Part shown: in pieces, positions 1 through 64,000 of the stretch | How the letters are laid out: every line of letters begins with the position of its first letter | Numbering within the stretch: position 1 is the stretch's first letter | Origin: Chiloscyllium plagiosum | Taxonomy: Eukaryota | Length of the DNA stretch: 64,000 nucleotides | Reading direction: 5' to 3' | Assembly: GCF_004010195.1 (NCBI RefSeq) | Contig: NC_057749.1 | Coordinates: 17,469,308-17,533,307, forward strand | Notes under the pieces: model-generated | Told to the model about the DNA's origin: nothing | The model's database searches: none | The model's input: only the letters and a program-made list of their open reading frames with translations | Position numbers and translations under genes: made by a program

Positions 1-320
1 CTGTCCCCTTGACTTGTCCGGACTTGTCCGACCTGCCCAGCTCCTTTTCCACCTATCCACTCCACCCTCTCCTCCCTGACCTATCACCTTCATCTCCTTC
101 CCCACTGACCTATTGTACTCTATGCCACTCTCTCCCCCCCCCCACCCTCCTCTAGCTTATCTCTCCACGCTTCAGGCTCTCTGCCTTTATTCCTGATGAA
201 GGGCTTTTGCCCGAAATGTCAATTTTGCCTGTCCTCGGATGCTGCCTGAATTGCTGTGCTCTTCCAGCACCACTGATCCAGAATCTGGTTTCCAGCATCT
301 GCAGTCATTGTTTTTACCTC
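1..320 (+). mobile_element. Penelope-like element 3' end/pseudo-LTR with minimal hammerhead motif, in a MYO9A intron
   Basis: CTGATGA-A-GGGC-TTTT-GCCC-GAAATGTC at 193-220, followed by the same tail as the copies at 28267-28359 and 56712-56831. Confidence 0.75.
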
Positions 321-872
321 AGAAATAGACAGTCAGCCTCTCTACTTTAAGCCACAGAAGCTTCTTTATATTAATCAGATGGTGCTGATTCCTGAAGTGC
401 TTGTCATGAATAGCCATATGCAGTAAGCCAACCTTACTTTTTAAGGTCAGGAGAAACATTTCAGCCTGTTAACTTCCTCCTTGGCTTGGGTAACTAAGTA
501 CTTTTGAATGTAAAATTTCCTTGTTATAAAATTAGGCAGATGAGTGTAGCTTACTCCCACTGCCTTCGTGACATATATTGGTGCATAGTGTGTGTGTCGA
601 GTCCAAGCTATCATTGCACACTCCTGTGGAGACCAGCTTTCTGACTGCTGTTACACATTAAGAGTGGCCACATTGTTCACAAGGAAGCACATACTGATCC
701 AGTGAGGATCACTTGACCATTGATTCTGCAAGTTGAAAGGAAGGGTACTTCTAATTTCTTGGCATAAAGGGTTGCCTAGTATTGTCATTTTTAATGCATT
801 TATGTTTCAGTACATGTCTTCCAATATTTGGGTACTGCTGTATATTTTTTAAAAATCATCATTTTTATTTAG

Positions 873-1015
873 GGAGGAGCTGACTTTTGAAATGCTTGCT
901 CTGGAGCCACGAGCCTCTGATGATGAAACCCTTGAATCAGAAGCATCAATTGGAACAGCAGACAGCTTTGAAAATTTAAGCATGGATTCTGAGGGAGCAG
1001 TATCAGAATGTTCTG
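873..1015 (+). CDS. MYO9A: Myosin IXa, penultimate coding exon (EELTFEMLALEPRASDDETLESEASIGTADSFENLSMDSEGAVSECS)
   Basis: Acceptor ttttatttag at 871-872 and donor G|gtaat at 1016. The peptide matches the MYO9A tail as I recall it (ELTFEMLxLEPRASDDETLESEASIGTADS). Its phase-1 end joins in frame to the exon at 5114. Confidence 0.9.
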
Positions 1016-1104
1016 GTAATCGATGCCATTTGTACCTTTTTAAATCTTCCAGCCTGTTAACCTTTCATGCTTTAAAGAAACTCCTTTAATATTTTATTGC
1101 ACCA

Positions 1105-4100
1105 GGAAGGTGAAAGGGCTTTAAACAAAATTGGGGGTGGTCGGGCTGGGCCGAGCTCAGTTATGGAGGTAATTAGAAAACCTGAATTAGAAGAGGAGAT
1201 GAAAGTGCAGAACTCAGGAGAGGTTATTAGAAATTTCCATGACAGACTCGAATAGGACCGAGTGTATGGAAAGGGTTACTAATCAAATGAATGGTAATGA
1301 GACGAGGGATGGTTAATACAGGACTGAAGCTGTTATATCTGAATGCATGCCGTCTAAGGAGTAAGGTAAATAAGCTTGTGCCGCAGATTGAAATTGGCAG
1401 GGCATCATGGAGACGTGGCTGCAAGGAGATCAGGACTGGGAGCTGAATGTTAAAGGATATATATCCTATCTGAAAGATAGGCAGGTGGGCATAGGGGGTG
1501 CCTTATTAGTAAGAAATGAAATTAAATTAATAGTAAGAAATGAAGTAGGATCAGATGCTGTAGAATCTGTGTGGATAGAATTGAGGAAGCACAAACGTGA
1601 AAAAACCATAGTTGGAGTTGTGTACAAGCCTCCAAATAGTAGTCAGAAGAGGGGGCACAAGATGCATCAGGAGATAGAAAAGATGTGTAGGAAAGGCAAG
1701 ATTACAGTGACTTTGGGGGATTTTAATATGCAGGTGGACTAGGAAAATCATTTGGTAGTGGATTGCAAGAAAAATAATTTGTGGAATGTCTATGAAACAA
1801 ATTTTTGGAGCAGCGTGTGGTGTAACCCTTTGGGGAACAGGCAATACTGAATTTAGTGTTGTGTAATGAGGCAGACTTAATAAGGAAGCTTAAGGTGAAG
1901 GAACCCTTAGGAGGCAGTGACCATAACATCATTGAATTTACTCTGCCATTTTAGCGGGAGAAGGTGGAATCAGAGGTAATGGTATTACAGCTGATAAAGG
2001 CAACTACAGAGGAGCTGGGTAGAATTGACTGGGAGAGGAGCCTAACAGGAACAGCAATGGCAGGGGTTTCTGGGAGTAACTCCAGAGATAGCAGCGATTC
2101 ATCCCGAGGAAAAAGCAGCATGGTACTGGGAGGATGAGGCAACCACAGCTGACCAGGGAAGTCAGGGATAGCATAAAAGCAAAAGAGAAAGCATATAATG
2201 TGGCCAATGGGAAACCAGAGGATTGGAAAGCTTACAAAGACCAATCGAGGGCAACAAAAAAAAAGAGGGAGAAGATTAAATATGAAGGTAAGCTCGCCAG
2301 TAATATAAAAAGACTGTAAGACTTTCTTTAGATGTACAAAAGGGCAAAAGAGAGGCAAAGATAGACATTGGACTGCTAGAAAATGACACTGGAAAGATAG
2401 TAATAGGGAACAAGAAAATGGTTGTGTAACTGAATAATTACTTCACATCAGTCTTCATGGTGGAAGACATGAGTAATATACCAAACATTCAGGAGAGTGA
2501 AGGGGCAGAGCTGAGTATGGTGGCCATCAGCAAGGAGAAGCTGCTAGAAAACCTGAATGGCCTGTAGGTGGATAAATCACCTGGACCAGATGGACTACAT
2601 CCCAGAGTTTAAAGGGAGATAGCTAAGGAGATAATGGAAGCATTAGTGGTGATCTTTCAGGAATTGCTAAAATCAGGGACAGTCCCAGAGGACTGGAAAA
2701 TTGGTAATGTGACACCCCTGCTTCAAATGGGAGTAAGGTAAAGATGGAAAATTACAGACTGAGTAGCCTAACCTCAGTTGTGGGTAAGATCCTGAAATCC
2801 ATTGTGAAGGATGAGATTTCTGAATACTTGGAGGTGTATGGCAAAATAGGGCAAAGTCAGCTTGGTTTCAGTAAGGGGGGAGAATGTCTGACAAATCTGC
2901 TAGAATTCTTTGAGGAAGTAACGAGCAGGTTAGACCGAGGAGAGCCAATGGATGTGGTCTGCCTGGACTTCAAGAGGGCCTTTGATAAGGTGCCACATAG
3001 GAGGCTACCGAGTAAGGTCAAGGGCCCATGGGGTTAGAGGCAAGTTGCTAGCATGGATAGAAGCTTGGCTGTCTGGCAGAAAGCAGAGAATGAGGATAAA
3101 AGGGTCTTTTTCAGGATGGCAGCCGGTGACAGGTGGTGTTCCGCAAGACTCAGTGTTGGGATGACAATTTTTCAGATTATAGATTAACGATCTGGATGAA
3201 GAAATTGAGGGCATTCTAGCCAGGTTTGCAGATGAAATCAAGATAGGTAGAGGGACAGATAGCATTGAGGAGGCAGGAAGGCTGCAGAAGGATTTGGACG
3301 GGTTAGGAGAGTGGGCACAGAAGTTGCAGATGGAGTACAACATGGTAAAGCATGAGGTCATGTTCTTTGGTCAGAAGAATAGAAGCATGGACTATGTTCT
3401 CAATGGGGAGAAAATTCAGAAGTCTGAAGTGCAAAGAGACTTGGGAGTGCTAATCCAGGATTCTGTCAAAGTAAACCTGCAGGTTGAATCAGTAGTGAGG
3501 AAGGCAAATGCAATGTTGGCATTTATTTTGCAAGGACTTGAATATAAAAGCAGAGGTGTATTTCTGAGGCTCTCTAATCTCTGGTCAGACCACATTTAGA
3601 GTATTGTGCACAGTTTTGGACCCCATAATCTCATGAAGGATGTACTGGCCCTGGAGTGTGTTCAGAAAAGGTTCACGAGAATGGTCCCAGGTTTGAAAAG
3701 CTTAACAAATGAGGAACATTTCAAGACTCTGGGTTTATACTCGATGGAGTTTAGAAGGTTTGGCTGGGGGCAGGGGGAGCGCGGGGGATCTAATTAAACA
3801 TACAGAATACTGAATGGCCTGGGCAGAGTGGATGTTGGGAAGATGATTCCATTGGTAGGAGAGACTCGGACTCAAGGACACAGTCTTAGAGTAAATGGGA
3901 GACCTTTTAGAATGGAAATAAGGAGAAATTTCTTCAGCCAGAGAGTGGGGAATTAAGTGCCATAGAAGGCTGTGGAGGCCCGATCATGGAGTATATTTAG
4001 GACTGAGATAGGTTCTTGAGGGTCAAGGGTCATGGGGGAAAAGCAGGAGAATGGGGATGAAAATCATATCAGCCACGATCGAATGGCAGAGCAGACTCTA

Positions 4101-4143
4101 TGGGCTGAATGGCCTAACTTCTGCTCCTATGTCTTATGGTCTT
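1105..4143 (+). mobile_element. CR1 LINE, near-complete degenerate ORF2 (APE endonuclease + RT) in the last MYO9A intron
   Basis: ETWLQGDQDWELN, GVVYKPPNS, LGDFN, NYRxxSLTSVVGK, CLTNLLEFFEEVT, LDFKRAFDKVPH and GVPQxSVLG, with stops and frameshifts. CR1-type tail cctatgtcttatggtctt. Confidence 0.93.
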
Positions 4144-5113
4144 GTAACATTTCACTTAAATTGTATTTAAACTTTGGATATTTCTTTATTACAGTAAGCC
4201 ACATGTTGAGATGAACATGGATGGAGAGTAAACTGGATAGATTGAGGCTGGAGAGTGCTGGTGACATTTTGTAGATAGATTATAGACCACAGAGATAGCA
4301 GGATAGGTTTGGTCAATGTCAGAGTGGGGCTGAGTTCAGTCAGGACCAGAGGAAGGGTAAAGCAGTGATTGTGGATAGATTAATTGATAGATTCAGTAGT
4401 ATGGAGGGGCAGTTTAATCATGATGGCTTTGTGCTTGGCCAGTAATAAAGAATGGGAAGCCAGTTAGCTTGAGGGCCAATGAAAGAAAGGCATCACAGCT
4501 TCTGGACTTAGCCATTCTGCTTCCTTTTGCATCTCCTGTTTCCTGACCAACAAATTTTCAATAGAAAACTCACGTAAAGCTTAATGTATACAGTTTCAAT
4601 AAAATATTTATATTAGTGAAGTGATTCTAGGAAACAAGTTGGTTACCCACCTCAACCAAACTCTCTTAAAACCATTGGAGGGAGTTTAGGGCTGTGACTT
4701 CTAGTCTTGGCCATTTTAACTAAATGGCCCTTAGCTCCAACCCTGCTGAAATGGTTTTTAAAAATCTTTCCAGCTCAGATAGCTTAAGTTTCTTTTCAGT
4801 TCTGCTAACTTGAAAACTTTAGTATGAACAGTCAGCTTGGAGACTTCACAAATTAATCTGCCTTAATGCACTGGTGAAACTGCTCCCCTGACTGAAAGCT
4901 TGATATTTCTGCTGGGATGAAACTGAAGCCAAAGTTGTTCTCTCTACTGTAAAATTCAAATTTCATTCTGCTAGTATGTATAACACTAATTCTTTAGCAA
5001 CTATAATACTAACTTTGTATTACAGTTTACTGATAACAATGAGCCTAACAAATAATCAAAATAGTATTTGTAATGAGATCTGCCATCTCATTTTTGTTTT
5101 ATTTTGTGAACAG

Positions 5114-5601
5114 AAAAAAAATTAGTGAGCTCCATCACCCCACACCGACCTGAAGCAGTGAACAGGCTGAGGAGGCCGCTAAGGAAGAAAGCAGATTCTT
5201 TGGAATCGGTTGATTTAGCAGTTCATTCATCACCTACCATGTCGTCGTCGTCATCTTGTTTACCTCAAGGAGGAAGACGATTCCGTTTTCGTTCAAAATC
5301 ACCATCCCCACACACTTTATACCACACCCACAATATTGCCAACAGCCCTGAGCAAAGAGCAGATGGAGATGGGGCATACAGCCAGTTGAAAGTTCAAGAA
5401 GAGAGGCCACAGTTTACAAGTAGAGGCACCTTTAATCCAGAAAAGGGCAAACAAAAACTAAAGATGCTGAAGCGCTCAGCCCAGAAACCCAAAGATCCAA
5501 CTGATGGGACCTTGAGCATAGGGAAAAAGCGTAGTGCTGAACCTGACTTCAGTGCTCACCAGCAGGTGGTGGTATTTGGGAACAATGAGTTCATGGTGTG
5601 A
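5114..5601 (+). CDS. MYO9A: Myosin IXa, last coding exon ending ...QQVVVFGNNEFMV*
   Basis: Acceptor after a T-rich tract (aacag, AG 5112-5113), in frame with ORF 5125-5601. Contains PQFTSRGTFNPEKGKQKLK and the C-terminal FGNNEFMV typical of MYO9A. Adjacent to NR2E3, as in other vertebrates. Confidence 0.92.
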
Positions 5602-8600
5602 GGCCAATGATTTTCCAAGGTTTCTGAACTAATTGGGTAGTGGTCTTCCTTCCGTCCCTACACATCATGTTCCTCTTGGTTGCTGCTATCTAAGTACACC
5701 ACATGCAATACGTCCAGTTCACATAGATGGCATCACTGCCTCAAGGAATAACAAAGGGAAGTGATTTCTATTGATTTTTAAAAAACCTATCGGAAGGTTT
5801 GTACTGTGGCCTTAACCATTTAACAATTGAAAAATCTCTGCACGACCTGCTGGTATGCCAAGAAATATCTGAGTTGTATTTCAACAGTTGTTGGTCGCTG
5901 TTCTCAAGAGTAAAGAAGAGCATCTGCACTCCAAAGGGTTATGAGAGTGAGGCCATATTTGAAGAAGCACTTGCTTTCAAGAAATCAATCTTCCAGAAAA
6001 GAAGGGACTGCTGAGTCTACTCGTTCCAAAAGACTTGAGGAAATAAGTGGATCTTAAGTTTTATCCCATTGCCACACTCCATTGATGCTTGTAGATAAAG
6101 ATCAAGTGAGCTTATTTGAGAAATCGCAGAAAGGCTAGATGCTTACAATCAGACTCAACAGCACTTCTCACTACCTTAGAGGCACTGCTGTCAGACCAAG
6201 GATTTTTAAATATTTTAGGAACAGCCAGTGGCCACTGGGAAATCTAAGCCAAAATGTCTTTGTACAAAAATGCATTAACCATGCATACTATGTCTGACAT
6301 TTTACAGGGTTTCAGGAACCACTTTACCAATTAAGTTAATGCTGCTCCTACCTGGGTGTGTAAATTTAGAAAGTCTGGCAAAAGGGGACCAACCCAACTA
6401 AACAGCTTGCAAAACCAACATCTGTCCATGCAGCAACGGGCATGAGCAAAAGTACAGTTACATTACACCTTGTCAACTGTGATGCATGATAGTATAGCTA
6501 AGCCAAACCCATGCTTGGTCCTTATAAATTTAGCCCAGAAGAAAATCTTTTATTGAATTGTCAGTATTAAAAGCAAAGATGACTTGAAGAATTTTTAGTC
6601 TGGTTTCTAAAGCTCACTGTTAAATGTTTTGTTTTTAAGGTTTATATTTTATTTGATTTTTCTTCTCTAAAAATGTTACTTCCATGATGTAAGATTGTAG
6701 CTTCCTGTCCAAAGGGGATATATGTGGAGTAGGTTAGGAACAAAACTGAATGTAACAATCACTGGAACGGGCATGCTGGACTTCTCGTAATCTATAGTAT
6801 GCACATGACTGTATATTTCAAGGAATCTATTTGTAAAGGATATATTATCCTGTGTCATACTCTATAATAAGTACTGATATAAACTGTTCAGCAAACACAG
6901 CCCAAATTGAGGTTTCTGTACAGTTTCAACTCTGTATTTTGACGTTAGCCATTGGAGTGGCCAACTTATGTATAAAATGCAATTTGTGTGTACTATTTCT
7001 TAAGTGTATCTGTATGATTGTACAAACAAGTTTATGAACAAATACCCTCACAGCTTATTAAATAACAAGAGCTGTAAAACTCACTGCTTGACTTTCTTCT
7101 TGTGCACCGAAGAGGAACCTGAAAGTGCTATTGGCAAAACCTGTGTGTCAAGTAATAGTGAATGCATTGTCACATTTTTTAAAAAAAGCCTTCATGCTAT
7201 GAACATGAAGACAGGTCAACAATGCTTGACTTCATGTGCTTTCTGTGTGCATATGTTTGTGTACGTTTTAATTTTTCCTTATCCCAAATCTACTTCTGAT
7301 GGAAATGCTAGCCCAGCTAACTCATTCTACTACCAGCCAAAACCACCTGATTCAATCAGAAACAGTTAGTAGTTACATTTTCAACTTTGCATGCTTCAGG
7401 CTTTCTCTCTGCTGTCATCTAATTGCTTTACTGCAGCTAGGAAGTTGGAGTTTCTTTTTGTTGATCTTGCTTAGTCAGCTGACGGGCTTTGTGAGGTAGG
7501 AGCACTTTGAAGTCCCCCTCCTTTATTAATTTCTCTCTACTAAGGAGTGATTTGGCCACGGGAAATTGTTTTTTTTTTCAAGAGTACTGTAATAGAAATA
7601 TTCATTGATACTGACTAACCTGCAGAGAGATCTGTAGGGGACCAGTGTTCATACAGGATAACTGCAGCAGGAGAGCAATAACAGTTGGAGATGGGGAATA
7701 CATTCCCATTTTGATGAGCAGAAGCACTTCTGCCAGCTACTGGAAACTTTAGCTTACCAAATTGAGCTAGATCATTCTGCAGTTCTTGTTAGCTGTGATT
7801 TTTCTGTGCCTCCACCACTCCACACCCCAGCATCCCAAGAGAAAACTAATCTGGAACTACCATGATCTGTTTAATATGTCTATATTTATTTATAAACTAC
7901 TGGATTATTTGGGTTGGAGCATTGTCAATGCTCCTTCAGTAAGTTATTTCTTAATCCCATCATGTATCTTTTCTCAGTTGTATGGAGTTCCTAGATTCGT
8001 GGAATTTCAAGGAATTGCTCAGATATGTGACAATTGGCACTGCTAATACTTGATATGATCGGTCACAGATTCTTCTGATTTCTAGTTTTTCTCCTCCAAT
8101 TTCTGTCCTGTAGGTGGCAGTGCACACTGAGATATGGGTGCACAGGCACTGGATGCCACTAGTATGCTACCCAAGGGACCACTTTTCATTTGTAAACAAA
8201 GAAAATGGTTGTAAGACAGCTGCACTTGATGCTCCCCTGCCTAATATCCAACATTCATGCACTTTCTTGCAAAAATGTCAGAATATAGATCAGGGATCCA
8301 TGGACCTCTAGCTTCACTTCTCTGGCTGAAGGTTGCACTCCAAATACTATGCCCCAGTGGTTAGATCTGTTGATGTGTGGAGACCAGCACTTGTGCGCGC
8401 ACACAATGTTTTGGCTTGATATTTGTTTGAAAACTAAGTGCAAAATAACATTTTTTGGGAAAATGTGGGTTGGACAGTGTTAAGTAACAGTGGAGAACAT
8501 GAGGCAGTTGTAAGACTCTGAGGTCCCAGTGGGATAACATTGCAAATCACAGGAGTGCAAGAGCTTTGCTTGAGCCTTGAATTGTCTCCAGTTTGTACTT

Positions 8601-8830
8601 GATGTGATAAGAGCACCAAGCTGAGAAAGTTTCTTCACTTTCTGTATCCGCTATATTGAAAGATGTCAATGAAAGTGCAATGTAAGTAAGTGCATTATGT
8701 TGGCATCCAGGAGCTGGTATAAAGGGATTACAGGGTTGGTGTTGGGAATACATTGCTGAATTACTGTGTATCTTGTATGCTAATTTAATAATTTGCCATG
8801 ACCTAATAAAGTACCTTTCTGTCTTTTTAT
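5602..8830 (+). other. MYO9A: Probable MYO9A 3' UTR with poly(A) signals ATTAAA 7057-7062 and AATAAA 8805-8810
   Basis: About 3.2 kb with no repeat I could recognise after the stop. AATAAA has upstream TGTA motifs and a downstream U/GU-rich tract. A CR1 begins just after it. Confidence 0.55.
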
Positions 8831-9049
8831 GGAATTGTATCCAATGATTTTGCCTTAAGTAACTGAGAGAGATGTTATAGCTTTGTACACTTTAATTAAC
8901 ATGTTTGAAGGTTTCTTGACTTTAAATTGTCTCATCGGGCAGACGAAGTATGGGTTCATGAAAGGCAGGTCATGTTTAACTAATTTACTGGAATTCTTTG
9001 AGTACATTACAAGAGCGGTATACAATGGGGAACTGGTGGGTGTGGTGTG

Positions 9050-9231
9050 CAAGTATCCCCTGATACGAAACCTTTCGTAAGCTGAAATGGTGTAAAGGGA
9101 AGAAGCATTAACTTGTATGGGAAAAACTTCGCCGTTTTTCGTAAAAGCGAAAATCCTCTTTGGATTCGCAAAAACAGGTACTAATGTAGGTCTATCGTAC
9201 AAGTGAAGTGGCGAAAAACGGGAGATACCTG
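9050..9231. mobile_element. Tc1/mariner (Tigger/pogo-like) MITE inserted at a TA of the CR1
   Basis: Imperfect TIRs CAAGTATCCCC...GGGAGATACCTG. Removing it restores the CR1 RT reading gtggtg-ta-tttggat (VVYLD). The right flank is TA and the left is TG (mutated TSD). Confidence 0.75.
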
Positions 9232-9812
9232 TATTTGGATTTCCAGAAGGTATTCAACAAGGTGTTACACAAAAGGCTGGTGCATGGCATTCCAGGTAAT
9301 GTATTAGCATGGATAGAGGATTGGTTAACTAACAGAAAGCAATGAGTGGGCGTAAATGGATGTTTTTCTGTTTGGCAATCAGTGGCTAGTGGTGTGCCTC
9401 AGGTATCAGTTTCGGGACTGCAATTGTTTACAATTTATAGAGATGATTTAGGTTGGGGGCCAAGTGTAGTGTGTCAAAGTTCACAGATGACTGTAAGATG
9501 AGTGGTGGAGCAAATTGTGCAGTGGACACAAAGTCTGCAGAGAGATAGTTTGATTGAGTGGGCAAGGGTATGGCAGATGGAGTACAATATTGGTAAATGT
9601 GAGGTGAAACATTCTGGTAGGAGTAACAGCAAAATGAACTTTTATTTAAATGGATAAAAATTGCAGCATTCTGCTGTGCAGAGGCACCAGGGGTCCTTGT
9701 GCATGAATCACAAGTTGGTTTGCAAGTGCAGCAGGTAATTAAGAAGAGAAATGGAATATTGTCCTTCATTGCTAGAGGGATGGAGTTTAAAAACAGGGAG
9801 GTTATGGTGCAG

Positions 9813-10040
9813 ACACAAAAATAGAAATTGCTGGAAAAGCTCAGCAGGTTTGGCAGCAACTGTGAAAAGAAATCAGAGTTAATGTTTTGGGTTGAGTGAC
9901 CCTTCAGAACTGTTCAGAGGAAGGGTCACTCAACCCAAAATATTAACTCTGATTTGTCTCCACAGATGCTGTCAGAGCTGCTGAGCTTTTCCAACAATTG
10001 CTATTTTTGTCTCTGAATTAGAGCATCTGCAGTTCTTTCA
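9813..10040. mobile_element. Palindromic Penelope-derived insertion with 15-bp TSD
   Basis: Inverted arms around ~9905-9915. TSD gaggttatg(g/c)tgcag at 9798-9812 and 10041-10055. Degenerate hammerhead core. Confidence 0.8.
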
Positions 10041-11589
10041 GAGGTTATGCTGCAGCTGTGCAGGATGCTGGTGAGGCCACACCTGGAGTACTGTGTGCAG
10101 TTTTGGTCTCTTTACCTGGGAAAGGATGTGCTGGCACTGAGGAGGTTCACTTGGTTGATTCTGGAGTTTAGGGGGTTGGCTTATGAGGAGTAGGTTGAGG
10201 ACTATGATGATAAGAATTTAGAAGCATGGGATAGGTCTTATAGAAACATATAAAATTATGAAGGGAATCGATGAGCTAGAAGCAAGGGGGTTGTTTCCAC
10301 GGCTGGTGAAACTAGAACCAGGGAGGGGGAAGGTCATAGCTCAAAATAAGGGGCAGCAGGTTTAGGACTGAGCTGAGGAGGAACTTCTTCTTTCGCTTAA
10401 GAGTTGGGAATCTGGAATTCCCTGCCCAGTGAAGCAGTTGAGGCCACCTCGTTGAATGTTTTTACGGCAGAGATTTTTGAGCAGTAAGGAATTCAGGTTA
10501 TGATGAGAGGGTGAATAAGTGGAGCTGAATTCACAAAAACTCAGCCATGATCGTATTGAATTGCAGAGCAGGCTTGGTGGGCCAGATGGCCTATTCCTGT
10601 TCCTAGTTCTTATGTTAAATAATCTCTCCGTTTTACTCACCAGAAGATTGTTTCATTAAATTTGGTTAATTCATAGTACTTCGCACAACAAACTTTGTTC
10701 TTGGAAGTTTGACTTTAGGCAATGGGTTTGCAGGTTGTTTTGACTTTGTGTCAAAGCTGATCCATAATCCAATAGAATAATAAAACGTGGCAAAATATAA
10801 ATGCTGCCATGTATTTAAAAAGAAATAATTCTCCCCATTTATCTCCTGTTTTTCCTGATTGACTTATGTCTGATCTTTGTGATGACTGACCCTTGTGGTG
10901 AAAATTGTTTCTTTGCTCAGTCAAAACTCTTCATGATTTTGCACACCTTTTTAATATCCCCTTCACGCATTAAGTAACACACTTGACCTTTCATTTGACA
11001 TATACTCAAGATTGCCAGTGAAAGCAGAAATGGTCAGAGTTTCCAAAATCTCTGAATGGCCTAGGGCATTGAAGCTAAGTGGCACATTGGTCACTGCTGT
11101 TCTCACTAAGTTGGCAAGCATTTCATATAAGATGAAGAAATTATATGGTTATGATTCAAAAGACTAAAAGAGAGGAATGAGTGGTTCAAATTCATTACAG
11201 CATACAAATTAGGAGCAAGAGTAGCCATTTGGCTGTCTGCCACTTAATAAGATCATGACTGATGTGACTGTATCTTTAAGTCTACTTTTCTATTGCTGAT
11301 ATACTCTCTGACTCCCTTATTAGTCAAATAGCGCTTTCTGGCAAAACGTGCATTTTCTTCATTGAAGGCTGATTGTAGATTGAATTCATTGGGAGGTAGC
11401 AAGGCTGACTGCAGCTGATTGACTCAATTCCCCGAAGTCCACTTCAAGCAGGTTATTTAGCTCAATTTACAGTATGTCTGAAGAGCTTGACAACCTGCCA
11501 AAAACTGAACAATAAAATGGTTCTATGTTTAATACCTTGTTTACACAGAAAAAGATCAGAAGTTTTCAGCTGTAAACAGTGCTAACTCT

Positions 11590-11945
11590 AGCTTGATACC
11601 CGACATGTTAGTACTGAAAGAGTGCTGTATAGTCGCAGTTACAATTGTTTAGATACAACTTTAAATGGAGGCATTCACCTCTCCCTTGCAAGGTGGATGC
11701 AAAAGATCGTATGGCACTATATCACAATCTCACCTGTGTTTGGCTCAATATATATCCTTTGACCAGCATCACTTAAAAACATTATCTGGTCGGTATTACA
11801 TTGCTATTTGTGAGTTCTTGTATGCGGTTTCCTGTATTTTCTACATTACACTTCACTTGTAGTCTCTCTTGTACTTCATTGCTCCCCCAAAGCAATTTGG
11901 GGAGACATGAAATTCAAGAAAGATGCTCTCTAAATACAACTCTCA
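11590..11945 (+). mobile_element. Deu-domain SINE (SacSINE1/AmnSINE1-like), degenerate
   Basis: ggatgcaaaagatcgtatggcacta...aatatatatcc...catcacttaaaaacattatctggtc...attgctatttgtgag resembles the Deu domain as I recall it. Related copies at 40265 and 55960. Confidence 0.6.
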
Positions 11946-12484
11946 ACAAAATATATGACCAGTCAGTGCATGCTAGACTGCATTTAAGTCAGAGTTATAC
12001 TGTTAACCCTCACAAATTTCTGCTTTGTACTAAATTCTGCTTCCTGTCAGATGCCCCCATTATGACCTATACTTGTATGCATGTCAGAATATTATGTTTA
12101 ATCTCAATTCAGAGGAGTAGGAGTAGGTCATTCAGCCCCTCAGATGTATTCTGCCATCCAGTGAGTAGTGGCTGATCTGTGCACAACCGGGATCCATCCC
12201 TCCATCTTTATGGCCACATATTTGTCTGACACCATCCTTTCACTTCACTATTGACAGAAGGGAGATAGATGTTTGTCCCACTGTCCAGAACTCCCTGAAC
12301 CTTCATCTTGTCACACTCTTCACCTCAATTATCCCTCTCTTCCCCCTTCTTCCATCATATGTTAGCATTGCTTTCCATTTTGAAAATTACATTGAAGATG
12401 CAAGTTTTCAAATCAGTCAAATTTGATGTGATGAAAGTGTTAAAAACCACATAATTCTGGAGAAACTGCATTTCACTGCAGCGT

Positions 12485-12702
12485 AGGTTTATAAAATCAT
12501 GAGAGACATAGAGAGGGTGAATAGCCAAGGTATTTCTCCAGGGTAGAGGAGTTCAAAACTAGGGGGCATATTTTTAAGGTGAGAGGAGAAAGATTTACAA
12601 GGGACATGGGGGACAACTTTTTCTCGCGTAGTGGTTTGTATGTGGGAATTAACTGCCGGGGGAGTGGTATATGCAGATAGTTACAACATTTAATAGACAT
12701 TT
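12485..12702 (+). mobile_element. CR1 LINE 3' fragment
   Basis: gtttataaaatcatgagagacatagagagggtgaat...aactagggggcata...aaggtgagaggagaaagattt, shared with other CR1 3' ends in the window. Confidence 0.8.
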
Positions 12703-12704
12703 GG

Positions 12705-13385
12705 AATTCTGTAGAAAGCCCTGAACAGAAATATTTACTTGGGAGGAAGGTGGTTTATTGAAATGGCAAGCAACTGAGAGGTCGGGCTCATTCCTGCAGA
12801 CAGAAACAATGAAACAGTCACCAAGTCTGCCTTTGGTCTTGCCAATGTAAAGGAAACTGTACTGTGAGCAGTGAATGCAGTACACTAGATTGAAAGAAGG
12901 AGAAGTGAAACACTGCTTCAGTTGGAATGCATGTTTAGGGCCTTGGACAGTGAGAAGGGAGGTGGTGAATCGATAAGTGTTACATCTCCTGCAGTTGCAT
13001 GGGAGGGTGTCATGGGGGAATAAGGAAACATTAGGAGTTATTGAGGAGTGCACCAGGGTGTCACGGAAGAATGCTGATGGGGGGGGTGGGGAGGGGAAGA
13101 CACATTTGGTGGTGACCTCCTGCTGGAATTGCCTGAAATGGCAGAAGATGATCCTTTGAATGCAAAGTCTAGGGGCGTGGAAAGTAAGGTCAAGTGGAAT
13201 TCTAACATTGTTCTGAGAAAGATGGGAAAGGTTGATGGTAGAAGTGTAGGAGTTGGATTGGACACAGCTGGAGGTGCTAAGTTGTGGAGTCCTCAGTTCA
13301 GAAAAAAGGTGGTCATGTCAGATACAGCCAGGCTAAAAGTGGTGTCATCAGAATAACTGAGACACAGAAACTGGAAAATGAAATG
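12705..13385 (-). mobile_element. Penelope-like element remnant, linker + GIY-YIG endonuclease
   Basis: The - strand reads PCNCRRCNT...GPK...NLVYCIHCSQYSFLYIGKTKGRLGDCF...VACHFN, i.e. the VY...YIG and Cys/His motifs of PLE GIY-YIG domains. Confidence 0.85.
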
Positions 13386-14631
13386 GAATCCTTTCAGGAT
13401 ATCCTTGAAACAAGTGTAATTTGAAAAAAAATAAAGACACTTTAACATGTTAACCCTGAATAGAGGTTGTGGCTTTTTCCTAAATATCTAAGCACTAAAA
13501 ATGGTAAAACACAATTGGAAGTCTTTTTGAGTGTCAGGGAAGGGCCTTATTCTTGAAAAGCATGTCCCCCAGATGCTTTAACAATGAATCTCGGTCTTCA
13601 GAGCAATGGTGAAAAGCCACACATGCAGAGACATGTAAAGCAATAAAAAAATTGAAGTTTTTTTATCACTGCTGGTAATGAATGGGAAAGGAACAGGGAT
13701 GTTGCAAAATCTCTATCCCTCAATGGTTAATAGCAATGGATAACACACACACTGGATGCTTTTCAACATGTTTCAGACTTTTGTGCTGAGTTGGAGTTGA
13801 TGTGAAGCAGTTTCCTGGTCTATACAAAATTCTACTCTCCGTCAGATTCACCAGCATTGACCTGATCTTGCATGTCATCCAAAATATTAAATTTAAACTC
13901 ATTGTCTTCACAACCTGGATCATTCTGCTTTCAGTTTTGCAGCTGAAATTGCAAAATTGGAAGGATTCCAAATAGATGGGTGCACCTCTGTGGATATAAA
14001 CTGAAGAAAGAGTTGTGTTTAGCTGTGCAGCTGTTTTGGTTTGGAAAGCATGCAACCAAGCTTTCGGCTTACATCTGGTGAAAATTCATTGAGAAAGATG
14101 TGTAAAAGCAGATGGTGCCTCTTGATCCATAATTATCTAAAGTCAAAATGTGAAGAAGTATTTTGAAGACAAACTAAATAACATTTTTTAAAAATTGGAT
14201 GATATGAAAATATTTGAATGTAAATCACAAAGAGGATTTCATTGAGGATTTGCATCATCACTGAAGGCTTTTTAACAGGCATGGCCACCTAAGGGCTGGT
14301 CACTTACTGGCCTCTGACACATCTTCTGACTAATTCTATGTCTAGAATGTATAAATAATTCTGTACTGACACCAGGAACAATTGGTACATGGGAATATAA
14401 CTGGGCAGCATCCTGCTAATATTAACCCAAGTACTAATTCCTCTTTTTGTTCAGCTATGTGTCATATAAATGCAAAACCTGTTTATACGTTTAGGTCTCC
14501 AGATTAAGCTGCTGAGAAATGTGCACTACATTTGTGTGTCCAACATAGAATGCAAAATCTCTACCCATAGAGACATATCTCAGTTAGCAGAGTTATTTTT
14601 ATATAAATTGAATATATGTGTGTGATATATT

Positions 14632-14960
14632 ACAGTGGCTCAATTGTTAGAATTGCTGCCTCATAGTGCCAGGAATCTTGATTTGATTCCAGCCTTGGGT
14701 GACTTTCTGTGTGGAGTTTGCAGATTCTCCTGGTCTCTGCATGGGTTTCCTCCCAGAGTCCAAAGGTATGCAGGTTAGGTGGATTGGACCTGTTAAATTG
14801 CCCATAGCGTCTAGGGTTGTGCAAGCTAGATAGATTAGCCATGGGAAATGTAGAGTTTCAGGGATAGGGTGGGTTTGGGTGGGATGCTCTTCAGAGGGTC
14901 AGTGTGGACTTGATGGGCTAAATATCCTGCTTCCACACTATAGGGATTCTAAGGATTCTA
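14632..14960 (+). mobile_element. tRNA-derived V-SINE (HE1-like)
   Basis: tRNA-like head agtggctca...gctgcctca, V-domain tgtgtggagtttgca...ggtttcctccca...tccaaag and tail tagggattcta. Confidence 0.8.
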
Positions 14961-17056
14961 TGTTATATTGTCAAGAGCCATAGTTTTGGTATGATAAACA
15001 TGCATCATGAGTTACTAGAGTTCAACCAGCTCATATCATGCAACCAACTTGCACAGAAAGAACTACTTTGCCTCTCTACTTGGAGCTGATATGTTTTCTG
15101 TGCAGGACGCAAGTGCATCTCACACAGTGCCAGCAGTAATATTCCACGTGTCCAAGTCGAAGACTGTGTAGTCTTGTGCCACTATATAAGTCAGTTACCT
15201 CTTGTGAGGAGCTTTAAATAACAGATGTTCCTAATGTCATGGTGTATCTCCCTTCTGGCTGCTCAGTGACATATCTATTTAGGGCAGGTACTTGAACTTC
15301 CTGCAGTAGGTTTTTTTTTGCTGCAACTTAACTTCATACTTTGATCTTGGACTTTGCCCCCAGCTGAGAGATCAATTTTATTGAGTTTGAAATCATAGAA
15401 GGGAGCCATTTGCACCAACACCACAAGCTTGACTTTTAGAACCTCGCTATCACTGCAGAAAGGCCAGTGTTTTCTTTGCCATTTCTCCACAAGGTTCTGA
15501 AGAAATATTTTGTTCAATTTTTGATATTTCACTTTTCAATCCCTTCAGGAATTTCAGAGCAAATCTTGATTCCAAGAGCAGTGTAAATATTTGTCTCGTT
15601 GAAGTCATGTTGTGAAGAAAAACATGGAATCAAACCTGAGACTTTTCTTGAGGAACTGATTTAATTGGACTTAAGTTGACATTCACTGGGTCTGCTGGAG
15701 ATAGATAGTAGCTTCTCATGTGTTCCAATCAATGGCTTCGATATTCACCCTTAAATCACGGAAAAAAACCCAGTTAAATTATTAGCAATAGGCCCAGAGC
15801 CTGGTTTGAATACACTTTCAAGTATGGATTAAAACCAATGACACAACAGGGCATTGTGTGTTAAGTAGGCCGTGAATATAGCAAACCTTATATTGTTATA
15901 TTAATCCTTTCTCTCCACAACCTCTCAGTCTTCCCTTCATGTTTTCTTTGCCTGGTGTGTGATGAACAATTTGGTAGATCAATATTGCCGCTTTGATTCT
16001 CATGTTCAAACTTCTGTTAAGTTACTTTAATGTTTCCTCAGTTCTCAAAAGAAATTTAATCCAATTCCTGAACACTTCCTTATCATGTGAGCACCTAGTG
16101 TCTATAATCACTTGTTTCACCCTTTCTGCAAGTCAGTGATTCCTCTATAGTTCCCTGCATCATTTTCTTTGATTTATCAGTCACTACTGATGTCCAGAGC
16201 AGTCTTGCTATTGTGTTCAGAGCTAAAAATATTAACAAGATTATCATATTTTGTTTCATTCACTTCAGGAATTTCAGGGCATATTGTGATGGTTCCAAGA
16301 ACAGTATAAATATTTATTTTTTTGTCTTTCTTCATAACAGACTTTTTTAGAAAAATTGATTTAATTGCTCTCACTCATTTTCTCAGAGCCCAATAAAATT
16401 GTCAAACATAACATCTTCTATTCTTCCAGCTTAAAGAGAGAAAGTTTTAAAACTGAGGCTTGATGTTAGATATCACAACTGGTTGATTTAAAGCATGATC
16501 TGTTCTTTCAGCAGATAGCAAGCCTTTGGTCTTCATAGAGCTTGGAAAATTACCAAAAGTGTTTATTCCTCCCTACTTTTATTTTTTCCCTATTACCATT
16601 TCAAAACAATCTCTTAAAGGACCATATGTAGCAAAAATGGTTTTGCCTTTTCTTTAATTCAACTTTTGTCCTTCATGATGCTCACATTAAATAATGTCAT
16701 TAATTTGTCCATGACTTTTCCGAATGCTCTATCATTTCTTTTGCCCATTGGGATAGTTTTTAGGTTTTCTGGCCTGCAGCAAATCTTGCTGTTTTTCTCA
16801 AAAAGGCACGCCAGCCTTTCTTGCTTAAAAATGTTTCTTCTTATGCTGGATTATTACTTAATGTCATGTATGTTTCAGTCCTCCCAGCACCTTTCTCTCA
16901 GCCATCATTTGATCCTCTTGAAATTCTTGTATACCAGCTTCTCTGTGTTTAGTATTTGTACGCAGCAGGTCATAGTTTAGACTTTTCTCCCCAGTAACAT
17001 TTCCATATTGAAGAAAACAGGTGAACAACAAGCAACTGGGGTAACCAGATTTCAGT

Positions 17057-17062
17057 TTTATT
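17057..17062 (-). terminator. Candidate NR2E3 poly(A) signal AATAAA
   Basis: TTTATT on +, about 305 nt past the stop. On - it is followed by a GU/U-rich tract (ttgcttgttgttc...tgttttcttc). Confidence 0.5.
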
Positions 17063-17366
17063 CTTCTTTAGAAATATATTCAATCTTCACAGGCTTAAAA
17101 ATTATAAGGATTTGCAGTGTTAGTTGTTTGGGAAAAGTGAGTATGTAAAATGTTGGGATAGAATGTGATGTGTGAGACAATAATAAATAGGTAGGTAGCA
17201 TGACACACCAGGGACATGGTATCACAGGATGTAATGCATTAATGGTGATTGCAGACAGAGGACTTAATATTTTGGGGTAGTTAGCAAGAACACACAAGGA
17301 ATAGACAACACAAGGTGTTGGGAGAGAGAGGGGTCAATATATAACAGGGGATGCTGCTTGGGACTT

Positions 17367-17499
17367 TCAGCTCTTAAACATGTCACAGAGAAGCTTTTCC
17401 ATGGGAGTGTTACCAATGGTTCTGTGGAAAAATAGCAGCTCAATTTGTTCTGAAGAGACAAAGCGAAGTGATGGCAAGAGGAGTAGCAACTTCCCAAAT
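17367..17499 (-). CDS. NR2E3: NR2E3 exon 8 with AF2 and stop ([44 protein letters not shown])
   Basis: Acceptor cttatcag; TGA at 17369-17367. The exons sum to 1218 nt = 405 aa + stop. Confidence 0.97.
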
Positions 17500-18130
17500 C
17501 TGATAAGAGATGAATAAGAAAATAATCAGGCAACTAACCCTGAGCGAAAACCCTTTTGAAAATATACATCAACAAATAGAATCACAAATTAACAAAGCAA
17601 AGAGGAGGATCCAGTTCAGATTGAAGAAGTGCCTTATATTAGAAAAGTTCAAAGCTCTTAACCAATATTGAATTATATTGTGGAGTTACTGCAATTACAA
17701 GTATAAATGTGTTAGACATCTACACACAGCAGGGCCTAACAATTAACAATGACACAAACTAATTAGCCCCTCTTATGATTTTAGTTTGTTTTTAAAGTGC
17801 CATAGCATTTTCAACATCCATCTGAGCAAGTAAGTACAGTCTCGTTCAACATTTCATCTGAAGAAGAAAAATAAACTTTTTTTTTAAATCCCCAAGAGTT
17901 AGTTACTTTAGTTTGAAGGAGGTCAGGTTTGTGTTAACTGACATTAAGGTGACCACTGATAGGTGGTCTGTTTTTATGTTTGTATTTAATACTTGTTCTG
18001 TGTAATAATACAATTCATATTTTATATCTGATACTAGCATGATGAGCATGTAACCTGCATGAATAATTCTGTATTGATTAACAAGTGTAGTTTCAGCCCA
18101 AGAATTGTTTGGTGATCTGCCTTTCCTTAC

Positions 18131-18236
18131 CTAACTGGCTGGATTGAGTAATGTGTCCTGCTGTGCTGACCCAGCATTACTTGGGACTGATCCTGTAGAT
18201 TCTCCACCTGCTCTGGGTCCTTCAGCCCTCTTGTTT
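18131..18236 (-). CDS. NR2E3: NR2E3 exon 7 ([35 protein letters not shown])
   Basis: Read by hand. Acceptor ttcttcag, donor AG|gtaagg; 106 nt, phase 1 to 2. Confidence 0.96.
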
Positions 18237-19416
18237 CTGAAGAAGAACACAGTATAGGTGAATTTCTATTTCACTGCAGGAAAGCCCCCTAAAATTCTAT
18301 TAGAAGATTCACTTGTACATCATGTAAATAGTTGGTGATCACAGTGAAGAATGCAGTCAGAAGGGTTCCTTTCCCAGTCTACACTGGAGTGGGATGAATT
18401 TGGGCCTGTCCATTTGATATTAGCATTCTTGAGCTAGGGAGTCAAACCATAGCCCTATGTTGAAGCTCTAGATTAGCTTCCAGCAGAGATCACCAGAAAA
18501 CTGTGAGCATAAGGAAAAGATGTGCTTGGTCCCTACAGTCAATATACCTGAATGCTCATTATCTGGGATGCCATACAAATGAGATACTGTATGTTGGTGA
18601 GTGGCCATGGAACTGTATCTTAACGTAAGTCAGCATCCTCAGAAGAGGATGGAAGAAACAGGGTAAAATAGCCCAGAACATGTCAATTGTTATGGAACAG
18701 CCCTAATGTTCCAGTGAAATTTGTACAAATCTTGTGAATAAATCCATGCACATGGACACCATTTGGCTTCTTTCTGCACATGGTATGTGCCCATCAATAG
18801 CATAGCCAGCATTTACCTTCCATTCCTAAATACCCTTGGGCTGAGTGTCTTTTTTCGAGGGCAGTTAACAGTCAACCACATTTCTGTGGACCTGGAGTCG
18901 GCTAGACCAGCCAAGGAAGGCAGATTTCCTTTGTGTTCATTGACAATCTACGGTAGTTTCACAGAATATTATTAAGGCTAACTTTTTTTAATATTCGACT
19001 TATTGTCTGACTTTAAATTCTTCAGCTGCAATTCTGAGTTTTCAATCCTCTATAGTCTATACTTCTGGATGACTAGCCCAGTGGCATTTACTACTATATC
19101 AACATTGTCCATATACTGACACAGTGGATAATTAATGCTTACCTCAAGTGGAAAGTCAGTAAGATTTTAACACCCAAAATCGTTTCTAGCAAACTTCCAT
19201 ACATTTTACCTTAAAACATATAAATTAAGCGGACTTGACTTAAGTCTTTATCAAGTTAGCATGTTTAAGAATCTGCTTCCTTTACTATATGTTACACCAT
19301 TGGAGTTCAGTTTGCTCATAGTCTCAATGCTCTTTAGTGCTCTGCTGCAATAATAACTGGCTACAGGGATAATGAACCGATTGGACATATTGCCTAAGAG
19401 AATTGATTGTGCTTAC

Positions 19417-19657
19417 CTGGTTTAAAGAGTACCACAGCCTTCAGACATGCAAACTCTGTGGGGTCCACAGCAATAGCCTTGAATCGACTCATGATCTCCT
19501 GCAGGATGCGGATGTCAGCTGTGGCAGAACTATGCTTGCCCTGAGGGCAATGAGAGAGTTCAGGTAATGACAACAAAGGGCAACTTTCCAATGGCATGGA
19601 CCACTGGATAGCACAGAGCAGGAAGAGTTCACTCCAGGCTTCTTCCAACAGGATCAC
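19417..19657 (-). CDS. NR2E3: NR2E3 exon 6 ([29 protein letters not shown]...[17 protein letters not shown])
   Basis: Acceptor atgcag, donor CAG|gtaagc; 241 nt. Confidence 0.97.
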
Positions 19658-19729
19658 CTGCATCAGAAAAATTCTTTTGTTGATGGGGAGGAATGTTCAG
19701 CAGGCAATCCTGCCAATGCTTTTACAAAA

Positions 19730-19950
19730 GCAAAATGCTACAGTTGCTGGAAGTTGGAAATTAAGATAGAAAATGCTGACAATGCTTAGCTGGTCTGGCA
19801 GCAGTTGTGGAGAGAGAAAAACAATTAACGTTTCAGGTTGACCTGTCAGAAATGTCTGGCAAGCAGTCATCAATCTGTAACATTAACTGTTTCTCTGTCA
19901 ATAAATTCTGCCAGACTTGCTGATGATATTTCCAGTATTTTCTATTTTAA
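19730..19950. mobile_element. Degenerate palindromic Penelope-derived insertion in NR2E3 intron 5
   Basis: Inverted arms (gctggaa...ggtctggcagca / ctgccagacttgctga...tttccag), the same family as 9813-10040. Confidence 0.65.
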
Positions 19951-20596
19951 TTGTCAATACATCTGTCATCTGTGCTCCTCTAATTCTCACGTCTTGCTCT
20001 TTAGCTCCACAATTCATTCTTTCTTCGTTCCTGAGTGATGCTGGCTAGTGCCAAGTATATTGCCCAGCATAACTCCATTGAGAGCGTTAGAGTCAACCAT
20101 TTTCATCACTTTTCTTGCTCCTACTTTTCCCTCAATCGAAGTGAACATTTGTTGCGTGATCTGCTATCCTAATTTCACTCAGTTGTTTCCTTCTAAAAGC
20201 TTTGAAATTCCAAGTTCTGCATTACTTAATTTCAAGTTTGTTAATTTACCTTTCCAATCGCTCTTACCCACTTTCCTAATAATCTTGGTGGTGTATTTTA
20301 ACTACAGCTTTGCTCCTGTTTATTTCTCGTTGATTTAGCTGGATAACAAAAAAAAAAGTATCCAAATAATATTGGACTAAACTTCAATGTTATGATACCA
20401 TGAAAAAGGAGGAATTAGATTAACCTGCAGAACGGGTTACCTGACAATTCAGCTCTGAACCTTGGGTTCCAATCCAACCCAATGTCTAATGCTTTAAATG
20501 ACATGTAATACTTGTAATGTTGGAATTGAACATTAATCCCTTATCTTTCAATGTTACACTTTATCCAGTGCCCCACCCAATGCTTTACTGATATAC

Positions 20597-20778
20597 CTGG
20601 TCCCGGAATGGCAGGTTCGAGAAGACCGGAAGATTTTTGGCCCATTTAACAGCCATGAAGAGCAATCTGGCGGAGGTCTCATATACGTTCTCGAGACTAC
20701 TCGGAGGGTAAATGGACATCTGGTACTCTGTGGATGTCCTGTCAGGTTCGTTGCTTGTCACATCAATGTTCTCATCCA
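20597..20778 (-). CDS. NR2E3: NR2E3 exon 5, LBD start ([12 protein letters not shown]...[28 protein letters not shown])
   Basis: Acceptor ttgcag, donor CAG|gtatat; 182 nt. Nuclear-receptor LBD signature. Confidence 0.97.
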
Positions 20779-21325
20779 CTGCAAGCAGAATATATAAATA
20801 GGGAAACACTCACTAATTCTCCTATCTCTCAGTGACCACAAATATTAGGTTTCTTATTCTTTTCCTTTTCGTGAGCCAGAACAATGCAATGACTGCTCAC
20901 TTATCATGAAAAATATGACCTTGAATTCTTCCTAATAGCTTCAATCACCAATTTCTGCTGAGTAAGTTAATCTCAACCATACAGGTGTTGAGCTACATTG
21001 GCTAGGGAGTGGTAAATCAGACTGAGCTCCTGCTCTGATCAGTATCTGTGGCAGCAAGATAACGTGTGGAAGTGTGATGTTTTCATAGGGTTTGCCTCAG
21101 CTCTGTAATACCTTCATCGGTGGATGGTTGCATATGGTTTAGGTTAACATGAAGAACATGTACTTTTACAAGCAATCAAGAGTGAAAAAAAGAAAATTTA
21201 CAATCCTTAATTTGATTTTATAAACTGACCCTAGATCTAATTTCAATAGAGCTGCACTGATGCTTTAATCACTAGAGTTGTGCACGCAGTAGAAAGGGAG
21301 GGGAGATTAGGAACCAGTCACTGAC

Positions 21326-21568
21326 CATCCTCCGGCTCCAGCTTGGCACAGGTCTCAGCTGTCATCAGGCTGGCCATGAACCGATGGTTAGTTGGTGGGC
21401 TGATGGTTTTCTGGCTGCCGCTGATGTTGGAGGAAGCTGGTCTCTGGCTGCTGACCGATGACAAACTGGGCTCCCTGGTCGTGGCTATGTGCTCCTTCTC
21501 AGGGTCAAGCTCAGCAGTGTCCAGTCGCACCTGGGCAGTACTACGGGGCTGCCGTTCATTCTGAACGG
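21326..21568 (-). CDS. NR2E3: NR2E3 exon 4, hinge (AVQNERQPRSTAQV...HRFMASLMTAETCAKLEPED)
   Basis: Acceptor ttcctccag, donor G|gtcagt; 243 nt. Contains the NR2E3 motifs AVQNERQPRS and FMASLxTAETCAKLEPED. Confidence 0.96.
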
Positions 21569-21726
21569 CTGGAGGAAGGGATAAGAAAGGAGAATGAACA
21601 GGGAGGCAGAAACCGAGGGGAAGGAACAGACAGAATAATAGAGATTAGAGGATTATAGCTGCTTAAAGCCTGAAACATTAAGCTATAATTTCATACATGT
21701 TCTCAGACAGAGACGTTTGTGTATTA

Positions 21727-21903
<177 letters not shown>

Positions 21904-22870
21904 TCATTGAGCAGAGCTGTGTCACTGGGATTCATCAGAATTAAACCTCCTGAGGAGCTTGCATTGCAGTAATTGTAAATGTAGCACTGCTACCTCACAG
22001 CACCAGGGACCTGGGTTTGATTCTAACCTCTGGGTGGGATGTTCTTCAGAGGGTCAGTGTAGACTTGATGGGCCAAATGGCCTCTATCTGCACTGTAGGG
22101 ATTCAATGATACATGTACCTGTTGCTATTCAAGATGAGGAATTTCCTTCACTGAGGGCAGTGAATGTTTGGAATTCGAGCTCAGGCTGTGCAAGTTCGTT
22201 TGCTGAACAGATTCAGGACAGAAATTGATAGGTTTCTCCAGACTAATCACATTAAACTAATCAATCTGGCGAGAGTGGTATGGTGGTCGATGCTCAATAA
22301 TGATCTAAACAAATGTCTTGATGTGATGACCAGCCCTCCCCTGCTCCTTTGTTCCTATGTTCTATTGCCTTCCATATCTCCAACGTAAAATTTGGAAATC
22401 TAAATACATTGAGGATGTATTAGACTGTAGCCTGAATTTAACAGGTTTATGTGATGGGAGTGAATGAGAATCCTTGGAATTGGGGTTATGTTCCAACAGT
22501 TTACATATTCAGTCTATAATCCTAGACAATTAGCTGAAGTTATGTGAATAAAATCACCTTGATAATTCATGCATTGTTAATTTTCATTGCCCAGTATTAG
22601 CTTGACTGCATAGAAATTATATTCTCCTCAGATTCAGATGTTTGTAAGTGTAAGTCTCAGTGTAAAATTAAAACATTTCAGCTGCTACTTTACTACAGAA
22701 ACACCAGAGCTCTTTAGAATGGAATATTAGCTGTTTGCCTGTTGTGGGGACATTATTAAAGGTCCTTTTCCCTTACATGTAAGATAGTGACTTTGGAGAT
22801 ACAGTGCAACAAACTGTTACTATTTTTGTATATAAACAATGTCAAGAGTAAAATTATGATGTTTACTTAC

Positions 22871-23021
22871 CTATAGATGAGCTTTCTTCGGACACTTCGC
22901 TTGAAGAAGCCACTGCAGCCATTACAGGCATAAATACCATAGTGTTTCCCGCTGCTGGTGTCCCCACATACCTTACACAGAAGCACTGGGCTCAGAGACT
23001 TCCCTGGACTTGGAGTTTTCT
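22871..23021 (-). CDS. NR2E3: NR2E3 exon 2, first zinc finger ([35 protein letters not shown])
   Basis: C4 zinc finger with the NR2E3-type P-box CNGCSG. Acceptor tttcag, donor AG|gtaagt; 151 nt. Confidence 0.96.
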
Positions 23022-24224
23022 CTGAAAGCAAGCAGACACATAAACAAAGTGTAATCACCTCTGTACTGACCCTTACCACATTCATCAAATTAGATTAGGT
23101 TCTGCAACAAAGATTTAAATGTGACTTATCACTGGCTGGACTCAATTCAACTCTTACCACAGCCCTCACATGATCCCACACCAGAATTTGGCTTACCTTG
23201 TCTGAGGCCCTGCTTGAAATTAAATATGATTGACAAGATGGTGAGGAGATCGTGTATAGGTGACTCAAGGCTTTATGTGAAAGAGCAGAGGTTATTTTCC
23301 AAAGAACAATGGCGTACCAATGAGCATCTATTACTCTCAAGATGATCGCTGCTATGATCAAGCAAATTAAGAACAACTTAAGTTCCTGGAAGGGGGCTCA
23401 AGGGTTTCCTGGAATAGGCTCTCCAACCACTTCAAAGAATAAATTCTTCACTGGTATTCAGGTCCACAAAATATAAACACATTGCAACAATCAATACTCA
23501 CATTTATACCATCTATACACAAATGATGTAGTACTGGGAACCAAGGTGACCAGTAACTTATACCCTAGCTCTGTAACCATAATTGAAATATGTCAGTGAT
23601 TAAATGCAGTATTTTCTTGTTAAACTGGGGTTTCAATAATCTGGTTTATTTATCATGTATATTTGACAAATCAATAAATACTGGATACTATTAAAATACA
23701 GTGACATAGCAATATTTATTCCTATGCATTCTGAAATAATTGTCAGTTTATTCTTCAAATCAGGTTTTCAGTTTTATCATTTACCCTATCTTAATGCTTA
23801 AATGCACATTCTCATCAGGAGCACAATTGAAATTTTTCATTTTCGTATTTGTTGTTCCTTTATTGAAATGTTTGTTGTACGCTCCTTTTAACACTAATTG
23901 AGTCTGGGCCTTTGATAAAATTGTATTCACTCATCAGGTCTCCTTTTCCCCTCCTTTTTAATATCTTCCTCGTCCTTATCTTCCCATGTTTCTTTATCAC
24001 GTCACTGACTTCTGGCTGATTCATTCTGCCCTTTGACTTTCTGCTTTTCTTTCGGATCTGTTCCCAAATTCTTCTTAGTTTGTGGATGACTGCCCTTCTT
24101 ATCGAACTGAATCTTTCCTCGTATTGATCTGCCAGTCTCATCATCATTGACAGGTGCTTTCTCATCTCCCTGGCTGTGCTGCTTGACCATTCTAAAACCT
24201 GTCCAATTGTTCTGGTTTCCTAGT

Positions 24225-24324
24225 CTCTCTGTCTCTCTCTCTCTCTCTTTCTCACAATCTTTCACTGAGTAACAAACACTCATACCTGTTTGATCTACTG
24301 TTCCTTATTGTCTGTCTCTCTCTT

Positions 24325-24399
<75 letters not shown>

Positions 24400-24420
24400 G
24401 TCTGTCTCTCTCACACACTC
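24225..24420. repeat. (CT)n/(CTGT)n microsatellite in NR2E3 intron 1
   Basis: Direct observation. Confidence 0.9.
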
Positions 24421-24482
24421 CTACACACTCACTCGGTCAATCTTTCTCTCTTGCTCATGCACTCACTTGCCCTTTCTCCTAC

Positions 24483-24540
24483 CTGTCTGGCTGTCCTCCA
24501 GCCCTGGGCTGATTGATGACTCGATGGAAGAGTTGCTCAT
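24483..24540 (-). CDS. NR2E3: NR2E3 coding exon 1 (MSNSSIESSISPGLEDSQT)
   Basis: ATG at 24540 is the first after an in-frame TAG. Donor CAG|gtagga at 24482. Its 58 nt (phase 1) joins exon 2 in frame. The N-terminus is not conserved, so this exon is less certain. Confidence 0.7.
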
Positions 24541-24849
24541 TCTTCTCAAAGGGCAGGAGCTGGCCTCTGTCTACAAAACTTCCTCTTGAGCAGCCTGGGA
24601 ACAACTGGTCAGCTGATGCAAAAATCTTGATTTGAGGAAAGATACAACCATTGGAGTAAAGAGGAAATCCAGCTCTTTGGAAGAAAGCAGCATCCAAACT
24701 TTAGAAAGGAAATGTTGCATGTGCAGTTGCTGGATTTCTGTGTCTCTCTCTCCCTGTTTAATTTCTGAAAGTCTTGCGCTCTTGTTGTGTATCTGAGCGG
24801 TCAGTGTGTGAATGAGTCTGGCTGGTGCTCCTATGTTCCTAATGCCTGC

Positions 24850-24970
24850 ACAGTAGATTAGCCTCTAACGCTCTGTAAGTAGATGCCTATTTGTCAGTCT
24901 CTTAATCTTTACTGTCCATTGCAAAGGTGGGTCAATCAGTCAGTACATGAAGAATTTAAATGCTGAAACC
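24850..24970 (-). promoter_or_regulatory. Candidate NR2E3 proximal promoter with CRX/OTX-type and Maf/NRL-type motifs
   Basis: AGATTAG (CTAATCT) at 24855-24861, TTAATCT at 24902-24908, and an AT-rich-flanked TGCTGA at 24961-24966, all 315-425 bp upstream of the ATG. Motif-level evidence only. Confidence 0.45.
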
Positions 24971-26254
24971 TCTTCTGTCTTAGAATGGTAACTTTAAACT
25001 CAGCCCTAACCCCACCCGGCTTTCCTTCTCTCCAACACTGTATAAAAACTCACGTAAAAGTGCTTATTACATTTGAATGCATCTCTTTCTATAGAATGAC
25101 GGCTAGATTATATGTGTCATTTCTAAAGGCATGAATTATCCTGTTTCCTAGCGTTCAGAGTGTATTTCTCTGTGTGAGTTTATGCTCAATTTCCTGATGT
25201 AAATTTGATCTATTTGATTGCTCATGGGTATAATGGTGCCACTATTTGCCTGGATGCCCAGGTGCCTATTAGCTCCATCCTTCCTTTTGAAGGAACAGGC
25301 ATTTCAATTACACAAATAATGGAATTTTTAATCGCAGTGTTTCGCTTACACTAAATTCATTCCATTCTTGGGCTGCTCTTGCAACCCATGAATTATCAAA
25401 CGGGCAAAGAGTAAATGGCATCATTCTCTGCTAATTATAAGCTCTCATGAATAGAACTCTGCTAGGTGTGTGATCTTTTGACAGCTGGATGGTAAGGATC
25501 AAGAACTGGCACAGGGTGCCAAAAATCATTACATTTTCAGACTGCATCTTACATTAATATTCCCAGTTAGATGATTGCAAATTAAAGTTTAATATGTTTT
25601 GCAGAAGTTTTAGAAAAGTGTCTTTTCTTCTGATTCTGTCATGTATTTGTCTCTTTGACACCATCTTCTTTTGTCATTGTCCGTACATTTTCTTCTGCAA
25701 GTGTGTGCTTCCCTTTGGGGGGTTTTCACACTCTGTCTGATGATTGATGTCTAATTCTGTACCTGTCAAAGAGTTTCTGAGGGTTAAATTTGAACTGCTG
25801 ATTGTCCCACTTGAGAAATGTCCAGCAGTTGAAAATGGCAGAGAAACATTAACCCTCCCTCAGACATCAAACAGCTGCATGATGTAGTTTTGAAGTGAAC
25901 CAATAAATGGGCACCCATCCTTCCTAACGGGAGGAGGAAAGAGTCCTGTCTCATCTAAAAGTAAAGATGTTCCAAACACCATTCGCAGCATGCAGTGGTG
26001 GAGCATGTGCCACATATACGCTGGCCACTAGCACCAGCACTACGCAGCCAAACTGTAGTCTTTAAAGAGGCTGCTGGATGTCACTCCAAAACCAATGTGG
26101 AACTAGCTCATAGTATTTTTCTGGGGCTAGAAATCCACCTGTTATCATGCTGCTCAGTTTCGTCACTGGATTAGTTGGAGTTCCTCCTCAAGGGTTGGAC
26201 CTTAATGCGTATTGAGTATGGAACAGCCTATAAATACTGTGACAAGAGTAGGTC

Positions 26255-26550
26255 TCATTTATATATTTCCCCTCTCATCCTAAACCTATGCCCTCTAGTT
26301 CTGGACTCCCCCACCCTGGGTGGTAAAGACCTTGTCTATTTATCCTATCCATGCCCCTCATAATTTTGTAAACCTCTATAAGGTCACCCCTCAGCCTCTG
26401 ATGCTCCAGGGAAAACAGCCCCAGCCTGTTCAGCCTCTCCCTCTAACTCAAATTCTCCAACCCTGGCAACATTGTTGTAAATCTTTTCTGAACCCTTTCA
26501 AGTTTCACAGCATCTTCCAGATAGGAAGGAGACCAGAACTGCACAAATAT
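26255..26550 (-). mobile_element. CR1 LINE 3' fragment
   Basis: Reverse complement of the LERV...LGLFSLE..RLRGDLIEVYKIMRG region. Near-identical in type to 44032-44487. Confidence 0.85.
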
Positions 26551-26554
26551 TCCA

Positions 26555-27035
26555 AGTCAGGAGTGTGATGGAATACTCCCCACTTGCCCTGGACGGGGGC
26601 AGCTCCAACAACACTCAAGAAGCTCGACACCATCCAGGACAAAGCAGCCGCTTGATTGGCACCACATCCACAAACTCCCTCCACCACCCACGCTCAGTAG
26701 CAGCAGTGTGTACCATCCACAAGATGCCCTGCAAGTGACCAAGGCTCCTAGGACAGCACCTTCCAAACCTGTGACCTCTTCCATCTAGAAGGAAAAGGAC
26801 AGGAGATACATTGTAACACCACCATGTACAAGTTCCCTCCATGTCACTCACTACGCTGACTTGGAAATATATCACCATTTGCCACTACATCAAATTGTGG
26901 AGTGCCCTTCCCAACAGCACTGTGCTCTCCTGCACCTCAAGGACTGCAGCATTTTTAAGAGTGAAGCTCACCATCACCTTCTCCAGCGAAATTAATAAAT
27001 CCTGGCCTAGCAGTGATGTTTACATCCCTTCAAAA
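26555..27035 (+). mobile_element. Non-LTR retrotransposon 3' fragment (second LINE family, CR1/L2 group)
   Basis: RSVMEYSPLA...LKKLDTIQDKAA.LIG RT C-terminal pattern. A reverse copy lies at 36478-37120. Confidence 0.7.
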
Positions 27036-27329
27036 AAACAATAAAATAGGTACAATTCATAAAGGGACACAAGATCAAAAAGACCTAGAGGTGTATGCAC
27101 ACAAAGCATTCTGGGGCATGTTAAAAAGATTGTTACAAAATCATAATGTAATCCTTTGCTTTGTTACTGTTGAGTAAAAACAAGGAGGTCACACTCCACC
27201 TTTAGCAAATATCAGTTAGGTCTCTCATGGAGTAATTGTGTTTGATTCTTGTACGTCACATACTAAGGAGGACATCAGAGTTTTAAGGAGAGTTCAGGCG
27301 GGGGGTATTGACACAGTACATAAAAGCAG

Positions 27330-28080
27330 CCTCTGATATCAATCCAGGGGCTTGACCACCATCATTCAACGGCTTAGGGTGGTCAGGGTGAGGATCCTCT
27401 GCTCTTCATTGGCACCTCACTACACATCCTCACATTTCTACCCGAGTATGGACCGTGTCCTCCTGGATTGAGTGAGATGAGGGAGAATGGCACAGCTCTT
27501 GGTGCTGGTGTAGATGGGTTAAAGGTAGCAAAGTGTCCCAGGTGAGTAAGTTGGCAGCACAGAGGGCATGCAGGGTCAGTAATGGGGATGAGAGAGAGTA
27601 GAGGTGACAGTTGTAGAGCATGTGCTGTGGACGGAGGTGGGTGCAGTCACTGAGAGACAGTGAGTGTAAGGAAACAGAGAGAAGAGTCTAGCGGAGAAGG
27701 TCATTGAACCTCTTCCTGCAGACAGCTAAGACTACACTGACCAGGCTGGTAGGGACTGGGGGCATAGCCTCCTCTGCCCGTCCTGGGGAGGGTGAACATG
27801 AGTGTCCTCCATATCCACCCCCTCCTGCAGCACCCTCCAAGTCCCCGGTTACAGAGCAGGAGCAGAATTTCCCTTCTTTGCCTTGTTTTGGTAAAATGCA
27901 CCAAACCATGGAGGGACTGATTGTGTTTCTGGTAGTGTGCACAACATTTCACAGCTGACACAGAGCCAAGGACCCCAAGCAGGAGGAGCTAGCTTTGCAA
28001 AGGAGAGACCCTGTAAGGAGTGTAGTTAGGGAGCGAGGGAATGTTTGGGATGATCATGTGACATCTGGTGAGATTCGGCC
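27330..28080 (-). mobile_element. PIF/Harbinger transposon remnant (Myb/SANT-like ORF)
   Basis: The - strand reads ...GDLE...CRKRFNDLLR, then an intron-like gap, cag|EDTVHTRVE and RILT. Candidate terminus GGCCGAATCTCACC abuts TAA at 28081. Confidence 0.6.
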
Positions 28081-28125
28081 TAAAACAAAGAGGATCTCTT
28101 CTGAGGTAGGTTCAATCTAACCCGT

Positions 28126-28359
28126 GGTAAAAACAATGAGTGCAGATGCTGGAAACCAGATTCTGGATCAGTGGTGCTGGAAGAGCACAGCAATTCAGGC
28201 AGCATCCGAGGACAGGCAAAATCGATGTTTCGGGCAAAAGCCCTTCATCAGGAATAAAGGCCCTTCCTGATGAAGGGCTTTTGCCCAAAACGTCGATTTT
28301 GCCTGTCCTCGGATGCTGCCTGAATTGCTGTGCTCTTCCAGCACCACTGATCCAGAATC
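28126..28359. mobile_element. Palindromic Penelope pseudo-LTR insertion with two opposed hammerhead motifs and TSD
   Basis: Near-perfect inverted arms. TSD tcaatctaacccgt at 28112-28125 and 28358-28371. Confidence 0.85.
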
Positions 28360-29204
28360 AATCTAACCCGTACTAACCTTTCGGTACAATGAACCTGGGT
28401 GCTCCATGGCGAGAGAAGGGGATAATCGATCAGGTTTCTTACAACTCACCGATGCACATGAATGTTGCTGGGAAAGTCCACTTTGTGGGGATATTGGATT
28501 CAAACAGGATTGAATTGAGTTCTGCTGGTCTCTGTGGTTAAATAGCCTCCTTAGCCCATTAAACAACCTTATATGTGAAGTTTGGTGATGGGGATAAGGT
28601 ACAATACCCGCTGATGCAACAAGCTTTCAGAAGAAGAGGGAAGAAAAACTGAAGGAATAAAGATTTTGTGCGACAAAAACAATTAGTGTGAGGATTAAGT
28701 GAGGATATCCTCAGACGCTCCTCTCTCTTCGGGCTGAGCTTTATACCATATGGTAACGACAGACTCTGCTCTCTGGCAGAGTAATTACTTTGTTGAAGTC
28801 ATTCACTTTTTCTCCGTCTCTCTTTCATAGTGGATTTAGCTTATTACAGACTTACATTCAGATCAGGCTGCCGTGTTACAGAAAGCCAGGCAGCAATGAA
28901 TAGTTCCTTTAGCAAAATGTTGGTCTTGTCCTTTTGTTTGTTCACATATAGATTTGTGCAGAATGAGTTTGTGTGAGGTAGCACCAGGCACCCTCATTCA
29001 AAGATGGTTTTCACCCAATTGGTTTCATTGCTCAGCTGACGGCAGGTTTCGACAAGGGGAGCACAGAGTTTCCTAAAGGTGCTGATTCCTGCTCAGCCAC
29101 CACCTGTCTGAGTTTCACAAAAACATTATTCAGTCATCCTACATTTCCATCCTTTCATAGAATGTGTACGGTGCTGCCTCAGCCATCACTTATATCTCAA
29201 CCTT

Positions 29205-29757
29205 AGTTCCATTTTGGAGCACTGCGTGCAATTCTGGTCTCCCAGGAAGAATCCAGCAGATAGGAAGAATGTGCAAAACTTGAAAGGGTTCAGAAAAGAT
29301 TGACAAGGATGTTGCCAGGGTTGGAGGATTTGAGCTATAGGGAGAGGCTGAACAGGCTGGGTCTGTTTTCCCTGGAGCGTCAGAGGCTGAAGGGTGACCT
29401 TATAGGAGGTTTAAAAAATCATGAGGGGCATGGATAGGGTAAATAGACATCCTGGAGTGGAGAAGTCCAGAACTAGAGGGCATAGGTTTAAGGTGAGGGG
29501 GAAAGATATAAAAGAGACCTAAGGGGAAACTTGTTCACACAGAGGGTGGTACGGGTATGGAATGAGCTGCCAGGGGAAGTGGTGGAGGCTGGTACAATTA
29601 CACATTTTAAAAGCATCTGGATGAGTACATGAATAGGAAAGATTTAGAGGGATATGGGCCAGGTGCTGGCAAACGGGACGAGATTAGGTTTGGATATGTG
29701 GTTGGTGTGGACGAGTTACAGCGATGTGCCTGTTTCTGTGCTGTACGTCTCGATGAC
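29205..29757 (+). mobile_element. CR1 LINE 3' fragment
   Basis: LEHCVQFWSP...LERVQKRLTRMLPGLEDLSYRERLNRLGLFSLERQRLKGDL, plus the 3' UTR. Confidence 0.9.
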
Positions 29758-30599
29758 ACTTGTGAAGGTGTTGGTGAGACACCTTGTTGAAAAGCTGTAG
29801 TCCATGTGGAGTTCCAGACTTTTGACTCTGCAACGCTGAAGGAGATTGTTTGTATGGTTAAGGATTAACACTAAGGAGTGCCTGAAGCACAACTAACAAT
29901 GACAGTGTCAGAGAGACGGAGGGGAAGAACAGCTCAGAAGATTGGAGGAGTAGGGGTCTCTGTCATACTAATATAACTTGTCCATCTTTGCTATTGTACA
30001 GTATGTGACATCCTGTTTAAGACAATAGCACCTTCTTGTTAGATTGTGGAGTATATTTCCCCTCTCACACTGGCCCAGGCAGTATGTCACGGTCCCCAGC
30101 AGGAACGTGGTGACAGTAAGTCCAGCAGATAGCTCACACAGAATGATGAGCAGTGGCGAGGATTTATCTGACAGCCATCATTGAGTGTTGAAGATTGTTG
30201 GAGAGAAGCAGAGCTACATAAAGAGGAAGACAGGAATATTCCAAGCTGCTAAAAACCACAGCATTGCATAAAAAGGGATAAAAAATGCAGAAAGCACTGG
30301 AAAGATACAATTTGAGTAAATTCTTCTCCGAGTTACTGGTTGAGATGGAAGCTAACATCAAACAAAACTAGCAGTTTGTCCACTTGCAATGACAAATTAT
30401 GAAATATCACCAGATTCAATTAATAGGCCAAGGTAATAATTATCAAGTTATACTTTTGGGGAGAGACTGTTACTAACTACATTCCACTCTCAATCTCTGG
30501 AAAGCTCAGAAAAAAATACACTGCAGAAATTTTGAAACCCTCAAGGGTACACTTGGAACCGAAATGGAAATTGGTCTGTTATAGTGGGTGATATAGTTT

Positions 30600-31190
30600 C
30601 CAGCCCTGTTTCTGAGAGGTTGGTAAATGGGGTCTAAACTGCTATGTTTGTTAAAGGAGTTCCGGATTGGATGCTAGGTCTCCAGGAATTCCCGTGTGTG
30701 TCTTTGTTGGATGGAGGTATTGTCCCAGTCAAACTGGGGTCCCTCTTCATCTGTGTGTATGGATACCCATGATAGTTGGTCACATCGCCAGAGATCCGGG
30801 TTCAATTCCCGCCTCAGGTGACTGTGTGGAGTTTGCACGTTCTCCCCGTGTCTGCGTGGGTTTCCTCCGGGTGCTCCGGTTTCCTCCCACAGTCCAAAGA
30901 TGTGCAGGGTCAGGTGAATTGGCCATGCTAAATTGCCCCTAGTGTTAGGTAAGGGGTAAATGTAGGGGTATGGGTGGGTTGCGCTTCGGCGGGTCGGTGT
31001 GGACTTGTTGGGCCGAAGGGCCTGTTTCCACACTGTAATGTAATCTAATCTAATCTAATCTTTTGGTGGCTAATTGGTACTCGTATCCTGGTGGCTAGTT
31101 TCCTGTCTGTCTGTCTGATGTAATGGTTGTTGTGGTCCTTGCAGGGTCTTTTGTTTTTAAATTCATCAGGAGCTGCTTCAGTGTGGTGCT
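30600..31190 (-). mobile_element. Second Penelope-like GIY-YIG remnant, split by a V-SINE
   Basis: The - strand reads PCKDHNNHYIRQTDRKLATRIR...LATKR [SINE] QLSWVSIHTDEEGPQFDWDNTSI...REFLE, typical of the PLE endonuclease C-terminus. Confidence 0.75.
30781..31060 (+). mobile_element. V-SINE, 5'-truncated, young, with (TAATC)n tail
   Basis: B-box gggttcaattccc, V-domain with intact CpGs, taatctaatctaatc tail. Confidence 0.88.
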
Positions 31191-31221
31191 GGGATTGTGG
31201 GCTACCATGATGGACAGGTTA

Positions 31222-33161
31222 TGAGACCCGGGCACCGTGTACCAGAGGAGCTGAGACCCGGGCACCGTGTACTAGAGGAGCTCAGACCCGGGCACCGTGT
31301 ACCAGAGGAGCTCAGACTCAGGTACCGTGTACCAGGGGAGCTGAGACCCGGGCACCGTGTACCAGAGGAGCTGAGACCCAGGCACCGTGTACCAGAGGAG
31401 CTGAGACCCAGGCACTGTGTACCAGAGGAGCTGAGACCCGGGCACCATGTACCAGAGGAGCTCAGACCCGGGCACCATGTACCAGAGGAGCTCAGACCCG
31501 GGCACCGTGCACCAGAGGAGCTGAGACCCGTGCATCGTGTACTAGGGAGCTCAGACCCGGGCACCGTGCACCAGAGGAGCTGAGACCCGGGCACCATGTA
31601 CCAGAGGAGCTGAGACCCGGGCACCGTGTACTAGAGGAGCTGAGACCCGGGCACCATGTACCAGAGGAGCTGAGACCCAGGCACCGTGTACCAGAGGAGC
31701 TGAGACCCGGGCACCGTGTACCAGAGGAGCTCAGACCCGGGCACCATGTACCAGAGGAGCTCAGACCCGGGCACCATGTACCAGAGGAGCTCAGACCCGG
31801 GCACCATGTACCAGAGGAGCTCAGACCCGGGCACCATGTACCAGAGGAGCTCAGACCCGGGCACCATGTACCAGAGGAGCTCAGACCCGGGCACCATGTA
31901 CCAGAGGAGCTCAGACCCGGGCACCATGTACCAGAGGAGCTCAGACCCGGGCACCATGTACCAGAGGAGCTCAGACCCGGGCACCATGTACCAGAGGAGC
32001 TCAGACCCGGGCACCATGTACCAGAGGAGCTCAGACCCGGGCACCATGTACCAGAGGAGCTCAGACCCGGGCACCATGTACCAGAGGAGCTCAGACCCGG
32101 GCACCATGTACCAGAGGAGCTCAGACCCGGGCACCATGTACCAGAGGAGCTGAGACCCGGGCACTGTGTACCAGAGGAGCTGAGACCCGGGCACCATGTA
32201 CCAGAGGAGCTCAGGCCCGGGCACCGTGTACCAGAGGAGCTCAGGCCCGGGCACGGTGTACCAGAGGAGCTGAGACCCGGGCACCGTGTACCAGAGGAGC
32301 TGAGACCCGGGCACCGTGTACCAGAGAAGCTGAGACCCAGGCACCGTGTACCAGAGGAGCTGAGACCCGGGCACCGTTTACCAGAGGAGCTCAGGCCCGG
32401 GCACCGTGTACCAGAGGAGCAGAGACCTGGGCACCGTGTACCAGAGGAGCTGAGACCCAGGCACCGTGTACCAGAGGAGCTGAGACCCGGGCACCGTGTA
32501 CCGGGGAGCTCAGACTCAGGTACCGTGTACCAGAGGAGCTGAGACCCGGGCACCGTGTACCGGGGAGCTCAGACCCGGGCACCGTGTACCAGAGGAGCTG
32601 AGACCCAGGCACCGTGTACCAGAGGAGCTGAGACCCGGGCACCGTGTACCAGAGGAGCTGAGACCCGGGCACCGTGTACCAGAGAAGCTGAGACCCGGGC
32701 ACCGTGTACCGGGGAGCTCCGACCCGGGCACCGTGTACCAGAGGAGCTGAGACCCGGGCACCGTGTACCGGGGAGCTCAGACCCGGGCACCGTGTACCGG
32801 GGAGCTCAGACCCGGGCACCGTGTACCGGGGAGCTCTGACCCGGGCACCGTGTACCGGGGAGCTCAGACCCGGGCACCGTGTACCGTGGAGCTCCGACCC
32901 GGGCACCGTGTACCGGGGAGCTCAGACCCGGGCACCGTGTACCGGGGAGCTCAGACCCGGGCACCGTGTACCGTGGAGCTCCGACCCAGGCACCGTGTAC
33001 CGGGGAGCTGAGACCTGGGCACCGTGTACCAGAGGAGCTCCGACCCAGGCACCGTGTACCGGGGAGCTCAGACCCGGGCACCGTGTACCGGGGAGCTTAG
33101 ACCCTGGCACCGTGTACCGGGGAGCTCCGACCCGGGCACCGTGTACCGGGGAGCTCCGACC
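31222..33161. repeat. GC/CpG-rich minisatellite, 30-bp unit (AGACCCGGGCACCRTGTACCAGAGGAGCTS) with a 29-bp variant, about 65 units
   Basis: Direct observation. Homogeneous core ~31730-32150; 29-mers dominate after ~32760. Confidence 0.97.
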
Positions 33162-34124
33162 TACTCTCTTGTATCCACAGAAAGGCCCACTGAAGGCTCA
33201 TGGTTTCAGGGCATTTTCCAAATGTTGGAAACCATCATGTAAACCAGAGAAGATGTGTTCGGGGTGAGATTTTAAGTGTAAGAAACTAAAGCTCTTTGTT
33301 TGGAGGTGTTTACCCAGGTAGTAGATTAACAGCTGATAATGTCAATGGGGTGATCGCTACAGAAATGTTGGATGAATATTTTGACAAAACCATGTGTAGC
33401 TACTATCGAGATGTCAGGCAAAAATGGGAGTGATTCAATCTGGTCCTTAGGTTGACAATGTCAAGTCTAACGGGGCGAAATGGTTTGTAAGTATTGCAAT
33501 GAAACAGCAGAACAATAACAGAAAAATAAACAGGAGCCATGAATTGTCATTAATGGGAACCCTGGGAGGACACAGGGATAGCTTTCAGCATGGGTACTTG
33601 GGAGAGACCCTGGATAAAGACTGCTTTGTCAGGCAGCTTAACCATTGTCCATTAGTAATCGCACTACATCATCTTATTTCATAACAAAAAAAAATAGTTA
33701 ATCTGATTGTCACATCTTTAGCATTTATAATAGGCTTTTGATATGTCAGCCTCCCCTCAATTATCAAATTTACCTCAGTTGTTTGAAATTCACACGTGAG
33801 GGAAGTGTTCATAGAACCTTGAGCTGATATTGCCATGTTAGTGAGTATTTCTCTCGTTCCGTTCGGCAGTGGGTCTTTTGAAGAGAAATCCATTTCATCC
33901 CATTGCCTGCTTTTCCCCACAGCTCTGCTCTTCCCTTTCCTGTGATTTCGAATTGTTTTGCCAACACCTTAAGTCTGTCCACTCCAATTATCAACATTTC
34001 GGCCAAGGGAAAAAGAGTAAACAATAGGAGAATATCTCGCCCTCTCACGGTGGAGAACATCTCCATAGGATCTCCTTTTAGGTTTGTAGAGGAGTAAGAA
34101 ATGCAGACATTAACAGGTGCAAAT

Positions 34125-34275
34125 GGTTAGCATAAAGTCACCATAGCCTTACCAGACCATCGGGTTGCTGAAGGAGAGCTCTCCAGGGTAATCTCAGCTG
34201 GTGCGGGAGTTGAACCACACTGTTGGCATCATTCTGGATCACAAACCTGCCTGTCAGCCAACTTGAGCTAACCAG
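34125..34275 (-). mobile_element. tRNA-derived SINE (second family); + strand copy at 42305-42395
   Basis: ggttagctcaagttggctg...ggtttg...ggttcaa.tcc.g.accagctg is shared with 42311-42390. Confidence 0.55.
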
Positions 34276-35589
34276 GCCCCATCAAGGTATGAGTGACTCC
34301 AGTAGAACTGTACCAATTCATTACGAGATTGATAGGAGAAAAAAAGAGGGATATTCATGGTCAATGATTTGAGATTTATCTTCCTGTAAGGTGTTCTGAC
34401 TGAAGTCCTGTTTTCCATGCTTCCAGTTTCCCTTGGCATTGAATGTTCCTGAACACTGCTGTTGGCCAGGCATTATACAGACACCTTTGGGGAGTTCATC
34501 AGGTTACATGCTCCGTAAACACTGAGTTAAATATCAACAAGAGGTTTCATGGTTCCTCTTCTAAATGTTTAGTCCATTGATCCCAAATCCCACCTGGATC
34601 AGATGGTTGGATGTCTGTTCCCTGATAGGAATCTAAAGATCAGGATTCAGTACCAATAGGATAGACAGGAGAAGAATTATAAACTCAATACTGACAAGTC
34701 AGTTCGAAAATGTTATTTGAGTGTACGTAACACTGAGCTTTATGATCAATAGAAACTATAATCTTTAGATACAGTACTGCACTCTGAAACGTTACATATA
34801 CTGTTCCTGCCACACTGAGATTTTCCAGCTGCCTGAGCTCCTTAAATGGAAGCTTTTCCTTTTCCCCACTCGTTCCTTTGCCTCATGCTGTGGAGCAATT
34901 AGTTATGTAAGGTTTACAAATCCTTTTCCTCAGTGTCAATGAGACCTCTGTTGTAAGACTGGAAGGAGTAGGCCATTCAGTCCATCAATTCTGCACCACT
35001 GTTCAGTGAGATCTTGGCTGATCACAATAATAAATCCCATGGATTCCTGATGGAAAAATGGAAGCAGTTTCACTAAAAACGCTCCAAAAAGAATTGGCCA
35101 AAAGATAAAAGATCTGACTGAACAATGGGGAAAGCGGGGAATGGGATTTATTATTGTGCCCAGACCAGGAGATGAACATGCCCTCCTGTACTGGTGTAAG
35201 GGGCTATACACTGGGCTGAATATATTAAAGACTTGGAGTCGTATGTACTTTGTATTTTGAACACTAATACCTCTTACAACAATACTAGGTTAAGGGCACT
35301 TCACTGAACAGTTCCTCCTGACATTCAACGCCAAGCTTTGACCTCGAGACTTGGTCAGGACTCTCCAGGATGCCCAGACCTTTCTGCCATCCCCTCCTCC
35401 TCAAAAATGCGCAGATTTTCAAATAATCCAGGTGTCACTTCATTTCTTGACTGAGTTCACCGAATTTCTCAATGAAAACGGGTTTAGCCAGCTGAAGGGC
35501 TGTGCAGTTGGGGTTCTGTTGCGACTGTGGAATTGCTTCTGTCGCAGTGTCCTGTAATCCCAATTTACTGCTATTCATAAAATTCCCCA

Positions 35590-35860
35590 GTGTTTGTTTT
35601 CCCAGATTGGAAATGCCAAATATTAGATGGTGTAAGTTTAAGGTGAGAGGGAGAAGGTTTAAAGGAGATGTGTGAGGTAAGTTTTAATAAAGCAAGGTGG
35701 TAGGTACCTGGAACGAAGGGGGCAGATGCAGAGACAGTTGTAATGTTTAAGAGGCATTTGGACAGACAGGGGAGAGAGGGATATAGACCAAGTGAAGGCA
35801 GCTCAGACATCATGGTTAGCACAGACAGGGCCAGTTCCTGTGCTGTACTGTTCTATGATC
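35590..35860 (+). mobile_element. CR1 LINE 3' end fragment
   Basis: aaggtgagaggagaaggtttaaaggagatgtgtgagg...tttaagaggcatttggacag...ttcctgtgctgtactgttctatg. Confidence 0.7.
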
Positions 35861-36477
35861 TAGCTACTTGGTTGGGGCTTGATGTCAGGGTGGGAATGAA
35901 GACAGTAAATAGCCAAGGGTTTGGTTTGAAGGTGATTGCTGAGGTGTGGATTGCTGACAGTGTAAATTATCCAGCTGCTGCTACTTGTACAGGGATAACC
36001 TTATGATGGAATAGCCTCTTAAACCCACACTGTGACACCATCGCACTATTTCGGATTTAGTGTCTCAGCTTATCACTTTATCTGTAAAACCTCTTGCTCT
36101 TACTGCACGCTCTAAACCACAAGAAAGCGTGTGAGAAAAGACAGAGCACCATGACCTGAAAAAGCTCAGATCTTCACCTTTGGAAGAGATGTACACAGTT
36201 CCATGGCCACTGGGTGTGAATGTAAACCCTGCGGGTGTAACATTAACCGAACGTACTGGGTGGCGAGTATACTGCAATGGGCACTGCTTCAGAGGACAGG
36301 AACATTTGGCAGCGTATTACCAACCCAGTGCCCAGTCTGCCAGGTGAACTGAGTCCTCAGCATCTCCCCTCTCCCCACCCTGACCAATCCTAACTCCGTG
36401 GAAAATCGCGACTGGCAAGAGCACAAGCTGCAAAATAAACCCTCATGCTGCTTGTCACAGTCTAGACCAACAGTTTT

Positions 36478-37120
36478 TTATTCCCTTACGGAATGTGGGC
36501 ATCGCAGGCTGGGCCAGTATCTATTGCCCCATCCCTAGTTACTTCTGGAGAAGGTGGGGGTGAGCTGCCTTCTTGAACCGCTGCAGGTCAGCAGCATGGT
36601 GTCTTAGTGGTTAGCACTGCTGCCTCACAGCGCCAGGGACCCAGGTTCAATTCCAGGGAGGAAGGGGAGGAGGGAGAGGGTGACTATCTGTGTAGAGTTT
36701 ACACATTCACCCCGTGTCTGTATGGGTTTGTTCTTCCCACAATGCAAAGGTGTGCAGGTCAGGGTGGGTTGGCCATGGGAAATACAGGGTTAGGGTGGGA
36801 GGCTCTTTGGAGAGTTGGTGTGGGCCGAATGGCCTGCCCCCACACTGTAGGGGTTACTATAATAGATCCCTCCTATGGTGATAGCCCACTTGCTCTGGGT
36901 TGACCCCCAATGCCCTTAGGGAAAGAATTCCAGGCTTATGACCTAGCCACTGATGGAACAGTGATATATTTCCAAGTCAGGATAGTGGTAAGGGGTGGTA
37001 TTCTCATGTATCTGCTGCCCTTGTCCTTCTAGATGGAAGTGGTTATGGGTTAGGAAGGTGCTGTCTCAGGATCTTTGGTGAGTTTCTGCTGTGCATCTTG
37101 TAGATGGTACACACTGCTGC
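36478..37120 (-). mobile_element. LINE 3' fragment (same family as 26555-27035) with a nested V-SINE at ~36590-36860 (+)
   Basis: Reverse-complement match to 26700-27035; V-SINE head gtggttagcactgctgcctcacagcgccaggg. Confidence 0.75.
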
Positions 37121-37434
37121 CTGACATGTGTACTGACAGTGTCCACTGTGCTTTGAGTTTCAGTCAGATCCCAGCGTTAACTTTCAAAAATATAATGATG
37201 TCTCAATACTTGTCATCTCCAAGAAACTTTGTGTAACAGAATGGGTTTATAAATCCCAATTAGGCCAGTCCAGTGTTAAAGGAAGAAAGAGCTTGCATTT
37301 ACATAGCACCTTTCCCAAATGCTTCACAGATAATGAATTACTTCCTGAACCATAGTCATAGTTGTAATTCAGGGTTAGATGTACCCCTGCTCATGATTTA
37401 TTAAATGCATTGATTAGCAATTTAAATATAATTA

Positions 37435-37690
37435 AAATACTGTGGCTGCTGGAAATCTGAAATAAAACAGCGCTGGAGAAATTCAGCAGGTCTGGCAGCA
37501 TCTGTGGAAAGAAAACAGAGTTAATATTTTGGGTTCAAAGATTTTCCTCCGCTGTTTTGAGGAAAGGTCATCCCAGACTTGTAACATTAACTCTGTCCCT
37601 CCACCCCTGTCCCCTCCACCCCTGTGCCCCCCCAACCCCCACAGACGCTGCCAGACCTGCTGAGTTTCTCCAGCATTTTGTTTTTACTTC
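37435..37690. mobile_element. Degenerate palindromic Penelope-derived insertion
   Basis: gctggagaaattcagcaggtctggcagcatctgtgg ... ccacagacgctgccagacctgctgagtttctccagc inverted arms. Confidence 0.75.
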
Positions 37691-38480
37691 AATACCAACT
37701 CCAGCCTGTTACTTTCACCTGTCCTCTGCTTTTGCTACAAATCCTCTTCTTTTATCAGGATTGGTATTGCGAGAAGGTCAGAGGTCAAGGACAGCTTTGC
37801 TGTTCCCTGTGCCTCTGTTTTTCTGTCCTGGTATCAATACCTGGATATTAACCCAGCTCAGTGATCTCAGAGCTGCTGGCCTAGAGCGAGTGACCAGAGA
37901 CTTGCAGCTGTCATCAGCCGGATGATGACGTGGTGAAAGGAGATAACTGTCAGATTGTTGTTCTCTCGATCCCTTTGACAGGACTCATCTGCTCTGATAT
38001 CATTTATTAGCCCCAGCAGCCAGGATCTGAACACTCTCTCTCTGGGAATGGTTTCCCAGAATCTGCCGCAGACAAAAGATCTCAGCAAGATGTCAATAAT
38101 TCAAAATGTCCACCTCTCTATTGGGATGTGAACGGCTGCCAATCAGAAATTCTAAACCTAGCATTTTCTACCAGAGCTATTGGTGAAATTTGCTTTGGTG
38201 TGGAGTGGTTGGTGTGAACAGTGCGGGTGCTTTTAAGGGGAAGTTAGAAAAATGTACGATGGAGGAGGGGCCTGAGGGTGTGCTGATGTGTTGGAGTGAA
38301 GTAGGGTGTTGAGGTCACTCACATGGGTCATAATGCCAGTGATATGAATGGTCTGGTTTTCCATACTGGAACTGTTATCTAATATCTTTCACTTACACTG
38401 TCAGACACTAGTTATTCTCCTGCTCCTCACCTGCTGGAGCATATTTTGATAACTTCGGCCAACTCACTGTACTTTATGTT

Positions 38481-38542
38481 AAAAATCACACAACACCAGG
38501 TTATAGTCCAACAGGTTTAATTGGAAGCACTAGCTTTCGGAG
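38481..38542 (-). mobile_element. 62-bp Penelope terminal fragment with 10-bp TSD
   Basis: Matches 57318-57381 in reverse. TSD ctttatgtta at 38472-38481 and 38543-38552. Confidence 0.8.
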
Positions 38543-38764
38543 CTTTATGTTAGCAGGCTGTTCACTCATCAGAAATGTAAACTGGGATGACCCTGTACAC
38601 TTTTCAACACCAGTGACTCAGTGGGAAAACGTGTTTCATGTTCCCCTTCCAAACTTAAAGCCACAATGACCAAGTGTCAAGTTATTTCCCACCTCCCAGC
38701 TGACTAAGATGAGGAAACACACTACCAGCCTAACTCTCTGCCATCTAGTGATACACAGGCTGAT

Positions 38765-38980
38765 CCACACTCAAACACTCTCACTTATACACACACACTC
38801 ACACATACACACAAATATATTCAAACACTCATACACTCACATACACACTCAAACACTCTCACTCACATACACACACCCATACACACACACTCACACATAC
38901 ACAGAAACATACTCAAACACTCATACACACTCAAACACTCTCACTCACACACACACAAACACACACCCATACACATACTC
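38765..38980. repeat. Degenerate (CA)n microsatellite
   Basis: Direct observation. Confidence 0.9.
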
Positions 38981-39022
38981 TTGCTGAATATGGTTTCAGG
39001 ATTAGCCTTACTAAAATATAAT

Positions 39023-39212
39023 TGGAGATCAGAGTCAAAAAGTGTGGTGCTGGAAAAGCCCAGCCAGTCAGGCAGCATCCGAGCAGCAGGAGAGTTGATG
39101 TTTCAGGCATAAGGTCTTCAGGAATTCCTCGGATGCTGCCTGACCTGCTTGGCTTTTCCAGCACCACACATTTTGACTCTGATCTCCAGCATCTGCAGCC
39201 GTCACTGTCTCC
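39023..39212. mobile_element. Palindromic Penelope-derived insertion with TSD
   Basis: Inverted arms; TSD tataattgga at 39017-39026 and 39213-39222. Confidence 0.8.
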
Positions 39213-39804
39213 TATAATTGGAATCAGATTGTAATGAGCCTGAAATATTGGCTCCTGAGGGAGACACTTGAAGGTGGTAAGTTGTTTGGAATATTGGAGT
39301 GCAGGATATTCGAATATATTCCAAAACAAAGAGCATTTGTTTTAAAATTCAATAATTCACATGCAGTGCTTCAACTTTAGTGATGTTAGCACCATGGATG
39401 GGTATCTGTAACTCTGCCATTGAGGTAATGATTTATATGTACCGAATAGAAAGCAGATGCTTAAAGTGATGCTTTTAAGCAAAAGTGCATGTGAGTTCAC
39501 ATCACGCTCTGCTGTATACCACGGCCCGACTGTTCACGTCAGGGGAGTTTAAATGGACCAGCTTTATTGTCCAATGGATTGATGTACCCTCCCAGTGAGT
39601 TATGAGTGAGCAGGATCCGAACCTGCCCAGTGTGTTAGTTCATGTTAACCAGCTTTCTCCAGTTACTCAACTCCAACCAGGGTGTGGGACTGGACTCTCC
39701 TCAGACCAGACTGAGGAAAAATACCAGCTTTCCTTTTCAAAAGAGCAATCCAAGAACTTCCTGCTCATTGTTATGATTCCCAGTTTTTATTTCCATGTTT
39801 TTAA

Positions 39805-40075
39805 ATCATAAAATGGAACCCCTATGGGGTGGAAACAGGCTATTCAGCCCATCAAGTCTGCACCAACCCTCCAAAGAGCATTCTGTCTAGACCGATCTAT
39901 CCCTGTAACCCTGTCTTTCCCGTGGCTAACCCCCCCAACCTGCACATCTTTGAACTGTGGGAGGAAACCGGAGCAAACCCTAGTAAACACGGGGAGAATG
40001 TGTAAACTCCACACGGACAGTTGCCCAAGGTTACTCGTGCTGTTACACAATTACTTTGCTACCGTGCCACACTCG
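39805..40075 (-). mobile_element. V-SINE
   Basis: Reverse complement of the V-domain (tgtgggaggaaaccggagca...ggggagaatgtgtaaactccacac). Confidence 0.8.
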
Positions 40076-40264
40076 GCCATTTCCATTTGCTACATTAATT
40101 TGTTCTTTCACAGGGCCACTGGGGAACTGCTCATCTCTTCAGCCTTCCTTCTACCCTGCACTCTACACCTAAGGGACACCCAAACACCCCTTCCTGATTT
40201 GCCTCATTCTTTATGAACCCTTGCCAGGTTTAGATGTCCCAGAGCAGCAGGAGGAAGAGGAAGA

Positions 40265-40515
40265 GGGTGCAGTTGGTAGCTGTCTCACTTCTGAGACAGA
40301 GAGTCATGGGCTCAAAGCTGCAGCAGAGATGTATGTGTATAATCCAGGTATTGGCACTCCATTACAGTAATGAGGGAGTGCTGCACTGTTGGAGGGGATG
40401 TTTTATACCGAGGCTTTGCTGACTCTCTTGAGTGTACACTAAAAACACACCCCATATTTGTAGAAAAGCAGGTGAGTTCTCCTTAGTGTCCTGCCCAATA
40501 TTTATCCTAAACCTA
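40265..40515 (+). mobile_element. Deu-domain SINE fragment
   Basis: actgagggagtgctgcactgttggagg-like core and gagttctcc...gtgtcctgcccaatatttatcc. Confidence 0.6.
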
Positions 40516-41912
40516 AAAGGATTAAATGGTAGATTGCAGAGGACTGGAACCGATGGAGGAGCAGGAATGTTTGCTGTGCTGATGTATTTGTTAATTTTGC
40601 ACATGAACATTATTTGAAAACCATTTCCAATGTCGTTCTGTCTTTCTGCATTCAATAGTTATTGCGTTAAAGGTGGGAGACGTGTCACCACAGATTTTGT
40701 TTCGACGCAGGTCACTCTGATAAACAGATAATCAACCAAGTTATTTCTTTAAAACTTACCTTAGCAAAGTATCATGTGTGTGACATTTGAAGACTTGAGA
40801 AGGTGGATTTATCTAATGCTGGCTGTTGTTAATAAGAGTACAGGGATTACATCGAAGGGATTAAGTAAAGAATCCAAGTATAGAACAAATGTAACTTGTC
40901 TAGTCATATCTAAACAATGTAAAGCATTATCGTTATTATTTTTGAGATAATGTCTGATCAAAGATAACTTTCACATTCTGATAATGTTCACCTTTTAATA
41001 TTATCCAGTCTGCTGACAAATCTGTGACTGTTGTTAGCTGAAGGAGTTTGTAATCTGTTTACGAGAGGTTGGATTGATATCCCCAAATGTATGAGACAGG
41101 AGTATTCATTGGTTTCTTTGAGTGAATAGGGTGTGAATATTCCCAGCCAAACTTTATGTAAAACTTTGGATATCTTGGACAGTGCCAGATAGTATATTGT
41201 ACAAGTGAGAGTGAATCACTAACACATTGCGAAGAACAGCTATGAAGTTGTAGAGATGGCTCAGCAATTGTGATGACTCTTGTAGTCAGTTAGCCAAAGG
41301 TTGGTCTCACAGGGAAGTTGAAAAGTGGACTGAGTTGGGACAGAGAGAGATCCTTATTTCCTTCTCCAGAAGATGCTGCTGTGAGGCCTTTAGCTGTCTG
41401 ATTGATGACAGCAGCCTGATAACCTTCTAGTGAGCTCCTCTCCCTCCCTGATGTGAAACAGGCTGACTGGGCAGCACATCGCTCTGTGTTCCAACCTGGG
41501 GGGGGGGGAGGGGAAATGGCTGTGACATCATGTGATCTGGACAGCTACCAAGTCATCCTCCAAATGAGGCAGTGAGCCATTTAAACAATTCGTGTCCCTA
41601 AGGTTTCTTATCAATGAAGTATCTTTGTGTTTGAAGGAAGACCATCAAAGTTAACGGAGTCTATTTCCATTTGTGAAGATAAATTAAATTCTGATGTATC
41701 TCTGAGTATGCGAATGTCCTTTCTGTGTTTCCCCAGAGGTAAAGGAATGTTTGAGCCCACAAGAGAAGTAAAGGGATCCTTGGAATCCATTTTAAATTGT
41801 TCTTTCTAACTGGTTTAAATTTAAAAAGGTACTCTGTTTTCAACATTTACAGTGTTCAAATGAAAAATTGTTGAGACACAGTGAAGGTGCAGGCTCTGGC
41901 TGTGGTATCCTT

Positions 41913-42046
41913 CCACCTGTTGTCTGCCTCTGCCCACCTGTTGTCTGCCTCTGCCTGTCTGTTGTCTGCCTCTGCCCACCTGTTGTCTGCCTGTGCCTGT
42001 CTGTTGTCTGCCTCTGCCTGTCTGTTGTCTGCCTCTGCCCACCTGT
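41913..42046. repeat. 21-bp minisatellite (CCACCTGTTGTCTGCCTCTGC), about 6 units
   Basis: Direct observation. Confidence 0.9.
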
Positions 42047-42597
42047 CTCGTCAGTCACTGACCCTGAATGGCCTTGGCTTTGGTACCAGTTGCGGGATAT
42101 CAGGCTGGTTATAATAAACCACACCAACTAAACAATATAGACACACTCACCTCTCTCTGTGGGAAGGGGCTGGAGGTCTCATGTTTCAGGTAGATGACTT
42201 CTTGTGGCAAAGTGATATAAAGGAAATTCTGGTGTCTGTTGGACAAAAGAAAAGAAATATCAGTTCAAGTCCCAACAGTCCCTTGAAGAGTTTCCTGAAC
42301 ACTGGGGATTAGTTAGCTCAGTTGGCTGGATGGCTGGTTTGCGTGGCAGAGTGATACTGATAGCTCAGGTTCAATTCCTGTACCAGCTGGTGGGTCCCGG
42401 CCTGGTCTCTCAGCGGATTGTGGCTGGTCTCAGCTGGGTGTCCTTGGAGGTACAGTGGCTGGCATCTCACAGTGATGTCCCTGCTCGGTGTGTGTGTGTG
42501 TGTGTGTGGGCCTTGCACTGGGGGAGATTGGAGAGGCAGCAGCAATAATATCTGCTGTGGTAGCATCACAAACAGACAGCTAAAGTGTCCTGGAGAG

Positions 42598-42800
42598 TTA
42601 GATAGGAGCAGAAATTAGGCCATTCAGCCCATCGGGTCTGCTCCACCATTCAGTCATGGCTGTTACGTTTCTCAACCCCATTCTCCTGCTTTCTCCCCGT
42701 AAGCCTTGATCCCCTTTTACAATCAAGAATCTATCTGTCTCAGTGTTAAATATACTCAATAACCTGGACTCCGTTGTGGGCTTTGGCAATGAATTCCATC
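42598..42800 (-). mobile_element. CR1 LINE 3' end
   Basis: Reverse complement of the 3960-4143 type tail (ataggagcagaaattaggccattcagccc). Confidence 0.8.
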
Positions 42801-43954
42801 AGGTTAAACTCCCCACTACTTGTTAGTTTTGCTGGTAATTCCCAGCTCCCTGATGTGGTCACAGTGTGCTCCTGTGTACCCTCCCTGGACACTTTAAAAT
42901 GTTACTCCCTCAAAAACGATTGAGGCAACCGCTATCAGAAAGTACTTTCCCCCAAATCCACCTTCTTACCACTGTTAGCAATACATTGTCAGAATTGCAG
43001 TTTCAGACAGAAACCAATTAAAACATAAAATTAAAATTGGAAAATGGTCTCTGATTTTATTTCGAAGGGAAAAAGACTGGATGGGGATAAAAGAGGTTTA
43101 CAGTGCCAAACTCAGACATTGCACGTGGGTTAAAGATAAGGATTAAAGTTGAGTGAGTCAGGTTTGTGATCAGTATGTTGTTTAAGGATTAGCCTGTACA
43201 AACAGGGAGGTGAGTGCTGGTGGTGCGGAGTTCAGGTCTGGCTGGCTCTGTCTAAACAGAAGGTTCAGCATTGATCTCCCATACGGTCTCTCAGTTAGCA
43301 AAACAAAACCTGGTCTGGATTGGGTGGATTAGCTTCAGTAGCCATCTGCCACCACCACCAATAATTATCGAAATGAAAAAATCAATTAATTAAAATTAAT
43401 TTAAACAAATATGAAAACCATTGAAACCATTTAGTGAAGCAAATTAAAGACGGTGTTTAGCAAAAGGGATGGGTTTTTTTGCCCTACAGGGACGTGTCTG
43501 AGAGAAAGCCACAGCGAATACATTATTGAGTGGGTAATTAATACAGAGGCCTGTCTGCTGAGGGAATTAACATTGTGACAGGCACACCACAAGCATCTAA
43601 TATGGGCACTTCATAGGAGAGATAGTTTAAGTGTTGATCAATTTAATGAATTGTGGTTCTGTACTAGAAGACCAGTACTCACAGCCATTCTGTAACGCCT
43701 AGCAATAGGCTTAACTTGGACTGATGGAGAGTAGTGTACTCAACACTGCCTCAATCTTGTTTTTAAAGATGTTTATTGACTGTCTGATTTAGTGCCATTT
43801 TTATTAATAACCCTTCCTTAAGGCTGTGTCTAACAAGTTTGACTTAAACGAGGAGGGCTGAAGGGGTTGGAGGGAATGAACTGGAATGGGGTTTGAATAT
43901 AAGACAGAAACTGTGTGTTGAGGTAACTCCTGGGGAGTTAATAATCAATTGATT

Positions 43955-45591
43955 ACAGAGCCCAGTTATACAGCACGGAAACAGACCCTTCAGTCCAACC
44001 TGTCCATGCCGACCAAATATCCGAAACTGATTCAGTCCCACCTGCCAGCACCCGGCCCATATCCCTCCAAACCCTTCCTGTTCATATACCCATCCAAATG
44101 CCTCTTAAATGTTGAAATTGTACCAGTCTCCACCACATCTTCTGGCAGCTCATTCCATACACGTACCACCCTCTGCATGAAAATGTTGCCCCTTAGGTCC
44201 CTTTTAAATCTTTCCCCTCTCACCCTAAACCTGTGCCCTCTAGTTCTGGACACCCCTACCGTACGGAAAAGATCTTGTTTATTTATCCTCTCCATGCCCC
44301 TCATGATTTTGTAAACCTCTATAAGGTCACCCCTCAGCCTCCGACGCTCCAGGGAAAACAGCCCCAGCCTGTTCAGCCTCTCTCTGTAGCTCTGATCCTC
44401 CAACCCTGACAACATCCTTGTAAGTCTTTTCTGAACCCTTTCAAGTTTCACAACATCTTTCCGATAGGAAGGAGACCAGAATTGCACACAATATTCCTAC
44501 AGTGGCCGAACCAATGTCCTGTACAGCCGCAGCATGACCTCCCAACTCCTGTACTCAATACTCTGACCAATAAAGGAAAGCATCCCAAACGCCACCTTCA
44601 CTATCCTATCTACCTGCGGCTCCATTCTTAAGACCTCAAGTTTCTTTGTTTGGCAACAAACACAGGACCTTACCATTAAGTGTATAAGTCCTGCTAAGAT
44701 TTGCTTTCTCAAAATGCAGCACCTCGCATTTATCTGAATTAAACTCCATCTGCCACTCCTTAGCCCATTGGCCCATCTGATCAAGATCCCATTGTACCCT
44801 GAGGTAATCTTATTCTCTGTCCACTACATCTCCAATTTTGGTATCATCTACAAACTTACTAACTGTACCTCTTATGCTCACATCCAAATCTTTTATGTAA
44901 ATGATAAAAAGTAGAGGACCCAGCACCGATCCTTGTGGCACTCCACTGGTCACAGGCCTCCAGTCTGAAAAACGACCCTCCATCACCACCCTCTGTTTTC
45001 TATCATTAAGCCAATTTTGTACTGAAATGGTTAGCTCCCCCTAGATTCCACGTGATCTAACCTTACTAACCAGTCTACCATGCGGAATCTTGTTGAATGC
45101 TTTGCTGAAGTCCATACAGACAACAGCTTCTGCTCTGCCCTCATCAAACATCTTTCTCACTTCTTCAAAAAATTCAGTCAAATTCATGAGACATGACTTC
45201 CTACACACAAAGCCATGTGGACTATCCCTAATCAGAACTTGTCTTTCCAAATGCATGAAAATCCTGTTCCTCAGAATCCACTTGAACAACTCACCCCCAC
45301 TGATATCATGTTCACCGGTCTATAGCTCCCTGGCTTTTCTTTACCACCCTTCTTAAACAGTGGCACCACGTTAGCCAACCTCCAATCTCCCGGCACCTCA
45401 CCTGTGACTATCAATGATACAAATAGCTCAGCAAGGTGCCCAGCAATCACTTCTCAGGGATTTATCTACAATTATGCATTTTAAGACCTCCAGCACCGTG
45501 TTCTCTGTGATATGGACACTTTTCAATAAATCCCTATTTATTTCCCCAAGTTCCTTAGCTACCATGTCCTTCTCCACAGTAAATACAGATG
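43955..45591 (-). mobile_element. CR1 LINE, RT and 3' end
   Basis: [43 protein letters not shown] and QFWSPSYRKDVVKLERVQKRLTRML. Its 5' break is at SVFTVEKD. Confidence 0.92.
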
Positions 45592-46334
45592 TGAGAGCTC
45601 ATCCACCTCCTGAAAATGTCTATGTTTAAACTGTACCATGTTCCACGTTCACATCATTCTGAGTGAGGGTGTCTATCTTAGTTTTTAAATTGATCCTTTA
45701 GTGACTATTTTATGTTCATGTTTCTTTGTACTTGCCTCACTCACAAATGCAAAACTCCTTCCACATCCACCCTATTGAATTCCTTCATTATTTTAAGGAG
45801 CCCTCTGGTTTCTTCATCTGTTCTCCAGAGCCAGAGTCCCAGTAGCCTGCTTTCTTCCTGTCTTTGTTGTATCCCCTCCATTTCTGATAAATTCTTGTAA
45901 TATTTTTTACTTCTGCCAGTATTTCAAGACCCTTCCTGTCACACAGAGCCCAGAATTACACACAACAAGCCAAAAGCAGTGCAGTCAAGTTCTATTGACT
46001 TTCAACTCATTGCCCGTACTCGTGTTTATGTTGTTACAAGTTATTATGGCTGATGTTTATTCCGCAATCAATAACATAGAAAGACACACTATTCAATTAT
46101 TATCTCAAAGCTGCTGTGGGAAATCTGAGTGAAATTTTGCTGTTTCAAACACTTGCACTCATCTGTGTGTGCACAGATATGTGTATGTGCAGTGTATGAG
46201 CATTGTGTGTGTGTCTAAGTGCATTTATATGTGTATGAGTGCATGTGTGTGTGTGTATGTGTGAGTGAACCACACTCACACTGTGTTCACTGTCAGTATG
46301 CCTTGATATCGTGATTGGTTGTATGTCACTTCTG

Positions 46335-47386
46335 AAGGTGCTGGGAATATGGCTCAGAGGGGCCAGGGTCTGTGCTAAATCTTGGGAGCAGTGCATCATC
46401 AAAATGAGGCAGAAACTGGGTGTTTGGGAGCACTGTTCCCTCTCCGTTGCGGTTAAAATACTCTCTCTACTCTCTGTTGTTCGTGGCACAGGTCTGACCC
46501 ATTCCCTGAAATCATGCTCTTGCAGTCACCCGAGCCATCTTCTACTTCTTCTGCTGGTCTAAGATGGACTGCGTCTGCAGGGACCCCAAGTACAAAACCC
46601 TGGATGGCCAGAGGAATGTTCCCAACATCATCCTCATCCTTTGTGTGCAGCAGCATCAAGCTGTACATAGACCCTTGATACACAAACACCAAGTCTCACT
46701 AAGTACTGAGGTTCTACCTGTCCTTGGTATTGCAAAAGATGGGACTGGTCTCACCACTGCGGAATCCTCCAAGTAGTTGGACCTTTCTGTATCACCTGTG
46801 CTTTGCGGAGAAATTTGCAAAGAGAAGCACCTTTGACCACAACTCCATCAGGAAGTGGTCAGAACACAGTGTCCCTGAGACCCTGTGAGAAAAGGACAGG
46901 ATGGATCCTGTCGTGTGGCTCCCTGAGCAGACTGTCAAAGTCATTGGGCAGAACGCTTCATCACCAGATCTTTCCAAGACATGGCTTGGCTGGTGATGAG
47001 AAGAGCACTAGCCATCAGATCCTTCATGTACCCTTGGTCGGGCTGCGTCACCACAAGCTGCTCTTGAAGCAGCTGCAAAAGGAGTGAGGCTGTCACATGT
47101 CTCTTTCTAGAATGTGCCTTTGCAAAGGAAATCTGGAGGAAGATGCAGCTATTTCTGTCGAGGCTCATCCCGAGCAGCTCCGTGACACAGGGCTCTGTGC
47201 TGTCTGTTTCCCCGAGACACACACCGAGACAAACGTCGACTGTGCCTGGAGGACCATCAACCCTGTGAATGATGCTCATGGTCTGCTTGAAACTTGTTGA
47301 TCTCCCAGAGCGAGGAGTTGATCAAGTGTTCCAGACTGGCACATTCCATGGTTCAGGACTACATGCTGAGGCACACACTAAAGCTT
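46335..47386 (+). mobile_element. Tx1/L1-clade LINE ORF2 C-terminal remnant
   Basis: Across frames: AKSWEQCIIKMRQKLGVWEHCSLS, NVPNI, TKSH.VLRFYL, EQTVKVI.QNASSPDL, the zf-RVT-like EAVTCLFLECAFAKEIWR, and NVDCAWRTIN. Confidence 0.7.
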
Positions 47387-47505
47387 GGGAGACAGGGGAT
47401 TGTGATGGGTCTGTTGGTGGGGGAGACAGGATTGTCACAGGGGTCCGTTGGTGGGGGAGACAGGATTGTCACGGGCCTGTTGGTGGGGGAGACGGGATTG
47501 TGATG
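47387..47505. repeat. ~32-bp minisatellite (GGGAGACAGGATTGTCACGGGCCTGTTGGTGG), 3-4 units
   Basis: Direct observation, at the 3' break of the Tx1 remnant. Confidence 0.85.
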
Positions 47506-48206
47506 ATTCTGGGGAATTCCCTTGTTCCTACAATTTTCTGGCTTTATCCTTGTTCAACAACATGTATCGATTCTAAATATAGAGCTTTGGAAATGTATTG
47601 TATACTTGACGTGCCATTGATATCTCTCGAAAAATGTTAACTGATCTGTAACGTCCAAATGCTTTTGAAACAAGAGTCTACATGTCTGGGAGTGGGTTTA
47701 TGTTGTTTTTAATGGGCAATGTGCTGATTGGTATTTGGCTGTTTCATGGATGCAAAATAGTCAAAGATCAGGTGTGAAACGAACAAGATGGGAAGGACAC
47801 CATTTGGAAGGTCGTGGGCCCATATCCAGTTTGGAAACCTTGGTCTGAGGTTCTCCTGCACGTGTAACCCTTCCTGTGGGTATCCCTGCACCCATTCACT
47901 CTTCGAAAGGGCTCCCACTAGAATGCACCATCCTCTTCAGGAAAGCGGGCTGCCTTGAGCTGGTGTCAGCTGTTTGCAAGGCCAGGCTCCCTTCTGGTTC
48001 ATGCAGGCAATGAGCAGCTTGGTGGGGTGGGGTGGGGGTGCGGGATGCTGGCTGCATGTAACAATCCTCCCCCACAGGACAGAGCAGCGCCCATTTAAAG
48101 TGCTGCACGTGTCACAAGGAATGGTGATGGGCTGTGCCGGCTGGACTCATGGTCAAGTCTCTGGCACAGGATTTCTGCTTTTTATAAACAATGGGAGGGA
48201 ATCTTC

Positions 48207-48552
48207 AGGGTGGCACAGTGGCTCAGTGGTTAGCACTGCTGCCTCTCAGCGCCAGGGACCCGGGTTCGATCTCACCCTCAGGCGACTGTCTGTTTGGAGT
48301 TTGCACATTCTCCCTGTGTCTGTTTGGGTTTCCTCTGGGATTCTCTGGTTTCCTCCCACAGTCCAAAGATGTGCAGGTAAGGGTGGATTGGCCATGGGGA
48401 ACTGCCCATAGTGTCCAGGGATGTGTGGGTTAGCCATGGGGAGTGCAGAGATAAAGTAGGGGGTGTTGAGTTTGGGTGGGATGCTCTTTGGAGGGCCAAT
48501 CTAAACTTGATGGGCCAAATGGCCTTTTTCTGCACTGTCGAGGATTCTATGA
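48207..48552 (+). mobile_element. V-SINE, full length
   Basis: ggcacagtggctcagtggttagcactgctgcctc (A-box), gggttcgatc (B-box), V-domain and tail ggattctatg. Confidence 0.88.
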
Positions 48553-49824
48553 TCTGAACTGAAAAGGTAAGCTGTGTGGTGCAGTGAGCTGTCATTCCAT
48601 TGTTGTAACTCTGCAAGCTGCTTGATTAATTAAGAGTGAGCTGTTTTTCTGATATCACTCCCAGTCTCTGGAGCTGGGAGCACTGGGAGCTCCAGCTGCT
48701 TTTTGATGACAGAGTAAAATGAGGTCCCAGTACAAAGAGTCTGGTCTCTCCCCAAAAGCTTTGTGTTGGCTGATTCAAAGAGCAAGATTAAAATTTGATC
48801 GAACCCATCTACTTACAGTGGAATAGAGTGCCCCTGTGTCATGAGAGCTGGCATCTCCAGCTCAGGTAATTGTTATGTGGCTCTACCTGGGACCAAGTGG
48901 TCACCTGTCATTGATCATGGGTGCAGCTCTGCTTTGTTATCAGGTAATAGTACCAAGGTAGAACACATTGCACAGCAAATCCAGACAGGGGGTAACAGAA
49001 GCCTTCATCCATTTGCTGTTTGCAAACAGGTATTGTACATCTGACAGAGCGTCCCTTAAATCTCCTCCACCTTAACAAGGTGTACTCCAGTATTCCAGGT
49101 AAATGCTGATGAGTATTTTCAGTGAAATAACGAAAGGACCTTGATGAAGAAATGTAGCTGAGGAGCTGCGGCTGGAGTAGAGGGACTCGCCATGTCCTGG
49201 AGATGAAAAGCTGATCCAGGCCTGCTCTCGAAAACCGATTCTAATTATTTTTTCACAAAACTTTCTGCAGGATCACCACCGATCCCTTTCCTAAGGAAGA
49301 ATTAGATCCTTCTCCAATTGTTCTTTAGACCAAAAAAAGCAGCGCTGCTAATGTCTAGTTTAACCCCAGATCAGACAATAGGCCCAATCACTTTAAGAGG
49401 TCTATTTTAATAAAAATCCCTTTGAGAATCTGTGAGAAGGGGAGCTTTTCTAATGTTGTGGCCTGAGACTTTGCTCGCTCCAAGTAATATTTTTCGTATG
49501 TCAGCCTTAACCACAGCAGCAACTTTTATTTCTATCGAGACATTAGCATGTCAACATCTAGAGGGGTTTTGTAAAGGTAAGTTCCAAAACAATCCACAGG
49601 AAACCAAAGAAAAGAAATATAAGGAAGAGTAACCAAAAGCTTGAGCAGAGCTAAGCCTTGAAAAGGACCTTGAAGGTGGACAGGTGCAAAGTGGTTACAC
49701 ACTGAGGGATCTGAGGGAGGCTGAAGGCATAATCACCAGTGACTGAGAGATCCCAGTGGCCCATTGGAAGCAGCTAGTTGTATTGGGAGGTGACAGCCAG
49801 TCACTGGATTGTTAATGTCACGAA

Positions 49825-49945
49825 TCCTGCACATGGTGAAATTTGAATTCAATAAAAATCTGGAATTGGGAGTCTAATGATTGCTGATTTATTCGGAAAA
49901 CACCCATCTGGTTCACTAATAAACTTTAGGGAGTTAAACTGCCAA
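49825..49945 (+). mobile_element. SINE fragment; fuller copy at 54650-54965
   Basis: gaaatttgaattcaataaaaatctgg...agtctaatga...cccatctggttcactaat is shared between the two sites. Confidence 0.6.
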
Positions 49946-49949
49946 ACTG

Positions 49950-50062
49950 TCTACAAAGGGAGAAGCTGAATAGGCTGGGGCTGCTTTCCCTGGAGCAACA
50001 GAGGCTGAGGGCTGACGTTATAGAGGTTTATAAAATCATGAGGGGCATGGAAAGGGTAAATA
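49950..50062 (+). mobile_element. Short CR1 3' fragment abutting the - strand CR1
   Basis: LNRLGLLSLEQQRLRADVIEVYKIMRGMERVN. Confidence 0.8.
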
Positions 50063-51170
50063 CTGATGCAAAATACTCGTTTAGTATCTCTCCCATCTCC
50101 TGCGGCTCCACACAAAGGCTGCCTTGCTGATTTTTGAGGGGCCCTATTCTCTCCCTAGTTACCCTTTTGGCCTTAATGTATTTGTAAAAACCCTTTGGAT
50201 TCTCCTTAATTCTATTTGCCAAAGCTATCTCGTGTCCCCTTTTTGCCCTCCTGACTTCCCTCTTAAGTGTATTCCTACTGCCTTTATACTCTTCTAAGGA
50301 TTCACTCGATCTATCCTGTCTGTACCTTACTTCTTTTACTTAACAAAACCCTCAATTTCTTTAGTCATCCAGCATTCCCTATTCCTACCAGCCTTCCCTT
50401 TCACCCTAACAGGAATATACTTTCTCTGGANNNNNNNNNNNNNNNNNNNNNNNNNNNNNNNNNNNNNNNNNNNNNNNNNNNNNNNNNNNNNNNNNNNNNN
50501 NNNNNNNNNNNNNNNNNNNNNNNNNNNNNNNNNNNNNNNNNNNNNNNNNNNNNNNNNNNNNNNNNNNNNNNNNAAAGTTAAAATCCCCTACCATAACTAC
50601 CCTATTATTCTTACAGATAGCGGAGGTCTCCTTACAAGTTTGTTTCTCAATTTCCCTCTGACTATTGGGGGGTCTATAATACAATCCCAGTAAGGTGATC
50701 ATCCCCTTCTTATTTCTCAGTTCCCCCCAAATAACTTCCCTGGATGTATTTCTGGGTATATCCTCCCTCAGCACAGCTGTAATGCTATCCCTTATCAAAA
50801 ATGCCACTCCTCCTCCTCTCTTGCCTCCCTTTCTATCCTTCCTGTAGCATTTATATCCTGGAATATTAAGCTGCCAGTCCTGCCCATCCCTGAGCCATGT
50901 TTCTGTAATTGCTATGATATCCCAGTCCCATGTTCCTAACCATGCCCTGAGTTCATCTGCCTTCCCTGTTAGGCCCCTTGCATTGAAATAAATGCAGTTT
51001 AATTTATTAGTCCTACCTTGTCCCTGCCTGCCCTGACTGTTTGACTCTCTTCTGTTCTCAACTGTACCAGTCTCAGATTGACCTCTTTCCCCACTATCTC
51101 CCTGGGTCCCACATTCCCACCTCTTCCCCGCCCCCCCCCCCCACACACACCTGGCCTTACTAGTTTGATC
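50056..51170 (-). mobile_element. CR1 LINE ORF2 5' half, well-preserved APE endonuclease
   Basis: CIYFNARGLTGKADEL...AITETWL...YRKDRKGGKRGGGVAFLI...YYRPPNS...MVGDFNF, then ANRIKENPKGFYKYI...ILNEYFASVFT. Confidence 0.93.
50431..50573. other. Assembly gap (143 N) inside the CR1
   Basis: Run of N. Confidence 1.
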
Positions 51171-52454
51171 CCTCCATGTGGATCTTGCTGGTTAGACCAC
51201 TGCCAAAAGATAGTTTACCTTAGTCCTCCATAGATTGGGACATGGACGGGTGGGGGGAGTGTGGGACATGGAATGGCTTACCCCTGCACTTTTAGCACTG
51301 GCCTTTATTGTGATGAATGTACTAGTGCTCATGTAGCAAACAGGGAATAGGAGAATATAAGTGTCACATGGGAATGACTCCCCCTCCCAGTACCACATCA
51401 CCCACTGATAGCAACATGCTGATAAAAGAGTATTACACTTACCAATCAGATTGAGAGGGAATCAGTTCCATCTCCCTATGCTGCCCCGAGATCTTGCATT
51501 TGCTGTGTGAATTGTGGTCCCTTCTGTTTCACTGAGATGTCTAACTAAAATTTGGAAGGTCCAGTGATGACAGGGGCAATGTTGTTTGTGACCAGTGTTA
51601 GCACATCACTCAGTTATATGCCTGCAAGCAACGCACACGCAAAATGAAATGGTTATAAATAATTGGGCAACCTGCACTTTTCCGTGTAACAGAACAAGAG
51701 TTCCATGGCTGGCCTCACAAAGCCTTAGGGGTGTTGGAGAGTGATTAAGGCAGTACAAGAGAATGTATCTGTGCCAAACTGGAATCGCCTGGCTTTTATG
51801 AGCTAGTCCTCACTGGATTCTCCGAAATAGTTGGTGAAATTAGCACCGTGAGAAGGGAAAAAGGAAAGCATCACTAGGAAACTTGTTCATCCATTGGGAA
51901 AAATCTTACCCAGAGTAGATGCACACACAGATTCCTAAAAACCCTAAAAACTAGTGGTCAACATTTTACCAATCCTTACAAACAGAAAACACTCTTTTCC
52001 GAATTCAACAGATCAATTCTTAATAAATTTCACAGATCTGCTTTCTCTGAGCCTTTTCCCTGCAGAAACACATATAATTATCATGGGAGTTTCAGCCACC
52101 AACATGGAGCTCATGTTCTGGTGAGTACAATGAAGAGGCGAATGGTGAGGCAGATATTCAACCTGACTCCATTCCTGAATATCACTCTTTAACCTCTACC
52201 CTCTGACATTTGAACTATCCAGGGTGGTGAATCAATTCCCAGCCTCCTCTATACATCGAAATACATTGACCTAAACCCCAAAATCCAATGACAGCAGGTT
52301 TCCAAAATGAATAGCAGAAAGATGTTGAAAACTGGCCATATTTCAAGTGATAGCTGTTTTGTAGAATGCCTTAAATACACTTGTTGGAGAACCAAACCAT
52401 TACCTGTTTCGATTGGTTTCCTCTCTAACCTTAAAAATACTTCAGTATATAGAA

Positions 52455-52722
52455 TTAATAGAATCCCTGCAATGCAGGAAGAGGTCATTCAACCCATCGA
52501 GTCTGCACCAACTCTCCAAAAAGCATCCCACAGAGACCCAGCCTATCCCTATATTTCCTATGGCTAATCCACTTTAACCTTGGATTGTGGGAGGAAACCA
52601 GAGCACCCAGAGGAAGCCAACGCAGACGTGGGGGGAACGTGCAAACTGCCCGAGGCTGGAATCAAACCCAGGCCCCTGTTGCAGTGAGGCAGTGGTGCTA
52701 ACCACTGTGCCATAATGCTGCC
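52455..52722 (-). mobile_element. V-SINE
   Basis: Reverse-complement head (gcagtgaggcagtggtgctaaccactgtgcc) and V-domain. Confidence 0.8.
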
Positions 52723-52779
52723 TGTTTATGTTTTGTGGGTAATCACATAGCCCAGAATTGTACTGAGCTGGAGTGACTG

Positions 52780-54160
52780 GACAGTTTCAGGTTTGTACTG
52801 AGGTGGGGGGAAGGGACTGTCTCAGGTTTGTACTGAGGTGTTTGTGCTGAGGTGGAGGGAGGGGACAGTCTCAGGTTTGTACTGAGATGGGGGTAGGGAC
52901 TGTCTCAGGTTTGTGCTGAGGTGGAGGGAGGGGACAGTCTCAGGTTTGTACTGAGATGGGGGTAGGGACTGTCTCAGGTTTGTGCTGAGGTGGAGGGAGG
53001 GGACAGTCTCAGGTTTGTACTGAGATGGGGGTAGGGACTGTCTCAGGTTTGTGCTGAGGTGGAGGGAGGGGACAGTCTCAGGTTTGTACTGAGATGGGGG
53101 TAGGGACTGTCTCAGGTTTGTGCTGAGGTGGAGGGAGGGGACAGTCTCAGGTTTGTACTGAGATGGGGGTAGGGACTGTCTCAGGTTTGTGCTGAGGTGG
53201 AGGGAGGGGACAGTCTCAGGTTTGTACTGAGATGGGGGTAGGGACTGTCTCAGGTTTGTGCTGAGGTGGAGGGAGGGGACAGTCTCAGGTTTGTACTGAG
53301 ATGGGGGTAGGGACTGTCTCAGGTTTGTGCTGAGGTGGAGGGAGGGGACAGTCTCAGGTTTGTACTGAGATGGGGGTAGGGACTGTCTCAGGTTTGTGCT
53401 GAGGTGGAGGGAGGGGACAGTCTCAGGTTTGTACTGAGATGGGGGTAGGGACTGTCTCAGGTTTGTGCTGAGGTGGAGGGAGGGGACAGTCTCAGGTTTG
53501 TACTGAGATGGGGGTAGGGACTGTCTCAGGTTTGTGCTGAGGTGGAGGGAGGGGACAGTCTCAGGTTTGTACTGAGATGGGGGTAGGGACTGTCTCAGGT
53601 TTGTGCTGAGGTGGAGGGAGGGGACAGTCTCAGGTTTGTACTGAGATGGGGGTAGGGACTGTCTCAGGTTTGTGCTGAGGTGGAGGGAGGGGACAGTCTC
53701 AGGTTTGTACTGAGATGGGGGTAGGGACTGTCTCAGGTTTGTGCTGAGGTGGAGGGAGGGGACAGTCTCAGGTTTGTACTGAGATGGGGGTAGGGACTGT
53801 CTCAGGTTTGTGCTGAGGTGGAGGGAGGGGACAGTCTCAGGTTTGTACTGAGATGGGGGTAGGGACTGTCTCAGGTTTGTGCTGAGGTGGAAGGGAGGGG
53901 CAGTCTGAGGTTTGTACTGAGATGGGGGTAGGGACTGTCTCAGGTTTGTGCTGAGGTGGAGGGAGGGGACAGTCTCAGGTTTGTACTGAGATGGGGGTAG
54001 GGACTGTCTCAGGTTTGTGCTGAGGTGGAGGGAGGGGACAGTCTCAGGTTTGTACTGAGATGGGGGTAGGGACTGTCTCAGGTTTGTGCTGAGGTGGAGG
54101 GAGGGGACAGTCTCAGGTGTTGTGCTGAGGTCGGGGGAGGGGACTGTCTCAGGTGTTGTG
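52780..54160. repeat. G-rich tandem array: 69-bp higher-order unit made of 35- and 34-bp subunits, about 19-20 units
   Basis: GTCTCAGGTTTGTGCTGAGGTGGAGGGAGGGGACA + GTCTCAGGTTTGTACTGAGATGGGGGTAGGGACT. Period checked: ggggacagtc at 52861 and 52930. Confidence 0.97.
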
Positions 54161-54463
54161 CCTGGGTTGGGGTCAAAAAACGGATTGCACCAAGGCAGCA
54201 GCTGGCAGGGTCAGATATAACCTCTGACCTCGGTGGTGAAGGAGGGACAAATGGGGGAGCACACTCCTTTCTGATGGTAAGCCAAGAAGTCCTGTACACA
54301 TGGGTATGTCATTGAGAACAGCATGGGGCTCTAGTGTAATGTCTCCTAAACATCAATGTTGATCATCAGTTCTCGAACAGTGCCTGAAGAATGCTCACTT
54401 TGGTAAGTCAGAACTCACACAACTCAGAAATCACAAGGTGTCAGAGCAATGCCCCTTTTTTCG

Positions 54464-54565
54464 ACTCCGAAAGCTCGTGATCTCAAATAAACCTGTTGGA
54501 CTATAATCTGATGTTGTGTGAGTTCTGACCTTGTCCACTCCAGTCCAGCACTGGCACCTCCACAC
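54464..54565 (+). mobile_element. Penelope terminal fragment starting inside the hammerhead stem II
   Basis: ctccgaaagctcgtg...aaacctgttggactataa, homologous to 57318-57410. Confidence 0.7.
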
Positions 54566-55959
54566 TTTGGTAAGTATTAGAGAATGGAGTTTATACGTGG
54601 CCAGAATGACCAGCTTTGGGAAGGGTGAAGGGGACATACAATAGGAATGGGGATGCGATGGTCTAGTGATATTATCACTGGGCATTAATTGCAGAGTCCC
54701 AGTAATGACTCGGGGGCTGGGGTTCAAATCCCATCCATGGTAGATGGTGAGATTTGAATTCAATTAAAAATCTAGTATTAAGTCTAATGATGACCATGAT
54801 GTTGATTGTTGGGAAGAGCCCATCTAGGTCAGTAATGCCATTTTGGCAAGGAAACTGCCATCCTTACCCAGTCTGGCTGGCATGTGATTCCAGCATGTGA
54901 CTCTTAACAGCCCTCTGGGCAATTAGCGATGGGCAGCCCATGATGCTCACAGCCAGTGACGGAATGAAAAACAAATTCCAGTATTTGTTCTAGTGAGTGT
55001 TTGCAGCTAAGTGCCATTCAAAGAGTTAACCTCACTTGTTTAGCACACGTCTCAGTTTTGTAATGTGCTTGATGAAATGACTGACTGTCTTGGGTAGTGA
55101 GGATGTGACTGTGTACTTCCCATCTTAGCCTCTGATACTTGGGATTTGGCTTTATTCTGTATTGTGCATCTGTGCCTGTTATGTCTATGTTTAGTAATTA
55201 AGGACAGTAATTAAACATAAAGCATGTTGATAAACAAAAATCACAAAGGCTTAGTCCACTAAGATCAATATAGCCAATCATAGGAGGCCCTGGAAATGAG
55301 GTCAATCAATTCCTCCAATTTGACTGAAGATTAGATGGTTCCTGGGAACGATTTAGTTTTTCTGGTGGCTGGATGGTAATCTGTTGAAGTTTCCCACTTG
55401 CTTTTAACATCTGAGACCCAGTCGGGTGTTGACACGACATCATTTATCTGAAGTTAACTTTCCCACTCACACTAAAATTACATTCCTCGGTACAAAATCC
55501 AACCCTTAAAGGATCACAATCTGATTCTCAAACCTGTGGAGACATGTTCATTTCCTGAGAAATACCTTTGTGTTATAAAGTCATACTTAACCACTTCTGC
55601 TTAGCAATATAATCACCCATTTCCAATCCTTCTCACTATCTCTGTCCATTTATTGACATCAGCATTTATGTTCTATCCTTTAATTTGTTTTTATTACAGG
55701 GAGACTTATTAAAAGGCTGAGTAGTGACACAGAGGGGTGGGAAATAGAACCAACAGTAAATCATTAGATAGTGGCTAAATCCAAATCTAAGGCCACAAAA
55801 GCTGGTAACATCTGAGGAAGAGTTGTGTAGGTTTGAGGTTCTGGGAAAGGAAGAGGAAGTGGAGGACATGGACTGATGGTTGCAATGCATAGAGAAGGGA
55901 AATAGTATCGAATATTATGTGGAGCCTGGTGTCCACTCTAACGCAGCAGAAATGATCGT

Positions 55960-56352
55960 GCCCATCTCTCAGACAATCATACGATCAAGTCCTGCTCCAG
56001 AGACTGACTCTAGATTGACATCCCAACTCCACTGCATCCACAGAGACATCACCTGATGGATGGGATGTTAAACTGAACCCCACCTGACCTCTCAGGTGGA
56101 TGGGAAAGACCCTGTGGTACCCTTTGTGGAATATCAAGAGAGATCTTTCCAGTGATCCGAACAAAGTCTATCCCTCAACAAGGATCACTTAAACAGAGGA
56201 TCTCACAATCACCATCACATTCCTGTTCATGGGATCTTGCTGTATGCAAATTGACTAATCTTTTATTAGAAAAGTGACCACACTCTAAAAGCACCAGATT
56301 CGTTGCAGGGAGAGAGCTCCTGAACTTGTGAAAGAGAAGCAAGTCTTTTCTT
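55960..56352 (+). mobile_element. Deu-domain SINE
   Basis: gatgttaaactga...ctctcaggtggatgggaaagaccctgtggtac...atccctcaac...gggatcttgctgtatgcaaattg...gcaagtcttttc. Confidence 0.65.
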
Positions 56353-56711
56353 TAGGGCAATAGTGGAACTGAGAAAGTGTTGTTAAAGACATGTGAAAAC
56401 TTGCAATGAAGAGCAGTCAAAGTGGCAGGCTGGGTTTGTAGGAAGAAATAAAGCTAGGATCCGAGTGTAATTTCAGATTCCTTTTCTTGTCTGCTTCAAA
56501 AAATTGTGAAAAAACTGTGAACACAAATTCACTTTGAACATTATTCTCACCTGAATACATTGCCATGTCCTCCCTTGGCATATTCCAGTTTGTCAGTAGA
56601 ATGCAGACTTTACATAGGAGATCTGACAAATCACATGGCCAGAAGCTCACCCATCGATGAATTCAAACTACTTTTTAACACCCAGTGGTAAAGTAAGTCC
56701 CACAGATAAGC

Positions 56712-56831
56712 AAGGGCTTTTGCCCGAAACGTCGATTTTACTGCTCCTCGGATGCTGCCTGAACTGCTGTGCTCTTCCAGCACCACTAATCCAGAATCTG
56801 GTTTCCAGCATCTGCAGTCATTGTTTTTACC
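56712..56831 (+). mobile_element. Penelope terminal fragment (same family as 1-320), truncated within the hammerhead
   Basis: Starts at aagggcttttgcccgaaacgtcg; the tail closely matches 200-318. Confidence 0.8.
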
Positions 56832-56919
56832 CCCAGACATGTTCCTGACCCGCTCAGCCGTCTACGCACAACGTGAGAACCTGTGGTCAGTTAGCTCTGT
56901 GGATCTGTGTATGTAATGT

Positions 56920-57410
56920 GACAATGCTGTCACTTTGCAGAATTATATTTTATTTTGCTCAAAACATGCATAACCTACAGTCAATCCATGTCAGATTCTG
57001 TAAATCCCACTTTAGAAATAGAACTATTTCTGACTCAAGACAGGGACACAGACAGACTTTAACCTCACACCTTTAATACGTTGTCTGAGCTGTGATGCCC
57101 CTATTGTTAGAAAAACTGAAGTTATCTTGAGAATATGACTTAAAAGGAGTTCTGGGATTTACATATTAATGAACTGACACTAGAAAAACCATTCTAAAAG
57201 ATAAAAGACATAATCTAAGTTTGTTTGATGTATTTCAGTTGCATGACACTGTAACCCTTTGCTATAAATTCTGTATCCTATGGTCCTGCTCCACAACCAC
57301 CTGATGAAGGGGCAGTGCTCCGAAAGCTAGTGCTTCCAAACAAACCTGTTGGATTATAGGCTGGTGTGTGTGATTTTTAACTTTGTTCACCCCAGTCCAT
57401 CACCGTCTCA
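56920..57410 (+). mobile_element. Penelope-like 3' region with an intact minimal hammerhead at 57298-57332
   Basis: Homologous in reverse to 63266-63950; CTGATGA-A-GGGGC-AGT-GCTCC-GAAAG-CTA. Confidence 0.75.
57298..57332 (+). ncRNA. Minimal type I hammerhead ribozyme motif
   Basis: Stem I CAC/GTG, core CUGAUGA, extra A, stem II GGGGC/GCUCC, GAAA, palindromic AGCU helix III, predicted cleavage after CUA. Confidence 0.65.
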
Positions 57411-57417
57411 TCTGAAT

Positions 57418-58147
57418 CGTCACTTTAAGAGGTTATTTTGAAGAGAGGTTGTAAGGCAGAGGTGTTGAGCTGGCTACTGAAGACCACTTGAGTGGACAGC
57501 ATATGAGGCCTTGGGTTTTTTTAATGCAGCCTGAATGGGGGTGGCCAGCTTTCTCAGATTAGGATTTCTTGGTTTTGGTTTTTCAGTAGCGTCAAAGCTA
57601 TTGGAGTCTCAACGGAATTGGAAGCTTCAATGAAAGTCTCCTGGCTGCTATTCTCTCTGAATGTTCTCTTGCTGTTGTTTTCCCCCCTGGATGGGAGAAT
57701 TGCATGTGAGAATCTGTGTCTGAATTTACCTTTTTGCCAAGGTTTCAGTCTTGTTGAACTCTGTTGCTTTTCCTATCTGACTGGGGTCAGTTTCACACTG
57801 ATCACCTTGAGAAACCCTCTGAAGTTGGATATTGCTTCACAAGTTCGCTAATGACACCACCATAGTCAATGTTTATGGGGTGTTACTATACTGAAACGGT
57901 TAATTAGTGATAGATACTGTTTCTATTATTTGGTCAAGTTTTCCAGCAGTTGCTATTCTACATTCTATCTTTTGTCTGTATTTTAACCAGAGTGTTTAAA
58001 TAAATTGTGTTTTGCTTTACATGGAATGGATTGACCAGTCACATCACATCTGGAATATACACCACACCAACTTTCAAAATAAGCAAAAGTTAGGGTCCAG
58101 GCTACCCACATAAATACTTTGAGGGGGGTCTGGCTTGGTCCAATACA
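57418..58147 (+). mobile_element. Possible solo LTR or other interspersed repeat, interrupted at ~57740-57870
   Basis: Contains AATAAA near 57999 and ends ...ctggcttggtccaataca. Family assignment is from memory only. Confidence 0.35.
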
Positions 58148-58171
58148 GTAACCTGTCTCCTGAGGGTATGT

Positions 58172-58344
58172 CTTTGAGGAGAAAGTGAGGTCTGCAGATG
58201 CTGGAGATCAGAGATGGAAATGTGTTGCTGGAAAAGCGCAGCAGGTCAGGCAGCATCTAGGGAACAGGAGAATCGACGTTTCGGGCTAATCCTGTTCCCT
58301 AGATGCTGCCTGACCTGCTGCGCTTTTCCAGCAACACATTTCCA
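58172..58344. mobile_element. Palindromic Penelope-derived insertion with 16-bp TSD
   Basis: TSD tctcctgagggtatgt at 58156-58171 and 58345-58360. The inversion point is at gacgtttcgggc (hammerhead stem II). Confidence 0.85.
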
Positions 58345-58925
58345 TCTCCTGAGGGTATGTGTATGTCTCCTGTGATTCGTTTATTTCACTGTGGAACCAA
58401 CAGGATCTGCAACTCGATTTCTCATGGCCATTTGGTCAGTTTTGACACTGTTTGGCTGATCAAACTATTAAACAAGCAGGGAAGGTGATGCCACAATCTC
58501 CACCAATAGGCAATCCTGACTGAAGTCGTGTTGAGATTTCCTGTTAAGCAGTTCAGTGGGTCTGATACTGCAACATTGCACTGTCTGCAGCACATCCATT
58601 AACACTGAAACATCAGCAACAAATCCCACCCTTGGACAAGGCACTATATCTGTGCAATAGAGCTGGTAATATAGAGCTTTGACAAAGGGTCAGTTAGACA
58701 TGAAACGTCAGCTCTTTTCTCTCCTTACAGATGCTGGCAGACCTGCTGAGATTTTCCAGCATTTTCTCTTTTGGTAATATCCTAATTGGATTATAGACTC
58801 ATGTTTGTCTATCATCTTTTCTGTCAAAGGTTTCAGTCTTATTGTGCTCTGGTGCATTTCCTATCTGATTGGGGTCAGTTTCACACTTATCACCTTGAGA
58901 AACCCCCGGAAGTTGGATATTGCTT

Positions 58926-59695
58926 GGAAAAAGGACCTGGAAAAATGGTGCACTGAGAACAACCTAGCTCTCAATGCCGGCAAAACCAAGGAACCCTCAT
59001 TATTGACTTTGGCGTGATGTTACTCATGCTCTCCCTACACATTAACAGCACAGAGATGGAACAAGTGCAGAGTGTCAAGCTCCTGGGAGTGGTCATCCAC
59101 AACAAGCTTTCTTGGACTCTTCATGTGGCTGCATTGGTTACAAAGGCTCAACAACGTCTCTTCTTCCTCAGGCAGCTGAGGAAATTTGGCATGACGGTGA
59201 ATCCCCTTGCCAACTTTTAAAGGTGCACCATCGAGAACATTCTGTCTGGATGCATCACTACCTGGTATGGCATCTGTACCACTCAAGATCGGAGACAGTT
59301 ACAGAGAGTGGTGAACTCGGCTCGGACATTACAAAGGCCAACCTCCCATCTATAGAATCCATCTACCAGGCCCGCTGTCAAGGAAAGGCCCTGGGCATTC
59401 TCAAAGATCCACCCCACCCTGGCAATGTTTTTCTACAACCTCTACCATCGGGGAGAAGGTACAGAAGCCTGAACACAGTCAGATATAGTTTCTACTCCAC
59501 TGTTGTTAGAATACTGAATGGACTCTCAAACTCTTAACATTCGCCTGTCCCTGTGTTTTTGTTTTTGCCGCTGTTTACCTATTTATTTACTATCTATGCT
59601 TCTTTGCGATCTGTCTGTATTGCTCACAAGACAAAGCTTTTCACTGTGTCTCAGTACACGTGACAATAAATTCAATTCAATTCAATTCAGTTCAA
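58926..59695 (+). mobile_element. Rex1/Babar-type LINE 3' fragment with (TTCAA)n tail
   Basis: LEKWCTENNLALNAGKTKE, KLLGVVIHNKLSW, KAQQRLFFLRQLRKF, IENILSGCITTWYG, KDPPHPG...LPSGRRYRS; tail aataaattcaattcaattc. Confidence 0.88.
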
Positions 59696-59861
59696 CTATT
59701 TGCAGCTTCCCAGGCTCTGGGTAAATTCTTCCGTTGGGGTAAAATTTGCTGAGGACAACGGTTTGTGCTGTGGACAGGGGGGGGATTGTGTAGCAGAACA
59801 TCACAAAAAGGAGGTAACCTCCCATCACAAACTACATAGACCACGTGTTTCCAAGCCTTTT

Positions 59862-60178
59862 GGGGCGGCACGGTGGCTCAGTGGTTAGCACTGCTGCCTC
59901 ACAACACCAAGGACCCGGGTTCAATTCCTGCCTCGGGCAACTGTCTGTGTGGAGTTTACACATTCTCCCCGTGTCTGGGATGCTCCGGTTTCCTCCCACA
60001 GTCCAAAGCTGTGCAGGTCAGGTGAATTGGCCATGCTAAATTGCCCCTAGTGTAAGGTGCATTAGTCAGTGGTGAATGTAGGGGGGTGGGTTGCTCTTCA
60101 GAGGGTTGGTGTGGACTTGTTGGGCCGAAGGGCCTGTTTCCACGCTGTAGGTAATCTCATCTAATCTAATCTCTAATC
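59862..60178 (+). mobile_element. V-SINE, full length, with (TAATC)n tail
   Basis: gggcggcacggtggctcagtggttagcactgctgcctcac head, V-domain and tail. Confidence 0.9.
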
Positions 60179-61440
60179 TTTTCACACAAGGACAGTCCCA
60201 GTGAGGAACAAACTGCCTAAGGAATAATCCCAGCCCATCATTGGAACCCTTCAAGACTGGGCATGCAGAGGTTGGGCTGTGTTTTGGCAATATTTCCATG
60301 GCTTTCATCTGCTGAAGATTTTTCAGATTGTGTGCCTTTATCTTGGGCTATTCTGCCACTTCACAGCGAATGAGGGAATGACTCTTTGAAAAGGCACTGC
60401 CTTCATCTGCTCAGGTATGGGAGTCAAGTCCTACAGATCGAATGGATGGTCTCTGCTAGCTATTTCAAAATGGCTGCAACGTGATGAAACGGGCTGGGTT
60501 TGGGGCTGGGGGTGATGGTGGGGTACAGCTGATTGTGGTAATGAGCCCCTGTGCTATCCTCTTGTTAGGAAGATATAATGCATGGAGTGTCTGTGTTCAT
60601 GAATGGATCCGAGACCCTGGGTTCACACCTCTCACGGCAGTTTGAGAATTTCAGCTCAGTTTAATAAAGCTGGAAATAAAAAGAATGCAATATGAGTAAA
60701 AGTGACTGTAAAACTGTCAAAAAAACCCATAAAAATTTCAAAAAGTGACCACAAAACTGTCAGACTGTTGTTAGAAAATAAACCTGCTTAATCTGGTCTG
60801 GAGATACATCATTCACAATCATTGAGTTTTGAGTCAGTTAATATTAGCCTCTTTAATATGAATGCACTGAATTTTGAGACTTGTATAAATGACTGTGTGT
60901 CTTGCTTTGTACATACTGACTGACTGAGCTGCCTGCTGTGGTGGGCTCCTCTTCCCCATTGTATTGGTCCTGAGTCCAGTGGTACCTATTGGCCTCAAAT
61001 CTGCGTCAGAACCTCACCAGAAATTGGGCAGGAGTTAGTTTTGTCAAGTGTCGTAGTGAGTGTCTCTCTCTGGGGCCTGGTGAGTTTTCTATGTAATTGT
61101 TCCAAACTCAATCATTAACTATGCCACACGCCTCATGACCCATGCCCTATGATGCTCCCGCCCACCCATCCAATGGACATCTGGTCTTCTGACCACCCAC
61201 CTCCCCCCACAATCACCCCGCACCCAACCCTGTACTCGCTGAAACCAGATGTATTCCCACCTTCCGAGAGGGAATGCTCAATGCTCAATGCCCAGGGGGA
61301 AGTGGCAAATAAGGGAATGTCTGTGCCCCACTTTACACACAGGGACCTGGAGGTCATGTTGGGCACTCAGATATGGAGGAGGCTCATTCTCATCCTACCC
61401 TCCAGGACTGACAGAGGAGACCATGACAGCACCCCCTGCC

Positions 61441-61640
61441 AGCCTGGGTCAGAGGTTGGCAGCTTGGGTCAGAGGTTGCCAGTCTGGGTCAAAGGTTACC
61501 AGCCTGGATCAAAGGTTGCCAGCCTGGGTCAGGGATTGGCAGCCTGGGTCAGAGGTTGCCAGCCTGGGTCGGAGGTTGGCAGCCTGGGTCAGAGGTTGCT
61601 AGTCTGGTTCAAAGGTTACCAATCTGGATCAGGGGTTGGC
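61441..61640. repeat. 20-bp minisatellite (AGCCTGGGTCAGAGGTTGSC) x10
   Basis: Direct observation. Confidence 0.92.
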
Positions 61641-62404
61641 AGTGTGGGCAGTATGATCTCCGGTATCTGGATGAATGGCCACCACTCAGGATGAGAATTC
61701 TCTGTGCTCTTCAATGACCTGCTCCTCCACCAGGGTAAGTGCAGCCACCTTTTCTCCAATAACTCACCCTGTCTCCATCTCTGCTCCTGTACCCACCTCC
61801 CACCAAGGCCCAGGCTTACCCCCCTCACCATTGCCAGCACCATCTTCCCTTGCTTACTGTCACTGTGCCCCCACACACACCACTACCCCTGCATGTCCTC
61901 TCTGCCCTGCCTACTCCCTCCCCTCCCCCTGCTTCCTCTCCTTTCCTAGTGGGGAGCAGCTGAGCTCCCAGTGGGACAGGACAAGTGAGATTGTTGGTGG
62001 TGTCTCTGACATTCTGCTCCCCAATGCAGACAGCACTGGCCTGGACTGACATTGGAGGCTGTTGGTAACTCTGTCCCAGGAGCCACTGACTGAAGCCTGG
62101 TGCCCTTGGCTTGGTTTAGGATCACTCCCTGAGCCCTGGCTCCCTGTTTGCTGCTCCCGTGGGGGGTTTGCTGTGGGAGTGGGGGACAGTGATGTGGCAC
62201 ACTGCCGGATTGAAAGGTGCCCACCCCCTGAGCTGGTGATCACTGACCAGCTTAACCAGCTGCCTGGGTCTGTGTCTGTGTCTGTGTCACACTACACAGC
62301 CACGGGGAAGGGGGCTGTCAGTCTGTTAGCTCTGGCTGAGGGAGGGAGGTGTGGGAAGGTGAAGAAAGGTGAAGGAGGGATGCTGTAGGAGTCTGAGTAG
62401 GTTC

Positions 62405-62630
62405 AGGGTGAGAGAGGGAGGGAGGGTGTGAGGGAGTGTGAGAGGGAGTGAGGGAGTGTGTAAGGGTGGGAGTGGGTGTGAGAGAGGGATTGAGTGAGGG
62501 AGGGAGTGGGTGTGTGAGGGGGGATTGGGTGTGTGAGGGAGGGATTGGGTGTGTGTTGAGGGAGTGGGTAGGTGTGTGAGTGAGGGAGGGAGTGGGAGAG
62601 TGAGTGAGGGATTGAGTGAGTGAGTGAGTG
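62405..62630. repeat. Low-complexity (GAGT/GAGG/GT) tract
   Basis: Direct observation. Confidence 0.85.
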
Positions 62631-63480
62631 CTGAAAGAGCAGGTGAGGAGCAGTGAGATGCAACCTGGTCCAATCCAGGAGCTGATGTGACTCTGTGTGC
62701 AGTGTTCCTATAGCAGCACTCCGAGAAAGGCAGGGCCACATGGAGAGTGAGTGAGGGAGTGGGCAGGAAGGGGATTGTGACGTGTTCCTGATGATGTAGT
62801 GAGGCTGCTCTGAGCTGGATGCCAATGCCCGTGAACATGGGGTATGAACGATGCCCACATTCCCCACTCCCTTCATGGGGTATGTCCTGAGACGTTGGTG
62901 TTAGGTGTCCAAGGTAGAGAGAGCTGGAGGAGCGGGCAGTGAGTAGGAGTCACTGGGTAAGCTGCTCAGACTTCCACATCAGGAATTCTGAGAGTCTGGT
63001 TTCTCTCCAGGGTGGGAGAATGGGAAGGTGCATTAGCGTGAAGTAAGATTAATTAATAATGAGAGTAACAGTCAGTGATTAATCCCCATTAATTGACTCT
63101 CACCTACTGAAAATCCTGTCTGTGGGAGTTGGTTGAAAAATGCAAGGTTCCAGTCACAATGTTGAGAAAGACCTCATTGGGCACCATGCCTGATTTTCCC
63201 ACATCATTTGGGAGGTTGGGAAGTTGGAATGTTATTCACCAGAAGAGCTACAGATATTCCTGACTTAAAAATCACGCAACACAGGTTATAGTCCAACAGC
63301 TTTGTTTGGAAGCACTAGCTTTCGGAGCGCTGCTCCATCAGGTGATTGTGGAGAATAAGATTGTAAGACACAGAATTTATAGCAAATATTTACGGTGTGA
63401 TGCAACTGAAATCATACATTGAAAAAGACCCGGATTGTTTGTTAAGTCTCTCATCTTTTAAATTGGGCATGTTGGTTTCA

Positions 63481-63686
63481 GGAGAAAGTGAGGTCTGCAG
63501 ATGCTGGAGATCAAAGTTGAAACTTTATTGCTGGAACAGCACAGCAGGTCAGGCAGCATCCAGGGAACAGGAGATTCGACGTTTCGGGCACAGGCCCTTC
63601 CTGAAGAAGGGCCTGTGCCCGAAACGTCGAATCTCCTGTTCCCTGGATGCTGCCTGACCTGCTGTGCTGTTCCAGCAATAAAGTTT
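63481..63686. mobile_element. Young palindromic Penelope-derived insertion with 14-bp TSD
   Basis: Near-perfect inverted arms; TSD catgttggtttcag at 63468-63481 and 63687-63700. Confidence 0.87.
63598..63631 (+). ncRNA. Minimal type I hammerhead ribozyme motif
   Basis: Stem I TTC/GAA, core CUGAAGA, extra A, stem II GGGC/GCCC, GAAAC-GUC with palindromic ACGU helix III. Confidence 0.65.
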
Positions 63687-64000
63687 CATGTTGGTTTCAG
63701 TCCTTTCATATGTAAATCGCAGAACTTTCTTAAAGTTACATTCTCAAGTGAACTTTAACAATAGGTGCCATGTCGGCCCAGATAATGCATTGAAGGTGTG
63801 AGGTGCCCTGTGTGAGGCTGTCAGTGCCCCAATGTTCAGACTGATCTTATTTCTAAAAAAAAGGGATTTACAGAATCTTACATGGATTCATGCAGTTTCT
63901 GAGCAAAATAAAATGTAATTCTGCAAGTACAAATTCACCCCACAAACTTATGTGTGTGTGTGTGTGTGTGTGCATGTGTGGATGTGTGTATAAAATGGTA

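Follow-up and report, generated by a model that had tools for sequence, protein, structure and literature searches.

The closest described systems for the repeats considered here are the canonical EN+ Penelope-like elements (PLEs) of the Penelope/Poseidon/Neptune type (Frangieh 2024, PMC11167929; Arkhipova 2013, PMC3846280; Craig 2021, PMC8557442). As in those elements, longer copies in the shark genome contain an ORF for a reverse transcriptase (RT) with a C-terminal GIY-YIG domain, the pseudo-LTR contains a hammerhead, and the copies show strong 5' truncation. Furthermore, the pseudo-LTR has a neighbouring inverted 5'-truncated copy (seven pairs in the window, by which the whole 64-kb stretch of DNA analysed is meant), a tail of the 30-40 nt kind is found at one end only, target-site duplications (TSDs) are of variable length, and in tandem copies the sequence runs past the tail. 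Unlike in typical EN+ PLEs, most shark copies have shrunk to two partial pseudo-LTR arms with lengths of 60-130 nt. The shark ORF also differs from that of the Anolis PLE in that it does not start within hammerhead stem II, where the ATG frame, read by eye, stops after 17 codons.

The shark motif shares with the minimal hammerheads of metazoan PLEs (Cervera and de la Pena 2014, PMC4209133) the core boxes, the G10.1-C11.1 pair, a short helix I, the palindromic 15.2-16.2 segment without loop 3, the occurrence of dual motifs on opposite strands and the presence of several covarying families within one genome. Helix II comprises 4-5 bp in four shark families and 7 bp in the fifth only, compared to 7-8 bp in Schistosoma (PMC4209133), and the near-invariance of the largest shark family is closer to the recent-invasion case of D. 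virilis than to the high variability usually seen. Animal non-LTR retrozymes (Cervera and de la Pena 2020; Li, Clavereau and Pollet 2026, preprint) are likewise short units devoid of an ORF, with a type I hammerhead and kinship to PLE pseudo-LTRs. However, retrozymes form head-to-tail tandem arrays that are made into circular RNA, whereas the shark units lie scattered, either alone or head to head, with flanking TSDs, and were copied from RNA uncut at the hammerhead.

A literature search found no description of these shark PLE families, and the whale shark genome paper merely names Penelope among LINEs. The short repeats are very probably heavily shortened 3' modules of several PLE families of the shark genome. 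They are neither a separate retrozyme-like class nor MITEs nor microRNA hairpins, and the families are new members of the already known PLE class instead of a new element type, since longer copies run into the RT/GIY-YIG ORF and the architecture matches the published PLE signature.

Repeat families in the window

Self-BLAST of the window showed that all 14 intervals listed in the first-pass annotation are true repeats, each matching at least one other interval. They represent 13 insertions, one of them nested, and sort into at least four families, which agrees with the at least three families and about 13 insertions initially proposed. Group A1 comprises 1-320, 28126-28359 and 56712-56831, group A2/A3 comprises 58172-58344, 63481-63686 and 39023-39212, the A4-like group comprises 9813-10040, 19730-19950, 37435-37690 and 58678-58772, and group B comprises 38481-38542, 54464-54565, 56920-57410 and 63266 to the window end. 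In most insertions, only the final 60-320 nt of the element remain. The youngest and largest family is represented by 11,888 exact 36-nt hammerheads in the 3.56-Gb genome and is almost invariant, all 11,888 36-mers being identical.

Two of the intervals are corrected as follows. The interval 1..320 (+), initially regarded as a short element, is the 3' end of a longer A1 copy that extends upstream beyond the window; it consists of pseudo-LTR with a hammerhead at 193-231 and a 36-nt tail at 285-320. The family B copy initially bounded at 63266-63950 is a long copy without tail (63266..64000, -) that reaches the window end and is interrupted by an A2 pair (63482..63688). A further family B copy (56920..57410, +) is 5'-truncated about 370 nt upstream of its hammerhead. 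The remaining insertions that are not paired are single arms: two of family B, at 38482..38542 (-, without tail; TSD of 10 bp, CTTTATGTTA) and 54464..54565 (+), both with the 5' end within hammerhead stem II; one of A1 with tail at 56712..56831 (+), with the 5' end within the hammerhead and no clear TSD found; and an A4-like one at 58673..58771 (+), which has its start a few nt 5' of a degenerate hammerhead and a TSD of 9 bp (TGGTAATAT).

The hammerhead motif

The shared motif is retained, whole or in part, in 17 arms of the window, although by-eye reading finds it intact in only two of them, the rest being mutated or truncated. It consists of CUGANGA, one extra nucleotide, helix II, GAAA and a 4-nt palindrome replacing helix III (15.2-16.2, ACGU or AGCU, no loop 3), with a non-G at position 17 and a helix I of 2-5 bp. 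The core comprises C3-A9 (CUGANGA), G12-A14, A15.1-U16.1 and the non-G at 17. Between 9 and 10.1, four families have A as the extra nucleotide and the fifth has U, and the 10.1-11.1 pair is G-C in four families and G.U in the fifth. Work by Lunse, Weinberg and Breaker from 2016/17 is reportedly related to the minimal hammerheads of metazoan PLEs.

Between the five families, helices I and II differ while pairing and core are kept, as judged by comparison. The helix I and helix II sets are UUC/GAA or AUUC/GAAU with GGGC/GCCC, CAC/GUG with GGAGC/GCUCC, GUU/AAC with GGGUC/GACCU, and CCA/UGG with GUUACCU/AGGUAAU; in A1, helix I is only 1-2 bp. The covariation in stem I noted at first (TTC/GAA versus CAC/GTG) is borne out, both families being paired. 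The companion claim, that stem II differs yet stays paired, holds between families, but GGGC-TTTT-GCCC and GGGC-CTGT-GCCC differ in the loop and show no covariation. Copies within a family add nothing to covariation because they are near-identical.

The formal assignment to the hammerhead class rests on a hand-made descriptor. In its strict form, this descriptor matched 48 times in 359,703 nt (window plus sampled genomic loci) and not once in any of 20 shuffles. Only two window sites pass it, 57298-57338 in the B copy 56920..57410 (CAC/GTG, GGGGC-AGT-GCTCC, AGCT, A17) and 63598-63638 in the right arm of the A2 pair 63482..63688. The loose CTGANGA..GAAA pattern occurs 13 times in the window versus 6.6 expected, a number reached in 0 of 100 shuffles. 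A covariance model built from the A and A4 families identified 12 window sites at E <= 0.012, all within the listed intervals; it misses family B and is therefore usable as a homology detector only. Rfam hammerhead models include helix III. A search with these models gave no match in the window at the gathering score or even at E <= 10, as expected for a motif without helix III.

Damage takes various forms. In 1..320, helix III is ATGT instead of ACGT and position 1.1 is A; in the pair 28126..28359, one arm has ACAT in helix III and the other has G12 changed to A; both hammerheads of the pair 9813..10040 are decayed; stem II is broken in 39027..39212; and the B copy 63266..64000 has a 2-nt deletion in the core. 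For one long A2 copy, the minimum-energy structure given by ViennaRNA consists of precisely helices I and II. Of three copies folded as monomers, two gave a structure other than the hammerhead, and in cofolding the canonical dimer was not the minimum-energy form. As originally proposed, the window motif is the minimal type I hammerhead with palindromic helix III known from PLEs, with putative cleavage activity.

Relation to PLE coding sequence

Longer genomic copies of A1, A2, A4 and B run upstream into an RT/GIY-YIG ORF, seen as fragments, and tblastn places pieces of PLE ORF adjacent to arms of the same four families (also at locus L106). Immediately upstream of the A1 pseudo-LTR, the sequence codes for the GIY-YIG C-terminus. 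The best homologue, P0001, shows 91% identity and has weak Pfam matches to RVT_1 and GIY-YIG; the matches of the homologues have E values of 7e-8 for RVT_1 and 2.5e-4, just under the cut-off, for GIY-YIG. The combination of RT and GIY-YIG that defines EN+ PLEs is found in fragments, the RT domain being known from genomic fragments and database homologues, with no element viewed end to end. In many loci the inner sequence of the long copies reads N. The listed window copies are without ORF. The sole ORF trace in the window is a remnant at 12709..13251 (-), absent from the earlier list and detected by tblastn with PLE proteins (45% identity, 190 aa, E 1e-34).

Paired arms, tails and target-site duplications

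Many insertions consist of two arms placed head to head, with a TSD of variable length at the flanks and each arm representing the 3' part of a pseudo-LTR. A count over the first 100 A2 hammerheads listed gave 13 -/+ pairs lying no more than 300 bp apart, versus 0 +/- pairs. The arms of a pair are unequal and variable in length. Their 3' ends lie at two alternative sites 29-36 nt apart, some 60-100 nt 3' of the cleavage site, and the stretch between these sites is the tail, which is present on exactly one arm in all seven window pairs and in 8/8 sampled A2 pairs elsewhere. Tail length is 36 nt for A1 and 31 nt for A2, and the A4-like pair 9813..10040 has a tail of 29 nt; at A1 loci the inverted arm stops about 36 nt before the end of the direct arm.

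The A4-like pairs are 9813..10040 (left arm (-) without tail, right arm (+) with tail; TSD 9798-9812 / 10041-10055, 15 bp with 1 mismatch), 19730..19950 (old and decayed; no TSD recovered) and 37435..37690 (decayed; tail on the left arm). The A1 pair 28126..28359 carries the tail on its left arm (-) and none on its right arm (+), and is flanked by AATCTAACCCGT at 28114-28125 / 28360-28371. The A3 pair 39027..39212 has the tail on the right arm and a TSD of 10 bp (TATAATTGGA). The A2-like pair 58172..58344 has the tail on the left arm, both arms truncated within or after the hammerhead, and a TSD of 16 bp (58156-58171 / 58345-58360). Finally, the A2 pair nested in the B copy, 63482..63688, consists of a left arm (-) with a 31-nt tail and a right arm (+) without tail, with the TSD TGTTGGTTTCAG.

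A flanking direct repeat of at least 9 bp (9-16 bp) was found for seven of 12 tested window elements, compared to 21 of 300 random position pairs, mostly simple repeats. In six elements it measures 10-16 bp, exactly as first reported. TSDs in the A2 sample (20 genomic places) measure 7-17 bp. The junctions of the eight sampled A2 pairs are all different, and pairs therefore arise anew at each insertion. In one family, fixed differences separate one arm of a pair from the other, so that each arm probably had a template of its own, a detail that may be new. Head-to-tail arrays of the retrozyme type are absent from the window. At locus L091, outside the window, three same-strand A2 units lie 224-320 bp apart; here the sequence runs past the tail, which fits an internal start of reverse transcription.

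In LINE-1 twin priming (5' inversion), both target strands prime cDNA synthesis, yielding an inverted 5' part. The mechanism proposed for the shark PLEs would likewise prime cDNA from both target strands. However, the inverted part of LINE-1 derives from upstream of the direct part, whereas in the shark the two arms are copies of one and the same 3' module, with a separate fixed start site for each. By analogy with in vitro work on the Anolis PLE (PMC11167929), the PLE endonuclease would cut both target strands, both free 3' ends would prime reverse transcription at two internal RNA start sites, and the two short cDNAs would then be joined into a head-to-head pair. Any arm in which the hammerhead core is still connected to downstream sequence was copied from RNA that was uncleaved or religated.

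The 5' ends of the arms

Arm 5' ends cluster at the 5' edge of the hammerhead and not at the cleavage site, starting 0-6 nt upstream of C3 in 16/20 sampled A2 places. Exact 20-mer counts across the genome, with positions relative to C3, gave 23,508 for +55..+74, 18,198 for +28..+47, 17,299 for +16..+35, 13,467 for 0..+19 and 5,866 for -13..+7; these densities are approximate, being shifted by mutation and subfamily differences, and the 0..+19 probe spans loop II. No excess of insertion 5' ends at the cleavage site was seen in these counts. TATA-like words occur 33-38 nt upstream of C3 in 7/8 long copies from four families, the exception being an A4 long copy (L074) with such a word at -49. The peak may thus mark the RNA's own 5' end, with transcription starting about 30-35 nt downstream of the TATA-like box of the pseudo-LTR, and this position of the peak is possibly a new detail. 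RNA reads occur on both strands, mostly running on into unrelated sequence, and show no pile-up of ends in a fragmenting single-cell poly(A) library, which shows ends poorly.

It is conceivable, if somewhat doubtful, that the pile-up instead reflects abortive cDNA, with the reverse transcriptase stopping at a folded or dimeric, protein-bound hammerhead. In the Anolis PLE, the RNA segment bound by protein reaches from the hammerhead to the RT start sites (PMC11167929), further window ends lie within the hammerhead (38482, 54464 and 56712), and the k-mer difference puts the ends of about 3,800 A2 arms between 0 and +16. However, for an enzyme travelling along the RNA from 3' to 5', a stall would be predicted at its entry into the fold and not at its exit, and the fixed distance of the TATA-like words fits a transcription start.

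The peak of 5' ends at this edge makes the module from hammerhead to tail (about 90-125 nt) a discrete class by length, and a weaker form of the initial idea of non-autonomous, retrozyme-like units survives in it. Together with the very high copy number, this class would suit an independent retrozyme- or SINE-like lineage with its own master copies, on which PLE proteins act in trans. Pseudo-LTR sequences suffice for trans-mobilisation according to one source (PMC3846280), animal retrozymes derive from PLE pseudo-LTRs according to another (Li, Clavereau and Pollet 2026, preprint), and the tandem units of L091 could be read likewise. Such a lineage is nevertheless improbable: within the module that they share, no diagnostic difference between short and long A2 copies was visible (20 places), short arms of A1 match the ends of ORF-linked copies at 97-100% identity, about one quarter of arms (5,866 versus 23,508, k-mer counts) reach upstream of the hammerhead, the window is without head-to-tail arrays, and the differing pair junctions (8/8) argue against copying of pairs as units. 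The initial idea is also supported in that the elements are products of PLEs; separate mini-elements are not supported, given the ORF-linked long copies, the A2 sequence common to short and long copies and the differing junctions. The best interpretation of the short pieces is that they are PLE insertion products of very short length.

An assignment of the hairpin-shaped elements to MITEs, which are DNA transposons bounded by terminal inverted repeats, or to microRNA-like hairpin genes, as their inverted-repeat shape, their TSDs and sub-threshold Rfam matches at 58216-58341 and 28216-28303 (mir-1253, 50.5 bits versus a gathering score of 103; mir-2007; mir-722) might suggest, is hardly credible given TSDs ranging from 7 to 17 bp, unequal and variable arms, a tail on one arm alone, single-arm copies of the same sequence, longer copies running into the RT/GIY-YIG ORF and microRNA matches that are all far below the gathering score. 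Neither the fixed-length TSD nor the symmetrical terminal inverted repeats of a MITE are found. The mir-1253 match at the pair 58172..58344 is due to its hairpin shape.

Repeat families of the window

All 14 intervals listed in the first-pass annotation match other intervals of the window (17469308-17533307; host assembly of 3.56 Gb) in a self-BLAST, confirming that the repeats are dispersed. With the A2 element at 63482-63688 nested inside a B copy, the earlier count of 13 insertions is borne out as well. The matches define group A1 (1-320, 28126-28359 and 56712-56831), group A2 (58172-58344 and 63481-63686), group A3 (39023-39212), a more distant A4-like group (9813-10040, 19730-19950, 37435-37690 and 58678-58772) and group B, which is unrelated to the A groups (38481-38542, 54464-54565, 56920-57410 and 63266 to the window end). 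Direct repeats of at least 9 bp flank 7 of the 12 elements tested, compared to 21 of 300 random position pairs, and six of these repeats measure 10-16 bp, the number of target-site duplications (TSDs) of this length that had been claimed.

The window also holds a remnant of a Penelope-like element (PLE) ORF at 12709-13251 (-), previously unlisted, sharing 45% identity with a PLE protein over 190 aa (tblastn); no hammerhead was found beside it. Two further ORFs, 31211-32539 and 52822-54207, were rejected as genes, being translated minisatellites with spurious Pfam matches. The underlying arrays consist of a 30-bp unit repeated 65 times (31224-33161) and a 69-bp unit repeated 19 times (52840-54161). 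The frame at 50406-51188 (-) contains an Exo_endo_phos domain (E 2e-14) adjoining an N run (50431-50573), and is probably a LINE endonuclease broken by the assembly gap.

Hammerhead ribozymes

The loose hammerhead pattern CTGANGA..GAAA occurs 13 times in the window versus 6.6 expected, a number reached by none of 100 shuffles. A strict descriptor combined the core boxes with 0-1 extra nucleotide, a helix II of 4-7 bp, GAAA, paired 15.2-16.2, U16.1, a non-G at position 17 and a helix I of at least 3 bp. It matched 48 times in 359,703 nt (window and fetched loci) but never in any of 20 shuffles. The window itself contains only two of these matches (57298-57338 and 63598-63638). By reading of the sequences, the remaining 15 hammerhead-bearing window arms (an arm being a 3' pseudo-LTR piece with a hammerhead) are mutated or truncated, the mutations including G12>A at 28262-28301, ACGT>ATGT or ACAT, and small deletions. 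The proposed check against the Rfam hammerhead models gave no match to the window, either at the gathering score or at E <= 10; Rfam yields only sub-threshold microRNA and snoRNA look-alikes, due to the hairpin shape. In annotation, the hairpins can pass for MITEs and microRNA precursors, and masking them as Penelope is advisable.

Five families can be distinguished, in which the core is constant and the helices are changed yet still paired. The A1/A2 hammerhead has helix I (A)UUC/GAA(U), helix II GGGC/GCCC, the palindrome ACGU and C at position 17. In family B, these are CAC/GUG, GGAGC/GCUCC, AGCU and A, and in A4 they are GUU/AAC, GGGUC/GACCU, ACGU and U, with the CpG sites of the motif lost in most A4 copies. 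The fifth family has CCA/UGG, GUUACCU/AGGUAAU, ACGU and C; its helix II is 6-7 bp long, its extra nucleotide is U, and it was found in three fetched loci (L057:318(+), L057:158(-), L057:2518(-), L045:1869(-) and L050:2913(+)). The earlier claim of stem covariation stands insofar as stems differ between families and stay paired, but one of its examples, GGGC-TTTT-GCCC versus GGGC-CTGT-GCCC, is a change of the loop only. Helix pairs were tabulated by script; a MAFFT alignment put family B one column off. A covariance model built from families A and A4 misses the family B hammerhead, and hence provides no independent validation.

The shark hammerheads match the min-HHR of Cervera and de la Peña (2014; PMC4209133). 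In that study, four features emerged beyond the authors' descriptor, including covarying families within one genome, a G10.1-C11.1 pair and a palindromic 15.2-16.2, and all four are present here. In a long A2 copy, the minimum-energy fold consists of helix I and helix II; in the window A2 copy, a competing hairpin from the junction palindrome is preferred. Cofolds of hammerhead copies did not return the textbook dimer.

Assignment to Penelope-like elements

At least 47 places in the genome match A1, with identities of 96-100% (271 first-look candidates, 40 scored). The 30 fetched A1 loci share the structure TSD, inverted arm, variable middle, direct arm and TSD, the inverted arm always stopping ~36 nt before the end reached by the direct arm. 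Coding sequence lies directly upstream of the ~280-nt A1 pseudo-LTR. In two loci, L015 and L020, it encodes the C-terminus of a GIY-YIG endonuclease with 77% identity over 86 residues to the database PLE protein P0001. For the L020 fragment, the best relative in the database is this protein (91% identity), which its source names as coming from Chiloscyllium punctatum; it shows weak RVT_1 and GIY-YIG Pfam matches, as do the PLE proteins P0008 and P0018. Furthermore, tblastn with PLE proteins places ORF pieces next to A1 arms (many loci), an A2 arm (L091), A4 arms (L069, L074 and L081) and B arms (L037, L053 and L055), and in L106 an ORF end precedes an A2 arm. This link is known from fragments, no element having been seen whole, and N runs lie upstream of many arms, including before the window start; they are directly upstream in L001 (1-1318) and a further 12 of the 30 A1 loci, as well as in L091.

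Two published accounts describe PLE insertions with strong 5' truncation, an inverted 5'-truncated copy beside the upstream pseudo-LTR, a tail of 30-40 bp restricted to one end, a hammerhead within the pseudo-LTR and short TSDs (PMC8557442; PMC3846280). All five features recur in the shark elements. Together with the ORF link and the min-HHR match, they support the assignment to hammerhead-bearing PLEs made from the sequence alone. Ribozyme-bearing PLEs, tails and inverted arms were already known; what is added here are shark families of that class. Literature searches found no paper describing them: Penelope is only named among the LINEs in the whale shark genome paper, and a 2026 preprint, in its accessible part, sampled one chondrichthyan for retrozymes.

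The elements are abundant, with the exact 36-nt A2 hammerhead occurring 5,960 + 5,928 times in the genome (reversed control: 0) and with 5,050 first-look candidates for family B (~88-91% identity) and 3,256 for A4 (~87-90%). With tens of thousands of near-identical copies, one very young family preserves PLE integration products on a genome scale, as a natural record. This record agrees with the in vitro priming of both target strands at two internal RNA sites, and with the in vitro result that uncleaved RNA is the template. It offers three testable regularities, which bear on the purpose of the PLE hammerhead and on the definition of PLE RNA ends: that each pair carries a single tail, that 5' ends lie at the hammerhead edge rather than the cleavage site, and that variants are arm-specific.

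Head-to-head pairs and tails

The first 100 A2 hammerheads in the list include 13 -/+ pairs lying within 300 bp, the +/- order being absent. Twenty A2 places, taken in list order, comprise 8 short single arms, 8 pairs of head-to-head arms, 3 long copies and 1 intermediate. A 31-nt tail, the stretch between two alternative arm 3' ends, is present on exactly one arm in all 8 sampled A2 pairs, and exactly one arm is tailed in all 7 window pairs. Replication of the hairpin as a unit is rejected, as the junction sequences all differ among the 8 sampled A2 pairs; pairs thus arise at insertion. With junctions that differ per pair and longer copies that adjoin a PLE ORF, the proposed non-autonomous, retrozyme-like system is mostly unsupported; the short pieces are better explained as minimal products of ordinary PLE integration. 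In vitro, the protein of an Anolis PLE acts on both target strands, cutting and extending each, and reverse transcription starts at two adjacent internal RNA sites, the interval between them being the tail (PMC11167929). The shark pairs and their single tails fit this two-strand, two-site priming.

In A1, the two arms are distinguished by recurrent variants. Position 1.1, just after the cleavage site, is A in 30/30 direct (tailed) arms (L001-L030) and G in 10/12 inverted (tail-less) arms; a second position (4/4 inverted arms) and two further ones (2/2) differ likewise. The older A1 window copies at 28126-28359 and 56712-56831 have G in the tailed arm, which marks A as the derived state. A snap-back (self-priming) origin of the A1 pairs is rejected because the arms differ at fixed positions. 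The recurrent differences instead indicate that each arm of an insertion probably had a template of its own. In the simplest case, the templates would be both pseudo-LTR copies of one tandem transcript; otherwise, they would be two RNAs.

Where arms begin

The arm starts 0-6 nt upstream of C3, the first core nucleotide of the hammerhead, in 16 of the 20 sampled A2 places. Genomic counts of exact A2 20-mers fall from 23,508 at +55..+74 from C3 to 18,198 at +28..+47, 17,299 at +16..+35 (spanning the cleavage site and two CpGs), 13,467 at 0..+19 and 5,866 at -13..+7; these counts are approximate, since the 0..+19 probe covers loop II and misses loop variants and every probe loses mutated copies. 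By these counts, the 13 nt preceding C3 contain the ends of ~7,600 arms (some 585 per nt), against ~900 at most between +17 and +28, so that 5' ends peak at the 5' edge of the hammerhead and show no peak at the cleavage site. Any arm in which the core is joined to downstream sequence came from uncut or religated RNA, in agreement with Frangieh et al., in whose Anolis PLE system the substrate is unprocessed RNA (PMC11167929).

We favour a transcription start at the hammerhead edge as the source of this peak, because 7 of 8 long copies, drawn from four families, have a TATA-like word 33-38 nt upstream of C3, for example TATAAA in B and TATAA in one A4 copy. In one A4 copy, the word is at -49. 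The main alternative is that the enzyme would stop at the folded hammerhead module. Three arms, at 38482 and 54464 (B) and 58268-58306 (A2-like), begin at nearly one place in the 3' strand of helix II, and this place may represent an additional, lesser preference for 5' ends.

Of the sequencing runs recorded as RNA, none contained the searched stretch. In one raw single-cell poly(A) run, 536 reads match the element, on both strands, of which 88% enter unlike sequence. Read ends accumulate at no place among them, in a type of library unsuited to revealing cleavage or starts; a second run yielded 0 reads. The reads show only that copies occur in transcripts.

A possible terminal redundancy

One tentative reading, which we regard as rather doubtful, is that the hammerhead-to-tail module (~90-125 nt) serves the PLE transcript as a kind of terminal redundancy. 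Transcription would start at the first nucleotide of hammerhead helix I and, as a consequence, the module would stand at both RNA ends. The two module copies would pair through the palindromic helix III, and a dimeric enzyme would prime cDNA from both target strands, with one priming event per module copy and two different start sites. If true, this would account for the rule of a single tail, the clustering of 5' ends at the hammerhead edge, the fixed A1 arm differences and the need of tandem copies for activity. The 'weak' dimeric hammerhead would then have a structural pairing role, replacing or beside cleavage.

Complex and possibly duplicated A2 insertions

L091 (contig C1:16162600-16166300) is a complex A2 insertion within a ~21-bp satellite, with three same-strand hammerhead units 224-320 bp apart. 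The ~80 nt following the tail occur twice in it, with the same sequence and in tandem arrangement, indicating that the RNA continues beyond the tail. This sequence could not be matched to an ORF start, the available protein models being N-terminally truncated. Two other loci, L092 and L093, which lie 24 Mb from each other on a single contig, have both an A2 pair and its left flank in common, a likeness that suggests segmental duplication.
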